Part shown: positions 1 to 64,000 of the stretch, piece after piece | How the letters are laid out: the number at the start of each line of letters is the position of its first letter | Position numbering within the stretch: position 1 is the stretch's first letter | IMG/VR virus record: IMGVR_UViG_3300027788_001769 | Coordinates: 72,769-136,768 of that record | DNA length: 64,000 nt | Reading direction: 5' to 3' (one strand) | Source: a virus | The notes under the pieces: generated by a model | The model's input: only the letters and a program-made list of their open reading frames with translations | Database searches by the model: none | Told to the model about the DNA's origin: nothing | Translations under genes and position numbers: made by a program

Positions 1-1
1 T

Positions 2-136
2 CCTAATTTTAAAAACATTGACAAATTGGTAAATTATTTTAATAATTGGGAGTACGGTAAACAAGCTTTAATGGGTGGTGCTCCTGATAAGTTTTACGAC
101 ATAAAAAAAATAGAGGACAAATTTAACATAAAATAA
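2..136 (+). CDS. 3' end of an upstream gene (partial), probably part of the glycan cluster
   Basis: Frame is open from the window edge (PNFKNIDKLVNYFNNWEYGKQ...KFNIK*) and stops at 136, just before the next ATG at 138. Confidence 0.6.
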   Translation, partial: PNFKNIDKLVNYFNNWEYGKQALMGGAPDKFYDIKKIEDKFNIK

Positions 137-137
137 A

Positions 138-1214
138 ATGAAAACAGTAGTAACAGTAACAGGTATTAGGCCAGACTTTATTAGAATGTCTGAAATTTTT
201 AAAAAATTAGATAAAGAATTTAATCACATTTTAATACATACTGGGCAACATTACGATGATTTATTGTCTGGTATATTTTTTGATGAGTTAGAGATAAGGA
301 AACCGGACTATAACTTAACCATAGGTGGTCCAGGTAAGGAACACTTCCACCAGACAGCTGACCTTTCTGTTAGTCTTATAGAATTATTTAGAGAAAAGAA
401 AATCAACCCATCTATTATATTATTTTTAGGTGATTCTAACTCAGTGGTTTCTGCAGTTGCCCTTAAAAAAGAGGGATATAAGATTGGACATATAGAGGCT
501 GGAATGCGTTCAGGAGATAAGAGAATGTTAGAAGAGGTAAATAGAATGGTCTGTGATACTTGTAGTGATTTATTATTTGTTTACCACGAAAACTACAGAA
601 AAAAATTAGAGAAAGAAAATATTATAGATGGAGTACACGTTGTTGGGAACACTATTGTAGAAGTAGCAAACAAACTTATTAAAAATAATAAGAATTTTAC
701 AATAAGACCCACTAATAACCACATCATCCTAGATGTTCACCGACCAGAAAACTTCAACTACCCTCATAGACTAAAGAACGTAATTGAGTTTACTAAATGG
801 ATAAGTTCTGTTTATAGATTACCAGTTATTATGTTAGAATTTGGTAGGGCCAAAAATAAAATAGAGGAGTTTGGTATAGATTTGGGTGACATAGAGGTAG
901 TTCCTTTAATGTCCTATAAAGATTATATGAGTTCAGTTTATAATTCTAAATTCATTATTTCTGATTCTGGAACCGCACAAGAGGAACCTGCTATTTTAGG
1001 CACTCCTGTATTGGTTCCTAGAGGTTATACTGAAAGACCAGAATCAGTAGAATATAATTGTTCTATGATGATTGATGTGGAAGAGTCTTGGGGTGAGGAT
1101 TGGTATGACAGTCTGAAATGGTTACAACACGAAACTAAACACATTGATGATGCTTGGCTTGGGGACGGGACAACGTCGACTAAAATAATAGAGACACTTA
1201 AGAATTCACTTTAA
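138..1214 (+). CDS. wecB: UDP-N-acetylglucosamine 2-epimerase (non-hydrolysing type)
   Basis: Motifs GIRPD, HTGQHYD, LGDSN, HIEAGMRS, EEVNR, HRPEN, SDSGTAQEE, TERPE. Confidence 0.9.
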   Translation: MKTVVTVTGIRPDFIRMSEIFKKLDKEFNHILIHTGQHYDDLLSGIFFDELEIRKPDYNLTIGGPGKEHFHQTADLSVSLIELFREKKINPSIILFLGDSNSVVSAVALKKEGYKIGHIEAGMRSGDKRMLEEVNRMVCDTCSDLLFVYHENYRKKLEKENIIDGVHVVGNTIVEVANKLIKNNKNFTIRPTNNHIILDVHRPENFNYPHRLKNVIEFTKWISSVYRLPVIMLEFGRAKNKIEEFGIDLGDIEVVPLMSYKDYMSSVYNSKFIISDSGTAQEEPAILGTPVLVPRGYTERPESVEYNCSMMIDVEESWGEDWYDSLKWLQHETKHIDDAWLGDGTTSTKIIETLKNSL

Positions 1215-2026
1215 TGAAAAAATTATCCATAGTAACAGCATACTACAATAGAAAGGAATTGTTTATTAGGACTTTAAAAACAATTAACAATTCTAAGTAC
1301 GCTAAGGATATTGAAGTTATAGTTGTAGATGACGGTTCTAGGGAGGAGGAACGATTAGAGGACTTATTAGGTACCTTTAATTTTGATTTTAAAGTTATTC
1401 GACTTAACCCTGAGAATAAATGGTACTATAACCCTTCAGTTCCTTTTAATGTAGGGATTAAAGCAGCTACTGGTAAATTAACCATGTTACAAAATCCAGA
1501 ATGTTTACATGTTGGGGATTTAGTCAGTACTGCTATAGAAAATATTAAAGATAGTGACTATTTTTCTTTTGGGTGTTATTCGTTAACTGAAGACATAACA
1601 GAAAGATTTGGTACGATAAATTTTAACTCTGATAAATGGTTAGAAAAAATTAATTTGTGTTTAACTCCAATTAAACAGGGACCAGTAGAATGTGATGGGT
1701 GTGATGGGTGGTACAACCATAGTAGGTTTAGACCTGTAGCTTACCACTTTTGTTCGGTGATACCAACAAAACACATACAAGAAATGGGTGGATTTGATGA
1801 AAGATACGCTAAAGGTATAGCGTTTGATGATAATGAAATATTACTAAGGATTAGAAGAAAGGGTTTAACTGTTAATGTGGTAGATTCTCCTTTCGTAGTT
1901 CACCAACATCACTATAGTGAGTTTAATTGGGCTGGTGTTAACAATACCCAAGAATTACTAGACAAAAATAAAAAACTTTTTAACGAGGTAACTTTAAAAG
2001 AGACTGGTTGGAAAATAGTTAACTAA
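1214..2026 (+). CDS. GT2-family glycosyltransferase
   Basis: SIVTAYYNR, VIVVDDGS, GGFDERY...FDDNE. Confidence 0.85.
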   Translation: MKKLSIVTAYYNRKELFIRTLKTINNSKYAKDIEVIVVDDGSREEERLEDLLGTFNFDFKVIRLNPENKWYYNPSVPFNVGIKAATGKLTMLQNPECLHVGDLVSTAIENIKDSDYFSFGCYSLTEDITERFGTINFNSDKWLEKINLCLTPIKQGPVECDGCDGWYNHSRFRPVAYHFCSVIPTKHIQEMGGFDERYAKGIAFDDNEILLRIRRKGLTVNVVDSPFVVHQHHYSEFNWAGVNNTQELLDKNKKLFNEVTLKETGWKIVN

Positions 2027-2073
2027 GCATTTAAAAAGTGTTTTATTGTAACTATAATTAACAAAAACAAAAT

Positions 2074-2865
2074 ATGAAAATAATAGCTTTTACACAATTA
2101 AGAAATGAATTAACAAAAGGTAATTTAGAAAACTGGTTTAAATGTACCGAACCTTGTGATTATAGATATATATTTGACCAAGACTCCACTGATGGGAGTA
2201 AAGAATATTATAAAAAATTCGACAATACAGTGGTTATAGAATCACCAACGAATAGATTTAAAGAAGAACTAATCTGCAAACAAGAATTAATGGATAAACT
2301 TTTAATCGAACACCCTGACGTGGATTGGGTTTTATGGTTAGATGGTGACCTACTTTTAGATGGTAGATTATTAGATAATAACGGACAAAACTTACGTGGG
2401 TTATGTGATGCTGGAATGCAACAAGGAATTGAGGCTTTTTTCTTTGGTCATTATAATTTATGGAGAAGTGATATCCACTATAGGTTAGACGAAGGTTACC
2501 ATGGGTTACATGGCCAATGGTGTCCGTTATGGAGAAACACTGGTAGATTAAAGTTTGATTGTACCCCTGGATTACACAAACCACAATATCCGTTAACATT
2601 TAGAAAAGTTGCGAATTCAGGGTTTAATGTAGTACATAGAGGTTTTGCGACTGATTCACAAATTATAACAAAATACGACACCTATAAAGGTTTTGGTCAA
2701 AAAGGTTGGGACTTAGATAGGTTGTTAGATGAAAAAACTTTAGATGTTACTCCACTAGAGGACGGTATATTGCCTTCTTGGTTTAATAAAACAGACATTG
2801 TGGACCCTAGAGAAAAGAAAAAAATAATAAAACTTTATGAAGAAAAACAAAAAACAAATGACTAA
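2074..2865 (+). CDS. GT-A fold glycosyltransferase (GT2-like)
   Basis: [19 protein letters not shown] (DxD), HRGF. Confidence 0.75.
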
Positions 2866-3823
2866 AAAAAGAGCTTTAATAACGGGAATTAGTGGGATGG
2901 ATGGTAGTCATTTAGCTGATTTTTTACTGGAAAAAGGATATGAAGTATTTGGGGTTGAGAGAAGAGCTTCAACTAAAAATGTTAGAAACACGTCACACAT
3001 ACTAGATAAAGTTAATTTTTTAATGGGTGACTTATCGGACCAAAATTCACTTTTGAGATGTCTGAATGAATCCCAACCTGACGAAGTATATAATTTAGCG
3101 GCTCAATCATTTGTAGGTGAGAGTTGGAATACTCCGGAACAAACAAGTGAGGTCACTGGTCTAGGTGTGTTAAGGATGTTAGAGGCGATAAGAATGTACG
3201 ATAAACCAGTTAAATTTTATCAAGCTAGTAGTTCAGAAATGTTTGGTAGGATGTCTGAAAATCCAGCTACAGAAAATACCCCTTTCTACCCTAGAAGTCC
3301 TTATGGTGTTGCAAAATTATATGGTCATTGGATAACTAAAAACTATAGAGAATCATACGATATGTTTAATTGTAGTGGAATTCTTTTTAACCACGAAAGT
3401 GAAAGAAGAGGGCATGAATTTGTAACTAGAAAAATAACTGATGGTGTTGCAAAAATTAAACTGGGATTAGCAGATAAAATAACCTTAGGTAATTTAGACT
3501 CATTAAGGGACTGGGGTTACGCTCCTGATTATGTTGAGGCTATGTGGTTAATGATGCAACAAGAAACTCCAGATGATTATGTTATTGCAACTGGTGAATC
3601 TTATTCTATTAGAGAATTTTTAGATGTGGCTTTTAAACATATTGGAATTAATGATTGGAGTAAGTATGTAGACCAAGACCCTAGATTTATGAGACCAGCA
3701 GAAGTAGATTATTTAAAAGGTGACTCTACTAAAGCCGAGAATGAATTAGGTTGGAGAAGAAAAACTAGTTTTAAAGAATTAGTTATTAAAATGGTGGATA
3801 ATGATTTAAATCTTTTAAAATGA
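2858..3823 (+). CDS. gmd: GDP-mannose 4,6-dehydratase
   Basis: [54 protein letters not shown]; likely start MTKKR at 2858 (ORF track starts at 2837). Confidence 0.95.
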
Positions 3824-4707
3824 AAATAAACATTGTAACCGTAACTAGTGGTTGGATTCTACAAAAAATATCTGAAAGGACAGCTAAAGCTTGTAATGAA
3901 AGTATAGATGGGTATACCATGACTGTATCTCATGAGGCTGACCCAGATGCTGATGTAAATTATTATGCGGACTTACAAAATTGTTATCACGGACAAAAAA
4001 CAAAAATGGATATAGCGTATTTTACTCACGCTGATATGCACAGTAAGGATTGGTTACATAACCTTCTTACGACTACAAATTCCTACAAAAATTTAGATGG
4101 TATTGTTAGTATGAATAAAAGATATACAGACATGTTAACTTCTATGGGTTGGAGTGAGGACCACATAGACACCATTACTCCTGGTGAGACAAAAGATATG
4201 TTTCCTTTAAAGAAAATAAAAATAGGTGTTGTGTCTAGAGGTGGTTACCCTGGATACGGACAACAATTTATGGAAAAGATGTTAGAAACCTACAACTTTG
4301 ACAACTTTAAATTAAGGTTTTTAGGTAATGGGTGGGATAATTTAAAACCTATAGCTACAAAAAATAATATTGATTTGAAGTTAACTGGGGATGCTGACTA
4401 CAGTGTGTACCCAAATTTTTATCAAGAAATAGATTACTTGTTAATACCTGGATTATGGACTGCTGGACCAATATCCTTTCAAGAATCTTTAAGTACTGGT
4501 ACTCCAGTGATTTCAGCTGACGTTGGGTTTGCCGGGTATGAGTTAGAGCCAGACCATATCTTCCCAGCAAACGACGTTAATGCTTTATCTAAAATTTTAG
4601 ATAAAGTACAAGAACCTCTATTAAAAAGAAGAGGACAAGTAGAGAACATGACTTGGTTGAACTACGCAACTGATTTAATAAAATTTATAAATAAAATAAA
4701 AAAATGA
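3820..4707 (+). CDS. GT-B fold glycosyltransferase (GT4-like)
   Basis: C-terminal [10 protein letters not shown]...[21 protein letters not shown] is typical of GT4. Confidence 0.7.
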
Positions 4708-5855
4708 TTTATCTAACTAACGATACAATAGACAATAAAGATATTGATTCTTTAATTGAGTGGTTAAAGACTTACCCACGATTAACAAAAGGACCTTTAA
4801 CAAAAGAGTTCGAAGAAAAATGGTCTAAATGGTTAGGAACCAAATATTCAGTATATTGTAATTCTGGTTCCTCAGCTAATTTACTAATGTTATACGCACT
4901 AATACGCTCTAACACTTTAAAAAATAAAAAAGTGGTTATTCCTGGGTTATGTTGGGCTACTGACTTAGCACCTGCATTACAGCTTGAGTTTGAACCATTA
5001 CTTTGTGATGTTTCATTAGATAATTTAGCTGTTGATGTTGATGAATTGGAAAAAATATTTAAGAAGGAGTCACCATCTGTGTTCCTATGTGTGTCAATAC
5101 TAGGGTTTTCACCTGATTTAAAGACAATTAAAGAGCTTTGTGAAAAATATGATGTGATACTACTAGAAGATAATTGTGAGTCTTTAGGTACTGAGTTTGA
5201 TGGGGTTAAGATTGGGAACTTCGGTTTGATGTCCTCTTATTCTATGTATTTTGGTCACCACATATCAACGATAGAAGGTGGTATGGTATGTACTGACGAT
5301 AAAGAAATATATGACATACTTTTAAGTATTAGAAGTCATGGTTGGGATAGAGATTGGGATAAACAAAAACAGGAGGAGGTTAGAGAACAACATAACGTTA
5401 CGGACTTTAACTCATTATATACATTTTACCACCCAGGATTTAATCTAAGAGCTACTGACCTACAGGCGTACCTAGGTTTAGGTCAATTAGATAAATTAGA
5501 TTACATTTGTAAAAAAAGAGAGGAAAACTTCCAAAAATTCCAGGAAGGAATAAAGAATGATTTTTGGAAACCTAACCCTCTGGATAACACATTTACTTCT
5601 AGTTTTTGTTACCCTGTAATACATCCTAAACGAAATGAGATTATCGAAGCTTTGATTGAAAACGAAATTGAGGTTCGTCCTTTAGTTTGTGGAACAATGG
5701 GTAAACAACCGTTTTATACTGAAAATTTTGGTATTACGGAACTAGCCAATTGTGACGTTATTGACAGACATGGGTTATACGTTCCAAACAACCCTAGTTT
5801 AACGGATGATGAAATACAATTAATAATAGACACAATTAATAAAGTTATAAAATAA
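4704..5855 (+). CDS. colD: PLP-dependent DegT-family enzyme, ColD-like GDP-4-keto-6-deoxymannose 3-dehydratase
   Basis: NSGSSANLL, LEDNCES, GHHISTIEGG with His at the usual Schiff-base Lys position, RSHGW, PGFNLR. Confidence 0.8.
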   Translation: MIYLTNDTIDNKDIDSLIEWLKTYPRLTKGPLTKEFEEKWSKWLGTKYSVYCNSGSSANLLMLYALIRSNTLKNKKVVIPGLCWATDLAPALQLEFEPLLCDVSLDNLAVDVDELEKIFKKESPSVFLCVSILGFSPDLKTIKELCEKYDVILLEDNCESLGTEFDGVKIGNFGLMSSYSMYFGHHISTIEGGMVCTDDKEIYDILLSIRSHGWDRDWDKQKQEEVREQHNVTDFNSLYTFYHPGFNLRATDLQAYLGLGQLDKLDYICKKREENFQKFQEGIKNDFWKPNPLDNTFTSSFCYPVIHPKRNEIIEALIENEIEVRPLVCGTMGKQPFYTENFGITELANCDVIDRHGLYVPNNPSLTDDEIQLIIDTINKVIK

Positions 5856-6670
5856 TGAAATTCACTTACTATACAATTATAGGTAAAGACCTAGGACTAC
5901 TACAAGGCCACATAAATAATATAAAAACTTACGCTGGTTTTGATAAATTAGAGTGTGAAAAAGAACTAATCGTTATAATATATAGGAACAGTAAAATCCC
6001 TGAAAAAATAACACAATCCTTATTAAACTATTGTAAAGACCAAAATATTCGTACTGAGATATATGACGAACCTACTGACGTTTTTATTGAGAATCTTTAT
6101 GCTTGTTGGAATTTAGGGTATCAAATTTCTGACGAGGGATATGTTTTTAGAGGTGGTTCAGACCAAGTGTTTTCTAGAGATAGTTTTGTGTCCCTTTATA
6201 ATGAGGCGGAAAATCTAAGAAAAGAAAATAAAAGTAAATTTATATTACAAGCCAATACAATCGAGAACGCTACTAGACTCAGACAAATAGGTGCTATTAG
6301 TAGACACTTTGCTTTAGATTTAGGTGCTACTTTTCATGAATTTAATTACGGTGGATTTGAGGATTTTTGTAATAGAATGAATACAGGTATTGCGGAAAAC
6401 ATATTAACAATAGAGGATTGTCTTAAGTACTGGGGAAAACCAACAAAATTAAACACGTCACTAGGTAACATTGACAGGACTGATGGTTGTTCTTGGTTAA
6501 TGACCAAACAGGATTGGGTTGACCATGGCCCTTTACCACATATAGAAAATTGGATAACTGGTGATGTTGTAATACACGATAGAATGCAAACAGCTGGTTA
6601 TGAAAATTATTTAGTTAAGGATTGCATAACTTACCACTTTGTAAGGGGAGAAAGTATAGACGTACAGTAA
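5855..6670 (+). CDS. Putative glycosyltransferase (GT-A-like)
   Basis: WNLG, GSDQVF, TGDV, YHF features; cluster context. Confidence 0.5.
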   Translation: MKFTYYTIIGKDLGLLQGHINNIKTYAGFDKLECEKELIVIIYRNSKIPEKITQSLLNYCKDQNIRTEIYDEPTDVFIENLYACWNLGYQISDEGYVFRGGSDQVFSRDSFVSLYNEAENLRKENKSKFILQANTIENATRLRQIGAISRHFALDLGATFHEFNYGGFEDFCNRMNTGIAENILTIEDCLKYWGKPTKLNTSLGNIDRTDGCSWLMTKQDWVDHGPLPHIENWITGDVVIHDRMQTAGYENYLVKDCITYHFVRGESIDVQ

Positions 6671-7410
6671 TGGATTTTACAATAACTTTCCCATGTAGAA
6701 ATAGAGTTAAAATGGCAAATAAGGCCATACAAACTTTTTTAGAAAGTTGTGATTACACAATATTAATTATAGACGACAATAGTGATTCACCTGACGATGA
6801 ATACATTAAATCCGATAGAGTTAAAGTGATTTACAATAAGTACAAAAGTGGTTTAGTTAGTATGTGGAATCAGGCATTAAGAGAAATAGATACGGAATAT
6901 GTCATTATTGGTTGTGATAAAATTAGAGTCACAAATAACGACATATTAAGGATTGAAAATAAGTTGAAAGAGGGTTATTCTTGTGTTGCTACTTACTTAC
7001 TAGGTATTTTTGGTTTTAGTAAGGAACTAACTACTAGGGTTGGGTTTTTTGATGAGGGGTATGAAGTTAACGGGTTTGAGGACACTGATTGGATGAACAA
7101 ACTTTTTATTAATAATTTATCCTTATATGTGAGTACGGAAACAGAATACCTAAATACTGGAACGAGTTGGGGTCCGGCGAACATGAAAAACTCCCAATAT
7201 TACAGGAGTAAGTGGAACGAAGATTTTGGTAACAACCAAATAATACAATTAAAAAAAGATATTAACTATAATGACATTAATATCTTTAAAGGACAATATG
7301 AAAATAAAAATTATTTAGATTGGTCTAGTAGTGAATTAAAAGCAGAAAACATAAACAATTATTACAATAATAAAAAAGGAGTAAAAAATATTTTAAATGG
7401 AAATTTATAA
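6670..7410 (+). CDS. GT2-family glycosyltransferase
   Basis: FPCRNR, IIDDNS, WNQ, VGFFDEGY...FEDTDW; start at TAATG overlap (6670). Confidence 0.8.
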   Translation: MDFTITFPCRNRVKMANKAIQTFLESCDYTILIIDDNSDSPDDEYIKSDRVKVIYNKYKSGLVSMWNQALREIDTEYVIIGCDKIRVTNNDILRIENKLKEGYSCVATYLLGIFGFSKELTTRVGFFDEGYEVNGFEDTDWMNKLFINNLSLYVSTETEYLNTGTSWGPANMKNSQYYRSKWNEDFGNNQIIQLKKDINYNDINIFKGQYENKNYLDWSSSELKAENINNYYNNKKGVKNILNGNL

Positions 7411-8644
7411 AGTTAGAAAAAAATGTGCTGTGTGTGATAACACAGAGTTAAAATCAATTATGGAATACGGTTTAGTTCCATTAGCTGGAGATTTTCCAGC
7501 AAAATCAGAAATAGACAACGATAGGAAATTTAATCTTAATGTTCAATTTTGTGAAAAGTGTACACTATTACAAACAGATAGTATTATTGATGCAGATGCA
7601 TTATTTAAAGATTACCGTTATATGTCTTCTATTGGGTTAAGTGGTCACTTTACAAGTGTAGCTAAATTGATTAAAGAACGGTTTAACCCAAGTAAAGTAT
7701 TGGAGATAGGGTCTAACGATGGTGTCTTACTAAAACCTCTAAAAGATTTAGGAATAGATTGTTTAGGTATGGAACCAGCTGTTAACATCTCCCAAGTCGC
7801 TAAAGATAAAGGGTGTAACGTTATTAACGATTATTTTAATGAAAAAGCTGTAGACAAGTACGATTTAGAGTCTAAGTTTGATGTCGCTGTTTCTAATAAT
7901 TGTTTTGCTCATATAGATGACATAAAATCAATTGTTAAAGGAGTTAAGAAAGCTTTAAAACCAGGTGGTAAATTTATTGTGGAGGTACACTACGTTAAAA
8001 ACTTAATAGAACAACTTCAGTACGATAACATTTACCATGAACACTTATACTACTACTCTTTAACTGCATTAAATAATTTATTTAATCAGTTTGATATGAC
8101 TATAATTGATTTTGATGAAATACCTATCCATTCAGGTAGTATTAGGGTTGTGGTTGAGAATAGTTTTACAGCTCACCCAGTAAAAGTGATTAAGAGATTG
8201 GATGACGAAAAAGAATGGGGTATAACATCTATAGATTGGTTAAATAATTTTGGTGACGATGTTAGAAAACATATTTCAGTTATAAAAGAAACTTTATCAC
8301 AATTAAAAAGTGAAGGACATAAAATATGTGGTTATGGTGCGTCTGGTAGAGCAAACATGATTTGTAATTTAGCTGACATAACACCAGATATTGTAGATTA
8401 CATTGTGGATGAATCCCCAGAAAGAGCAGGAAGGTTAATTGCTGGTACACACGTACCCATCGTAAATAAAGAACATTTAGACAACGATAAAGTAAAACCT
8501 GACTACATTATGATTTTTGCCTGGAATTTTTCTAAGATGATAATAGATAAACTGGAGGGTAATGGTTACAAGTACATTATCGCTTTCCCAACTATGAAAG
8601 TAGTAGAAGGATATGAGGAATTAGAAGATTTTATTAGTATATAA
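7397..8644 (+). CDS. NDP-sugar C-methyltransferase (Zn-binding N-terminus, SAM domain, C-terminal domain)
   Basis: CAVC...CEKC, VLEIGSNDG, NNCFAHIDD, YDNIYHEHLYYYS, IHSGSIR, GYGASG, FAWNF. Confidence 0.88.
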   Translation: MEIYKVRKKCAVCDNTELKSIMEYGLVPLAGDFPAKSEIDNDRKFNLNVQFCEKCTLLQTDSIIDADALFKDYRYMSSIGLSGHFTSVAKLIKERFNPSKVLEIGSNDGVLLKPLKDLGIDCLGMEPAVNISQVAKDKGCNVINDYFNEKAVDKYDLESKFDVAVSNNCFAHIDDIKSIVKGVKKALKPGGKFIVEVHYVKNLIEQLQYDNIYHEHLYYYSLTALNNLFNQFDMTIIDFDEIPIHSGSIRVVVENSFTAHPVKVIKRLDDEKEWGITSIDWLNNFGDDVRKHISVIKETLSQLKSEGHKICGYGASGRANMICNLADITPDIVDYIVDESPERAGRLIAGTHVPIVNKEHLDNDKVKPDYIMIFAWNFSKMIIDKLEGNGYKYIIAFPTMKVVEGYEELEDFISI

Positions 8645-9417
8645 TGGATGTTACAGCGTACATAATGGGTATCTCACCACCACAAAGATTATTGTGGTTA
8701 AAAAATACAATAGATTACTTGGATTCCCAAGAATTCCCATTTAAGAAAAAAATAGTGTCTATAGACGAAATTAATAATCATAAAGTACAAGAAGATTTAA
8801 TTAAGTACTTTGAGGATAAGGGATGGGATGTGCTAATTGATTCACATAAAAGTAGAATATTAAGTATGGACCGAGCATTCAAACTTATAGACACCGAACT
8901 AATGTTTTATAACGAAGACGATGTAATGGCAAAAATGCCTAAATATAAAGATGTAAAAAATGTATTTGAAAACAGAATAAACGGAAGAGAGTGTGGGATG
9001 TTATCTATGACATTAGGTGGTACACAATATGATGCAGCGTCTGGTAATATAGGAGATTTAAAATATATGGAAGAAAACACAATTCTTGTAAATGAAGAAT
9101 ATAGAATTTTTCGTAGGATGGAAGAATTTAAAAATCCTTGGTTCTTTGAGTTCCCTGGTCTATTCGTAAAAACAGACTTGTTTAAAGATTGTCATAATAA
9201 GACTAAGGGAAGAAATATGCAAATTGAGCAAGGATTAACGATGTCCTATTTAATGAGTCAATATGATAAAAAATATTTTAAAGCTTCTGTCGCAAAGAAA
9301 AATGCTTTACATACACTGTTAAAGGATGGTGCCAAAGTAAATAGCCATTGTAGATTATTAACTAACTTAGACCCGGACCAAGGAAATAGTCCTTTAGGTG
9401 GAAATCATTATTATTAG
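8644..9417 (+). CDS. Putative glycosyltransferase
   Basis: MFYNEDD motif, FPGL; cluster context. Confidence 0.5.
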   Translation: MDVTAYIMGISPPQRLLWLKNTIDYLDSQEFPFKKKIVSIDEINNHKVQEDLIKYFEDKGWDVLIDSHKSRILSMDRAFKLIDTELMFYNEDDVMAKMPKYKDVKNVFENRINGRECGMLSMTLGGTQYDAASGNIGDLKYMEENTILVNEEYRIFRRMEEFKNPWFFEFPGLFVKTDLFKDCHNKTKGRNMQIEQGLTMSYLMSQYDKKYFKASVAKKNALHTLLKDGAKVNSHCRLLTNLDPDQGNSPLGGNHYY

Positions 9418-9419
9418 AT

Positions 9420-10238
9420 ATGAAGGAGATTTTAGAAGATAAGTTTGATTTAAAGTTTAATGGTAAAATAAATCCGTTTAAGTACTTTTTCGGTCATGTG
9501 ATTAGTACTATAGAAACTGAAGATTCTTTAGACAAGTACGCGAAACATAATTTTAATGGAATGCACTCCATGTCTAATCCAGGTAAAGCTAGACACACAA
9601 TAGGGTTGTTAAATGAATTAAATTATAAAGGAAAAAAACATATTGACATTGGAGCTAGTAGAGGAGTTTTGGTTAAGCTTTTACAAAATGAAGGATATGA
9701 AAGTTATGGTTTAGACGGGTGTAGATATGGTTTAGATAAGAAAAACGGGTTAGACATTTCTATGGAAAATTATGTTGTTTGTGACATAACTAAATTTGAT
9801 TTTAGAGTGTTAGATTTAAAAAAATACTTTGATGTGTCTACTGCTTTTGAGATTACAGAACACATACACGAAAAAGACATTAAAACTTTTTACGATAATG
9901 TTTCCTACATCTCTAAAGAACACATATGTTCTATCCATACTGGTGGAGTAGACTCAACTATGGGACATACTACTAACCACCATAATGTTAAATCTACTGA
10001 ATGGTGGTTGGAGTTTTTGTCTAATTACGGGACCGTGGAATTAGTTCCTGAGTTTAACAAACCTATACCAGCGGATATTAAAATTTCAGAAGGCACACAG
10101 TCAACTGAAGAACGTATTATGAAAACTTATAGGGATTTACTTGCGAAACATGGAATACCAGAAATGGCGGCTGGACAAGTTATGATGGGAGCTGGTGTAT
10201 GGGGTGAATCAGAATTTGTTAAAGTAGTATTTAAATAA
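9420..10238 (+). CDS. Class I SAM-dependent methyltransferase
   Basis: IDIGASRG, YGLD, FEITEHI, HHNVKSTEWW. Confidence 0.8.
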   Translation: MKEILEDKFDLKFNGKINPFKYFFGHVISTIETEDSLDKYAKHNFNGMHSMSNPGKARHTIGLLNELNYKGKKHIDIGASRGVLVKLLQNEGYESYGLDGCRYGLDKKNGLDISMENYVVCDITKFDFRVLDLKKYFDVSTAFEITEHIHEKDIKTFYDNVSYISKEHICSIHTGGVDSTMGHTTNHHNVKSTEWWLEFLSNYGTVELVPEFNKPIPADIKISEGTQSTEERIMKTYRDLLAKHGIPEMAAGQVMMGAGVWGESEFVKVVFK

Positions 10239-10314
10239 CATAAACATTTTCGTATCATAAAGTTAGTATAAGTTACTATAAAGTGATAAGAATAAAAAAT
10301 AAATAAATTAAGAA

Positions 10315-11106
10315 ATGAAAATAGGAATTATAGGTGTAGGAATTATAGGTGGAGCGTGTAAGTATGGTTTTGAAAAATTAGGACATAAAGTAATTTGTCA
10401 TGACATAGCATTAGATACTAACATTGAGGATGTTTTAGATACACAGATTACTTACATTTGTGTACCTACCCCTTCAGATGAAGATGGGTCTTGTAACACC
10501 TCTATTGTTGAAAGTGTGGTGCATGAATTACACGGGTTAGGGTATTCTGGTATAGTAGCCATTAAATCTACAGTTAAACCTACCACAACAGAAAAATTAA
10601 TAAAAGAAACTGGTATGGAAATTTGTTTTGTACCTGAATTCTTAAGAGAAAGATGTTCTATTTCAGATTTTACTGAAAACCATGACTTATTGGCTATAGG
10701 GACCTATTCACAGACAACTTATGAAATGGTAAAGTTATGTCATGGTAATTACCCCAAAAACCATTCACACCTAACACCAACAGAGGCAGAACTTCTAAAA
10801 TATTATTCAAATGTAATTAACGCGTTAAAGGTTGTTTTTGCAAATGAAATGTATGAAATTTGTAAAACTGTAGGGGCAGATTACACACAAATAAAAGAAA
10901 CATTTATTAAACGAGGCACAACAAAAGACTTGTATTTAGATGTTAACGATAACTTTAGGGGATACGCTGGTATGTGTTTACCTAAGGACACTAAAGCTCT
11001 AGATTCTTTTGTTAAAGAATTGGGGTTGGACTTAAAACTTTTTGAAACTATGGAAAGTGAAAATAATAAATTTAAAAAGACCGTTTTTAGCGGCATGAGA
11101 CTTTAA
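10315..11106 (+). CDS. UDP-glucose/GDP-mannose dehydrogenase family (short form)
   Basis: GIIGVGIIG, ICVPTP, IKSTV, PEFLRE, AELLKY, GYAGMCLPKD; lacks the C-terminal domain. Confidence 0.85.
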   Translation: MKIGIIGVGIIGGACKYGFEKLGHKVICHDIALDTNIEDVLDTQITYICVPTPSDEDGSCNTSIVESVVHELHGLGYSGIVAIKSTVKPTTTEKLIKETGMEICFVPEFLRERCSISDFTENHDLLAIGTYSQTTYEMVKLCHGNYPKNHSHLTPTEAELLKYYSNVINALKVVFANEMYEICKTVGADYTQIKETFIKRGTTKDLYLDVNDNFRGYAGMCLPKDTKALDSFVKELGLDLKLFETMESENNKFKKTVFSGMRL

Positions 11107-11110
11107 AACT

Positions 11111-12124
11111 ATGAAAATTTTATTAACTGGAAGCCAAGGATTTATTGGCAGTTACATATGTAACGAATTATTAAAAGAGGGACATCAAGTTGTTGGTGTT
11201 GATAATTACTCTAAATATGGTCACGTGGTAAGACCACATGATAACCATAAGAACTTTAAATTATATGAAGTAGATGTTTTAAGTGATGAGTTTAATTCTG
11301 TGGTGGATGAAGAAAAACCAAACCAGATTATTGCTGGGGCAGCTATGATTGGTGGAATTTCGTATTTCCATAAATTCGCTTATGATTTATTAGCTACGAA
11401 TGAAAGGATATTAGCTCAAACATTTGATGCGGCAATTAAAGGTCATCAGGCCGGTTGGTTAGATAGGATAGTGGTACTTTCAAGTTCTATGGTGTTTGAG
11501 GAGACTACGGTTTACCCAACACCTGAAGATGAAGTAACTAAGTGCCCACCGCCATCATCAACTTACGGATTCCAAAAATTAGCAGTGGAGTACTTCGCTA
11601 AAGGAGCTAATGAACAGTATGATTTACCTTACACAATAATACGACCTTTTAATTGTGTTGGTGTTGGTGAGGAGGACTCAATTACTGAACATGCAGTAAC
11701 AAGTGGAAACATAAAACTTATGATGTCACACGTTTTACCTGATTTAATCAATAAAATATTAAAAGGACAAGACCCTTTACACGTTTTAGGGTGTGGTGAC
11801 CAGGTTAGGTGTTACACTAATGGTAAAGATTTAGCTAGAGGAATTAGAATGGCTATGGAATCAGAAAAAGCTATAAATAATGATTTTAACATATCAACCT
11901 CACAAGCTACCAGTGTTCTAGAGTTGGCAGAAGTAATATGGGGAATTCTAAAACCAGACACCAAATTTAACTATACCTGTGAAACTGGTTATAAATATGA
12001 CGTACAAAAAAGAGTACCAAATACAGATAAAGCAAAAGAAATTTTAGGTTTTGAAGCTACAATAGGTTTAGAAGAATCTGTTAGAGAAGTTGTTGAATAT
12101 ATGGTAAAAAAAGAGCACGCATAG
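11111..12124 (+). CDS. NAD-dependent sugar epimerase/dehydratase/decarboxylase (extended SDR)
   Basis: TGSQGFIG, SSSMVF, YGFQK, IRPFN. Confidence 0.85.
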   Translation: MKILLTGSQGFIGSYICNELLKEGHQVVGVDNYSKYGHVVRPHDNHKNFKLYEVDVLSDEFNSVVDEEKPNQIIAGAAMIGGISYFHKFAYDLLATNERILAQTFDAAIKGHQAGWLDRIVVLSSSMVFEETTVYPTPEDEVTKCPPPSSTYGFQKLAVEYFAKGANEQYDLPYTIIRPFNCVGVGEEDSITEHAVTSGNIKLMMSHVLPDLINKILKGQDPLHVLGCGDQVRCYTNGKDLARGIRMAMESEKAINNDFNISTSQATSVLELAEVIWGILKPDTKFNYTCETGYKYDVQKRVPNTDKAKEILGFEATIGLEESVREVVEYMVKKEHA

Positions 12125-12125
12125 A

Positions 12126-12902
12126 ATGATTAAAGATTTCACACTTATATGGTCCTTTAGAAATAGATATGAACTTTTAGAACGTTCAATACTAACTGCT
12201 CATCAAACATGCCCTAAATGGGTTAACTTTTGTTTAGTAGATGCAGATTCATCAGAAGATACTATTAAGTCTCTTAGAACCTTTTTAAATACCTTAGAAG
12301 GGAGAAAAATTAGAGTGTGTGAGTCTTCATATAGAAGTAGTTTAGCTGAAGCTTGGAATTTAGGTATGATGTTGGCATCTACACGATATGTGATTTTTGC
12401 TAGTTCAGACATAGAGTTTTTAAAAGAGGAATGGTTTAGTGAGCTTTACAGTAATATTGGTGAGGGAATGGAGTATGTTATGTTAGAAAATCATTCGGTT
12501 TTTGCGTTAGATAAAAATGTGATTCCAAAAATGGGTTGGTTTGATGAAGGTTTTAAAATAGGTCCACATTTCGATACAGATTTTATGGTACGTGGTTCCG
12601 AACATGGTGTAAAAATGAGGGTACTCTACCCAAAGGAAATTCTTTATAGTCATAACGCTTCTGATGATGAATCCACTAAGTCACATCAAGACATTGACGT
12701 GAAAGAAAGACAAAAAATGGACTTACCAGATAGACTACCTATGAATGACCCCTTTAATGAAAATTATTTTAAAGAAAAATGGATGTCAGCCTGGAATGGT
12801 TGGTCTGAGGGTGTACACCCACCTAACCACATCAATCAAGCAAAAAGAATGATAGAAGAAAAAGACCCTCATCCACTATACTCCAAAAAGTACATTTACT
12901 AA
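12126..12902 (+). CDS. GT2-family glycosyltransferase
   Basis: SFRNR, LVDADS, AWNLG, SSDI, GWFDEGF...DTDF. Confidence 0.75.
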   Translation: MIKDFTLIWSFRNRYELLERSILTAHQTCPKWVNFCLVDADSSEDTIKSLRTFLNTLEGRKIRVCESSYRSSLAEAWNLGMMLASTRYVIFASSDIEFLKEEWFSELYSNIGEGMEYVMLENHSVFALDKNVIPKMGWFDEGFKIGPHFDTDFMVRGSEHGVKMRVLYPKEILYSHNASDDESTKSHQDIDVKERQKMDLPDRLPMNDPFNENYFKEKWMSAWNGWSEGVHPPNHINQAKRMIEEKDPHPLYSKKYIY

Positions 12903-12936
12903 CTTATAAAAATTAGATATTATTAAAAAAAAAGAT

Positions 12937-13293
12937 ATGATAGGAACAGAACTAGACAAATACATTCAACAAAAAGTAAAAGAAGTTTTGGACAATAATA
13001 AATTTCCAGAATATGATGATATCCATAGTGATACTTTTTCAGAATTAATAGACAAATTAACAATAGTCCATATCAGATTATGGTACTTAGAAGACGCGAC
13101 TAATGAAGAAACAGACCCAAATAAGGTAGCAGAATTAAAAAGAAAGGCGGACATTACTTTTAAAGAAAAACGTCCTATGCTAGTAAAGTCATTAGATAAA
13201 ATGATTGTAAATTTATGTAATGGCAAATTTAACCCAACAGTAGAAAATCCTAAATTATATAAAGGATATAAAGAAGAAAATGAAACTAAGTAA
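12937..13293 (+). CDS. Small helical DUF4254-like protein
   Basis: TFSELIDKLTIVHIRLWYLED...KR...LD motif. Confidence 0.5.
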   Translation: MIGTELDKYIQQKVKEVLDNNKFPEYDDIHSDTFSELIDKLTIVHIRLWYLEDATNEETDPNKVAELKRKADITFKEKRPMLVKSLDKMIVNLCNGKFNPTVENPKLYKGYKEENETK

Positions 13294-14251
13294 AGATTCA
13301 AAAATATATGTCGCTGGACATAGTGGTTTTTTGGGTAGTAGATTATACAAGAAATTAATCACTGATGGATACACTAAAGTTTATGCTTTTGATAGAAATG
13401 AACTAGACCTTACAAGTCAGGCTGACACTTTAAATCTATTTAAAGAACATGGTTTTGATTTTCTTTTTATTTGTGCCGCTAAATGTGGTGGCCTACAAGC
13501 CAATTTAGATGACCCATACGGTCACTTAATGGATAATTTAGAAATACAAAATAGTTTAATAGAAGCATCCATTAAAACAAAAGTTAAAAAAGTTTTATTT
13601 ATAGGTTCAAACTGTATTTATCCAAAAAATGCTGAACAACCATTTAAAGAAGAGTGTATGCTAGAGTCACCAGTGGAACCTACAAACGAAGGGTATTCCT
13701 TAGCTAAAATCGCTGGTTTAAAATTATGTGAATATGCTAATAGACTATACGGTAAAAACCACAATAAAGACTTACATTTAACTAGATTTATTTCTTTAAT
13801 ACCTTGTAACATTTATGGGCCACAGGATGATTTTGATTTACATAATTCACATGTTATGGCTGCACTAGTTAGAAAATTTGTAGAAGCAACAGAACTAAAC
13901 TCAAGTAAAGTAGAATTATGGGGTAATGGAAATACTAGAAGAGAATTTTTGTATGTTGACGATTTAGTAGATTCTATGATTTGGTCTATGTCTAATTTAG
14001 AGTACACTGAAAAGTTTTTAAACGTTGGGTCTGGAATTGATGTGGACATTTTAACATTATCTAATATTATTAAAGATGTGTGTGGGTTTAAGGGTGAAAT
14101 AGAGTGTGACCTTTCTAAACCCATGGGAATGGAAAGAAAATGTTTAGATGTGACAAAAATAAACCATCTTGGTTGGTCTACAAAAACTGACCTAAGACAA
14201 GGAATTAAAAATACTGTAGAGTATTATAAAACAATTAGTAGTAAGTTATGA
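13280..14251 (+). CDS. fcl: GDP-L-fucose / GDP-colitose synthase (Fcl/ColC family)
   Basis: IYVAGHSGFLG, AAKCGG, GSNCIYPK, EPTNEGYSLAKIAG, PCNIYGP, SHV, WGNG..RREFLYVDD. Confidence 0.9.
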   Translation: MKLSKDSKIYVAGHSGFLGSRLYKKLITDGYTKVYAFDRNELDLTSQADTLNLFKEHGFDFLFICAAKCGGLQANLDDPYGHLMDNLEIQNSLIEASIKTKVKKVLFIGSNCIYPKNAEQPFKEECMLESPVEPTNEGYSLAKIAGLKLCEYANRLYGKNHNKDLHLTRFISLIPCNIYGPQDDFDLHNSHVMAALVRKFVEATELNSSKVELWGNGNTRREFLYVDDLVDSMIWSMSNLEYTEKFLNVGSGIDVDILTLSNIIKDVCGFKGEIECDLSKPMGMERKCLDVTKINHLGWSTKTDLRQGIKNTVEYYKTISSKL

Positions 14252-14598
14252 AAATAAGTGATAATATAGAAAATACCATTTTAAATTCTATAGATAACTA
14301 TGACCAAAGTTATACCTTAGGTAACCCTTTTGAGGAGTTAATGTCTATGGGTGAATTAGTCGATAGGTTGTCTATTGTTAATTTTAAATTGTATAAATTA
14401 AAAGATGAAGTTATGTTACGACCTTCTGATGAAGAGTTTAAATCTTGGGCATCAGTAGAAGACGTTAAATTAGTTAGAGAAAGAGCTAGATTAAAAAAAT
14501 GTATAGATGAAAAAGTAATCTCTATGTTTACAAGATATAAAAGTGGGGATGTCAGTGCTGGTTTTAACCCAGAAGTAAAAAAATATGGAAATGAATAA
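14248..14598 (+). CDS. Small helical DUF4254-like protein, paralogue of 12937..13293
   Basis: SMGELVDRLSIVNFKLYKLKD...ER..LK..ID...K.YG. Confidence 0.5.
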   Translation: MKISDNIENTILNSIDNYDQSYTLGNPFEELMSMGELVDRLSIVNFKLYKLKDEVMLRPSDEEFKSWASVEDVKLVRERARLKKCIDEKVISMFTRYKSGDVSAGFNPEVKKYGNE

Positions 14599-15547
14599 AA
14601 AAGTATTAGTTGTAGGTGGTGCAGGTTATATAGGTGGGTTGACTAGTGATACATTAATTAGAAATGGTCACGATGTAACCATATACGATAATTTATTATA
14701 TGAAAATAGATACCTAAAAGACATTAAATTTATACATGGTGATATAAGAGACTATAAAAAATTAACTAAGGTATCAGAGGATTTTGATGTCATTGTTTTA
14801 ATGGCGGCTTTGGTTGGTGACCCAGCCTGTAGTGTAGACCAAGAATTAACAGAAGTCATAAACTACAAATCAATTAAAAAAGCATGTGAAAGTATTCCCT
14901 TAGATAAACACGTTGTGTTTATGTCCACATGTTCGGTATATGGAGCACAAGATGGTATTTTAGATGAAAGTAGTGAAACAAACCCACTATCTTCTTATGC
15001 TAGCACAAAATTAAAGTCTGAAAAATACGTAACCAAAAGAGGTGGGACTATCTTTAGATTAGGCACTGTTTTTGGTTTAGGTGACACTTACAGTAGGTTA
15101 AGAATGGATTTGGTAGTTAATGTGTTAACTATGAAAGCCTTAAAATACGGAAAAATAAATATTAACGGTGGTGAACAGTGGAGACCAATTATTTCAGTTA
15201 TTGACATAGCTGAATATATAACTGAAGCATGTGAAAAAGAGTACGATGGAATCTATGTTTTATCCAAAGAAAACGTTATTATAAAACAGTTAGGGGAACG
15301 AGTAGCTAAATTAATACCTAACACAGAAATAAATTATAGTAAAATATCTTTTCAAGATGCTAGAAACTATAAAGTAGATAATAGTAAATCACTTAGTACC
15401 TTCACTTACCAACCAAGGATAACTGTTGAGGACGAAGTGGGACGAATGGTTAAGATGTTTGAGGAGTCTAGGATAAAAGACCCTGAAGACTTAGTTTACC
15501 ATAATGGTGGTTACTTAACTGAATTAAGAAAAACAAAAACTTTTTAA
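14585..15547 (+). CDS. NAD-dependent sugar epimerase/dehydratase
   Basis: GGAGYIG, AALVGDPAC, STCSVYG, YASTK, RLGTVFG, RMDLVVN. Confidence 0.85.
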   Translation: MEMNKKVLVVGGAGYIGGLTSDTLIRNGHDVTIYDNLLYENRYLKDIKFIHGDIRDYKKLTKVSEDFDVIVLMAALVGDPACSVDQELTEVINYKSIKKACESIPLDKHVVFMSTCSVYGAQDGILDESSETNPLSSYASTKLKSEKYVTKRGGTIFRLGTVFGLGDTYSRLRMDLVVNVLTMKALKYGKININGGEQWRPIISVIDIAEYITEACEKEYDGIYVLSKENVIIKQLGERVAKLIPNTEINYSKISFQDARNYKVDNSKSLSTFTYQPRITVEDEVGRMVKMFEESRIKDPEDLVYHNGGYLTELRKTKTF

Positions 15548-15967
15548 ATGAAAGATTCAAAAATAATAGGTGGTGGTGTAGTTGTTGACGATAGGGGTTC
15601 TGTATCCTTTGTAAACGAGTTTGACTTTGGTGGGGTTAAAAGATTCTATCAAGTGGAAAATCACAGAAGTGGTTTTATTAGAGCATGGCATGGACATAAA
15701 CATGAAGGAAAATATGTTTACGTGACCCAAGGTAGTGCATTAGTAGGTGTAGTAAATATGGATACCGAAAAAATAGAAAAATTTGTGTTGAGTTCTAAAA
15801 CACCTAAGATTCTATGGATTCCACCTGGACACGCTAATGGATTTAAAAATCTTGAAAAGGACACTAAAATTATTTTCTATTCTACCTCTACTCTTGAAGA
15901 AAGTATGGGTGACGATATAAGGTTTGAATATGATAAATGGAATATTTGGGATGAAGAATATAGATAA
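15548..15967 (+). CDS. Cupin sugar 3,5-epimerase/isomerase (RmlC/FdtA-like)
   Basis: DDRG, IRAWHGH, LWIPPGHANGF. Confidence 0.8.
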   Translation: MKDSKIIGGGVVVDDRGSVSFVNEFDFGGVKRFYQVENHRSGFIRAWHGHKHEGKYVYVTQGSALVGVVNMDTEKIEKFVLSSKTPKILWIPPGHANGFKNLEKDTKIIFYSTSTLEESMGDDIRFEYDKWNIWDEEYR

Positions 15968-15968
15968 A

Positions 15969-16772
15969 ATGAAAGTATTTGTTTTGGGCTCTTCTGGAAT
16001 GTTAGGTAGATATGTCTCAAAGTACCTATCTAACTATTATAACGTTATTAATGTTGGTAGGAATGAATTAGACGCTTCTGACATGTGTGGACTATCTTTT
16101 TCTACTTTTTTTAAGAATGTATCTGAAGGTGATGTCCTAATAAATTGTATGGGTACCATAAAACCCAGAGTAGACGAATTAGGGATTCAAAACGCTTTAA
16201 CAGTTAACTCCCTATTTCCACATAAATTAGCTGATAGTTGTGAACAATATGGGGTAAGAATGATACACCCAACAACAGACTGTGTTTTTACTGGGGATAA
16301 AGGTGGATACACTGAAGATGATGAACATGATATTACAGACATATATGGTAGAACTAAATCGTTAGGTGAACCTAACAATTGTACTTTAATTAGAACTTCT
16401 ATAATAGGTGAGGAAATATCCACCTCTAGGTCTCTGGTTGAGTGGGTAAAATCTGAAAAAGGTAATCACATATTTGGATATACTAACCATTACTGGAACG
16501 GCATTACTTGTTTACAATTTGCTAAAATTTGTACCGAAATGATTAGTAATGATTTATTTTGGACCGGTTGCAGACACATATTCTCCCCAACACCATTTAC
16601 CAAAAAAGAATTAGTAGAGACTATAAGTAAACACTACGAACTAAACATAAAAGTAACAGCTAAAGATACTTATAAAAAATGTGACAGGACCCTATCAACA
16701 AAACTAGATATCGTTATTGAGGTACCTGAACTAGATAAACAAATAAGTGAAATGAAAAATTTTATATTATGA
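15969..16772 (+). CDS. RmlD-like NDP-4-keto-sugar reductase
   Basis: MKVFVLGSSGMLG, TTDCVFTG, YGRTKSLGE, RTSIIG; start likely 15969. Confidence 0.85.
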   Translation: MKVFVLGSSGMLGRYVSKYLSNYYNVINVGRNELDASDMCGLSFSTFFKNVSEGDVLINCMGTIKPRVDELGIQNALTVNSLFPHKLADSCEQYGVRMIHPTTDCVFTGDKGGYTEDDEHDITDIYGRTKSLGEPNNCTLIRTSIIGEEISTSRSLVEWVKSEKGNHIFGYTNHYWNGITCLQFAKICTEMISNDLFWTGCRHIFSPTPFTKKELVETISKHYELNIKVTAKDTYKKCDRTLSTKLDIVIEVPELDKQISEMKNFIL

Positions 16773-17434
16773 TGGCAAAAAACAATTTGGACAAGGCCGC
16801 ACCAAAAGGGGCAGTTAGATTTTCGATAACTTTATCGGAAGAACAAAAAAAAGCAAAAGCACAAATTTTAAATCACCCTTACAACTTTGTTGTTGGTAGG
16901 GCCGGTAGTGGTAAGACGCTACTAGCTGTTCAAGTTGCACTGGATATGTTTTTTAAGAAACAAATTAATAGTATTATTATTACTAGACCAACAATATCAA
17001 CTGAAGACAATGGTTTTTTACCTGGTTCTGAACGTGAAAAGATGGAACCGTGGTTAGTACCAATTAGAAGTAATATGAGAAAGGTTTATAATAAACCGGA
17101 CATATTAGAAAAAATGGAGAGTAGTGAGTCTATTGAATTGGTTTCATTGGCTCATTTTAGAGGTAGAACATTTGAGAATGCTGTTGTAATAGTTGACGAA
17201 TTTCAAAACCTAACAAAAGGGCAATTAGCTATGGCTATTGGTAGGTTGGGTAAAAATTCTACGTTAATATTTACCGGGGATTCATACCAGGTAGACCTAA
17301 AGGATAAAAATTATTCAGCTATCCACGATTTATCAAAAATACAAAACTCAGACTACGTATTTAAAGTGGTTTTAAATGATAGTCATAGGCATGAATCCAT
17401 AAAAGAATTATTAGAATTATTAAATGGATACTAA
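16769..17434 (+). CDS. phoH: PhoH-family ATPase
   Basis: GRAGSGKT, ITRP, GFLPG, RGRTF, VDEFQN, GD..QVDL. Confidence 0.92.
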   Translation: MMAKNNLDKAAPKGAVRFSITLSEEQKKAKAQILNHPYNFVVGRAGSGKTLLAVQVALDMFFKKQINSIIITRPTISTEDNGFLPGSEREKMEPWLVPIRSNMRKVYNKPDILEKMESSESIELVSLAHFRGRTFENAVVIVDEFQNLTKGQLAMAIGRLGKNSTLIFTGDSYQVDLKDKNYSAIHDLSKIQNSDYVFKVVLNDSHRHESIKELLELLNGY

Positions 17435-17999
17435 AAACATGAAAAGAATTTCTATAAGTATTACTGGTGTCTTAAGAGATATTACAAGTAAATTAATAAC
17501 TTTAAATAACAAATACAACGAAAGGGAGTTTGAAGGTGAGTTACCCGATTTAGACTTAGTTAAACATTTAGAGTTTGACTCTGAGGAAGATTTAATTAAT
17601 TTTATGTATGTGGAATGTCCCCTACAACTTTTTGGGTACTCTAACGAATTAGAGGAAGGGTCTTTCTACAATTTAAATGAGTTTTACAAAAAATTTAGAG
17701 ACGAATATGAGATTGTTTTAGTTTCTGAGGAAATAGAGAAATCCAAACCAGCTACTCTAGTTTTTCTAGCAAAACATGGTTCGTTAATTGACCGTATAGA
17801 ATTTTACCCCCTTAATAAATCTGATAAGGTTTGGGACAAAACGGATATATTTGTTACTAGTGAAGAATTAATATTAAATAAAAAACCAAGTGATAAGACT
17901 TCAATAAAATTCAAAAATAAGTATAATAAGGATATAAAAAGTGATTTTACAATAAAATCCATAAAGAATCTATCAAAATTAATAGATGAAAATAAATAG
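17424..17999 (+). CDS. Degenerate HAD-like (5'-nucleotidase-type) protein
   Basis: N-terminal RISISITGVLRD resembles IxIDIDGVLRD with both Asp lost; KPATLVFL and NKYNKD motifs. Confidence 0.5.
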   Translation: MDTKNMKRISISITGVLRDITSKLITLNNKYNEREFEGELPDLDLVKHLEFDSEEDLINFMYVECPLQLFGYSNELEEGSFYNLNEFYKKFRDEYEIVLVSEEIEKSKPATLVFLAKHGSLIDRIEFYPLNKSDKVWDKTDIFVTSEELILNKKPSDKTSIKFKNKYNKDIKSDFTIKSIKNLSKLIDENK

Positions 18000-18297
18000 A
18001 AAAGTATTTAATAATAGTTTAAAGAACTTACAATTAGATTGTGGTGGAGCAAAAATGACAGTAGATGTACAAGCATTTTTAAACTTAGTCACAATTAACG
18101 ATAAAGATGAGGAAAATAAATTTGAAATTAACGCTCCAAAATATGAGATATATAGACTTATGTTGGAGGTTGTTTTAAGCCACAGTGAAGAGATGGATAA
18201 CGCTATTAGTTATTTAGCTCTAGAAAAAAAGGGGTTTGATTTTAAATTAGCGTTTAATACCCTTATCGAAAATAATGTTTTAAAAGAAATAGAATAA
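17986..18297 (+). CDS. Hypothetical protein
   Basis: ORF overlapping or abutting its neighbours. Confidence 0.6.
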   Translation: MKINRKVFNNSLKNLQLDCGGAKMTVDVQAFLNLVTINDKDEENKFEINAPKYEIYRLMLEVVLSHSEEMDNAISYLALEKKGFDFKLAFNTLIENNVLKEIE

Positions 18298-18299
18298 AA

Positions 18300-19388
18300 A
18301 TGAAAGACGAAGAAAAAATTAAAAATTTAGAGGAATCTCTAAAATTAGTAAAATCCAAAAAAAGTAAAATTTACTTTTTAACACAGGACACACAAGGTGT
18401 TCCTAAAGCATCAGTTGCTGTCATTTATGAATACGTTAAGTTATTAAATGATGCTGGTTATGATGCGTCAATCCTACACGAAAAAGACAATTATAAATTT
18501 ACTGGAGATGAAAACAGTATGGGTCTTTCTGACTGGTTAGGTGAGGAGTACTCATCATTACCACATTCGTCTATCGAAAGCCAACAACTTAAGGTTGGGC
18601 CTTCTGATTTCCTAATTGTACCTGAGATGTATTCTCATGTTATGGAACAAACTGGTGAGATGTTTTGTACTAAAATAGTACTATGTCAATCTTATGATTA
18701 CATATTCGAAATGTTACAGCCTGGAGCAAGTTGGGTTAATTTTGGATTTAATAGAGTAATAACAACATCTAGAATTTCTGGTGAGTATATTAGAGGAATG
18801 TTCCCTGGAGCAGAAGTATCTATTATACCTAACGCTATTTCAGATAAATTTTCTAAGAGTGACTCTCTACAACCACCTGTTATGTTGATACATACTAGGG
18901 AACCTAGAGACACTATGAAAATTGTTAAATCTTTTTACACTAAGTACCCACAATTTAGATGGATAACATTTAGAGATATGAGAGGAATGTCTACGGATGA
19001 TTTTGCTAATAATATGAAAGAAGCCTGTGGAGCTGTATGGGTTGATGATATTTCTGGATTTGGTACTTTCCCACTAGAGTGTATGAAATCAGGTGTTCCA
19101 GTAATAGGTAAAATACCTAACTTAAAACCAGAATGGTTAGAAGAGGACAATGGTTTTTGGACTTACGATTTTAACTCTATGGTAGATGTTATTAACGCTT
19201 TTGTTAAAACTTGGTTGGAGGATTCAGTACCTGAAACTTTATATGAAAAAATGGATGAAACAGTAGCAAAATATGATAGCACAACTCAAAGCGAAATGTT
19301 ATTAGAGTATTTTGGTTCACTTTTCCAGGAAAAAGAAACTGACATATCAAATGCTTTGAATAAATTTACAGAAAAAGAAGAAAAATAA
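18300..19388 (+). CDS. GT-B fold glycosyltransferase-like protein
   Basis: DFLIVPE, VWVDDISGFGTFPLECMKSGVPVIG. Confidence 0.7.
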   Translation: MKDEEKIKNLEESLKLVKSKKSKIYFLTQDTQGVPKASVAVIYEYVKLLNDAGYDASILHEKDNYKFTGDENSMGLSDWLGEEYSSLPHSSIESQQLKVGPSDFLIVPEMYSHVMEQTGEMFCTKIVLCQSYDYIFEMLQPGASWVNFGFNRVITTSRISGEYIRGMFPGAEVSIIPNAISDKFSKSDSLQPPVMLIHTREPRDTMKIVKSFYTKYPQFRWITFRDMRGMSTDDFANNMKEACGAVWVDDISGFGTFPLECMKSGVPVIGKIPNLKPEWLEEDNGFWTYDFNSMVDVINAFVKTWLEDSVPETLYEKMDETVAKYDSTTQSEMLLEYFGSLFQEKETDISNALNKFTEKEEK

Positions 19389-19389
19389 A

Positions 19390-20181
19390 ATGAATACTAT
19401 TAGTACAATTATACCAATTAACGAAATGACCCCTCAATTAGAAGAGTATTTCGGTAAAGCTTTAGAAAGCATTAAAACACAAAAAGTTCCAGTAGATAAA
19501 ACTTACCTAGTACACACACCACAAGTAAAAGACTTTTTAGAAAATTACGACTTCGGTGGTCTAGAAGTTACTTTAGTAGAAAATACAGGAGACAGTCAAT
19601 TTACTTCACAAATTAATGTGGGTGTAGAAAGTATTACCACTGACTGGTTTACAATTCTAGAAATAGACGATGAATTTTCTAACATATGGATAGACAACTT
19701 TAAAAAATACGCTAAATCTTATGATGACGTGGAAGCATTTCTACCAATCGTAGTGGATGTTAATGAAGAAGGTGAATTTTTAAATTTCACTAACGAAGCT
19801 GTATGGGCAATGAATTTTAGTGATAAAATGGGTTACCTAGATAATGGATGCTTATTAAAATACCAAAATTTCCAAACAAGTGGTATCGCATTTAAAAAAT
19901 CCTCTTTTGAAGAAGTGGGTGGATTTAAACCATCTATGAAATTAACATTTGTTTATGAGTTCTTACTAAGAGCTACGTATAACGATAAAAAAATTATGAC
20001 GATACCTAGAGTAGGTTATAAACACACAAACATGAGAGAAAACTCACTTTTTTGGAACTACCGAAACCTTGAACAGGAAATAGTAGTACCTGATGAAGCT
20101 AAGTTTTGGATTGATGCGGCTAAGAAAGAATATTTTTTCACTACCGATAGAGGTATAAAATACGAGCCAAGTACTGACTAG
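19390..20181 (+). CDS. GT2-like glycosyltransferase
   Basis: TIIP, ALESIKTQ, ILEIDD, VGGFKP, EFLLR, GYKH. Confidence 0.7.
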   Translation: MNTISTIIPINEMTPQLEEYFGKALESIKTQKVPVDKTYLVHTPQVKDFLENYDFGGLEVTLVENTGDSQFTSQINVGVESITTDWFTILEIDDEFSNIWIDNFKKYAKSYDDVEAFLPIVVDVNEEGEFLNFTNEAVWAMNFSDKMGYLDNGCLLKYQNFQTSGIAFKKSSFEEVGGFKPSMKLTFVYEFLLRATYNDKKIMTIPRVGYKHTNMRENSLFWNYRNLEQEIVVPDEAKFWIDAAKKEYFFTTDRGIKYEPSTD

Positions 20182-20891
20182 TGACTGCTGAAACTAAAAC
20201 TAAGAAGACCACATTTTATTTTGGACGCGAACAAGAACATGCCGTGTGTATGTTCTTGACCGCGACCACTATGAATGAAAGAAATGATGTTTATAGAAAA
20301 CACTTATACGCTCCAATAAATAAAATGATTGACAGTATTATAAGACGTTATAAACTTTATAGAAAAGGTCAGGAGTTTAGGGATATTCATGCAGATACAC
20401 TTTCATTTTTAATTACAAAAGCTGAAAAATTTAAACCTGAAAAAGGTAACAAGGCCTATTCGTATTTTGGTACCATTTGTAAAAATTATTTAATGGGCCA
20501 AATAATTAAAGACCAAAAACACACAAACAGAACCCTCTCATACGAAGACATGTCTTCCAGTATAGAAGAACGTCCAGACCAAGTATATTATATAGACACA
20601 GAAGATGTAGATATAAACAAATTTATTAATCAACTAGTTGATGAGATAGAAGAATTTATGTCTGTGACTAATCTTAATGAAAACGAAACAAAAATAGGGA
20701 TGGCTTTAATAGAGATTTTCACTAACTATAATGAGATATTTTTACATGGAGCGGGTAATAAATTTAATAAAAATTTAATTTTACTTTCTCTTAGAGAGAT
20801 GACAAATCTAACTACAAAAGAGATTAGAAATTCACTTAAAAAATATAAAGTAATTTATAAATCCCTCTCAACGCAATTTCAAGACGAGTAA
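20181..20891 (+). CDS. T4 gp55-like late transcription sigma factor
   Basis: EKFKPEKGNKAYSYFGTICKN resembles sigma region 2 and the gp55 motif; GTG start overlaps the previous TAG. Confidence 0.65.
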   Translation: MTAETKTKKTTFYFGREQEHAVCMFLTATTMNERNDVYRKHLYAPINKMIDSIIRRYKLYRKGQEFRDIHADTLSFLITKAEKFKPEKGNKAYSYFGTICKNYLMGQIIKDQKHTNRTLSYEDMSSSIEERPDQVYYIDTEDVDINKFINQLVDEIEEFMSVTNLNENETKIGMALIEIFTNYNEIFLHGAGNKFNKNLILLSLREMTNLTTKEIRNSLKKYKVIYKSLSTQFQDE

Positions 20892-20905
20892 AGTTTAGTT
20901 TCAAA

Positions 20906-20913
20906 TATTTATA
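20906..20913 (+). promoter_or_regulatory. Putative late promoter TATTTATA
   Basis: Motif recurs upstream of about 10 structural genes. Confidence 0.65.
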
Positions 20914-20932
20914 GGTATAAAAATAACATACT

Positions 20933-21298
20933 ATGCCAAGACCAAAAAAGAAACAGATTACCTTTCAAAAAGAAAGTGCCCTTGCATTAATGCAAGAAGT
21001 ATACAATGAATGCGTAGAACAAAGAAATACAGCTATACGGATACAGAATAAAATGTTAAGTTTTATGCAAGGACCAGAGGACTTACAGTTACTGGGACCT
21101 GTGATAAAAGAACAACAGAAAATTGTTGATTCTGCTATAGAAAAGAAAATACAATTAGCTAAAATACAAACCAATTTATTACAGAAACAACTTACTGAAA
21201 CCACTAGTTTATCACTTAGTGTGGACGATAGAGAAGCTTTAAATGATATGATTAATAAAGGGGAGGTAAACTCTAGTGACAAACCTTACAAAATCTAA
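20933..21298 (+). CDS. Hypothetical helical protein, possibly terminase small subunit-like
   Basis: 121 aa, mostly helical, late-promoter motif upstream; function is a guess. Confidence 0.35.
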   Translation: MPRPKKKQITFQKESALALMQEVYNECVEQRNTAIRIQNKMLSFMQGPEDLQLLGPVIKEQQKIVDSAIEKKIQLAKIQTNLLQKQLTETTSLSLSVDDREALNDMINKGEVNSSDKPYKI

Positions 21299-23274
21299 TG
21301 GCTGAAAAGAAGAAAAAAAGAAACCTAATACAGGACACTAAAGACGCAAAAAAGAAAGGATTGTCTAAATTACAGAACTTCGGTAATGTAATAAAGGCAA
21401 AAAAAGACTTAGCTAAAGAAAATGCGTTAAAAAATGTAATGGGTTCTATAGATTCTATAAATGAAAAATCAAATAATTTAATAGAATATTTCTTAGACCT
21501 AATTAAGGTGGGTGGTGGTAATGAAAGTATTACCAGGATACGTAAAAATCTAGTTAAAAAGTTAGGTAAATACGAACCAGAGGTAAAAGAAATTGTATTT
21601 GAGGAGATGGTCCAGTTTCTAAACTGTGATTTAAATTTTGTTATACCTTCAGCTAACGGTACCAACAATGGAAATTGTGTCTCTAGTGGTGGTGTTTCCA
21701 CACCAGATTCTAATTTATTAAAAATACCAGTTAAAAGTATAGACCCGTTTGGTCTATTAAAAAACAGTCCACTATCCAACGTGGGTAAAGCTACTTACGA
21801 AAAGCAAGATATAATTAGTGGGTCGTTCCCATTTTCAACAAATAAAGAATTATATGGGAGATTAGAGAATCCTAGTACCCAACAAGATTATTTTGGGTTT
21901 AGTGGTAGTAGACTTTTCACTATGGAATTTGATGGACTTGATTCTTATTTAATTAGGCCTGTCGGAGTTGACAATACTTTTTCTGATAACAATATTTCGG
22001 ATTTTAGTTGTGGTGGGGCTGAGAATGATAGGAAGGTAACAGATTTTTTGAGGGATTATTTTGATTCGGTTAAACTTTTTGAAAAACATAACTTTTTAGC
22101 TCAGATTTTTGAAGTTCTAATGGGGTCATTAAGTGTCCAGATTGATAGGAGTGGTACTGAAGTGGAATTAGATGGTAAGTTCGCTGAAATTATAAAACGT
22201 ATTTTAGGTATGTGTGGAGATGATGAAGATGGTTCTGATGGTGGTGAAATAAGTACCTCTGCAACTGCTCACTTAACAGATACCTATGAAGGAGAAGAAG
22301 AAGATTTTTTTGCTTTTGGACCACAGGACTTACTAAACTTAGAAGATGAAACAAGTTTGAAGGTTAAGGGGTTGTTGAGGTTTGCTAGTTGTGATAACAT
22401 AGAAACTGGAATAAATATTGACCAATTAAATGAGGACATAAATGGAATTTTGTCCGAAAATAATGAAGGGATAATAGACATGAACCTAAACCAATCAATA
22501 GATAAAGCTGTTGAGAGTATGGGTAACGACGACTTATCATTTAATTTACCAAATATAAAAGCGGATTTTGACGCTAACATCCTTAAGGAGTTACCTAAAA
22601 TTTTATTAAACCTTATTTTAACACCTAAAGTTCTTCTACCAATAGCAATCGCTATGAAATCACAAGGTAATAGTTTTGATAACGATGACATTATGGATTT
22701 GGTTAAAAAATTCTTTAGATTAATTAAAAAAATAGTAAGGAGATTATTTAAACTTATGATTGAAATACTTTTTGACGAAATAAAAAGAATAATATTGAAA
22801 TTAATAGCTGAGATTATGAAAGAAATAATCAAAGAAAAATATTTAAAACAATTTGCTATAATACAAAATTTACTTAATTTATTAATGTTAGCTCTATCAT
22901 TAATAGAAGATTTAGCCAATTGTAAATCTATATTAAATAGTTTATTACAACTATTAAGGTTGCCGCCTCCTCCTGGTGGAATAAACATACCTAAACCACT
23001 TTTATTTGCAACTGCTAGTAGGCCAGGGTTTAGTGATACAAGAGCATTTCAAAACGTATTAGAAAATTTACAAGAGACAGGTTTTAATACTGCGGACCAT
23101 GCTGACGGTTCACCAAACGCATCTGTTGTTATGTTATATAACACCATAAAAGGTGTAGAAAAAGAAAGAAGTGAAAATAGTGTAGTAAAAATTGTAACCT
23201 ACCCACAAAATGTTAAAAGCCCACAAGGGCCTGGAGTTACTGAAAGTGGAACAGGAACAGGACTAATAATTTAA
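21298..23274 (+). CDS. Putative virion/baseplate structural protein
   Basis: 658 aa with an amphipathic helical C-terminal part; lies upstream of the gp5-like gene. Confidence 0.45.
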   Translation: MAEKKKKRNLIQDTKDAKKKGLSKLQNFGNVIKAKKDLAKENALKNVMGSIDSINEKSNNLIEYFLDLIKVGGGNESITRIRKNLVKKLGKYEPEVKEIVFEEMVQFLNCDLNFVIPSANGTNNGNCVSSGGVSTPDSNLLKIPVKSIDPFGLLKNSPLSNVGKATYEKQDIISGSFPFSTNKELYGRLENPSTQQDYFGFSGSRLFTMEFDGLDSYLIRPVGVDNTFSDNNISDFSCGGAENDRKVTDFLRDYFDSVKLFEKHNFLAQIFEVLMGSLSVQIDRSGTEVELDGKFAEIIKRILGMCGDDEDGSDGGEISTSATAHLTDTYEGEEEDFFAFGPQDLLNLEDETSLKVKGLLRFASCDNIETGINIDQLNEDINGILSENNEGIIDMNLNQSIDKAVESMGNDDLSFNLPNIKADFDANILKELPKILLNLILTPKVLLPIAIAMKSQGNSFDNDDIMDLVKKFFRLIKKIVRRLFKLMIEILFDEIKRIILKLIAEIMKEIIKEKYLKQFAIIQNLLNLLMLALSLIEDLANCKSILNSLLQLLRLPPPPGGINIPKPLLFATASRPGFSDTRAFQNVLENLQETGFNTADHADGSPNASVVMLYNTIKGVEKERSENSVVKIVTYPQNVKSPQGPGVTESGTGTGLII

Positions 23275-23277
23275 ATT

Positions 23278-23484
23278 ATGAATATAGAAAAAATAAAAAG
23301 TGTTTTAGAGAATTATAGTAAAGTATCTAATAAAGAGTTATCCGACGTAATGGTTTTTTTAAAGGGTAGGTTTGACGAGTCTAAAAATACCGTAATACAA
23401 TTAACACATCAAATGGACGAGTTAGAAAGAGATTATAATAGGTTAAATTCTGAACTTAAAAAAAGAGTAAGTACTAATGGCTAA
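23278..23484 (+). CDS. Small coiled-coil protein
   Basis: Heptad pattern; coupled to the next gene. Confidence 0.55.
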   Translation: MNIEKIKSVLENYSKVSNKELSDVMVFLKGRFDESKNTVIQLTHQMDELERDYNRLNSELKKRVSTNG

Positions 23485-25147
23485 AAATATTAAAATGATA
23501 TTATTTGGGGTTTGTATAAACAGTGACGACCCTTTATTGGCCGCTAGAATTAGAGCTGTTACAGACGACAATTATTCTGGTAACAATCCTAAAGATTACG
23601 ATATTGCTACATGTCAAAAAATAAGTCAAGGGAATAAAGATTTATACCCTAGGACAGAGGACGTATATTGGAGTAAGGATGACCCACATATTTGTGCTCC
23701 CTTACTTCCTTACTATATTAATGTTATTCCAGAGTCTAACGAAAATGTTAAAATATTCTTATATAGTTCAGAAAATGACAGTCAAAATAAAGAGTACTTA
23801 GGACCCACAATATCACAACCACACAAATTAAGTGGGGAAGCTTATGCTGATGGTAGACTTCATACGTCCAAAGGAACCAGAGTAGAAGCTGCTAGGGCAA
23901 TAACCGACTCTTCAGTTTCGGAAGGTAGTTTTTCTTATCCAGGTTCTGTTAGTTTAGATGGTAGACATAATTCTGATGTTGTCTTGGGTAATAGACAAGT
24001 AGTCTTACGTTCCGGAAAATTTACACACAATAACCAAAAACCAGAATTTCCAATATACAATGTAAAACAAAGTTTAATTCAGGTAGATAGTTTTGAGAAG
24101 GGATTAAATTTGATTCCAACAGAGGATAAAAAATTAGAAGTTCAAGAAAGTAATGTAAATTATGTGGTAGAGTATGATATTTTAGATTTAGCTCCAGCAG
24201 ATGGATTTTTTAATGGGAGTGTAACTTTATTTAAAGTAGAGTCATTACCAGACAAAGAAAAAATAACAACTAAAAATATGGGGTTAACGACACCTATTTT
24301 AACAGTTGCTACTCTTAAAGAAAGAGCTAGAGTTAGTTTTTTTAATCAAAGCTTTTCCGGTGTAACTACTTTGGTTAATTCATTTTTAGAGGAAGTGGAC
24401 AATAGAAACGGTAAAAAACTAACTGACCCTATAGGCATTAGTGGGTATGAGGGTTATTTAGGTACTGGTACTTTTATAAAGTCAGGAGAATATATAGATA
24501 TCGGTTCTGCAGCACCCAATAACGAAGAAATACTAGCTTTACACCCATTTTTCTTTAGACCTAGTAGTACACTAAGAAGACAATTAAATTCCAATGATAC
24601 TTTAATACCTAACAGTCAAACCGCATCTAACGCTACTAAAGTAAAAGAAAAAATACGGTTAATTGGTGTTAATGGAAATCAGTACTGGGGACTTTCCTGG
24701 TCCAGAAACGAAAAGAATGTACCGACCAAAGAAATTACTAGAAAGTACGATAAAGAAAGTACTGAAACTAAAACACAAGGTGTTATTACCTTGTTAACAG
24801 ATAAAATTGTTTTATATTCACACGATACCAGAATCCCCAATGCCCCAAAAACCATTCCTTTAGTGGATAACACCAACATCCCATCAGCTAGAGAAAATTT
24901 AGGTATAGACCAAAAAACTTTAGTTACCTTGATTGAAAAGGAAACTGAACCCCTGGTTAGAGGAGACCAATTAAAAAAAGCTTTGGAACGTATAGTGGAT
25001 TTTTTAAAGTATCATGAACATAAAGAACCTGGTACCCCTACAGTGGATAAAACACAACACGGAGGAAAAGAAACTTGGGAATCTTTAGAGACAATGCTAA
25101 AAGAATTCGATAAAACTGTATTAAATAAAAATATAAGAATCAACTAG
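23477..25147 (+). CDS. Baseplate hub / gp5-Vgr-like spike protein
   Basis: N-terminal OB-fold-like GVCINSDDPLLAARIRA...PLLP..IP..E.VKI; GRHNSD; C-terminal EPLVRGD...HEH. Confidence 0.6.
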   Translation: MAKNIKMILFGVCINSDDPLLAARIRAVTDDNYSGNNPKDYDIATCQKISQGNKDLYPRTEDVYWSKDDPHICAPLLPYYINVIPESNENVKIFLYSSENDSQNKEYLGPTISQPHKLSGEAYADGRLHTSKGTRVEAARAITDSSVSEGSFSYPGSVSLDGRHNSDVVLGNRQVVLRSGKFTHNNQKPEFPIYNVKQSLIQVDSFEKGLNLIPTEDKKLEVQESNVNYVVEYDILDLAPADGFFNGSVTLFKVESLPDKEKITTKNMGLTTPILTVATLKERARVSFFNQSFSGVTTLVNSFLEEVDNRNGKKLTDPIGISGYEGYLGTGTFIKSGEYIDIGSAAPNNEEILALHPFFFRPSSTLRRQLNSNDTLIPNSQTASNATKVKEKIRLIGVNGNQYWGLSWSRNEKNVPTKEITRKYDKESTETKTQGVITLLTDKIVLYSHDTRIPNAPKTIPLVDNTNIPSARENLGIDQKTLVTLIEKETEPLVRGDQLKKALERIVDFLKYHEHKEPGTPTVDKTQHGGKETWESLETMLKEFDKTVLNKNIRIN

Positions 25148-25148
25148 A

Positions 25149-25156
25149 TATTTATT
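25149..25156 (+). promoter_or_regulatory. Putative late promoter TATTTATT
   Basis: Recurrent motif, 11 nt before the ATG at 25168. Confidence 0.6.
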
Positions 25157-25167
25157 AATAAAAACTA

Positions 25168-26718
25168 ATGTCAGTACACAAATCATATTTTAAAAAAAAC
25201 AATACTTTATTGTCTTATGACAGGACTAATACCGCTAAAAACCCAGTAACTGAGGTGTATTATGGTGGTGGGTCATCTAGAAGGGATTGTAAATTTACAG
25301 GAATACCTACAGATATTTGTGTAAATCCGGAAGGAGTAGCCTTAACTGGTTACACATCTATTCGAATAAATAACGACTATAGTAGATTTATTTTTGATTT
25401 AGATATTACTGATTTAGAAAGTAAAATATCCGATAAGACAATAATAACTGGTTCACATGGTTGTAATAATGCATCAGCTAAACACACATTAAGAATGGTT
25501 AACACTTCTTTCTTCGATGATGAGTTACTAAACACTGTTACATCTAAGAATAAAAGAAGAGCTAGTTCATTTGATTTGGTTTTATTTAAAATACCGACTG
25601 GTACTACATGGAGTGAGGGTGTTGGTTATGACTACACTAATATGTCAAGTGATTTTGTTGGTTTAGATGACAATTCTTTTTCTACTGTTCCCAGTAACTG
25701 GTACTCCGCTACCACTACTTCTTCGTGGCCATGTTTGGGAATATATAATTACACAACTTGTGTCCCAGAAATTATAGCAACTCAGACTTTTGATAATGGT
25801 AATGAGAACATAGCATTTGACCTTACAAGTGAAATGAATGAGGTGTTGTCTGGTAGTAAAAATATGAGTGGGTATGGTGTTGCTTTTGTGGAACAATTAG
25901 AAAGGTTGACTGGTTTAACAGAAAGTTACTCCGTAGGTTTCTTCACTAAGTACACACAGACATTTTTTGAACCTTATCTTGAAACTAATTATGATGATTA
26001 TATTTTAGATGATAGAGATTTTTTCTATGAAGGAAAAAGTAACTGTCTTTATTTATATGTGAATAAAGGTGGTGTACCAACAAATTTAGATAACTTTCCT
26101 ACCGCACAAATCTACGATAACTCTGGTACGGTTTTATATACTATCACAGCATCCCAGGTAACGAAAGGTGTTTACTGTGCATGTTTTACCATAGCGTGTG
26201 ACGAATATGTTGCTCCTTGTATGTTTAAAGATAGGTGGTCTAATTTATCTATTAATGGAAATTGTCAATCTGACGTAACCAATAAAGTCACATTAAAATC
26301 TAACTCTGATTATTTTAATATAGGTACTAACGCTGGATTACCAAAACATTATGGGTATTCTATATCTGGAATTAAAATGGACGAAAAAATCGTAAATGGG
26401 GACATTAGAAAAGTTATAGTTTCTGCTAGACAACAATATACCACTAATTTTCCAGTAGCTTTAGATTTAATACAGTATAGGATATACGTTAAACAAGGTA
26501 CTACACAAGTAGAAACTCAAGAATGGACAAAAGTAAATATAGCTCACAACCAAAATTACTTTGTTGTTGACACAGGTGATATGGTACCCAATGAGTACTT
26601 TATAGATATTCAAGCCATATCTAATCTAGAAAAAAACACTTACTTTGAGACGGTAAAATTCCAAGTTGTAAATCAAGCTAACTATTTTGGCAATCCACCA
26701 TCTGACTATAGACAATAA
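25168..26718 (+). CDS. Putative virion structural protein (beta-rich)
   Basis: Late motif upstream; Thr/Ser/Cys-rich; YSRFIFDLD...TFFEPYLE. Confidence 0.55.
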   Translation: MSVHKSYFKKNNTLLSYDRTNTAKNPVTEVYYGGGSSRRDCKFTGIPTDICVNPEGVALTGYTSIRINNDYSRFIFDLDITDLESKISDKTIITGSHGCNNASAKHTLRMVNTSFFDDELLNTVTSKNKRRASSFDLVLFKIPTGTTWSEGVGYDYTNMSSDFVGLDDNSFSTVPSNWYSATTTSSWPCLGIYNYTTCVPEIIATQTFDNGNENIAFDLTSEMNEVLSGSKNMSGYGVAFVEQLERLTGLTESYSVGFFTKYTQTFFEPYLETNYDDYILDDRDFFYEGKSNCLYLYVNKGGVPTNLDNFPTAQIYDNSGTVLYTITASQVTKGVYCACFTIACDEYVAPCMFKDRWSNLSINGNCQSDVTNKVTLKSNSDYFNIGTNAGLPKHYGYSISGIKMDEKIVNGDIRKVIVSARQQYTTNFPVALDLIQYRIYVKQGTTQVETQEWTKVNIAHNQNYFVVDTGDMVPNEYFIDIQAISNLEKNTYFETVKFQVVNQANYFGNPPSDYRQ

Positions 26719-26778
26719 TTTCACAATTATTTAACAATAACATAACATACTTTTAAGTAACATAAGTTACTTATTAGT

Positions 26779-26862
26779 ATGGATACACTACAACCAAAAA
26801 TAGACGTTAGCCCAATTATATACGTTATATTAATGATTGCCGTATTCTGTCTTTCTATTTAG
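26779..26862 (+). CDS. 27-aa hydrophobic peptide (not in ORF track)
   Basis: MDTLQPKIDVSPIIYVILMIAVFCLSI*, with one TM-like segment. Confidence 0.5.
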   Translation: MDTLQPKIDVSPIIYVILMIAVFCLSI

Positions 26863-26986
26863 GGTGACCCGATTAATCTTATTAATCGGTTCAAACCACA
26901 CTCACTCCCTATGTTTGAACAACCTAGTATTTCTCGGTAGTGTTCATTTAATTACTCTTTTTTTATGTAAAAAAAACCTAATTTAA

Positions 26987-27018
26987 CTTGGTGGAACCAA
27001 TATATTTTATTATCTTTG
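26987..27018 (+). promoter_or_regulatory. Bacteroidota-type housekeeping promoter (-33 TTG / -7 TAnnTTTG)
   Basis: cTTGGTG-17nt-TATCTTTG directly before the ATG at 27023. Confidence 0.7.
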
Positions 27019-27022
27019 TAGT

Positions 27023-27493
27023 ATGAAAAAATTACCTATAAAAATACAACGAATAATAAAGAAAAAAACATTCAAATTAAATACTCTGGCAGGTAATCGT
27101 TCTTGGAGGGGTGGTTTAAAAATTGATTACCGTATAACAATGGTTAAAGCGGATGGTGAACACCAGGATTTTTGTACACCACTTACCAATAGCTATGCTC
27201 CTGTTACGGTAAATATAAAGGTTAAGGGTCAGGTAGAGACTAGAGGTGATATAGGTGTATATTCAAAAATACTAAGGGAAATTTCTGAAGTTACAAAAAC
27301 AAAAATAAGTTACTGGGGTGGTTATGATACAAAATACGATTATGTTTGGGGTCGCCAAGTAAACAAAGCAGTTCGTAAAGAGATTCGTTATAGAGCAATT
27401 AATGATGTGGTAAACTTTCTAAAGTTAGTGGGCATACAAACTGAAAGATGGTCTGATGGGATTTCAATAGGTACCATAACATGGGAAAAATAA
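27023..27493 (+). CDS. Hypothetical basic early protein
   Basis: ORF downstream of a host-type promoter. Confidence 0.65.
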   Translation: MKKLPIKIQRIIKKKTFKLNTLAGNRSWRGGLKIDYRITMVKADGEHQDFCTPLTNSYAPVTVNIKVKGQVETRGDIGVYSKILREISEVTKTKISYWGGYDTKYDYVWGRQVNKAVRKEIRYRAINDVVNFLKLVGIQTERWSDGISIGTITWEK

Positions 27494-27546
27494 ATAAATA
27501 AGATAAAAGAGAAAAGACCTACTCACTAATTATAGGCGTTAAAGAG

Positions 27547-28074
27547 ATGGATAGATTAGATACGACAACAAGATTATTTATAGGATATTTAATATTCTTA
27601 TCCCTTATATTGGGGTGTAGTGTGGTAAATGGACAAGACACAACCGCCAGTGTTCACCAGCAAACACATAACTTAACCACCAACATGTTTGGTGTTGAGT
27701 TTGGGGCACCAATTATGGGTCGAGGTGTGGTCAATCCAAATGTCACAATACCACAAAGAATATCATCAGAATACCACATTGTTCATTATCTATCTGTAGG
27801 TTATTCATTTTTAGAGGAAAAAAAAGATGAGTACCTATTTTCATACGGTATTGGAATACCATTAAAAGTATTGGATAAAGGAACTTTTTATGGGTATTTT
27901 ATCGACGCTTATCACTACAGACCTGATTTAATTGTTGTAGACCCCACTAAAAATAGAGACTTTAGACAAAGAAGAATTAGGATTGCGTATAGAACAAACA
28001 AGTTAGAGTTCTCAACAACTTACACATTGAGGTATTCGGTAATCTTAGGCATTTCATATTCATTTAACAAATAA
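27547..28074 (+). CDS. Exported protein, possible small outer-membrane beta-barrel
   Basis: N-terminal signal or TM segment; alternating strands (LSVGYSF, FSYGIGIP, ILGISYSF near the C-terminus). Confidence 0.5.
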   Translation: MDRLDTTTRLFIGYLIFLSLILGCSVVNGQDTTASVHQQTHNLTTNMFGVEFGAPIMGRGVVNPNVTIPQRISSEYHIVHYLSVGYSFLEEKKDEYLFSYGIGIPLKVLDKGTFYGYFIDAYHYRPDLIVVDPTKNRDFRQRRIRIAYRTNKLEFSTTYTLRYSVILGISYSFNK

Positions 28075-28079
28075 TAGTC

Positions 28080-28235
28080 ATGGGAGAGATAGACCAAATG
28101 TTAAAACAATGGATGCCAGTAAACACTGTTATTAGGAAACAACTAAGAGAGTTAATCGTTAAAGAGATAGAAAAAGAAAGGACCAAAGAAAGGGTAAAAA
28201 TATTAACCTGGGAACACCAATTAAAAAATAAATAA
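28080..28235 (+). CDS. Small hypothetical protein (51 aa, not in ORF track)
   Basis: MGEIDQMLKQWMPVN...HQLKNK* fills the gap between two genes. Confidence 0.6.
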   Translation: MGEIDQMLKQWMPVNTVIRKQLRELIVKEIEKERTKERVKILTWEHQLKNK

Positions 28236-28239
28236 TAAG

Positions 28240-29538
28240 ATGAATGATTTAAAAAGAATACGAGAATTTGTAAGTAGATTAAAATCCACTAACGCAACTA
28301 ATAATAAGATTGATATTATTAAAGAGTATAAGGAAGACCAGGTTATTAAGGAGGTGTTAAAGTATACTTACTCACCATTCAAACAATATCACGTCACTAG
28401 TAAAAACTGTAAAAAGAATTCAGATTTAATAAAATACGGATACACCAACTTATTTTGTTTGTTACGTGACCTAAACAGTAGATTACTTACCGGACATGAA
28501 GCAATAAGCTATGTTAATGGTTATGTGGAAGCTAATAAGAAATATGAAGACCTTATCTATTGTGTGGTAGATAAAAACTTAAAGACAAGAACAGGAGCAG
28601 ACCTAATAAACAAAGCAATACCTAAATGCGTACCAACTTTTAAAGTAGCGTTAGCTAACTCTTATGATAAACAAAAGGGTAAAGTTAATTTTGACACACA
28701 AACATGGTTTGCCTCACATAAGTTAGATGGGGTTAGATGTTTAGCTATAGTAGACGACAACGGAGTGTGTAATTTCTTCTCAAGACAAGGTAAGACATTC
28801 GATACTTTAGATGTACTTAAAAATGAAATAGAGAGTCTAAACTTATGTAATATGGTATTTGATGGTGAAGTGTGTGTGGTTGATGAGAATGGAACAGAGG
28901 ACTTCCAAGGTATCATGAAGGAAATTAAAAGAAAGGACCATACCATTGAAAATCCTAAATACAAAATATTTGATTACCTTATGTTGTCAGAGTTCGATAC
29001 CCAAGTAAGTAAACGTAGTCTGAGTGATAGATTAGGTAAGTTTAATATGGTATATAATACGTTCAACGAACAATTAAACTGTATTGACCTATTGGAACAA
29101 TGGAAGGTAGAGTCCGAAGAGCATTTCCAAGAGTTAGCAGAACTGGCAACAAAGAATAACTGGGAAGGTTTAATCTTACGTAAAGATTGTGAGTATAAAG
29201 GTAAAAGAAGTAATGACCTTCTTAAGGTTAAAAAATTCTTTGACGAAGAGTATGTTGTAAAGTCTATAGAAACTTCTACACATAGAATTATTGTAGACGG
29301 ATTAGAAGTTGAAGAAGAGATGTTAAGTAATGTTGTAATAGAACACAAAGGTTGTGATGTTGGTGTTGGTTCTGGTTTCGACCAATCAGAAAGAAGAAAA
29401 TATTTCAAGAACCCAGAACTTATAATTGGTAAAACAATTACAGTACAATACTTTGAAGAGACACTTAACCAGGATGGTTGTCACTCATTAAGATTTCCAG
29501 TAGTAAAACATGTATATGAAAATGGAAGAAATGTTTAA
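28240..29538 (+). CDS. ATP-dependent DNA ligase (gp30-like)
   Basis: KLDGVR, FSRQG, FDGE, IFD, WEGLILRK, KRS..LLKVK, GSGF, SLRFPV. Confidence 0.95.
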   Translation: MNDLKRIREFVSRLKSTNATNNKIDIIKEYKEDQVIKEVLKYTYSPFKQYHVTSKNCKKNSDLIKYGYTNLFCLLRDLNSRLLTGHEAISYVNGYVEANKKYEDLIYCVVDKNLKTRTGADLINKAIPKCVPTFKVALANSYDKQKGKVNFDTQTWFASHKLDGVRCLAIVDDNGVCNFFSRQGKTFDTLDVLKNEIESLNLCNMVFDGEVCVVDENGTEDFQGIMKEIKRKDHTIENPKYKIFDYLMLSEFDTQVSKRSLSDRLGKFNMVYNTFNEQLNCIDLLEQWKVESEEHFQELAELATKNNWEGLILRKDCEYKGKRSNDLLKVKKFFDEEYVVKSIETSTHRIIVDGLEVEEEMLSNVVIEHKGCDVGVGSGFDQSERRKYFKNPELIIGKTITVQYFEETLNQDGCHSLRFPVVKHVYENGRNV

Positions 29539-29553
29539 TAAAAAAATAAAAAT

Positions 29554-29700
29554 ATGAAAAAATTAACTAGTATAGATATAGTTTTAAGATTTGCGTTAGT
29601 GTTATTCACATTTATGTTGGTTATGTCCTTTACTGGATGTGCCACAAGTGGAAGGACATATAATGTAGGTACCGGTGAATTACTACCTAAAACTAAATAA
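29554..29700 (+). CDS. Small lipoprotein (48 aa, not in ORF track)
   Basis: MKK, hydrophobic core and lipobox-like FTG-C: MKKLTSIDIVLRFALVLFTFMLVMSFTGCATSG... Confidence 0.65.
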   Translation: MKKLTSIDIVLRFALVLFTFMLVMSFTGCATSGRTYNVGTGELLPKTK

Positions 29701-29706
29701 TAGCAT

Positions 29707-29740
29707 AAAAAAAGAGGACGAATATCGTCCTCTTTTTATT
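29707..29740. terminator. Bidirectional intrinsic terminator
   Basis: AAAAAAAGAGGACGA-ATA-TCGTCCTCTTTTT between convergent genes. Confidence 0.85.
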
Positions 29741-29758
29741 AGTAATATACTTAACTTA

Positions 29759-31621
29759 TTATCTAAGTTCTTTGATATCGAAAGTTCTAACTCCATCAAG
29801 TTGGATAAATCCGTAGAATCTATTGTTAACCATTTTCTTAGCGTATCTAGTCATGATACCTTTGATTGGTGCAAAGTTGAACGGGTTATACATTGTTGGT
29901 GTTAATTGTAATGGAACGTAAGGTGCGTATACGTAACCAGTATCAAGTAAAGAAGTTCCTTTGTGTCCTACCAAACATCCGTTTGCTGGGAAGTAAGGGT
30001 CTCTATATACTGTATATCTACCACCTAAAGTACCGATTTTTTCAATACCCATGTTATATTGGTCTTGGTCTGGAGAAGCGTTAGACACGTGGAAGTATTC
30101 TAAATCATCAAAGATTGCAGAAACTTCAGAAGAACAAACAATCCAGTTAGCCCCACCTCTCAACGTAGATTTGTGAATCTGTGCTGATAATTGGTTAATA
30201 GCTGTAATTAATGTTTGGTTCCAGTCTTTTTGAGTGTAAGGAGCTTGACCAGCTGCGAATCTCTTCCAACCGTTGTAGTCCCATCTCAATCTCCATGCTG
30301 CACCTTTTCTAAGGTCTAATAAAATTTCCCTGTCGATTTCAGCAGCAACTTCTTCAGAAAGTAAAGCTGTTAATTCAGCTTCAGCATCAATGTTGTGGAA
30401 TGCAGAAACGTCTTGTGCTAATTCCGGTGACCACTGAGCTCTTAATTTTCTTTCAGTAACAGAAACCGTTACAGAATCTAAATCAAAAGAAACTTCAGCA
30501 AGTTCCGTAGAGAATTCTAAATCTTCATATTGTCTCCATACTCCTGTAAATGTACCTGTGTTAGCGTTAAAAGCGTTACTACCAGCAACGATATCACTAC
30601 CCATAAACCATCCACCCATGTAACCATCTGGTGAATCACAAGAAATACATGCTGGACATGAAGTATCTAATTCGATGTAAATTTCACCTGCAGTATCACA
30701 AAGATTATCGAACTTACCACCTGGAAGTGCGTTAGTTGTTTGAGTTCCGTAGTCTACAATACCTTTACCATATTTTTGAGTTACAACTCTAAATGGTATG
30801 TGAGTTTTGTTAGCTTCAACAGTTTTTGTAGTTGCCGTATTTGAACAACAGAAAATGTCGTCATTAGCAACAAAATAAAGTGAACCTAAGAATTCCTCAG
30901 TATCCATTTCATTACCACTTGGTCCAGATAATTTACCAGCTCCTAATCCCCAGAAACCTCCAAGTTTAATGATAAGTCCTCTTACACCACCTTGGTTGTT
31001 AGAACCACAATTAGTGTTACCAGATACACCAGCACCGTTTTCTCCAAGTACCTCAACTAGTTCACCGTTATTGTTAGTGTTCCATGCTACAGATTTAGCA
31101 ACACTTGTTACACCTGTATAAGCTCCTTTAGACCTGTCCCATAGACCTTGTCCGTCTGCATAATATTGGTCATATAAGTCAACACTATCAAATTGAGTGT
31201 TTGAGTTACCAAATGCTCCACCTTGTGGATTATAATGTCCTTCACCAGCTGCTAATGGTTCGTTACCTACTACACCAGCTCTTCTAGATGAAATTTTAGG
31301 TACAAAGTAGAACAATTTACCAATTGGTAAGTTCATAGCTTGTACAGAAACGATATCGTTTGCCAATAATTTAGAGAATACTCTCCTTACGATTGGAAAT
31401 ACTACAGTTTCAAAAGAACCTGACGCATCTGCCGATGTTGCTTCGTTTATTAAATGTGTTGCTTGATTTTCGTATAATTGAGCGATGTTCTCTCTAGTGT
31501 GACCTTTAAGTCCTTCTAGAAATCCTAACTTGTCCCATTTACCGATGGTATCTTCACGGATAACTTTAAGGTGTTTTAACCCAATGTTTCCGACCATACC
31601 TGATTCTAATAATGCTCCCAT
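29759..31621 (-). CDS. gp23: T4-like major capsid protein (gp23) with a large insertion
   Basis: VRRVF...DIVSVQAMNLPIGKLFY, RKLRAQWSPELAQD...HNIDAEAEL...EIDREI, YAPYVPL, GIMTRYA. Confidence 0.95.
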   Translation of the reverse strand: MGALLESGMVGNIGLKHLKVIREDTIGKWDKLGFLEGLKGHTRENIAQLYENQATHLINEATSADASGSFETVVFPIVRRVFSKLLANDIVSVQAMNLPIGKLFYFVPKISSRRAGVVGNEPLAAGEGHYNPQGGAFGNSNTQFDSVDLYDQYYADGQGLWDRSKGAYTGVTSVAKSVAWNTNNNGELVEVLGENGAGVSGNTNCGSNNQGGVRGLIIKLGGFWGLGAGKLSGPSGNEMDTEEFLGSLYFVANDDIFCCSNTATTKTVEANKTHIPFRVVTQKYGKGIVDYGTQTTNALPGGKFDNLCDTAGEIYIELDTSCPACISCDSPDGYMGGWFMGSDIVAGSNAFNANTGTFTGVWRQYEDLEFSTELAEVSFDLDSVTVSVTERKLRAQWSPELAQDVSAFHNIDAEAELTALLSEEVAAEIDREILLDLRKGAAWRLRWDYNGWKRFAAGQAPYTQKDWNQTLITAINQLSAQIHKSTLRGGANWIVCSSEVSAIFDDLEYFHVSNASPDQDQYNMGIEKIGTLGGRYTVYRDPYFPANGCLVGHKGTSLLDTGYVYAPYVPLQLTPTMYNPFNFAPIKGIMTRYAKKMVNNRFYGFIQLDGVRTFDIKELR

Positions 31622-31655
31622 AATTTGTTATTTTTTTTTTTGGTTGTTTATTTTA

Positions 31656-33005
31656 TTATAATTTAGCCATTATATCTTTCATTCTCGCAATTTGTGGATT
31701 AACATACGTTTTCGATTCAATCAAATTCGTAGAAGACCCCTTCTTTGGAGATTTAGAAATGGTTTTTTGAATTGATTCAGTAATAGACTTAGTCTTAACT
31801 GACAATTCACTGTTTAGCTGTTTGTAAAGACCTTTACTTTCATTTAAAGTCTCAACATTATCAAAACGTCTTAAAACATTAATTTTTTCTTGTTTTGACG
31901 TTGTATGTTCAGTAAATAATTTTGTAGAGTAAGCTAGATTAGCGTTAAACACAGCTACCTCATTAATTTTATCTCTAAACATCGTCAAAGCTTTTTTATA
32001 ATCTTTGTTTTTGTTTTTATAATTTTGATTTTCATTTTTCAAAGACTCAAGAACTAATTCTTGTTTTTTTAATCTTTTATTTAAAGTTGCTACAGACTCT
32101 CTAAGGTTTCTATTATTAGTGACTGGTTTGTATGATTGTCCCTTTGGTGCGTAACCATTAGAACCTCTTCTACCAAAACCTAAAGTACGAGATGCTTCTT
32201 TATAGTCTTTACGACTTCTAGATTCATCTCCTTTATTACCACCATATTTAGCTCTCTCAGAATAATCTCTTTTACTCCTGGATTCGTCTCCTTTGTTACC
32301 CCCGTATTTAGCTCTCTCAGAATAATCTCTTTTACTTCGAGATTCGTCTCCTTTGTTGCCTCCATACTTTGCTGTTTCAGAGTAATCTTTTTTACTTTTA
32401 GATTCGTCTCCTTTGTTTCCACCATAAGGTTGGTCTTCATCCATCTCAATTTCATAGATTGTTTCGTCGTCCATTTCTTCCATTTCCATGTCGTCCATTT
32501 CCATAACATCTATATCGTCATCCATAGTTTCCCCCATCTCCTCATCAGTTTCGTTCATTTCAACTCTGTATTCGGTACCCGCTTCTTGGTCTTCAATATT
32601 AATAGTGTTGTCATCTTGTGTGACAATAACACCATCATCTGAACCCATAGCTTTGAATACTTTCATTACTTCGTCGTCTGATGCACCCGTTAAATCAAGA
32701 GTGTCTTCAAAGTCATCCATCATACCGATAGATACCATTTCATCTTCTGAATCAGGTTCCCCAACTTCATCATCCATATCCAACATATCTTCTACGTCTT
32801 CCATGTCTAAATCTTCTAAGTCGTCAACCTCTTCTTCATCGTTTATTTCTAAATCTTCTACGTCTTCTTGTAGTGATTCTTTTACTAACTCCTCAATTTC
32901 TTGTTTCATAGTTGAAGCAAGTATTTCTTTTGCATTAGATTTAACAGCTTCTTCTAGCTGTTTAGCCTCTAGGAGGGCTTGTTCAAGAACTGAATTTTTT
33001 GCCAT
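31656..33005 (-). CDS. Prohead core scaffold protein (gp22-like)
   Basis: Acidic and coiled-coil; lies between gp21 and gp23; many LxE motifs. Confidence 0.75.
   Translation of the reverse strand: MAKNSVLEQALLEAKQLEEAVKSNAKEILASTMKQEIEELVKESLQEDVEDLEINDEEEVDDLEDLDMEDVEDMLDMDDEVGEPDSEDEMVSIGMMDDFEDTLDLTGASDDEVMKVFKAMGSDDGVIVTQDDNTINIEDQEAGTEYRVEMNETDEEMGETMDDDIDVMEMDDMEMEEMDDETIYEIEMDEDQPYGGNKGDESKSKKDYSETAKYGGNKGDESRSKRDYSERAKYGGNKGDESRSKRDYSERAKYGGNKGDESRSRKDYKEASRTLGFGRRGSNGYAPKGQSYKPVTNNRNLRESVATLNKRLKKQELVLESLKNENQNYKNKNKDYKKALTMFRDKINEVAVFNANLAYSTKLFTEHTTSKQEKINVLRRFDNVETLNESKGLYKQLNSELSVKTKSITESIQKTISKSPKKGSSTNLIESKTYVNPQIARMKDIMAKL
32197..32426 (-). repeat. About four 60-bp coding tandem repeats (YGGNKGDESRSKRDYSERAK)
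   Basis: Units start at 32221, 32281, 32341 and 32401 with mostly synonymous changes. Confidence 0.9.
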
Positions 33006-33047
33006 ATTTTTTGTATTAGCTAATTTTTTCTGTGTTTATTATACTCC

Positions 33048-33055
33048 AATAAATA
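33048..33055 (-). promoter_or_regulatory. Putative late promoter TATTTATT
   Basis: Upstream of the scaffold and capsid genes. Confidence 0.6.
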
Positions 33056-33104
33056 TATTATTTAAGTAAAAAAGTCTTTTTATTATTTTATAAAAAAGAA
33101 TTTT

Positions 33105-33818
33105 TTATAATCCGCTTAAATAACTATCGAGTTTATTCATTAATTTTAATGATGGGTTTAACATTTTTGATGTATTTTCTGAATTATCTGGTTCATCTAA
33201 TGACTCATCGTATAACTCTTTTTCATCTAAATCCTTAAATAAATATGCCCCTGGTGTGGAAGGGGACGAAACTAAATCAAAACAAATTAATTCAAAATCA
33301 TCCTGTACCATATTTTTACCGTTTTCTTTCTTTAAAGACCCAACCCCTCTAGACGATATACCTAAGGTAACTCCACGTCTAAGTAAGTTTGCTGCGATAT
33401 CCCCCATACAACTAATCACACCACTCTTATGGTAAGCTGGGGAAGTTAAAATTTCTATTTTACCCATTAGTGTTCCACCATCCCAAAAAGTCTCAGTAAT
33501 TCTATGAGATGCCCTCTCAAGGTCCACTAAAGATGATTCTGGGTGATTTAACTCTGAAAGAGCTCTTCCTTGTTTTATAAGGTCTTGATATCTATCTACC
33601 TCCCTTTTTAATATCTCTTCTGGGTAAACTCTACCATTTCTATTTTCCACACCTGATTTTTGAAGTATAGCATAAAAATTAATAGGCCCTTCTTGGACAA
33701 CATCCCCCTTCATTTCTCTTATTATTTTTTTATTCCTACTTTCTGAAGGGGAGATATGACCGGCATCATACTCAATTAATAATCCTGTCCCTAAATTGCC
33801 TGGTTTTACTATATTCAT
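33105..33818 (-). CDS. gp21: Prohead maturation protease (gp21)
   Basis: NRNGRVYP, ELNHP, LGISSRGVGS, FDLVSSPSTPGA; real start probably MNIVKP at 33818, because a promoter and terminator lie inside the longer ORF-track extension. Confidence 0.92.
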   Translation of the reverse strand: MNIVKPGNLGTGLLIEYDAGHISPSESRNKKIIREMKGDVVQEGPINFYAILQKSGVENRNGRVYPEEILKREVDRYQDLIKQGRALSELNHPESSLVDLERASHRITETFWDGGTLMGKIEILTSPAYHKSGVISCMGDIAANLLRRGVTLGISSRGVGSLKKENGKNMVQDDFELICFDLVSSPSTPGAYLFKDLDEKELYDESLDEPDNSENTSKMLNPSLKLMNKLDSYLSGL

Positions 33819-33833
33819 ATCTTGTGGTTTTAT

Positions 33834-33841
33834 TATAAATA
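33834..33841 (-). promoter_or_regulatory. Putative late promoter TATTTATA
   Basis: 15 nt upstream of the gp21 start. Confidence 0.65.
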
Positions 33842-33891
33842 CAATTCTACCAAGAAAACACACACACAATCCCACGTATAAATTTTTAAGC

Positions 33892-33919
33892 AAAAAAAAA
33901 GCCTAGTTAAAGACTTTTT
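33892..33919 (-). terminator. Weak intrinsic terminator
   Basis: Minus strand reads AAAAAGTCT-TTTAACT-AGGCTTTTTTTTT. Confidence 0.55.
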
Positions 33920-33950
33920 ATTTTAAGGAATAAGTTTATGTAATTTTTAT

Positions 33951-34388
33951 TTATTTTGTTTTTGTAAAATGAAATTCTGAACTATCTTTAAATATATCAG
34001 TAAGTAAATTACTAGTGATATTTGTTACGTTCCCCATGACCTCCACTGACTTGATACTGTATGGTTGGGTTAGGAATAAAGTTACCTCACAATTCATATA
34101 ACTTTTTTTACCTGTTTTAATTCCACTAGTCCTAATGTCTAAATCTATTATATTTTTATTTTTAGTAAAAACTTCTGGATTTATGGATTTGGTTGCAGAA
34201 GACACTATTTTTCTTTTTAAAGACCTAACCTTCCTATCCCAAAAAGAAATGTCGTCATCTTCAATTAATGGTGAAAACCAAGAAGATATATTTATGAACA
34301 CCGACTTAGGGTTCTTAGTGTCAACACTACCATAGTAGGTTTTAAAGTTTGAGTCTATATTGAATTTTACTTGTTTTCCGGCTTTCAT
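33951..34388 (-). CDS. Hypothetical protein
   Basis: 145-aa ORF with its own TTGACA-17-TACATTTA promoter-like element. Confidence 0.7.
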   Translation of the reverse strand: MKAGKQVKFNIDSNFKTYYGSVDTKNPKSVFINISSWFSPLIEDDDISFWDRKVRSLKRKIVSSATKSINPEVFTKNKNIIDLDIRTSGIKTGKKSYMNCEVTLFLTQPYSIKSVEVMGNVTNITSNLLTDIFKDSSEFHFTKTK

Positions 34389-34440
34389 ATTTAAATATTT
34401 TATACTTAAATGTAATACTTTTTAACAGTAATGTCAAAGA

Positions 34441-34731
34441 TTATATATCTTCTTCTTCGTAGTCGTATTCGTGTGTAACAGTTGTGTGCGTAGGTTCTGG
34501 TTCTTCCTCTATAACTGTGTCAGTTTTAGGTGAGAAATTTTCTGCTGCCGTAAACCCTAGACCAGCCATTACAATCCATTGCATAGATTGGAATAAATTC
34601 TCTTCTATTGTGAAATCCCAGAATAAATTTGCTGTATAACCTATTAACATAAACAATAAACAAATAAAGGTAACAAATCTCTTACTAGAAACCTTACCTT
34701 CACTACTTAACATATTTTTGAAAAAATCCAT
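34441..34731 (-). CDS. Small two-TM membrane protein, holin-like
   Basis: SSKRFVTFICLLFMLIGY, a second hydrophobic helix and an acidic tail. Confidence 0.55.
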   Translation of the reverse strand: MDFFKNMLSSEGKVSSKRFVTFICLLFMLIGYTANLFWDFTIEENLFQSMQWIVMAGLGFTAAENFSPKTDTVIEEEPEPTHTTVTHEYDYEEEDI

Positions 34732-34736
34732 AATTT

Positions 34737-35450
34737 TTATTTTAATTCTTCTTTAAGTTTATCTAATTTATATAGTGAAACACCGTCAAGATTTTGACTA
34801 TCAATTTGACTGATGACAGAGTTTAGTTTACTTAACATTTCTTTATCTTCACTTGATTCTTTTAGAGAATTTAGTTTCTCCACTACTTCTTTTTTAGAAA
34901 TGTCAAACTCAGACTTAAGGGTTTTTTTATTTATGCCCATATATTTCTTTAAATCTTTTTTGTCTTCTTCACTTAGAGACTCATATTTTTTATTAAATTT
35001 TGTGGTAGCTAAAGTACTTAGTATCGATGTTGATACGGTTTCGGTTATTTTAAAACCAGTTTCCTCTCTTGTTAAATGTTCAATTAACTTACGTTTGTTT
35101 AGTATATTTTTTTCTAGAGACATTACAGACTCATTAAAAATTAAACTATCTAGTTTTGAGTAAATTTTATTTAAAAAGCTTTCACTTAATTCTTTAATTA
35201 CAGGAATTCTTAAATTTTTCTTTTTACTCTTTAAAGTATTAATAACAGTGTTAAGGTATTCCTCCGCTAATTTTTTATCGTCAAATCTTTTATTCTCTAT
35301 TTCACCGTATAGAACAAAAAATTCTCGTGCTATTTTATTTTCTCGTAACCCACCCATTAAGTTATGGAAAGATTCTTTAAATAATTTTTTGTTAGTAGCG
35401 TATGAACTAACTAATGTTGTAGTTATTGATTGTTTGTATTTACCGAACAT
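34737..35450 (-). CDS. Head-module helical protein (possible prohead core component)
   Basis: Directly downstream of portal; late motif at 35465-35472; xES motifs. Confidence 0.5.
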   Translation of the reverse strand: MFGKYKQSITTTLVSSYATNKKLFKESFHNLMGGLRENKIAREFFVLYGEIENKRFDDKKLAEEYLNTVINTLKSKKKNLRIPVIKELSESFLNKIYSKLDSLIFNESVMSLEKNILNKRKLIEHLTREETGFKITETVSTSILSTLATTKFNKKYESLSEEDKKDLKKYMGINKKTLKSEFDISKKEVVEKLNSLKESSEDKEMLSKLNSVISQIDSQNLDGVSLYKLDKLKEELK

Positions 35451-35473
35451 AGTGATATTTTATTAATAAATAT

Positions 35474-37276
35474 CTAGTCTTTAAGTAAATCTTCTAATTT
35501 TTTACTTACTTCACTTAGAGTATTACCACCCTTAACAATATATGCACTATTATTGTTATTTTTACTCTCCAATATTAAAGGTAATTTAGATTTATCTATA
35601 GATGCGGTTTGTAAGTCAGGTAAGTCACCTTCTTCTGGTGGTGTTTCATCCATACCTGTTTCTAACCCAGTGTCTGAAGGACTTTCTATCTCACCACCAG
35701 CTGCGGCTGCCTCGGCACCATCATCATCTGGTGCGTCACCATATAATTTATCTATGTTAGCAAATAATCCAGTAGATTTTATTATCGTTGATGTTTGGTT
35801 TAATTCTTCACCAACAGCTTTCTCAATTCTTTGTTGTTGTAAGTCTAACTTTATTTCTTCATCTGAAAAACCTAATACGTTCTTTTTAGCCCATGTTGCT
35901 GAAACAGGTAATATTCCACTACCCGAGTCAGTAGTTGCATCTCTGTAAAGCGTTATCTTTTCTTTCCACGCCTCAATCTTTAACAACTCCGATTGTGTGG
36001 ATGGGTTGGTTAAACCAAGAGTAAAGTTTTCTAATTCATCTTCAAAACCTAACATATATAAATGAATGATAGCTATTTTGTTTAGTTCTTGTACCATAGA
36101 TTTTTGTATTCTATTAATACTTCTAGCGAATCTAATATCTTGTATTGCCAAATTTTTCCCCTCACCAACCACATCTTCAAACCCTAAAAAAGCCTTAGGT
36201 ATTCTCAGCGCAGCTAAAAGTTTTTTCTGAATATACTCTATATCGGCTATTTCACTTAGATTTTGAGCTCCTGGTAAGGTATCTATCGGGTTTGGTGAGT
36301 TAGGGTCTCTAACTGGTATAAAATAGTCTTGGTCAACAGCCATTTGATTATACCTTAAATCCACATTACCAGTATCGTTATCAACAATAGGGTCCCTTTT
36401 AAATTTATTGGCAATTCTTTGTACATATGGTTCAACATCCTTATCATCCATATTACCCACATACACTTTAAATACTCTTCTTTCAGGTGCTCTAGAAGTT
36501 CTATAAATTAACATTGCGTCTTCCGCTAAAAGTAATTGTTTCCATATACGTCTACATTTCTCTAACATGGAAGTACCATAAGGCAATCTTCTATCGTCAG
36601 ATAAAATTCTAAAGTGAGCAACTTCCCAAGTATTAAATTCCATATCCTTAGGTTTCCAAGCAAACTTTACCTCTCTCTCTTCGTCTGTTTGGTCTGTCCT
36701 ATACTGAACCACTTTAGTTCCTTTCTCAACTCTTTCAATCTCTATATTAACTAACTGACTTGCACCCACAATACCTTTCTTAGGGTCTAATTTTAAATAA
36801 ACAAAATTATCACCATACTTACACGTATTACGAGTCCACATAGGTAGATTAGTTTCTATGTCTAAAATATTGTTAAATAAATCACCTAAAATACTTTTTA
36901 TCCTTTTAGATTCTGAGTATATGTTTAACATAAAACCTCTTTCACCTATAGTACAACATTCTTCAGCCATTATATCTAAAGCAGCCGAAATTTCTGGTGT
37001 AAATTCCATTGATTCGTAATCGTAATATGAAGCCATTCTTGTTGGTTCGTAATAAACAGCTTGGGAGTATAAATTACTTTCTACCTTAGACCACTGGTCT
37101 TTTAAATATGTGGCTTGTTGCCCTTGTAATTTTTCTGATTCATATTCTTTTTTATCTTTAGTCCTTAAAAGTTGTTTTTTGTCAAAAGCATAGGATTTAG
37201 AATCGGGAGCTGGTGCTCCAGCTGCCCCAAATAGTTGGGTTAGTCTTTGAAATACTGTTAAATTGTTTTGTGCCAT
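35474..37276 (-). CDS. gp20: Portal vertex protein (gp20)
   Basis: PEISAALD, LAEDAMLIYRTSRAPERRVFKVYVGN, DYFIPVR, IDTLPGAQNL, DIRFAR. Confidence 0.95.
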   Translation of the reverse strand: MAQNNLTVFQRLTQLFGAAGAPAPDSKSYAFDKKQLLRTKDKKEYESEKLQGQQATYLKDQWSKVESNLYSQAVYYEPTRMASYYDYESMEFTPEISAALDIMAEECCTIGERGFMLNIYSESKRIKSILGDLFNNILDIETNLPMWTRNTCKYGDNFVYLKLDPKKGIVGASQLVNIEIERVEKGTKVVQYRTDQTDEEREVKFAWKPKDMEFNTWEVAHFRILSDDRRLPYGTSMLEKCRRIWKQLLLAEDAMLIYRTSRAPERRVFKVYVGNMDDKDVEPYVQRIANKFKRDPIVDNDTGNVDLRYNQMAVDQDYFIPVRDPNSPNPIDTLPGAQNLSEIADIEYIQKKLLAALRIPKAFLGFEDVVGEGKNLAIQDIRFARSINRIQKSMVQELNKIAIIHLYMLGFEDELENFTLGLTNPSTQSELLKIEAWKEKITLYRDATTDSGSGILPVSATWAKKNVLGFSDEEIKLDLQQQRIEKAVGEELNQTSTIIKSTGLFANIDKLYGDAPDDDGAEAAAAGGEIESPSDTGLETGMDETPPEEGDLPDLQTASIDKSKLPLILESKNNNNSAYIVKGGNTLSEVSKKLEDLLKD

Positions 37277-37314
37277 TTTCTAAATATAAACTTTATATGT
37301 TATTTGTCAACCTA

Positions 37315-37608
37315 TTAGTCAACATACTCACACCTTACATATGCTGGAACTACCGTTGGTTCACATTGTCCACCCCACACGTAAGTCACACAATTGTCCA
37401 CTGTTTTCCCTTCACAGGTTTCACAACAATTTTTTATAGTTTTTAACGCGGCCTTTTGAGCTTTAGATGTAAAGTCAGGTTCAAAAGGTCTCCACGCGTA
37501 GACTGTCTGATATAGAGCTTGTCTTAGTAGTTTTCCAGATTTTTTTCTGGTTCCACCCCAACTAGGTCCAAAATTACTAATACTATCACTTTTTCTTGCT
37601 AATGCCAT
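37315..37608 (-). CDS. Small Cys-rich hypothetical protein
   Basis: NCCETC...NC...QC...RC; lies between terminase and portal. Confidence 0.6.
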   Translation of the reverse strand: MALARKSDSISNFGPSWGGTRKKSGKLLRQALYQTVYAWRPFEPDFTSKAQKAALKTIKNCCETCEGKTVDNCVTYVWGGQCEPTVVPAYVRCEYVD

Positions 37609-37612
37609 AATT

Positions 37613-39328
37613 CTATTTTAATCCACTTAACAACCATAAATAGTCTTTAGGGTTGTTTGAGTTAGGTGGTAATCCTTGTGCTGATACTCTTCCCGGTGAA
37701 AATACCGGTTTATTGTCGTTTCTAAATTTATTTTCGTCTGTTGACCAAGCATCTAACATAGCTTTTGTCTGTTCTACACTATTCTTTAATTGTGTAAATG
37801 AGTTTTGGGCTATATACAAAGCCATAGCTATTGACATGATAAGGTCATCATGGGCTCCCTTCATATGGTCTGGTCTTCCATTTATGTAGACAAAAGTTTT
37901 AAACTCATTAAACAGTCTCCTAGAGCGAATTTTAAATCCAGTCCTTAGTTGTTCCTCTAAAGCTTGTACTATCTGTACTCTTTTATTGTTAAAATTTAAA
38001 CCTGGGGTTTTCTCTGATTGATTGAACTTCCAAGTCTCAGTAGATTTAACACCTTCATAATATAAATCTTTATAACCCAACTCCAACATTTTTCTAGAAG
38101 TAGCTACCCCCATACCACCAGTAATATCTATAACCACAAAGCAACTATATTTAACAGCCCATTTATGAGCTAACTCTGCCGCTATATCTGGTGGTACTTT
38201 ACCTAAATACTCAGCTACCTGTTCTCCCTCGTCAAAATCAATAATAACAAAACCAGTAGAATCTTCACTATCACCTCTAGAAACATCTATACCCATAATG
38301 TATTTATGTCCTTCTACGGGTGGTTTCCAAATCCATACACTATTACCCAACCATTTTTCTGTAGGTTCCCTAATGTCTTTTTCAATAGTGTCTAATGTTT
38401 CCGTAGGTATTACATTATCCCCAGAACCTAAAAAAGCACACTCTAACTCCTGTGATATTTTCCGTCTATCAAACTTTAGTTTTTTAGCCATCTCCTCAAA
38501 CCAGTAAGAACATGGTTTATACCCTTTCTCTATTAATAATTCATAAGTGTCAGGTTTTACAGTTTTTAATACTTCGCTTTCATTGTACTCATCTCTATTA
38601 AGTAAAAAATGTACAATGTCTTTAGTTTTAACAAAATATAGGTCTTCGGTAAATCTTGGGTCTCTGTACCAAACTAACCTACTAATTTTAAAATTATTTA
38701 ATTCTCTAATGGATTGGTCAAACACTTCATAATATATAGAATCAAAACCGTTAGGTGTTGATATCACTATTACTTTACCACCAGTAGCTAAAGACGCCAT
38801 ACATGCTGCCCATAAATCTTGACCCGTCTCTATGTAGGCTGCCTCATCAAAAATTAATATGGTTGGGGTGTATCCCCTTAGTGCATCGACTGAAGTTGCC
38901 ACCGCTTTTACCTCAGAACCATTATTTAACCTATAGTGTTTTTGTGAATTTTTATCCTTGTCAAATCCAACACTTAACCAGTCTGGCCATTGACGAAGGA
39001 ACCCTTTAATTTTATTTGCCATTTCTGACGCAGTATCCAACTTATTAGCCAAAACCAATATCTTTTCTGGTTTATCCTTAGAAGCAAATTGTAGTTTTTT
39101 TGAAATCCAAGCTGCTGTTGCTGTTGATACCCCAGCTTGTCTATATTTTAGAACTATATTGTCGTTATATTCTTCATAATCCTCAATCATTGTTACCTGT
39201 TCAGGAAACAATTTAAAAGGAACATAAGAACTTTTGGTGTTGTCGTAAGTTTCTAAATATGTTTCTAATGCATATGGGGTATCCCCCACACATTTTACAT
39301 ATTCTTTTACTAATTCTTCTCTAGTCAT
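37613..39328 (-). CDS. gp17: Terminase large subunit (gp17)
   Basis: LKYRQAGVST, LIFDEAA, ISTPNG, QELECAF, GIDVSRG, HDDLIMS; late motif at 39333-39340. Confidence 0.95.
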   Translation of the reverse strand: MTREELVKEYVKCVGDTPYALETYLETYDNTKSSYVPFKLFPEQVTMIEDYEEYNDNIVLKYRQAGVSTATAAWISKKLQFASKDKPEKILVLANKLDTASEMANKIKGFLRQWPDWLSVGFDKDKNSQKHYRLNNGSEVKAVATSVDALRGYTPTILIFDEAAYIETGQDLWAACMASLATGGKVIVISTPNGFDSIYYEVFDQSIRELNNFKISRLVWYRDPRFTEDLYFVKTKDIVHFLLNRDEYNESEVLKTVKPDTYELLIEKGYKPCSYWFEEMAKKLKFDRRKISQELECAFLGSGDNVIPTETLDTIEKDIREPTEKWLGNSVWIWKPPVEGHKYIMGIDVSRGDSEDSTGFVIIDFDEGEQVAEYLGKVPPDIAAELAHKWAVKYSCFVVIDITGGMGVATSRKMLELGYKDLYYEGVKSTETWKFNQSEKTPGLNFNNKRVQIVQALEEQLRTGFKIRSRRLFNEFKTFVYINGRPDHMKGAHDDLIMSIAMALYIAQNSFTQLKNSVEQTKAMLDAWSTDENKFRNDNKPVFSPGRVSAQGLPPNSNNPKDYLWLLSGLK

Positions 39329-39362
39329 ATACTATAAATATCGACAGAGTTATTATGGGATG

Positions 39363-40721
39363 TTATTTGGATTGACTTTTTAAGAATTTTACTTCTTGTG
39401 GTGTTAATGCGTCCATTCCTTGTGTGAATATTTTATCTAATACACCATCCATATCTAATTCTACATCTGATGTAGTCGTAGTAGGTGATTCTGGCACTTC
39501 TGGTTCTGAAACATCATCTGGGTAAGTTTCTTCATAATCAGATTGACCCATTTCTTTTATAATGTCACCAACTATTCTTTTTAACTCATCCCTACCTCTA
39601 TCCGAATCACTTAAAACATCCTTAGTTAACCTAAACATTTCTTTTGCGTCCATACGAGCAAATTCACTAAATAGGTAGTTTTGTACCTCTCTTTTATCGT
39701 CTTGCATTAAATCATGTGGGTAAGCTTCTCTAAATTTTTCCCATATTACAGGACCTAAACGTAAATCCCAAATTTCAGCAGTTAAAGTATCCTCAGAATC
39801 CATAACCATTTGAGCTTGTCTAGGGTCGTCAGGTAGTCCTTGGGTTGCTAATACCTCCATAACTCCTTTTATTAATTCGTGTACCAAAACTGGAAAAGTT
39901 ATTCCTTGTGCTTTAACTGTAGGTGGGTCTGTATCTGGGTCAACCTCTTCTTTACCAGCCATCCCTTGTCCACTTTGTGCCATCATCATTGTAGTTTCAT
40001 CCGGCATAATCCAATAAACTAAATCATTCACTGACATCATTATACCGTATAAATTAATTAAATCTGGGTCTATATTATTTAATTCTTCGTTAACCATATG
40101 AAACATGTAGTGTCCTTTTTTAGAAGCTCCTTGGATTAGTTGGTTTAGAAATCTTCTTTTTTCTTTCTCAATGTCAAAATCCTCAAATTCTTCCATAGCT
40201 TCTTCTTCTGAATCTTGTTTTTGTTCTTGTTCTTGTTCACCACCACCCTGCATTCCACTCATGTCAATCTCACCCATCCCCACAATTTTTGCGTCAAATT
40301 GTAAAACGTCGTCTGGTATTGCCATATCTTCCTTAACAATTCTTACAGCTAAATCTTCTAATTGTTGTTTATTTTGTGCTTCTATTTGGAATATTCTTTG
40401 TACTGATGCCATTAACATTTGTTGTAATTGACCAAATGAACCTGGTGTAACATTCTCTATCCCAGTATAATGTTTTACCTTATCAACAACGTCTCTAAAT
40501 CTTTTAGATGCCACCAACTCCTCAAATGTATTTGGCACACCACTAGGGTCCACACTGGGGTAAGCTTCACTACCAGCACCAGGAAATTCACCACGTTCTA
40601 ATTTACCTTGTAGGGTAGGGTCCATTCTTTCTGGGTTATCACCATAATCAATAGGGGCTTCATTCATAGAATAAGATAACTTATCCAATTGTTCCTTAGT
40701 TATTAATATATCTTTTTTCAT
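39363..40721 (-). CDS. Acidic hypothetical protein with a C-terminal DUF6576-like helix pair
   Basis: 452 aa; ends LDMDGVLDKIFTQGMDALTPQEVKFL. Confidence 0.6.
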   Translation of the reverse strand: MKKDILITKEQLDKLSYSMNEAPIDYGDNPERMDPTLQGKLERGEFPGAGSEAYPSVDPSGVPNTFEELVASKRFRDVVDKVKHYTGIENVTPGSFGQLQQMLMASVQRIFQIEAQNKQQLEDLAVRIVKEDMAIPDDVLQFDAKIVGMGEIDMSGMQGGGEQEQEQKQDSEEEAMEEFEDFDIEKEKRRFLNQLIQGASKKGHYMFHMVNEELNNIDPDLINLYGIMMSVNDLVYWIMPDETTMMMAQSGQGMAGKEEVDPDTDPPTVKAQGITFPVLVHELIKGVMEVLATQGLPDDPRQAQMVMDSEDTLTAEIWDLRLGPVIWEKFREAYPHDLMQDDKREVQNYLFSEFARMDAKEMFRLTKDVLSDSDRGRDELKRIVGDIIKEMGQSDYEETYPDDVSEPEVPESPTTTTSDVELDMDGVLDKIFTQGMDALTPQEVKFLKSQSK

Positions 40722-42001
40722 TATTTTTTATACGCCTTTGGTTTGGGTTTATGTTTTGGTTGGTATGGTGATTTTCTACCTGGTTTTTTAGGTGTTTTTA
40801 AAGGTGTTGTTGTTGGTTTGGTTGTTGGTTCCGGCATAGTCAGTGGAGTATCCGCTGAGAATAAACTATCAAAATCTAACCATGATGGCAACTCCAAAGC
40901 CGCATCTTCAACATCAGGGTCAGTTACCGTTTCTAACCCAACGTCCATAGTCTTCATTTCTTTTATAGTCGTTATTAAATCTTTTTTAGACATTTGTGGT
41001 CTTTCATATTTTTCTACTAGATTAAGTAACCAGTTTTCCACCATATTTTTATCCATTGACTCGGATTTTTCAGTAGGTAATTCATCTGCATTTGGTGTGT
41101 TGGTGTAATCTTCTATAGCTGTCAGTGTCATTGATTTTGCTGCTTTTAAAACTGCGTCATTGTTACGTCCATCACCACATTTTGTATATTTACTTGTTTT
41201 ACAACTTTTTACTAAGTTATAAAAATTATATTGTTTTTTGGATACAGCTATTTCCAATAACTCTTTTTTAGTTATCGCTTCTGCTATATCACCATCGTTT
41301 TTATGTGAAGGACTATTTGGGTTGGAATCATCATCCATTCCATCATCTGCCATATCATCAGCATCATGTGGAACCTCTTGTCCACTAAGTTTTTCTCCAG
41401 CTAATGCATTCATATTACTTTGTTCCTCTATATCATCTTCATGTATCCCTGAACTATTTCCCATAGGTCCGTCTGATTGGTGTCCTTTTTCATTTGGGTT
41501 GGAAAACGAATATTTTGGTTCTGTAAACCCTATAGCTTCTTCCATATCATATCCGTCATATGCTTGTCCACCTTCTGGACCAGGTGACTGGAACCCTTCA
41601 GCGTCTGGGTTAGTAAAAGAAGGGTCATCTAAATACGCTGCGTTATCTGGGTCACCAAACATACCCTCTTCTAAATCATCTTCTAGAACATCCATCTCTT
41701 TACCTTCAGAATCTTTGTATTTTTTTGGTTCTGGGAACCTAGGGTCAGTTGTCCCTTCGTTAGTATCTACTGTGTTGGCTTTTTCTTGATTTATGTTAGC
41801 CATGTCCTGTTCGTATCTTTTTTGTATCTCTAACTGTTTTTTTAATATGTCTGATTTACTATCTTCTTCACCCAATAACCTACTGGAAAGAGTTAACAGT
41901 TGTTTATCAGTAAATTCTAAAAGGGTACTTAGTTGCATTCCTTTATTTGTGAGTTTATTATATAAATAAAGTCTATCTATTTTTAAGTTCTGTTTTTTCA
42001 T
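40721..42001 (-). CDS. Acidic low-complexity putative internal head protein
   Basis: Multiple L/IxE motifs, internal near-repeats, Pro/Lys-rich tail. Confidence 0.5.
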   Translation of the reverse strand: MKKQNLKIDRLYLYNKLTNKGMQLSTLLEFTDKQLLTLSSRLLGEEDSKSDILKKQLEIQKRYEQDMANINQEKANTVDTNEGTTDPRFPEPKKYKDSEGKEMDVLEDDLEEGMFGDPDNAAYLDDPSFTNPDAEGFQSPGPEGGQAYDGYDMEEAIGFTEPKYSFSNPNEKGHQSDGPMGNSSGIHEDDIEEQSNMNALAGEKLSGQEVPHDADDMADDGMDDDSNPNSPSHKNDGDIAEAITKKELLEIAVSKKQYNFYNLVKSCKTSKYTKCGDGRNNDAVLKAAKSMTLTAIEDYTNTPNADELPTEKSESMDKNMVENWLLNLVEKYERPQMSKKDLITTIKEMKTMDVGLETVTDPDVEDAALELPSWLDFDSLFSADTPLTMPEPTTKPTTTPLKTPKKPGRKSPYQPKHKPKPKAYKK

Positions 42002-42383
42002 TGTATTCTAAAATTAAATCTCTAATGTATAATTTATCGTCCACCATTTGCTTAGTATCACCAAATTTAAATACCAATCTTTTCTCTATACTAACATCTA
42101 AATCTTCTTCTATCTCTTTTTCCCAAGCTAAAGCTACAACATCATCTATAGAATCTACAAAAGAAAAGTAGTCGGACTCCTGGACTAGTGAAAACTCTAG
42201 ACCTTGCTTACTTAGAATACCTACATTGTTAACATATTCTACATCAGGTGGTTGTGGTTTTCCATTTGCTGGACTACTATCCCATTCTTCACCCCATACA
42301 TCAGTATCTGAAGAAAAAATGAACTCGTAAACGTAATTCCCTTTGAAATTAGGTCCGAGTTCATTTACATAAACCAATTTCAT
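41973..42383 (-). CDS. Hypothetical protein
   Basis: 136-aa ORF coupled to its neighbours. Confidence 0.7.
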   Translation of the reverse strand: MKLVYVNELGPNFKGNYVYEFIFSSDTDVWGEEWDSSPANGKPQPPDVEYVNNVGILSKQGLEFSLVQESDYFSFVDSIDDVVALAWEKEIEEDLDVSIEKRLVFKFGDTKQMVDDKLYIRDLILEYNEKTELKNR

Positions 42384-42384
42384 C

Positions 42385-43803
42385 CTACTTAATAATTTTT
42401 CCTTTTGCTGTTATTTGTACTACTTTGTTGTTTTCTTGTAAAACGATGTCACCTCTTTTATTTTGTCCTATTGGGCGAAATCCAGAATTTTCTTTAAGGA
42501 AACTTTTTACTAACACTTCTTGTTCGTAAGTCCTAAAAGATTCTTTTAAAGTTTTTTTTGACCTATTTTCTTTAATGTGTTGTTTTTTAAGTTGTTTTTT
42601 AAGTTGTTTTCTAACCAAATTTACATCACTACTTTCTTTTAATTCACTATTTGTGTACTTAAAGTATTTTTTTAATGATTTATTAATTTTTTCTGGTCTT
42701 GATTCATTAAAGATGTCTTCTATGTCACTAACAACATCCTCAACTTCACTTGAATCCATAGTATTTACCATCGCATCAACTTCTTCTTCACCATCGTCCT
42801 CACTTAAATGTTTTTCAGTGAATTTTTCAGCACCTGCAGTCATAGCAGCTCCCGCAGCAATTTTAGCTAAATTAGCCCACATTTCTTGGGTGTCCTGTTC
42901 TCCTCTATGTGCTGTTGTTTCCTCCAGTTCCATATCCTCATCCTCAAAGTCCATACCTTCATCTTCAAAGTCCATATCTTCACCACCAAAATCTAATTCC
43001 TCTTCACCACTTATGTCAACATCAAACTCACCGTCTTCACTATATTCCATGTCTTCTTCACTTTCTAACTTATCCACTATATCCTCAACGTCCTCACTAG
43101 TTAGTTGATTTGTGTCAACAGCTGAAATAATAGAGTTAATTACGTATTTTATCATATCCGCATCTAAATCTTCTTCAAACTCTCTTAATTTCTGACCTAA
43201 TTTCCCAGTTAACTTTTGTATTGTTTTGGTGGGGTCTTCAAACTTTTTATCAGCATCCATATCAGCATCCATATCGATATCAACATCCATCTCTTCTTCC
43301 CCTCCAGTGTCCATATCTAAATCTAAGTCTTCTTCGGAATCTAAATCTAAATCCATGTCATCACCTTCTTCTTCTGTATCTAAGGTAAAATCCATTTCTT
43401 CCTCTTCTGTTTCAGGTTCAGGCGTGTTTAACACATACTTTTTTTGTTCCCCAATTAAAGGATTAGAGTTACCACCATTAAATTCCTCGTTAATAGGTTT
43501 AAATATTAAGTTTAATTTTTTTAACGCTTTAGCGTAAGATGAAAAAGTTTGTTGTTTACTATTTTGCATACCATTTAGATAATCTAAAGAATCTAAATCT
43601 TTTCCTCTTTTTATTATATAATTAGAATTCTCCTGTATAATAGCGTATGTATTACCATCATGAGATTGTTTGCTATAAGCAACGGTTTTATAACTCTTAG
43701 GTGAAACTTCTTGTCTATCACCAAAAGTAGCTATTTCCATAATTCTTTTTAGTTTTTGATTTAATGGAAGTTTTTCACTTCCCACTGGTTTTAAGTCTGC
43801 CAT
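42385..43803 (-). CDS. Very acidic putative prohead/internal protein
   Basis: Asp/Glu/Met tracts; LIGE, FNES and LKES motifs. Confidence 0.55.
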   Translation of the reverse strand: MADLKPVGSEKLPLNQKLKRIMEIATFGDRQEVSPKSYKTVAYSKQSHDGNTYAIIQENSNYIIKRGKDLDSLDYLNGMQNSKQQTFSSYAKALKKLNLIFKPINEEFNGGNSNPLIGEQKKYVLNTPEPETEEEEMDFTLDTEEEGDDMDLDLDSEEDLDLDMDTGGEEEMDVDIDMDADMDADKKFEDPTKTIQKLTGKLGQKLREFEEDLDADMIKYVINSIISAVDTNQLTSEDVEDIVDKLESEEDMEYSEDGEFDVDISGEEELDFGGEDMDFEDEGMDFEDEDMELEETTAHRGEQDTQEMWANLAKIAAGAAMTAGAEKFTEKHLSEDDGEEEVDAMVNTMDSSEVEDVVSDIEDIFNESRPEKINKSLKKYFKYTNSELKESSDVNLVRKQLKKQLKKQHIKENRSKKTLKESFRTYEQEVLVKSFLKENSGFRPIGQNKRGDIVLQENNKVVQITAKGKIIK

Positions 43804-43830
43804 TTTATTTTTTGTTTTTTCTAATTTATT

Positions 43831-44271
43831 TTAATTTCTTAGTCCTTGTATCCCTAACCTATAATATGTAGTATCTGGGTCACTTCTATGATTTACTGGA
43901 CGAACTCCCCCAGAATTACCTCCCAATCCACTACCACCATCACCACCGATAAAAGTATCACCACTATAGTTATACGCTATACTTTGACTTGGGTATGCAA
44001 AAGCACTTAGTGGGTCACTACAGTCGTGACAACTACAAATAAAACACGCGTTAGTGAGAGTACCTGATATGGTGGAAATGCCAACATCTAACGTACCACC
44101 ATCTATCAACCCTATGGTTGCACCGTTAACAACTAAACTAGAAACAACACCACTTGCTAGTATACTATGACAAGTTGTACCGGTCAATGTACCATCTGAT
44201 GTAAGGTATGGTTGAATTGCTACCCCACAATATAATTTATCACCACCATGAATTCCTGCGTAATCTGACAT
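43831..44271 (-). CDS. Small Gly/Cys-rich putative virion protein
   Basis: CFICSCHDC; late motif at 44291-44298. Confidence 0.55.
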   Translation of the reverse strand: MSDYAGIHGGDKLYCGVAIQPYLTSDGTLTGTTCHSILASGVVSSLVVNGATIGLIDGGTLDVGISTISGTLTNACFICSCHDCSDPLSAFAYPSQSIAYNYSGDTFIGGDGGSGLGGNSGGVRPVNHRSDPDTTYYRLGIQGLRN

Positions 44272-44325
44272 ATTTTTTGTTTTATTTATCTATAAATATT
44301 ATGTATAGTAGAAAACCACCCATAA

Positions 44326-45093
44326 TTAATCCAAACTTAGCTCAACATCTATAAGTTTATTTTTTAGTTTAAATAGTTTTTTTAAATAACCGCTCCTTCT
44401 TAAAAATTTAAAAGCTAAATTTTCGTATGAAAACTCACCACCTTTTTCTAAGCCACAAGACCTAAATCTCTTTACTCTTTTTTTAACTCTGTCTATCATT
44501 TCTAAAATATCAGAAGGTGGTAACTCATACGCTTTAGTATATAAATCATCTATAATCTCCATCCACCCTTTTGATTTTTCAAGTACTTTTTTAAAGTCTA
44601 CTTCTGTAACTTCCAACTTCTCTGGTTCCACCAACCACTTATTAAATAGTACCGAATAAACCCCAGAAGAAAAATGTAGTTCCGAAGGGTCTTGAGCGTA
44701 CACCTCAACCTCATAACCTTTAATGTTAACATCATGAGTAGAGTTCCATAAATTTTTTTTAGTGTTTAAAAGATTTTTAACTAAATTTTTATTTTCATCT
44801 ACAGAGTTAAAATCTAAAATAAGGTGTAAGTCTATATCTGAAAATTCTGACCAATTATAATTAGATATACTACCTGTTATTGTAATATCATCTATGTCAC
44901 AGTCTTTAGTGTCTACATCACACGCTAATCCGTCTAAGTTTATAAAATCTAAAAAATCATTAGTGACCAACAATAGTTTTTTTCTAATGTCTGGTCGCAA
45001 GGTAAATTCCCCATCTAACCCCCTAGTCCAAATTTTAGGATTTAAATTATTTTTAACTTCAAAGCTTGAAAGTATTTTAGATGCAAGTGTCAT
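44326..45093 (-). CDS. Pol-beta superfamily nucleotidyltransferase
   Basis: ITGSISNYNWSEFSDIDLH (hGS...DxD) and EVEVY (third carboxylate). Confidence 0.75.
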   Translation of the reverse strand: MTLASKILSSFEVKNNLNPKIWTRGLDGEFTLRPDIRKKLLLVTNDFLDFINLDGLACDVDTKDCDIDDITITGSISNYNWSEFSDIDLHLILDFNSVDENKNLVKNLLNTKKNLWNSTHDVNIKGYEVEVYAQDPSELHFSSGVYSVLFNKWLVEPEKLEVTEVDFKKVLEKSKGWMEIIDDLYTKAYELPPSDILEMIDRVKKRVKRFRSCGLEKGGEFSYENLAFKFLRRSGYLKKLFKLKNKLIDVELSLD

Positions 45094-45129
45094 AAACATA
45101 AATAGTTTTAAAAAGTGCTTAGGTTGATA

Positions 45130-45378
45130 TTAGTTACCTAGTAATTTAAAGTCGTATTTTTTTGCTATTTTTGTACTAAAGTATTGTCCCTGACTTTTGG
45201 CTTTTCTGAATGATGCACACACATGGCTAGGAACATCTAAGTATTCGTATTTTCTTCCACCATTAAATTCTATGATTAATTTTTTAGTGTCTGTTTCATA
45301 GATTGACGACTTAATGTTAGATGATTTATACTTGTTTATAATCTTTTCTTCTTGGTATATTTCTGATAGTACTCCCAT
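45130..45378 (-). CDS. KTSC-domain protein
   Basis: SSNIKSSIYE...LIIEFNGGRKYEYLDVP...AKSQGQYF. Confidence 0.85.
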   Translation of the reverse strand: MGVLSEIYQEEKIINKYKSSNIKSSIYETDTKKLIIEFNGGRKYEYLDVPSHVCASFRKAKSQGQYFSTKIAKKYDFKLLGN

Positions 45379-45407
45379 TGTTTTTTATTTATAAATAACT
45401 AGAAATT

Positions 45408-45431
45408 AAAAAACCCCCATTTCTGGGGGCT
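45408..45431 (-). terminator. Intrinsic terminator after dnaK
   Basis: Minus strand reads AGCCCCC-AGAAAT-GGGGGTTTTTT. Confidence 0.85.
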
Positions 45432-45437
45432 TTATTT

Positions 45438-47297
45438 TTAAACTTCTTCGTATTCTACGTCAGTTATGTCTTCTTCAGACTCTTCACTAGTCTCACCAGT
45501 ATCTGTATTCTCATACATTTTTTGAGATATGGATTGCCATTTATTGTTAACTTCTTCTAACTGTTTATCAATCTCATCTAGATTCTTATCTGATATAGAC
45601 GTTTTTAGTTGGGTGATGGACTCCATTAAACTTTCCTTATCACCTTCTTCGATTTTCTCACCTAACTCATTAATTTGTTTTTCTGTCTGGAAAACCATTG
45701 CGTCAGCCTCATTTAACTTATCAATTCCGTCTTTCTTTTTTTTGTCTTCCTCAGCATTACTTTCAGCTTCATCTCTCATTTTTTGTATTTCCTCATCTGT
45801 TAAACTACTACCAGACTCAATTTTAATGTTTTGTATCTTACCAGTACCTTTATCCATTGCTTTAACATCTATAATTCCATTTGCGTCGATATCAAACGTA
45901 ACCTCAATCTGTGGAATACCTCTAGAAGATGGTGGGATATCCGTTAGTTGGAACCTACCTAAACTTCTATTATCACTAGACATAGGTCTTTCACCCTGTA
46001 ACACATGAATGTCCACAGATGGTTGGTTATCTACTGCTGTAGAGAACACTTGTGATTTAGATGTCGGTATTGTGGTGTTAGACTCTATTAAATTAGTCAT
46101 TACGCCACCCATTGTTTCTATACCTAAGGATAGTGGGGTAACGTCCAGTAGGAGTACATCAGTTACGTCCCCACCTAAAACACCACCTTGTATTGCTGCC
46201 CCCATCGCAACTACCTCATCTGGATTAACTCCTTTAGATGGTTTTTTGTTAAATAGTTTTTCTACAGCTTCTTGTATGATAGGAATTCTAGTTGAACCAC
46301 CTACTAGGATGACCTCATCTATTTCACTTACTTTTAACTTAGCATCTTTTATTGCTTTTCTACAAGGGGTAAGACTTTTTTTAATTAAATCTCCCACCAT
46401 AGACTCAAACTTAGCTCTAGTCAATTCCTTAACTAAATGTTTTGGGCCTGTGTTATCCGCTGTTAGATAAGGTAAGTTAATTTCCGTTGTCATAGAATTA
46501 GATAACTCTACTTTTGCTTTTTCAGAAGCTTCTCTTAAACGTTGTAACGCTGCAGAGTCAGAAGAAAGGTCCATACCAGTATCTGTTTTAAATTCTTTTA
46601 ATAACCACTCGATTATTTTTTCATCAAAGTTATCACCACCTAAATGGGTATCCCCGTTAGTCGACTTAACTTCAAAAACTCCACCCCCAATCTCTAGTAT
46701 TGAGATGTCAAAAGTACCCCCACCTAAATCATACACAGCTATTGTCTTATCTTCTTTACTATCTAAACCGTAAGCCAATGCAGCTGCAGTCGGTTCATTG
46801 ATTATCCTTAACACGTTTAACCCAGCGATTTCACCAGCTTCTTTTGTAGCATTTCTTTGTTCATCATTAAAGTATGCTGGTACTGTTATAACCGCATCTG
46901 TTACTTTAGACCCCAGATAGTCCTCAGCTGTCTTTTTTAAGTTTTGTAATATAACCGCAGATATTTCTTGTGGCACATACGTTTTATCCTCGACTATAAT
47001 AGATACGGTACCGTTTGTACCTTTTTCTACTTTATAAGCCATTTTTTTTGCTTCTTTACTAATCTCACTATACTTACTACCTATAAATCTCTTTACTGAG
47101 TAAACAGTATTTTCAGGGTTAGTTACTGATTGTCTTTTTGCTGGGTCACCAACAGAACGGTCTCCTCCTTTAAAGGACACTATAGATGGTGTTGTTCTTT
47201 TTCCTTCCCCATTAACGATAATGTTAGGTACACCCCCCTCCACTACTGAGACACATGAATTTGTGGTCCCCAAATCAATTCCAATAATTTTCTTCAT
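45438..47297 (-). CDS. dnaK: Hsp70 chaperone DnaK
   Basis: [55 protein letters not shown]. Confidence 0.98.
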
Positions 47298-47390
47298 TTT
47301 TAATATTATTTTATTTTATTTTTATTATGTTTGTACTAATATACAACACTTATTGTAATATACAAATAGTATACCATTACATTGAGAAAG

Positions 47391-47430
47391 TCAACCTGTC
47401 ATTAGTAGGTGACATTATGTCAGGGGTTGA
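47391..47430. promoter_or_regulatory. Palindromic operator-like element between the divergent dnaK and clpC promoters
   Basis: TGACA-TTA-TGTCA (47410-47422), an extra TGTCA (47397-47401), and outward-facing TTGA boxes on both sides. Confidence 0.6.
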
Positions 47431-47470
47431 TTTTAAGTGGAATTAATTATAAATTTATAAAAAAAGAAAT

Positions 47471-49507
47471 ATGGAAGACCTATCTAACAATTTTTCAGAG
47501 TTTGAAAACAAAGACGAAAACAGAATGCCTAAAAAAGAAAAAACCGGTACCGCCTCAAAAACACCAATCCTAGATAACTTTTCTAGAGATTTAATTGTTC
47601 TTGCGGAAGAAGGTAAATTAGACCCAGTAGTGGGTAGAAAAGACGAAATAACTAGAATTGCTCAAATCCTTTCTAGACGTAAAAAAAATAACCCTATACT
47701 GATAGGTGAACCTGGATGTGGGAAAACTGCATTAGTGGAGGGATTAGCTATGAGAATCCACAATGGAAAATGTCCAAGAAATTTATTGGATAAAAGAATA
47801 GTAGCTTTAGACTTAACATCTATAGTAGCAGGAACCAAATATAGAGGTCAGTTTGAGGAGAGAATGAAAGCTGTTTTAGATGAGTTATATGATAATCCAG
47901 ACATTATAGTTTTTATAGACGAAATACATACCGTAGTTGGTACTGGTAACTCTTCTGGTTCTCTAGATGCTGCAAATATATTTAAACCAGCACTAGCAAG
48001 GGGTGAACTACAATGTGTAGGAGCAACAACCATAGATGAATATAGAGAAAACATAGAATCAGATGGTGCTTTAGTTAGAAGGTTTCAGAAAGTGACGGTA
48101 GACCCAACATCTATAGAGGAAACATTACAAATCCTTAAGAACATAAGAGACAAATATGAAGACCACCATAAGGTTAAATTTAGTGATAAATGCTTATCTA
48201 TGTGTGTAAATCTAGCTGAAAGATACATTACAGATAGGGAATTCCCAGATAAAGCTATAGACATTTTAGATGAGGTAGGGGCAAAAGTTCAAGTGGAGAT
48301 AGAGTACCCTAAGGAGATTGAGGACTTACGGAAAAAGATAAGTGACGTAAAAGAACAAAAAGTTAATGTTGTAAAAAACCAAGCTTTTGAACGTGCAGCG
48401 GAACTTAGGGATAAAGAAAAAAACCTAATAACTAAATTAGAAGACACTAAACTAACTTGGGAGTCATCTTTAGAAGACACTAGAAGAGAAGTTACTGAAG
48501 ATGATATTTTCAGTGTGGTTTCCCAAATGACTAAAATACCTTTAAAAAGACTAACTGATGATGAAAGTGAAAGTTTATTACAATTAGAAACTCTTTTAAA
48601 TAAGTCAGTAGTGGGTCAACCACAAGCAATAAAAAAGATATCTAAAGCCATTAGAAGGAATAGGGTCGGTATTAGAGAACATAAGAAACCTATTGGAGCA
48701 TTTATGTTCTTAGGGTCCACTGGAATTGGTAAGACATTATTGGCAAAAGCTATAGCAAAAGAAATTTTTGGGGACGAAAACAATTTAATTAGAGTGGATA
48801 TGTCGGAATATAAAGAAAGATTTACCTCTTCCAGGCTAATAGGTTCACCTCCTGGATACGTTGGGTACAACCAAGGGGGACAACTAACTGAAGCTGTAAG
48901 AAAAAACCCTTACTCAGTTGTTCTACTTGATGAGATTGAGAAGGCTCATGAAAACATTTATGATTTACTATTACAAATATTAGATGAAGGCCATTTAACA
49001 GATGGTTTAGGTAGAAAGATTAATTTTAAAAATACCTTAATAATAATGACTTCAAACGTGGGTAGTAGGCAACTACAGGACTTTGGTAGTGGTTTAGGGT
49101 TTATGACTAGTTCTAAACAAAGTCACGAAGATGAGGAACAAAAAAACGTTATAACTAAGGCATTAAAAAATAAATTTAGTCCAGAGTTTTTAAACAGACT
49201 AGACGAAACTATAGTATTCAACCCTCTAGACCATAAAAACATAAAAGAAATTGTTAAATTAGAGCTTGCTAACTTAAAAACAAGACTAGATGAAATGGGG
49301 TACAAATTTAAATTTGATGCTAGTGTAGTAAATTATATTGCTGATGATGGGTTCGATGATAAGTTTGGGGCAAGACCAATAAAAAGAACAATACAAATAA
49401 AGATAGAGGATTATATATCTGAAGAAGTATTAAAAAGGAATATAGTTGTGGATAAATCCTATATGTTGTCTATACGTAAAAAGGACGGAAAAATTACTAT
49501 AAAATAA
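47471..49507 (+). CDS. clpC: ClpC-type AAA+ unfoldase lacking the N-terminal Clp_N domain
   Basis: GEPGCGKT, IDEIH, FPDKAID, UVR-like M-domain (FERAAELRD), GSTGIGKT, LLDEIEKAH, GLGF loop, GARP. Confidence 0.9.
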   Translation: MEDLSNNFSEFENKDENRMPKKEKTGTASKTPILDNFSRDLIVLAEEGKLDPVVGRKDEITRIAQILSRRKKNNPILIGEPGCGKTALVEGLAMRIHNGKCPRNLLDKRIVALDLTSIVAGTKYRGQFEERMKAVLDELYDNPDIIVFIDEIHTVVGTGNSSGSLDAANIFKPALARGELQCVGATTIDEYRENIESDGALVRRFQKVTVDPTSIEETLQILKNIRDKYEDHHKVKFSDKCLSMCVNLAERYITDREFPDKAIDILDEVGAKVQVEIEYPKEIEDLRKKISDVKEQKVNVVKNQAFERAAELRDKEKNLITKLEDTKLTWESSLEDTRREVTEDDIFSVVSQMTKIPLKRLTDDESESLLQLETLLNKSVVGQPQAIKKISKAIRRNRVGIREHKKPIGAFMFLGSTGIGKTLLAKAIAKEIFGDENNLIRVDMSEYKERFTSSRLIGSPPGYVGYNQGGQLTEAVRKNPYSVVLLDEIEKAHENIYDLLLQILDEGHLTDGLGRKINFKNTLIIMTSNVGSRQLQDFGSGLGFMTSSKQSHEDEEQKNVITKALKNKFSPEFLNRLDETIVFNPLDHKNIKEIVKLELANLKTRLDEMGYKFKFDASVVNYIADDGFDDKFGARPIKRTIQIKIEDYISEEVLKRNIVVDKSYMLSIRKKDGKITIK

Positions 49508-49521
49508 TATAACTTTTTACA

Positions 49522-50259
49522 TTAATAAGCAGGGCCAGGGCCTACTTGCCTACATGGTTGTACAGCTCTAATTCTACAATCAGCATCCAATTCTATACAT
49601 TGGGAGTCTTTATCGTTTGAACATTCTGATGCATAGGCTCTGTAATAACCTATAGCTGTTACTGGGTCACAAATACAACCACTAGAAATCCATAAATGGT
49701 CACCTGGTACTAAACTACCAGGTGTTCCATCTGTGTACTTTACGGTACAGGTTTCGTCAGAACATACACCTATACCACCATATACCTCTTCTGGTTGGTC
49801 TATTTCCCCACATCCTGTATATTGGTTATTGTATTGACTGGTATTGATTGTCGCACACTCACTACTATTACATTGTGTAATTGCAACAATAACACCTCCA
49901 GAAACTTGGTAACAGTATTGACAATACTCGTCATTACCACAATTTTGACCAGAATAATAACCGTTAGCTGCTGGTGTACAATTTTGGTCACTGTATAGGG
50001 CTTGTCCTACCACCAAGTTACAACCGGTACAAGGTGGTTTTATTTGTACAGACCAAAAATTTGTACATTCTGCAGCACATGCTATTGTACAGTTTTCTGA
50101 GTTTATGGATAATAAAAAAGGACCACAAGTAAAACAATTTTCAGTCACACAATCTTTAATTACGTCGTCTACGTTATAAGTGTGTGTTTGAGTGACCCCA
50201 TTTACTGTTGATGCACTTGCACAATAGGGAACTCCGTTAATGTTGTATATATCTGCCAT
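49522..50259 (-). CDS. Cys-rich fibre-associated protein
   Basis: 24 Cys in 245 aa; coupled to the fibre gene through TAATG. Confidence 0.7.
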   Translation of the reverse strand: MADIYNINGVPYCASASTVNGVTQTHTYNVDDVIKDCVTENCFTCGPFLLSINSENCTIACAAECTNFWSVQIKPPCTGCNLVVGQALYSDQNCTPAANGYYSGQNCGNDEYCQYCYQVSGGVIVAITQCNSSECATINTSQYNNQYTGCGEIDQPEEVYGGIGVCSDETCTVKYTDGTPGSLVPGDHLWISSGCICDPVTAIGYYRAYASECSNDKDSQCIELDADCRIRAVQPCRQVGPGPAY

Positions 50260-53200
50260 TATGCTATTTTAATAAATGTCCCGTCAGGGTTAAAGTACAC
50301 TAGGTTAGAAGTTTCTGTCATATAACCTACCACCCTAACATAACGATTTGATGCACTAGGTGCTGTTTCTGTTATTTGTCCTGCTGTTTGTGAGACATAT
50401 AAAGGACCCCCAATAGACCAAGTAGTAACCCCGTCAGCTGTAGAGTTTAAAGCTGCAAACCCTCTTATTAGTATACCTAAAGAAGGAGAAGCACCTAACG
50501 AAACACCTAACATATTTCCTTGTTGTGAGGTCTCATCTGCGTCAGCAGGATACCATTTACCATTTCTTAACTGTACTAACATACCTGGAAGATAACCAGG
50601 CCCTGTTGTACCAAACCTAACAATTTCACCCCCAGCGGTACCCGCAGACATGGTGGAGAAAGTATTGTTATCGTGAACAACATCTAAAGTAGTTACTGGT
50701 GTTTGGTACGACGCTGTAAAGTTAGAGTTACTACTTTGCATAAACTCTTTAGAAGCTACTCGTATTTTACCATTAACTTGTGCCGAGTCTAAATAAGTTG
50801 TACTTGGTGTGAATGCCGTCATGTCTACACCACCTAAAATTGCTGAACTGTGTGCAATCGCGTGAGTGGTATGTCCAGAACCACCTAGGATATGACCATA
50901 ATAATGTGAAGCTGTATCCGCTAAGATTAAGTTACCTCTACCGTTTAAGATAGAAGACTGATAACTGTGATTAGTTATTAAACCTGACGCTGGAGATATC
51001 GAGTTATCCCAACCATTTACAATAACTCCTTTTATTCCATTAACTATTGTATTGTTTTCTCCACCACCAATAAGTGACCATTTTTCATTTGATGTTATCC
51101 CAGAAATTAAATTCTTTTCACCACCAACAATTGAGGAGTGTTGACTTCCACCACCGGAACCTGTTACATTACCAGTAATTCTATTGTCACGCCCACCCCC
51201 TATAAAGGTAAACCAGTTTGTAGTACCTTTTACTATTTCGTTTTTAAAACCACCTACGATTGTAGTGTAGGCTAAAGAATCACTAATACTATTATCTGAA
51301 CCACCACCGATGAAACCATAACCAACATCACCTATCTTGTTCGTTGAACCACCAGCTATTACAGATGTGTACCCACTTATGCCATTATATCTTCCACCTC
51401 CAATGTTGTTATAAGAACCTCCAGCACCACCTGCAATGTTGTAACCTGAACTACTAGGGTTGACTGGTAGTTTAGGTATTATATTACCATTTCCTAAGTC
51501 ATACCTATATGGGCTATCAGTAAATTCATTACAAGTATTAGCTGTTAATGTAACACCATCACTAAGTAAGACGTTTAATATACATCCGTTTGTAAACGCT
51601 GACACAGCAAAGGTATCACCAGTCATTTGTACACTATTTGGGTCAGCCCAATAAGCGTCACCAACACTATTGATAGATTTTAATACCCTACCTGCTGCAG
51701 GGTTAGCGAAAGAACCTCTATATGTAAATGCTCTTGTACCATCTGTTGTGTCCGTATCAACATATAGACCTTTAATGTGGGTTGTTTGTGAACGACGTGC
51801 AAACATATCGTTTCCACCCATAACCACAGCTGATTTAAACTCACCTGCTATAGTATTACCAGTACCATTAATGATTACAGAATAGTCAGGGACACCTTCA
51901 GTACCAGGTTGTTTACCAAATGGGAATATTCTATTATCCCTACCATTTAACACACTAGAGTAGGTGGTACCACTAATGTAGTTGTTTTCTCCACCTCCTA
52001 TAAATCCTTGTTCACTTCCTTGCCATAATATATTTTGATAACCACCAACTATAGACGAGTGTAGGTTAATTTCTCCACCTAATCCACTAATGATTTTATT
52101 TCCGTGTCCTGCACCTATAAAGTTTTCTAGTGAACCATTAGTGGTTCCAGATATAGTATTTTGGAATCCTCCCCCAATAAAACTACGTCTACTACGTAAT
52201 ATAGTGTTTTCTTGACCACCAACAATTGAAGCGTCATGAGACTCTGTTAATATTTTATTTTGTTGCCCTGAACCTATAAATGATTTGTCTGAACTTTGTA
52301 CACTATTAGTTGAACCACCAGCAATTGAGGTGTATTTTGAATTCTCTAAATAGTTAGAGAAACCGAACATCCAACTAGCATTATTCTGACCCATTCCAGC
52401 ATCTTCACCGCTTCCTGTCACAGTGTTCATGTAGTTATAATTACCCCCGATTGCTGAATTATAACTAGCACCTGATATAGTGTTTAGGTCACCATTGATT
52501 ATCCCGTTAGATGTTATTTTATTACTAGTAAGTCTATCATCAATACTATACACAATTAAGTTTCCTCTACCACCAGCTATATTGTGGTTTTGACCTTGTA
52601 AAACTCTATTTTTCCAGAAACTAGATTGTGGTGGTAGTTTTGGTCTAATAGATTCATTTGCTGTACCGTACTCGTAAGGACCTTCGGTAAACTGATTACA
52701 AGTATTAGCGGTTAATGTTGTTCCATCACTTACATCTATATACAACGTACATCCACTAGTATAGGCTGAAATTGCATATGTGTCACCAGTTAAATCCACC
52801 CTCGGACCCTCTATGTCAGCCCAAACAGCGTCACCCAAGTTATTCACAGATTTTAAGAACCTACCTGATTGTTCATTTGCCCAAGCACCGTGGTACCTGA
52901 ATTTTCTATGTCCATTATGTGTGTCAGTGTCAACATCTAGACCTTTCATGTATGTAGTTTGTGATAAGGTAGCCTGTATATCTACACCACCTAATATTAC
53001 AGAAGCATCCGCCCAAGCAGATATAGTATTACCTGAACCGTTAAGGATTGTCGGGTATTGTGTTTCTCTATGAACAACCCCCTCACCACCTAACTCGATA
53101 CCACTTATAAAGTTTTGTTTACCATTATGGATAGAAGCGTAAGTAGCTCCACTAATTTGATTTTTAAGTCCGTTCCCGATATGAGAATAGTAAGTTCTAT

Positions 53201-56200
53201 CCCACACTCTATTATCTTCTCCATTTAAAATTGACCCATAGAAATTCCATGACCCACTAACGTTTCCTCTGTGTAGGACCTGGTTGTTAACACCATTACC
53301 AACTAAACCATATTGTCCACCTGTAGTTGTTACCCCAGAAGTTGCATTTAGACGACCATTTAATATGGTATTATGTTTTCCAAAAACTACTGTATTTCTT
53401 AAACCTTGTCCAACGTAACCCATTCTAGTGTCTTTTATAAGATGGAGCGTACCTCCAACAGCTACACCATATTGACCTCCTTCTACTCTATTTGCTACAC
53501 CACCAACAACTGAGGAGTATATTCCTTTGTTAATAAAGTTGTAAGCTCCTCCACCGATATGTGAACCTACAGTACCACCTGTTATCGTATTTAAATCACC
53601 ACCAAGAATTGAGGAGTAGTTAGACCACCCGTATCCTTCGTTCGGACTGGGAACAAAAGTATTTATAACTCCGGTAATTAGATTTCTTTTACCACCACCT
53701 ATATTATTATAGTAACCATTTCTAATATCATTTTCTTGGAATGCTGTTGCTGGTAATTTAGGTACTATAGTACCCCAACCAGTATCGTATCTATAAGGAC
53801 CTTCGGTAAATTCATTACAAGTGTTAGCTGTTAAAACTGTACCATTACTAACTACAACATACATAGTACATCCACTAGTGTAGGCTGAAACTGCGAATGT
53901 ATCACCTGTTAAATCCACATTTCTAGTTTCCTTCCACACAGCGTCACCAGCACTATTGATAGATGTTAATATTCTGTTAGTACCCGGGTTTGCAAATGCA
54001 CCATAATATCTAAATGCACGTGCTCCTTCTGTTGTGTTAGTATTAACATACAAACCTTTCATATGGGTAGTTTGTGACCTAGACGCGGTAATATCTACAC
54101 CACCAATAATTGCCGCTGCTTTCATTGCTCCAGTTATTGTATTACCACTACCATTAACAATTACTGAGTAATTAGGTGTTTGTTCACTTCCCGGTTCTTT
54201 ACCACTCGGGAATATTCTATTTTCTTTACCACCTAAAATTCCAGAATATGTAGAACCTGAAATGTAATTTATATATCCATTTAATATAGTACCATAACTA
54301 CTACCACGCCAGATTCTATTATCACCTCCATTTACTATAGTAGCATGACTAGTAACATCATTCTGATAATGAGAATATATGTGATTGTCCAGACCATTAC
54401 CTATCAAACCATACTGTATCCCTATTGAACGAGAATCACCTGATATTACAGCATCTGTACCATTTTGGATACTACTATTCCAACCGTTACCTATCTTATT
54501 TATGTGTCCACCATCTATATTAGAATATACTGATTTTACCATCGAATTCTTCCACCCTCCTTGTATATTAGAAGCTGTAACATTTTCCATATAACTAATG
54601 TTTCCACCCCCAGCAGAAACGTAACCATTTACCATCAAATTGTAAGAACCACTTAACCAACTATCATTAGTATTACCAGATATGGTATTTGTATTACCAT
54701 TAATAATAGCGTTATTGAATGTTTTAGTTTCTATAACAGGTGGTAAACCAGCTCCAAATAAAATAGTATTGTTTTGCCCCCCAGCTATATTATGGTAGAA
54801 ACCATGTTTATTATCATTACCAACCCCACTTGCTTGTGTCGGGATTACTGGTCTAATAGAATCTACACCAGTAGAATATTCGTAAGGGCTAATAGACCCA
54901 AACTGATTACATGTATTAGCAGTTAATGTTGTTCCATCACTTATGTCTATATACAATGTACATCCACTAGTATAGGCAGAGACAGCAAATGTATCACCCG
55001 TTATTCTAGGTCCACCCATTTGTTGCCAAACAGCATCACCAACACCATTAACACTTGTTAACACTCTACCAAGACCTGGGTTTGCAAATGCACCATAATA
55101 TCTAAATGCACGTGCTCCTTCTGTAGTGTCAGTATTAGCATAAAGTCCTTTCATGTGAGTAGTTTGGGACTTGCTTGAGTTTATATCCACACCACCTAGA
55201 ACGGCTGCACCAACATGAGATAAACTAATTGTATTTCCACTACCATTTAGAATACCTGAATAGTGTGGTACCTCCATCCCCTCTCTAAATGCTTGTGTGA
55301 TTGTATTTCGATAACCACCAACAATAGAAGATTCAGTAACCCCACTTATTCTATTGTCATGACCACCACCTATAAAACTACGTGTACCACCATTCCATAT
55401 TTCATTTCCACGACCACCCACTATTGAAGCTTCTCTATTGTCCGCACCAAATGATGTAATTGTGTTTTGATAACCACCACCAATTACAGCGTACATGAAT
55501 TCACCACTAGTCCCTTGATTGGCTTCAATAACATTTAAATTACCACCACCTATAAACGAGTGTGTTGCTCCAGAGATATAATTGTACCCACCACCAACTA
55601 CACTAGACCATCTAGACCATCTCATTCTATTATTAATTCCAGCCCCAATAAATCCTGCGTCAGAATCAATTATAGAACTATTTTGTCCACCTGCGAGTGT
55701 GGTATGAGAAGAATTTTGTATATAACCATTAGTACCAAACAAATAAACACTATGAGAAGAAGCCTGTTCACCAGCCCCTAAACTAGACCCCCCAACTATA
55801 AGATTATTTCTACCACCTGTAGCACTGTTGTTGGTGTTACCCGATATCGTGTTATTCATACCATTAATAATAGCGTTATTGACTGTTTTAGCGACATTGG
55901 TACTACCTATGTTGGCCCCATATAATATTGTATTTTGTTGACCACCTGCTATGTTGTGATATATTCCGTGTAAATTATCATTACCGACCCCACTTGCTTG
56001 TGTTGGTATGACAGGACGAATCGAGTTTGCTGCTGTGGAATATTCGTAAGGGCTAATAGACCCAAATTCATTACAGGTGTTAGCGGTTAATGTTGTTCCA
56101 TCACTTACATCTATATACAACGTACATCCACTAGTATAGGCTGAAATTGCATATGTATCACCAGTTATTCTAGGTCCGCCCATTTCTTGCCAAACAGCAT

Positions 56201-59200
56201 CACCAGCACCACTAATGTCAGTTAATACTCTACCAACACCTGGACTAGCGAAAGAACCATAATATCTAAATGCTCTTTGTCCTTCGGTTGTATCGGTATC
56301 AACATACAGACCTTTCATATGTGTAGTTTGTGACTTAACAGCACTTATATCTACACCACCAATAATGGCTGCCCCATTATATTCCCATGAAATAGTATTA
56401 CCAGAACCATTAACAATAGCTGAATAGTCAGGAGCGAACATTGGACCTTCTTTAGTACCAGGATGTATCTTGTTGTGTCTACCTGATAAAATAGCTGCGT
56501 TGGTGGTTCCTGAAATATAGTTGTATCCTCCACCTAAAATAACTGAACTAATACTTCCTTGCCATATATTATTTCTTATACCACCCCCTATAAAGGAATA
56601 AACACTAGTAAATTGTGTTTGATAGGTACCACCCCCAGTACTGTAATTACCATCTACTATTAAGTTATCGTAACCAGATGCTATACCCATAGAACTATTA
56701 CTAGTTGAGGTTCTACCGGAAATTACGTTTCCTATACCACCACCTATGACGTTACCCCAACCTTTAATAATGGAATGTGAATTACCACCTAGAATCGCAG
56801 AACGACTAGTATTCCATAAGGTATTGAAATATCCAAATACATTACCATAATTCGAATTACGTACATAATTGTATCCACCATGTGCAATAGATGAGGGAGA
56901 AGCCCCTTCTATAATATTTCTATAACCACCTGCGGTAGCATAACTGGTTTGACCACTAATAATGTTTTGTTGACCATTAATTATGGCGTTACCAAAGGTA
57001 TCCCAATTGGTCCATATTTTATTTTTCGACCCACCAGCGATATTGTTGTATTGGGTGATAATACCATTGTGTCCTGCACGATTTACTATACTTGGATTTG
57101 AAGGTAATTTAGGGACAATGTTTTGATTTACTTCATCATACCTATAAGGGCTATCAGTGAACCCATCACATATGTTAGCGTCGTATACTGTGCCATCAGT
57201 TAATGTAATAAAAAGTGTACATCCACTGGTGTGAGCGGACACTACATAGGTATCACCGGTAAGTGTACCACCAGTGTACCCAATTATTGGGATTCTACTC
57301 CATACCGCATCACCCCCTCCTGTTGAGTCCATTAAAAAGGAACCAAAACCAGGATTAGCATAACCACCTTTATATGTAAATTGTCTATTTCCCTCAGTTG
57401 TGTTAGTATTAACCTCCAACCCTTTCATGTGAGTAGTTTGTGACCTAACAGCACTTATGTTAACACCACCTATAATAGCTGAGGCATTATATTCGTATGA
57501 AATAGTATTACCCGTACCATTAACAATTACCGAGTATTCCGGAGCGTACTTAATAACACCTTCTTTACCGTTAGGGAAAATTCTATTTTCTACACCGTTA
57601 ATGATGGTAGCGTATGTCACCCCAGAAATGTAATTTATATGTCCATTACCTATAAGACCATAACTACTACCACGCCAGATTCTATTACTATCACCATTAA
57701 GTATGGTACCATAATTAGAGGATAACCCCGTAATTCCTTGACTAATGATTTTATTAGTAAGACCACCTAAAATAATTTTACTTCTTAGTGTTTGTGTATC
57801 CGCACTAATTATGTTTCCTTTACCAGCCATAATAGCTGACGCATTTGACCTCCAAATTTGACCATCAGTTCCGGCACCTATAAAATTTCTATCTGAAGAA
57901 TTAATATAGTTTTTTAAACCACCAACTAAAGATTCTGAAGAACCATGTAATATATTCTGACTACCAAATACGTGTGAACTACTTGATTGGGTACCGACTA
58001 CGTTTTTGTATCCACCTACACCCGCATAACTTGTTTGTCCTGAAATGGTGTTTTGAAATCCATTTATGATGGAGTTAGATGTGGTGTCCCAAGAAGTAAA
58101 TATTTTATTTCTTTGACCACCAGCTATGTTATTGTATGTTGTCCATTGAACACCATCACCCGCTTGATTTACAAGTCCTACCGTGTTTGGCAATTTAGGG
58201 ACTATATTATCAACTAGATTGTCATACCTATATGGACTATCAGAGAAACTGTTACACGTATCGGCCGTTAAAGTTGTACCATCACTAACCGTAATATATA
58301 ATGTACATCCACTTGTATAAGCTGAAACTGCGAACGTATCACCTGTAAATGTCGGTCTTCCTGGTATGTCCGACCAAACCGCATTACCCATACCATCCAC
58401 ATCCATTAAGAATTTATTTTGTCCTGGGTTGGCTGCTGCCCCGTGATATTGGAAATATCTTTCACCACCAATCAATGGGTCAGTTAAAGTAGTATTTACA
58501 CTTAAACCATTCATGTACACCGTGTGAGATGTAAGAGACATAATATTTAATCCACCAACAATTGTAGAAGCTCTATGGTTTGATATGTTGTATGCTCCGT
58601 TTAGTACAGTAGCATAATCTGCTCCTACTCTATTAGATAACCCATTAAGTATTGAGTTTCTTGTACCACCACTAATTATATTTTTATCTCCGTTAACAAT
58701 AAGAGAAGAGAAACCTTGATTATTACCGTCTAAGTTTTGAATTTTATTGTGACTACCATTTACAATAGCATTCCACCCATAATTGTCTGGTGGGGAGATG
58801 TCTATCATATTTTTACTACCACCACCTATAAAGGAATAAGGACTACCCGAAATAGTGTTGGCTCTACCCGCCATAATACCAGATAAGTCTGATACAGTAT
58901 CAAAGAAGTTAATGTCTCCTGGTGCACTTGGTAGTACAGGTCTAATTGAGTTAGGTGATTCACCCCATTGGTATGGTCCTAAATCGTTACATATATCTTG
59001 TATAATGGTCGTACCACTATTTGTTGTTAGTACTAGTTGACAACAACCACTTGTTGTTGCACTTACTACGTATTCATCACCTGAACAATCTCTAGTAGAA
59101 GCTGATGTTGTTCCAGGTGCTGGTTTCCACACTGCTGTACCGTCATTATCTATAGATGTTAATACAAAATTTATATTTGAATTGGTGAAGGACCCATGGT

Positions 59201-61739
59201 ATTTAAATGGTCTGTCACCATGTCTAGTTCCAGTATCTACGTCTAATCCATGCATAAATGTTGTAGATGCTGAAGTAGCTATTAATGAACTACCACCAAT
59301 GATTGCTGCATCTTCTGCATGGGAATATATGGTATTACCAGAAGCGTTTAATATAGTGGAAAATCTGGCATTAAGAACGGTATTCTCCTGACCACCTAGA
59401 ATAGACATTCTATCTGCAGGACCTTCAAGGGTATTTTGTCCACCACCCCCTATAAATGATACGGATGCACTATTAGTTATTTTATTATTTATACCACCCG
59501 CAATAGAATTAGTGTACCCTGATATTAAATTATTAAATCCACCACCTATAAAAGAATATGTGGATGTGGCACTCATTACCGATATTTGATAAGTTTCTAC
59601 ATTAGTGACCGCTGTATATATACTACCAGAAATTTCATTTTGCTGTCCACCCACGATTGATGAGGCAGTACTTCCGGGTTTGATACTGTTGTTACTACCC
59701 GCACCAATAAACCCATAAGTGGATTTTATTTCATTATTGATACCAGCTACTACAGTAGAAGAATACCCACTGATTTCATTTGAATACCCACCACCAATAA
59801 AAGCATATTTAGAATTAAGTCCATGTACTGGAACATTATGGTTTCCGTGTATTTGATTTGATGCACCAGCAACAATTGCTGTTGATTGGTTATTTTCATG
59901 TATTGTATTTGTAACACCAACACCAATTAAACTATTAGGTGACCCAGAAAATATTATATTTTGTCTACCAGAAAGTATTGCACTTCTAAATGATTCTGTT
60001 TCAATTATATTACCGTACCCCGCACCAATAATTGCTTGTTTACTACGTACTTGATTTAATCTACCGGAAACAATAGCGGCATGAAATCCGGTTTTTTGAA
60101 GTTCTAAATGAGAGTTAGTGTGTATGGTATTATCTTGACCACTACCAATAAACCCATATCTATGATTAATTGTGTTACCTGTACCACCCCCTATAAAAGA
60201 ATAAGCGGAGTAATGGTTAATTGTATTTCCCGAACCACCTACAATAGATGACCAAGAACTTCCAGATTGTATTATGTTTCTATGTCCACCTACAACTACA
60301 TTATCTGTTCCACCTTGGATTTCATTGTGTTCTCCTGCCCCAATGAAACTATATTCTCTATATTTTTCTGTACCTTCACCATCAACAGAACCAGCATCTG
60401 CTTTTATGGTATTATGGAATCCACCTACAATGGCTGCCCCTACTGTATTATCTAATTGATTTACTTTACCACCACCAATGAAGTTATTTAAACTTTGTTC
60501 ATCTTCTGTATTGTCACCGTCAATCCTATTCTCCTGACCACCCACAATTGAACTGTATGTGTCTCCAGAAATGACATTTTTACTACCACCGACTATGGAA
60601 CTATACCCACCATACATGTGTTCTATGGTATTTTCATAACCACCACCTATAAAGTTCCCGGTAACACCATAACCCACTACATTGTCTTTTCCACCAACAA
60701 TAACACTAACCCCTTGTGTTTCCCCAGTGATTATATTATATTCACCACCAACTATCAATGAACTTACTGGTGTTGCCCCTGTAAGTTCAAAAGCTCTTTG
60801 TATTTTATTCTGTAAACCACCACCTATAAATGAACTACCAACACCGTGTAACCTATTAAAACTACCACCAACTAAAGTATTGCCAGAAAACGTGAGACCC
60901 GAAGCCACGTACGCTATTATATCATTTTTCTGACCACCCACAATTAATGAATAGGATGAACCAGATAAATCGTTACTTAACCCACCACCTATAAAACTAA
61001 AATTAGAATCTAAATCGACAATATTATAATACCCCCCTTGTACATTTGACAGTTCTCCTCTTGCATAAGAGTGGTGTTGACTTGTAACCCTAGGTTCTAT
61101 AGCTCTATACCCTTCACCGTAATGGTAAGGTGTTACACCTGAAATATCTACATTCCAGGATACACCATCATTTCTAAAAATTTGTAAATTAGTTTCATTT
61201 GTTAATGTAAAATTACTTATAAAGGTATCTGCTGATACAGTACCACCAGATTGTGGTGGACACCAATTCACATTCCCATAACCATCAGTACATAGAACAT
61301 AATTGACTGCCCCATCAAAACATGGAAAGGTATAACTACTAGTAGAATTATAATTAAATGTAACACCACTTATACCAAAATTAACGTCACCACATCCATC
61401 ACAATTGGTGTTTATTGTTACCCCACTTGTGCAATCACATGCTTCTATTTGATTAGCTGTTACTGGTGTATGGCAAAAATCACCGTCGTTAACGAAAACT
61501 AAAGTGTCTCCAGATATAAAAATACTGGTACCACTTAGTCCCGCTAAAGTTCTAAAATTAAGGAATCCATCGTTTGAGTTGGCCGTCTTACTTAAATAAA
61601 TTCCAGCACCATTACCTAGGTTATTACCTACTGTAAGGTCAATTTTGTCACTTAGAATCTGTTGATTGCTATCAAGTTCTGCGTGGGTAAGTGCGTTAGA
61701 AGCACCTACTCTCATATAAAAAGGAATTGGATATGGCAT
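50259..61739 (-). CDS. Giant modular tail fibre / adhesin (beta-solenoid repeats)
   Basis: N-terminal ALTHAELDSN; very many S.I.GG..N.I repeats; about 9 modules; late motif at 61754-61761. Confidence 0.8.
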   Translation of the reverse strand: MPYPIPFYMRVGASNALTHAELDSNQQILSDKIDLTVGNNLGNGAGIYLSKTANSNDGFLNFRTLAGLSGTSIFISGDTLVFVNDGDFCHTPVTANQIEACDCTSGVTINTNCDGCGDVNFGISGVTFNYNSTSSYTFPCFDGAVNYVLCTDGYGNVNWCPPQSGGTVSADTFISNFTLTNETNLQIFRNDGVSWNVDISGVTPYHYGEGYRAIEPRVTSQHHSYARGELSNVQGGYYNIVDLDSNFSFIGGGLSNDLSGSSYSLIVGGQKNDIIAYVASGLTFSGNTLVGGSFNRLHGVGSSFIGGGLQNKIQRAFELTGATPVSSLIVGGEYNIITGETQGVSVIVGGKDNVVGYGVTGNFIGGGYENTIEHMYGGYSSIVGGSKNVISGDTYSSIVGGQENRIDGDNTEDEQSLNNFIGGGKVNQLDNTVGAAIVGGFHNTIKADAGSVDGEGTEKYREYSFIGAGEHNEIQGGTDNVVVGGHRNIIQSGSSWSSIVGGSGNTINHYSAYSFIGGGTGNTINHRYGFIGSGQDNTIHTNSHLELQKTGFHAAIVSGRLNQVRSKQAIIGAGYGNIIETESFRSAILSGRQNIIFSGSPNSLIGVGVTNTIHENNQSTAIVAGASNQIHGNHNVPVHGLNSKYAFIGGGYSNEISGYSSTVVAGINNEIKSTYGFIGAGSNNSIKPGSTASSIVGGQQNEISGSIYTAVTNVETYQISVMSATSTYSFIGGGFNNLISGYTNSIAGGINNKITNSASVSFIGGGGQNTLEGPADRMSILGGQENTVLNARFSTILNASGNTIYSHAEDAAIIGGSSLIATSASTTFMHGLDVDTGTRHGDRPFKYHGSFTNSNINFVLTSIDNDGTAVWKPAPGTTSASTRDCSGDEYVVSATTSGCCQLVLTTNSGTTIIQDICNDLGPYQWGESPNSIRPVLPSAPGDINFFDTVSDLSGIMAGRANTISGSPYSFIGGGSKNMIDISPPDNYGWNAIVNGSHNKIQNLDGNNQGFSSLIVNGDKNIISGGTRNSILNGLSNRVGADYATVLNGAYNISNHRASTIVGGLNIMSLTSHTVYMNGLSVNTTLTDPLIGGERYFQYHGAAANPGQNKFLMDVDGMGNAVWSDIPGRPTFTGDTFAVSAYTSGCTLYITVSDGTTLTADTCNSFSDSPYRYDNLVDNIVPKLPNTVGLVNQAGDGVQWTTYNNIAGGQRNKIFTSWDTTSNSIINGFQNTISGQTSYAGVGGYKNVVGTQSSSSHVFGSQNILHGSSESLVGGLKNYINSSDRNFIGAGTDGQIWRSNASAIMAGKGNIISADTQTLRSKIILGGLTNKIISQGITGLSSNYGTILNGDSNRIWRGSSYGLIGNGHINYISGVTYATIINGVENRIFPNGKEGVIKYAPEYSVIVNGTGNTISYEYNASAIIGGVNISAVRSQTTHMKGLEVNTNTTEGNRQFTYKGGYANPGFGSFLMDSTGGGDAVWSRIPIIGYTGGTLTGDTYVVSAHTSGCTLFITLTDGTVYDANICDGFTDSPYRYDEVNQNIVPKLPSNPSIVNRAGHNGIITQYNNIAGGSKNKIWTNWDTFGNAIINGQQNIISGQTSYATAGGYRNIIEGASPSSIAHGGYNYVRNSNYGNVFGYFNTLWNTSRSAILGGNSHSIIKGWGNVIGGGIGNVISGRTSTSNSSMGIASGYDNLIVDGNYSTGGGTYQTQFTSVYSFIGGGIRNNIWQGSISSVILGGGYNYISGTTNAAILSGRHNKIHPGTKEGPMFAPDYSAIVNGSGNTISWEYNGAAIIGGVDISAVKSQTTHMKGLYVDTDTTEGQRAFRYYGSFASPGVGRVLTDISGAGDAVWQEMGGPRITGDTYAISAYTSGCTLYIDVSDGTTLTANTCNEFGSISPYEYSTAANSIRPVIPTQASGVGNDNLHGIYHNIAGGQQNTILYGANIGSTNVAKTVNNAIINGMNNTISGNTNNSATGGRNNLIVGGSSLGAGEQASSHSVYLFGTNGYIQNSSHTTLAGGQNSSIIDSDAGFIGAGINNRMRWSRWSSVVGGGYNYISGATHSFIGGGNLNVIEANQGTSGEFMYAVIGGGYQNTITSFGADNREASIVGGRGNEIWNGGTRSFIGGGHDNRISGVTESSIVGGYRNTITQAFREGMEVPHYSGILNGSGNTISLSHVGAAVLGGVDINSSKSQTTHMKGLYANTDTTEGARAFRYYGAFANPGLGRVLTSVNGVGDAVWQQMGGPRITGDTFAVSAYTSGCTLYIDISDGTTLTANTCNQFGSISPYEYSTGVDSIRPVIPTQASGVGNDNKHGFYHNIAGGQNNTILFGAGLPPVIETKTFNNAIINGNTNTISGNTNDSWLSGSYNLMVNGYVSAGGGNISYMENVTASNIQGGWKNSMVKSVYSNIDGGHINKIGNGWNSSIQNGTDAVISGDSRSIGIQYGLIGNGLDNHIYSHYQNDVTSHATIVNGGDNRIWRGSSYGTILNGYINYISGSTYSGILGGKENRIFPSGKEPGSEQTPNYSVIVNGSGNTITGAMKAAAIIGGVDITASRSQTTHMKGLYVNTNTTEGARAFRYYGAFANPGTNRILTSINSAGDAVWKETRNVDLTGDTFAVSAYTSGCTMYVVVSNGTVLTANTCNEFTEGPYRYDTGWGTIVPKLPATAFQENDIRNGYYNNIGGGKRNLITGVINTFVPSPNEGYGWSNYSSILGGDLNTITGGTVGSHIGGGAYNFINKGIYSSVVGGVANRVEGGQYGVAVGGTLHLIKDTRMGYVGQGLRNTVVFGKHNTILNGRLNATSGVTTTGGQYGLVGNGVNNQVLHRGNVSGSWNFYGSILNGEDNRVWDRTYYSHIGNGLKNQISGATYASIHNGKQNFISGIELGGEGVVHRETQYPTILNGSGNTISAWADASVILGGVDIQATLSQTTYMKGLDVDTDTHNGHRKFRYHGAWANEQSGRFLKSVNNLGDAVWADIEGPRVDLTGDTYAISAYTSGCTLYIDVSDGTTLTANTCNQFTEGPYEYGTANESIRPKLPPQSSFWKNRVLQGQNHNIAGGRGNLIVYSIDDRLTSNKITSNGIINGDLNTISGASYNSAIGGNYNYMNTVTGSGEDAGMGQNNASWMFGFSNYLENSKYTSIAGGSTNSVQSSDKSFIGSGQQNKILTESHDASIVGGQENTILRSRRSFIGGGFQNTISGTTNGSLENFIGAGHGNKIISGLGGEINLHSSIVGGYQNILWQGSEQGFIGGGENNYISGTTYSSVLNGRDNRIFPFGKQPGTEGVPDYSVIINGTGNTIAGEFKSAVVMGGNDMFARRSQTTHIKGLYVDTDTTDGTRAFTYRGSFANPAAGRVLKSINSVGDAYWADPNSVQMTGDTFAVSAFTNGCILNVLLSDGVTLTANTCNEFTDSPYRYDLGNGNIIPKLPVNPSSSGYNIAGGAGGSYNNIGGGRYNGISGYTSVIAGGSTNKIGDVGYGFIGGGSDNSISDSLAYTTIVGGFKNEIVKGTTNWFTFIGGGRDNRITGNVTGSGGGSQHSSIVGGEKNLISGITSNEKWSLIGGGENNTIVNGIKGVIVNGWDNSISPASGLITNHSYQSSILNGRGNLILADTASHYYGHILGGSGHTTHAIAHSSAILGGVDMTAFTPSTTYLDSAQVNGKIRVASKEFMQSSNSNFTASYQTPVTTLDVVHDNNTFSTMSAGTAGGEIVRFGTTGPGYLPGMLVQLRNGKWYPADADETSQQGNMLGVSLGASPSLGILIRGFAALNSTADGVTTWSIGGPLYVSQTAGQITETAPSASNRYVRVVGYMTETSNLVYFNPDGTFIKIA
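51530..59090 (-). repeat. Eight long-period modules (about 1.1 kb) inside the fibre gene
   Basis: TGDT.AVSAYTSGCTLY..VSDGTTLTANTCN junction near 51.6, 52.7, 53.9, 55.0, 56.1, 57.2, 58.3 and 59.0 kb. Confidence 0.9.
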
Positions 61740-61784
61740 ATTTACGTTTTATTTATAAATATTACCGAAATTACAATGTGTTAG

Positions 61785-62603
61785 CTAGAATAGATATGTT
61801 TTTGTTGGTATTGGTGAAACTTTGTATTTGTGTTTTTCATTACCTAGAGTTTTAACCACTTTTTTTGCTAGATTTAGTGTGTTTTTTACGTCTTCTATAA
61901 CCACATATTCGTCTTTAGTGTGGTACCTATAATACCCAGCTGCAAAATTTAAACAAGAAAAATCAAATTTTTGTGATAGAATCATAGTGTCGGTGTATGG
62001 GTGATGTCGCCATTCGGTTAAACCGTGTTCGTTAATTAAGTTTTTTACTTTACCTATAAAATCACCATCCTCTTCAAAAAGAGGCGTTCCCATTAATGTT
62101 TTACTCATGGTGTTATTTTCAGTAGAGTCAAATTGTATAGCATAAGAAACATTAGTAAAAAAATCTGGGTTAGCCTTTTTAGACCCATGACACCCAGTTT
62201 CTTCCGCAACTGGTAAGAAAATTTTACAAGACTCTAACTCTCTTAACAATTCTAAACATATAAAAACACCAGCTTTATCATCACCACCTATCCCAGTGGG
62301 TTTTCCACTTATTTCTTCATAAGCCTTTAATGCTAGTTTTAATTCTCCCTGTGCGTTAGGTAACATCTCTTCTTCTACCACCATATCTACTTTTTGGTGG
62401 ACCGTATCCAAGTGCGCAACAAAACACGGGTAATATTCTGATTTACCTTTAGTTAGGTACATATTTCCTATATCATCCACCTCAAGAGTGTCACATAGGT
62501 CACTATAATTTTCAACAATATAATTAATAAGGTCGTCCTCTTCCCAAGTGTATGTAGGAATTGAGAGTAAGTTTTTAAGTCTTTGTAGTTTATTATCGTT
62601 CAT
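61785..62603 (-). CDS. M20/M28-like zinc peptidase
   Basis: AHLDTVH, GGDDKAG, AEETG, QFD, GYY.YHT; start probably MNDNK at 62603. Confidence 0.8.
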   Translation of the reverse strand: MNDNKLQRLKNLLSIPTYTWEEDDLINYIVENYSDLCDTLEVDDIGNMYLTKGKSEYYPCFVAHLDTVHQKVDMVVEEEMLPNAQGELKLALKAYEEISGKPTGIGGDDKAGVFICLELLRELESCKIFLPVAEETGCHGSKKANPDFFTNVSYAIQFDSTENNTMSKTLMGTPLFEEDGDFIGKVKNLINEHGLTEWRHHPYTDTMILSQKFDFSCLNFAAGYYRYHTKDEYVVIEDVKNTLNLAKKVVKTLGNEKHKYKVSPIPTKTYLF

Positions 62604-62607
62604 ATTA

Positions 62608-62638
62608 CAAATATACAACAAAATAAGTTATTGACAAA
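62608..62638 (-). promoter_or_regulatory. Bacteroidota-type promoter (TTTG ... TATATTTG)
   Basis: Minus strand reads TTTGTCA-16nt-TATATTTG-taat-ATG. Confidence 0.7.
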
Positions 62639-62660
62639 ACAATTAGACTATAAAATTGTA

Positions 62661-62861
62661 TTATGGATGTTCAGAATTAACTTTATCTGTTAATTCGTTT
62701 AATTTTGAGACTATTTTTTCTAGGATAGTACTAAGTACTTCCGCATCACCATCACCCATTGAGTACTCAATACTAGCTTCAGTTTCACGGGTATGGGTAT
62801 CTCCACTATTACTTATAATGTTAAGTGCATTTAATTCTTCTGTTATTTTTTCTATAGACAT
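62661..62861 (-). CDS. Small helical protein downstream of the second fibre gene
   Basis: 66-aa ORF ending IVSKLNELTDKVN. Confidence 0.6.
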   Translation of the reverse strand: MSIEKITEELNALNIISNSGDTHTRETEASIEYSMGDGDAEVLSTILEKIVSKLNELTDKVNSEHP

Positions 62862-62885
62862 AGTATACTTTTTAAAATTTTATTT

Positions 62886-63998
62886 TTATGTGGTACCCGA
62901 TAATGTGGTAGCAAGTACTACTGTCCATGTACATTGGTTTGCGATAGACCCACCATCTTGTGCAGATATGGCAGGCATTATTACATCTCCTCTACTTACC
63001 GCTAAAGGTTCTCCTATTCCATTTATAAAGTAAGGTCTACTATTAGATATTCCACCATCATCATTTCCAGCTCCAAAAAATCTTAAAGTCATAGTGTTAA
63101 CATTACCGGTTCCCCAATCTAAAGTAGAAGTAAATAATGCAGCATTTCTTGGGTCTGATTCAGCACCATTATTTCTACAATTACAATAAAAACCTTCTAA
63201 AATACCATCAAATGGTATAGGTATAGCTTGAGCCGCACCATTACTTGCTACAGTAAATGTATTCCCTACGGTCTGGTTACTTCCAGCATAACCAGAATTT
63301 ACATTCCAAGTATGGTTAGAAATACCACCACCAATAGATGGTAATATCCAATTATTTGTCGCAGCTAAAGAACCACTTACACTAGAATAATAACTAACGT
63401 AAGTTCGACTGTAGGCCCCATCAACATAAGCTTTAACATTACCTTGGGTTGGTAGTTTGGTGTCGGAAGTACCTAAAGCATTATTATCTTCAATTGTTGT
63501 TACTCTTGCACCGGACCCACCTAATCTTACACCTTCATCACTTATATCTAATCTTGAAGAACCTCCTGTTTGGTATTCTTGGGTGTCTGTGCCAAAAGTT
63601 ATTTTATTGTTAGTATCGTTATCGTGAGCAACTGTATCACATTCTAAAGTAGCTATATTTGTAATGTTAGTTGTATCATCACCAACAATATTTCCATTGA
63701 CGGTTATACCGCTGGTGGTTATATCACCTGAGACTGTTATATTGCCGTCAATGTTAATACCAGTTGTTATATCTATTATAGTATTCACACTTGTCTTAGC
63801 ACGTATCCGGTCTGTTCTTATTTCAGGTGCACTTACAACAACGGCTGCTTCTACACTATTAGAAACTGTATGACCACTTGCACTTATATTACCTGAGGCT
63901 GTTATAGCACCTATTATATCCACCCCCGTATCACGCACAAGGGATAAAGTTGCAGTTCCTCCATACATTTTCACATTGTTTGTCCCTGCAGTATTAGA
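62886..63998 (-). CDS. Tail-fibre-like virion protein (5' truncated by the window)
   Basis: Frame is open to the edge; ITASGNISASG and DTKLPTQGNVKAYVD fibre-type motifs. Confidence 0.65.
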   Translation of the reverse strand, partial: SNTAGTNNVKMYGGTATLSLVRDTGVDIIGAITASGNISASGHTVSNSVEAAVVVSAPEIRTDRIRAKTSVNTIIDITTGINIDGNITVSGDITTSGITVNGNIVGDDTTNITNIATLECDTVAHDNDTNNKITFGTDTQEYQTGGSSRLDISDEGVRLGGSGARVTTIEDNNALGTSDTKLPTQGNVKAYVDGAYSRTYVSYYSSVSGSLAATNNWILPSIGGGISNHTWNVNSGYAGSNQTVGNTFTVASNGAAQAIPIPFDGILEGFYCNCRNNGAESDPRNAALFTSTLDWGTGNVNTMTLRFFGAGNDDGGISNSRPYFINGIGEPLAVSRGDVIMPAISAQDGGSIANQCTWTVVLATTLSGTT

Positions 63999-64000
63999 AC

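Follow-up and report, generated by a model that had tools for sequence, protein, structure and literature searches.

Described systems of virion and cytoplasmic protein glycosylation

To our knowledge, glycosylated phage particles are known experimentally in a few cases only, and a literature search returned no report of an acceptor word for any phage. Chlorovirus PBCV-1 reportedly glycosylates its major capsid protein autonomously, by means of virus-encoded soluble machinery that acts at non-canonical sites. The system proposed below would share these features, although PBCV-1 is said to differ in being a eukaryotic virus with N-linked glycans and experimentally solved sites.

Mycobacteriophages encode glycosyltransferases (GTs) and O-glycosylate their virions (Freeman et al. 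2023, as summarised in PMC12619734). The proposal is that their GTs modify capsid and tail proteins within the host cytoplasm, as would the enzymes considered here, and the present phage likewise carries GTs of its own (GT1, GT2 and three GTs found in all four genomes of its lineage). However, the mycobacteriophage glycans have been measured, at the C-termini of capsid and tail-tube subunits according to that summary, whereas the system proposed here is predicted from sequence. Moreover, the candidate acceptor is a word of four residues, internal to the proteins and distributed over many of the outer ones; in the capsid it lies within residues 115-355 rather than at the C-terminus. The phage itself is a T4-like jumbo myovirus and possesses a complete sugar-nucleotide island.

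Three bacterial enzymes provide further precedents. Aah and TibC are cytoplasmic heptosyltransferases that O-glycosylate Ser and Thr in the beta-helix repeats of AIDA-I and TibA (PMC3835316). What they recognise is a structure, strand-loop-strand, and not a strict sequence; no consensus word was found for them, and the TibA glycopeptides printed in that paper are rich in S-G-G-S/D. The candidate system would resemble them in its soluble cytoplasmic enzymes and in the many Ser/Thr residues in Gly-rich beta-helix repeats, but Aah and TibC form a defined heptosyltransferase family acting on bacterial adhesins, while the GTs found here matched no such family and would act on virion proteins at a sharp consensus word. 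HMW1C glycosylates the HMW1 adhesin in the cytoplasm at N-x-S/T (PMC3012730), and thus also combines a soluble enzyme and a short sequon with many sites on a large beta-helical surface protein. Nevertheless, the linkage there is to N, the sequon is known and the enzyme belongs to GT41; no such enzyme was found here.

With regard to gene content, there is a likeness to large aquatic phages, namely the moraphages, which have core glycosyltransferases, in some cases DnaK, and predicted Bacteroidota hosts (PMC12619734), and large cyanomyoviruses with 'LPS/cell-wall' clusters (PMC12801897). As here, these phages carry several GTs together with sugar-nucleotide genes; an aquatic origin, a genome of about 300 kb and DnaK are additional moraphage traits seen in this lineage. 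Both papers catalogue these genes and name DNA, the host surface or the virion as possible targets, but their accessible parts describe no acceptor motif of the kind reported below.

The phage and its glycosyltransferases

The 64-kb stretch of DNA referred to as the window lies at the right-hand end of a 137-kb record from an uncultured phage (Table 1). The source phage is a jumbo T4-like phage with a genome of roughly 300 kb. Three related genomes of 229-318 kb, G001 (294 kb), G002 and G006, were compared with it, and at least 598 relatives of its capsid protein are present in IMG/VR.

Table 1. Features of the window discussed in the text (site counts are for [ST][GA]x[ST], observed versus expected).
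Feature	Position	Strand	Evidence or remark
Sugar-nucleotide and glycosyltransferase island	138..16772	+	Pfam; extends upstream beyond the window, to about record base 69640
Conserved gene pair, 362-aa weakly GT-B-like and 263-aa GT-A-like	18300..20181	+	Candidate initiating transferases
556-aa protein, called gp5-like in the first-pass annotation	23477..25147	+	Not enriched, 1 vs 1.36
516-aa late protein of no known family, adjoining head and tail genes	25168..26718	+	4 sites vs 1.88
T4 gp23-type major capsid protein, 620 aa	29759..31621	-	PF07068, phrog_138
Lineage-specific capsid insertion, aa 115-355	30557..31279	-	Contains all four capsid sites of this phage
146-aa Gly/Ser/Thr-rich protein	43831..44271	-	Not enriched, 2 vs 1.41, p 0.42
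Giant fibre gene, 3826 aa	50259..61739	-	87 sites
Seven well-conserved tandem fibre units of about 365 aa, aa 1132-3700	50640..58346	-	blastp, hmmsearch
Fibre-like protein, cut by the window end	62886..63998	-	Not enriched, 5 vs 3.81, p 0.34

Pfam searches of the island identified a UDP-GlcNAc 2-epimerase, three to four GT2 enzymes, a GT1 enzyme, a GDP-mannose dehydratase and a DegT aminotransferase, as well as a C-methyltransferase, epimerases and RmlC- and RmlD-like proteins, with RmlB upstream; PF00535 has six matches in the record. G001 carries an island at the same locus, with mostly different content. In a crude Kyte-Doolittle scan, neither the island ORFs of the window nor the G001 island showed any transmembrane-like segment, while two weak hydrophobic stretches appeared in the upstream part. 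No exporter was found among the ORFs of the lineage. On this crude scan, the enzymes appear to be soluble and to involve no lipid-carrier or export step, as is the case for Aah and TibC. Peripheral GTs lacking membrane segments may also act on host lipid-linked glycans.

Beside this swappable island, three soluble GTs are kept in all four lineage genomes and are absent from the six outgroup phages. The gene pair listed in Table 1 has orthologues in G001, G002 and G006 that are 45-52% identical, and no blastp match in the six outgroups. Its resemblance to known GTs is weak (PF00535, E 0.0015; PDB 6P61, E 0.0095; GT-B-type PDB chains, E 0.12-0.6). Searches of Pfam, NCBIfam and PDB sequences matched the three conserved GTs to no known protein O-GT family. 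Likewise, Pfam and NCBIfam detected no member of the autotransporter heptosyltransferase family in the island or among the conserved GTs, and the PDB matches were to generic GT-A and GT-B enzymes.

Motif counts in the window

The first-pass annotation had proposed that the motif [ST][GA]x[ST] recurs in unrelated virion proteins encoded in the window, is sporadic in enzymes and chaperones when judged by eye, and is a candidate glycosylation sequon written by the GT cluster. All the peptides that it quoted were found at their genes. The motif was then counted in each of the 56 window ORFs against 2000 composition-preserving shuffles, and the giant fibre was the sole enriched ORF, with 87 sites against 30.1 expected (z 10.9). 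The five other proteins named in the first-pass annotation were individually at chance. Pooled, these five have 16 sites against 10.3 expected (p 0.049), in a set that had been picked for containing the motif. The apparent contrast between structural proteins and enzymes is accounted for by composition in most of the late proteins of the window: structural proteins are richer in S/T and G/A, and the 21 late ORFs other than the fibre have 19 sites against 17.2 expected (p 0.37). The 34 enzyme or other non-virion ORFs have 12 against 15.8. Shuffling within blocks of 20 or 40 residues gave the same outcome. The motif is not depleted in the enzymes of the phage (71 sites versus 72.9 expected).

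The sites of the 516-aa protein are at residues 60, 144, 180 and 248 (p 0.12, 2000 shuffles). The form [ST][GA]xT has four occurrences there against 1.0-1.1 in block shuffles (p 0.011-0.020), and the orthologues carry 10 versus 1.6 expected in G001, 4 versus 1.1 in G002 and 8 versus 1.4 in G006. The 556-aa protein, for which no Pfam or PHROG family was found, has its site at residue 294, and its orthologues carry one, three and no sites. The 146-aa protein has sites at residues 30 and 103 and no orthologue in G001. The truncated fibre-like protein, with a site at residue 367, is the only protein with a C-terminal site, and block shuffles of its 362-aa form gave 4 versus 3.5.

The capsid protein is firmly assigned (PF07068, E 4.4e-72, scoring 244 bits where the cut-off is 24.4, with the matched region split in two by the insertion; phrog_138, 1.1e-66). 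Its sites are at residues 169, 200, 232 and 262, four against 1.94 expected (p 0.13, 2000 shuffles).

Distribution across the record and its relatives

The recurrence in unrelated virion proteins becomes significant only once the rest of the record and the relatives are added. In the record, 6 of 119 ORFs are enriched at p<=0.002, including the tail sheath; at the same threshold, the numbers are 9 of 374 in G001, 10 of 388 in G006 and 14 of 226 in G002. The fibre, the sheath and the 880-, 411-, 742- and 546-aa proteins retain their excess under block shuffles. The sheath and the 880-aa protein are enriched in all four genomes and the 546-aa protein in three of three, while the 516-aa, 742-aa and Ig-like proteins are each enriched in three of the four. 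The portal has no site in any of the four genomes, and TerL, DNA polymerase, Hsp70 and ClpB are at chance. The motif excess is confined to outer virion proteins.

At the genome level, [ST]GxT occurs at 2.4-3.2 times expectation in the four lineage genomes and at 1.0-1.8 times in four control phages. A strong motif excess was not found in the six outgroup phages, and no ORF was enriched in LR756508.1 (0 of 683) or RM378 (0 of 147). The strong motif excess and the three GTs co-occur, both being present in four of four lineage genomes and missing from six outgroups, but this association traces to a single phylogenetic origin. No relative without the three GTs was found, and so the lineage provides no natural knock-out.

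Motif specificity

The motif is best described as [S/T]-[G/A]-x-T, mostly with a hydrophobic residue on either side. In the fibre, [ST]GxT occurs 54 times against 10.0 expected (5.4-fold) and permuted patterns reach 0.6-1.1-fold. In five other proteins it is enriched 6.5-fold, against 0.6-2.2-fold for seven permuted patterns. Positions 1 and 4 showed enrichment for S/T and position 2 for G/A, and no other residues tested were enriched: N/D at position 1 gave 0.81-fold and V/I/L 0.66-fold, [ST]GxS about 1.0-1.2-fold and [ST]GxxT 0.8-1.1-fold. The excess thus depends on residue order, spacing and hydroxyl groups. In an unbiased word scan, TGxT ranked third in the record, and SAxT, SGxT and TGxT were among the top words in G001, although not in T4 or ACP17. 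The codons used for the motif are mixed, and selection therefore acts at the protein level rather than at the DNA level.

The enriched families show no detectable homology to one another: jackhmmer recovered orthologues only, and the best of 36 pairs compared with hhalign had a probability of 3.2%. Furthermore, motif sites are both better kept than control patterns, with a shared fraction of 0.36 against 0.10-0.21, and more often new, with 84 unshared sites against 28-47.

An acceptor motif or a structural element

In this lineage, [S/T]-[G/A]-x-T is selectively kept and repeatedly gained. The outward-facing virion proteins that carry it are the fibre, the sheath in its outer domains, the capsid in its insertion, and a number of proteins of unknown family whose genes lie mostly in the tail and baseplate block. 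We estimate a probability of about 0.4 that the motif is a glycosylation acceptor motif, which we consider the likeliest reading. It may mark small exposed strand-turn-strand elements, whose hydroxyls would be the acceptors for cytoplasmic O-glycosylation by the three conserved soluble GTs, and the enzymes of the swappable island would elaborate the glycan afterwards. The specificity of the excess, its absence from the outgroups and its occurrence in outer proteins with no detectable homology argue for the sequon put forward in the first-pass annotation, whose core idea of a short motif common to different folds held up in each test applied, even though most of the examples given for it in the window are at chance. 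A broader version is advanced tentatively, namely a virion-wide O-glycosylation code of a widespread aquatic jumbo T4-like lineage, in which the GT trio would write on hydrophobic-[S/T]-[G/A]-x-T-hydrophobic hairpins of every outward-facing domain and the hypervariable island would vary the glycan by strain.

A purely structural role is a serious possibility, if short of an even chance. The motif would then fold as a tight amphipathic beta-hairpin or as the corner of a solenoid, its Gly lying in the turn and its Thr-type residues facing outwards. The thin all-beta outer domains of the lineage would use it heavily, and the sugar island would target something else, for example DNA or glycans of the host surface. 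Hydrophobic residues flank the motif symmetrically, as this reading would have it (53-64% at position -1 and 35-66% at position +5, against a background of 30-33%), but V/I/L, although well suited to strands, are under-represented at both flanks (0.66- and 0.84-fold) and N/D turn caps are not enriched. Similarly, a mild excess of [ST]GxT (1.4-1.8-fold) is seen in three of the four control phages, which have no such system, and an ORF of 1026 aa in T4 (156542-159622) has 6 sites against 2.0 expected; part of the signal is therefore ordinary beta-turn preference. A physical preference should nevertheless be expected in all phages, at odds with the outgroups, and [ST]AxT is also in excess in the lineage (1.9-3.1-fold, against 0.8-1.4-fold in controls).

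Part of the evidence for a structural role comes from the fibre. No Pfam family was matched. In blastp, one unit aligns to 12 segments of the fibre at 25-53% identity, and hmmsearch returns 13 domains; more degenerate copies run from residue 169, and about 10 tandem 365-aa units are present. The motif occupies eight conserved columns, each present in six or seven of the seven aligned units, and most fibre copies are not independent because they were inherited through the tandem duplication of units. The fibre also contains 128 GxxNx-hydrophobic coil signatures with a modal spacing of 16-17 residues, and 24 of the 87 sites come directly after one. An AlphaFold model of the unit (mean pLDDT 65) is all-beta with no helix, consisting of runs of 5-residue strands and 3-residue turns. 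Of the 56 sites that the seven units contain, 47 fall within a short strand of this model or at one of its ends (20 EEEE, 6 E--E, 6 --EE, 8 EE--, 6 EEE-, 1 E--- and 9 coil, E being strand; pLDDT 63-86 at the sites).

Among solved beta-solenoids, the fibre profile matches 3ULT (E 0.0013) and 3PR7 (E 0.0035), weakly and with biased composition. The ice-recrystallisation-inhibition protein (3ULT) and the UspA1 head (3PR7) share with the fibre repeats of about 14-17 residues, conserved Gly and Asn and short strands, and the motif Gly, which is the turn glycine of the 16-17-residue repeat, aligns with the turn Gly of both. Unlike them, each fibre unit has at its N-terminus a hairpin module containing Cys, and at its C-terminus a conserved module. 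The short repeats, the conserved Gly and Asn and the all-beta model suggest that the fibre is probably a beta-solenoid (beta-roll). Even so, enrichment does not extend to its distant solenoid relatives: over 150 proteins the median z is 0.2, with high values in the closest relatives alone. The first-pass annotation had counted confinement to beta-solenoid turns against glycosylation, an argument that does not hold, since Aah and TibC glycosylate beta-helix repeats (PMC3835316).

In 81 capsid proteins, 436 of 485 sites fall in the insertion, where pairwise identity is 52% against 91% in the core, and shuffling the insertion alone gives 5.10 sites versus 1.77 expected (mirror pattern 1.23-fold). 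This excess rests on a few conserved columns, a point in favour of a structural role, with 58 distinct columns against 32-54 for permuted and sub-patterns; the capsid model has a mean pLDDT of 52.6. Against a structural role stand the lack of detectable homology among the motif-bearing families and the unshared, lineage-specific sites, twice those of permuted patterns.

It is unlikely that another lineage-specific reader is at work, such as a different Ser/Thr modification or a decoration or assembly protein docking on the hairpins. The lineage-specific excess in unrelated outer proteins argues for some reader without naming which, and genes of unknown function are plentiful (47 of the 119 ORFs of the record have no match even in G001), but Pfam, PHROG and NCBIfam scans of part of the record's ORFs revealed no kinase or other Ser/Thr-modifying enzyme, and the GTs are the sole conserved hydroxyl-acceptor enzymes in the region. 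Chance, structural proteins being generally rich in Ser, Thr, Gly and Ala, explains the raw contrast between most late proteins of the window and the enzymes and still holds for the proteins at 23477, 43831 and 62886, but it is highly improbable as a general account and is refuted for the lineage overall. For the fibre, the sheath and four further proteins, neither whole-protein nor block shuffles reach the observed counts; patterns permuted from the same residues do not match them either, and the excess replicates in three more genomes.

Implications for the lineage

Should the acceptor reading be true, virion glycosylation sites would be predictable from sequence across hundreds of uncultured aquatic phages. 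Their particles would wear a sugar coat particular to each strain, with attachment sites evident directly from the genome, and the swappable island would be readable as surface-glycan diversification, with a bearing on host range, adsorption, grazing and defence evasion. The lineage would in addition offer a compact, soluble, sequon-directed O-glycosylation system, possibly useful for cytoplasmic glycoengineering. If the motif is structural only, it would still be a useful marker for outward-facing domains in this lineage.

Motif counts in the window and in the whole record

The tetrapeptide [ST][GA]x[ST], which the first-pass annotation had put forward as an O-glycosylation sequon recurring in unrelated virion proteins, was counted in 56 ORFs of the window against 2000 composition-preserving shuffles per ORF. 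Every peptide quoted for it was located in window proteins, and the only individually enriched ORF is that of the 3826-aa giant fibre, with 87 sites observed versus 30.1 expected (z 10.9). The five other listed proteins do not individually exceed their shuffles, namely the capsid protein (4 versus 1.94, p 0.13), the 516-aa protein (4 versus 1.88, p 0.12) and the proteins at window positions 23477 (1 versus 1.36, not significant), 43831 (2 versus 1.41, p 0.42) and 62886 (5 versus 3.81, p 0.34), in the last three of which the motif is explained by local composition. Pooling these five gives 16 sites versus 10.3 (p 0.049), for a set that had been chosen for containing the motif. The contrast seen by eye between late proteins and enzymes is, apart from the fibre excess, mostly one of composition, since block shuffles that preserve local composition concur with whole-protein shuffles in leaving only the fibre: the pooled late ORFs other than the fibre (n=21) contain 19 sites versus 17.2 expected (p 0.37) and the pooled non-virion ORFs (n=34) contain 12 versus 15.8. 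One of the two motif matches in PhoH is the Walker-A loop (G-S-G-K-T), where the word arises in an enzyme for an unrelated structural reason.

The window is the final 64 kb of a 136,768-bp IMG/VR virus record with a GC content of ~32% and a completeness of 43%, as estimated by CheckV. The recurrence in unrelated virion proteins, which is not significant in the window alone, emerges when the other 72 kb are included, as these contain five more ORFs with p<=0.002 (Table). None of the enriched ORFs is homologous to the fibre or to another by blastp, jackhmmer or hhalign. For the fibre, the sheath and four other proteins (of 880, 411, 742 and 546 aa), local composition is ruled out by block shuffles and permuted patterns. 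A hidden common domain is likewise unsupported: jackhmmer searches from six proteins retrieve orthologues only, an HMM of the capsid insertion matches capsid proteins only, and the best hhalign probability among 36 pairs is 3.2%. In the sheath, the conserved core spans aa 924-1208 and the extra domains at aa 141-458 hold 14 of the 18 sites, while all six sites of the 442-aa protein lie inside an Ig-like virion domain. Atlas look-ups give no more than leads, LamG/ConA-like for the 880-aa protein and CBM96 for the 516-aa protein. Both the extra sheath domains and the 880-aa protein stand out for their richness in Cys as well as in the motif, and an unbiased word scan of the record also flags CxDP and GCxD.

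Features of the record (W, window coordinates; R, record coordinates; site counts are observed versus expected)
Feature	Coordinates	Strand	Remarks
Sugar-nucleotide and glycosyltransferase (GT) island	W 138-16772	+	Pfam
PhoH	W 16769-17434	+
GT-like protein, 362 aa	W 18300-19388		weakly GT-B-like
GT-A-like protein, 263 aa	W 19390-20181
236-aa protein	W 20181-20891	+	weak sigma-70 region 2 match
516-aa protein	W 25168-26718
Major capsid protein, 620 aa	W 29759-31621	-	gp23-type
Portal	W 35474-37276	-
Hsp70/DnaK, full-length	W 45438-47297	-	Pfam E 6.8e-258
Clp/Lon-like AAA ATPase	W 47471-49507	+	phrog_4871; divergent, adjoins Hsp70
Giant fibre, 3826 aa	W 50259-61739	-	without Pfam family
278-aa protein	W 61785-62621	-	weak M42/M20/M28 metallopeptidase matches
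742-aa protein	R 1-2227		8 versus 2.3 sites
Tail sheath, 1210 aa	R 46096-49728	-	18 versus 6.2 sites
442-aa protein	R 50022-51350		6 versus 1.3 sites
411-aa protein	R 58897-60132		13 versus 4.5 sites
880-aa protein	R 60524-63166	-	17 versus 3.8 sites
Double GT-A protein, 506 aa	R 70613-72133, upstream of window		similar to chondroitin synthase, E 2e-8

Specificity of the word

The notation that fits the word best is [S/T]-[G/A]-x-T. The form [ST]G.T occurs at 5.4x expectation in the fibre (54 versus 10.0) and at 6.5x in the other five enriched proteins (39 versus 6.0), with 0.97x in the remaining 113 ORFs of the record. When its residue classes are permuted, the seven resulting patterns reach 0.6-2.2x. 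Enrichment is limited to S/T at positions 1 and 4 and to G/A at position 2; [ST]G.S reaches about 1.0-1.2x, the re-spaced [ST]G..T 0.8-1.1x, and V/I/L at position 1 0.66x. An Asx/ST-turn reading is unsupported, with N/D at position 1 at 0.81x. The residues directly before and after the motif are hydrophobic above background. Codons within the motif are mixed, with both TCN and AGT used for Ser and with Thr and Gly codons as in the background, which rules out a DNA-level signal and indicates selection on the protein. In an unbiased gapped-tripeptide scan of this record TGxT ranks third (30 versus 11.1 outside the fibre), and in the relative G001 the words SAxT, SGxT and TGxT rank just after Thr-Pro linker words; the same scan of T4 and ACP17 gives nothing comparable.

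Distribution in relatives and outgroups

IMG/VR contains at least 598 relatives of the capsid protein; the 80 best are 62-75% identical in the best segment and, in all but three cases, match residues 1-620. Identity to published phages reaches only about 43%, and the capsid insertion is missing from them, with 0 of 2534 records covering 80% of the query. Three large relatives were read whole and the motif was counted in them in the same way; six outgroup phages lack the motif pattern of the lineage.

Enriched ORFs in relatives and outgroups (p<=0.002; <=0.0025 for LR756508.1 and RM378)
Genome	Size and completeness	Enriched ORFs	Remarks
G001	294 kb, 100%	9/374	327 observed versus 189 expected
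G006	318 kb, 96%	10/388	355 observed versus 217 expected
G002	229 kb, 76%	14/226	474 observed versus 216 expected
T4		1/250
ACP17		0/201
Flavobacterium phage immuto		0/218	[ST]GS excess instead, 2.58x
Microcystis phage Mel-JY01		3/228	mirror pattern equal or higher in the two richest in sites
LR756508.1		0/683
RM378		0/147

The counts in Mel-JY01 are dominated by an 805-aa low-complexity G/T/S-repeat ORF at 635-3052. Across the four lineage genomes (this record and the three relatives), [ST]G.T stands at 2.4-3.2x versus 1.0-1.8x in four controls, and [ST]A.T at 1.9-3.1x versus 0.8-1.4x, which indicates a mild general preference with a clear lineage excess on top. The sheath and the 880-aa protein are enriched in 4/4 lineage genomes, a 546-aa protein in 3/3, and the 516-aa, 742-aa and Ig-like proteins in 3/4. 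[ST][GA]x[ST] sites are missing from the portal in all four genomes, versus 0.7-1.1 expected each; the terminase, a scaffold-like protein, DNA polymerase, Hsp70 and the Clp-like ATPase are at chance level, and two very large virion-module proteins (1695 aa and 612 aa) show no enrichment.

With regard to site turnover, seven pairs of orthologues from this record and G001 (62 and 70 sites) have 24 shared columns for the target motif, a shared fraction of 0.36, and 84 unshared sites, compared with 2-6 shared columns (0.10-0.21) and 28-47 unshared sites for six permuted patterns, so that target sites are at once better retained and more frequently new. Among 81 capsid sequences, the variable insertion holds 436 of the 485 sites, and insertion-only shuffles give 5.10 versus 1.77 (mirror pattern 1.23x), with 81/81 related sequences, not 81 independent events, above expectation. 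The distinct capsid columns number 58 for the target and 48-54 for seven reordered or re-spaced patterns, and the excess therefore rests on few conserved positions, such as Y-[T/S]-G-x-T in 70/81 sequences, which is lost in this phage, and [W/Y/F]-[S/T]-A-[I/V]-T in 67/81. The capsid model (mean pLDDT 52.6) is too poor for site mapping.

The giant fibre

The fibre is built of ~10 tandem copies of a 365-aa unit, 25-53% identical to the query unit (33-53% for the seven best-kept), and each of eight motif columns is conserved in 6 or 7 of 7 aligned units. The 87 sites thus represent far fewer independent events; single units are still enriched, with 7-10 sites versus about 2-3.5 expected. Each unit begins with a Cys-containing hairpin module that carries four sites, continues with a body of 16-17-residue repeats and ends in a conserved C-terminal module; the G..N.hydrophobic signature of the repeats occurs 128 times in the whole fibre and is directly followed by the motif in 24 cases. 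Two beta-solenoids of known structure, 3ULT (E 0.0013) and 3PR7 (the UspA1 head, E 0.0035), are weakly matched by the unit profile, and the motif Gly aligns with the turn Gly of both. The AlphaFold model of one unit (mean pLDDT 65; body 65-92) is all-beta, with 5-residue strands and 3-residue turns in runs. When the 56 sites of seven units were placed on this model, DSSP assigned EEEE to 20, E--E (a two-residue hairpin turn) to 6, --EE to 6, EE-- to 8, EEE- to 6, E--- to 1 and coil to 9.

Matches to the solenoid part of the profile are common, with 6037 proteins at E<=1e-3. A generic trait of this solenoid class is ruled out by the best 150 of these relatives, whose median z is 0.2; 22% exceed z 3, and the excess is confined to the nearest, so the motif is not generic to the repeat class. 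No fibre counterpart was found in published phages or IMG/VR, including the three relatives, and near-full-length relatives (1161-3409 aa) were found in a large protein library. The giant fibre looks like an accessory fibre that is mobile or changes fast. The 278-aa protein with weak metallopeptidase matches adjoins the fibre gene and is kept in G001, although the fibre is not.

Sugar island and candidate writers

The island encodes enzymes of nucleotide-sugar metabolism (UDP-GlcNAc 2-epimerase, GDP-mannose 4,6-dehydratase), a DegT aminotransferase, a sugar C-methyltransferase, several epimerases/reductases, RmlC- and RmlD-like proteins, three to four GT2 and one GT1, together with two small DUF4254 proteins, and goes on upstream of the window with RmlB and the double GT-A protein. 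Past it lie PhoH, the sigma-like protein and the late genes, which also include a prohead protease and the large terminase. The 236-aa sigma-like protein is conserved in G001 (58%), and immuto and Mel-JY01 have distant homologues; it probably serves these T4-like phages as late sigma factor. An Hsp70 orthologue is present in G001, with none in G002 or G006.

The record and G001 are collinear, and the island occupies the same locus (84.6-96.2 kb in G001) between the same conserved flanking genes with mostly different content, resembling an O-antigen-type swappable cassette. Flanking it are three GT-like genes (the 362-aa, 263-aa and 506-aa proteins), which are 45-54% identical in G001, G002 and G006. 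PF00535 matches occur in 5/5 relatives searched and the three conserved GTs in 3/3 relatives read whole; none of the three has a blastp match in the six outgroups, nor does the 263-aa protein match LR756508.1 or RM378 in a separate genome search. None of the relatives covered lacks GTs, and the association of GTs and motif has one evolutionary origin. In a crude hydropathy scan, the island ORFs of the window are free of membrane segments, and two weak membrane-like segments appear upstream of it. No flippase, polymerase or lipid-carrier transferase family is found in the island ORFs (Pfam, NCBIfam), and the GTs have no match to any named family of protein O-GTs.

Possible function of the motif

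A strong excess limited to one lineage, to those of its families that lack detectable homology and to outer proteins points to a lineage-specific reader that acts on many proteins. The motif is tentatively regarded as a candidate glycosylation acceptor, with a probability of roughly 0.4, and the conserved soluble GTs would be its obvious candidate readers and writers; membrane-free GTs could instead act on host lipid-linked glycans. The first-pass annotation had held that sites confined to beta-solenoid turns would speak against glycosylation. This is not a valid objection, given that Aah and TibC, according to PMC3835316, perform cytoplasmic O-glycosylation of Ser/Thr in the Gly-rich beta-helix repeats of AIDA-I and TibA, a precedent by which a motif in solenoid corners is no argument against modification.

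It is quite conceivable, if at less than even odds, that the motif is a purely structural element, as its symmetric hydrophobic flanks, the solenoid register of the fibre motif and the conserved capsid columns would all fit; however, if a tight turn flanked by Thr were favoured on physical grounds alone, all phages should show it, whereas the strong excess is found in one lineage only. That the lineage-specific pattern reflects another kind of reader is improbable, and chance is highly improbable for the lineage as a whole.

No paper brought up by the literature searches describes an acceptor word for the glycosylation of phage virions. Mycobacteriophage virion glycans have been reported by Freeman et al. 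2023, as summarised in PMC12619734. The latter paper describes moraphages as aquatic jumbo phages with genomes reaching 307 kb, whose core genes include four putative GT orthogroups; some moraphages carry a DnaK close to those of Flavobacteriaceae. The present lineage resembles them in such traits. If the motif is indeed a glycosylation acceptor, pairing a conserved writer with an exchangeable sugar island would be in keeping with diversifying selection on a surface glycan.
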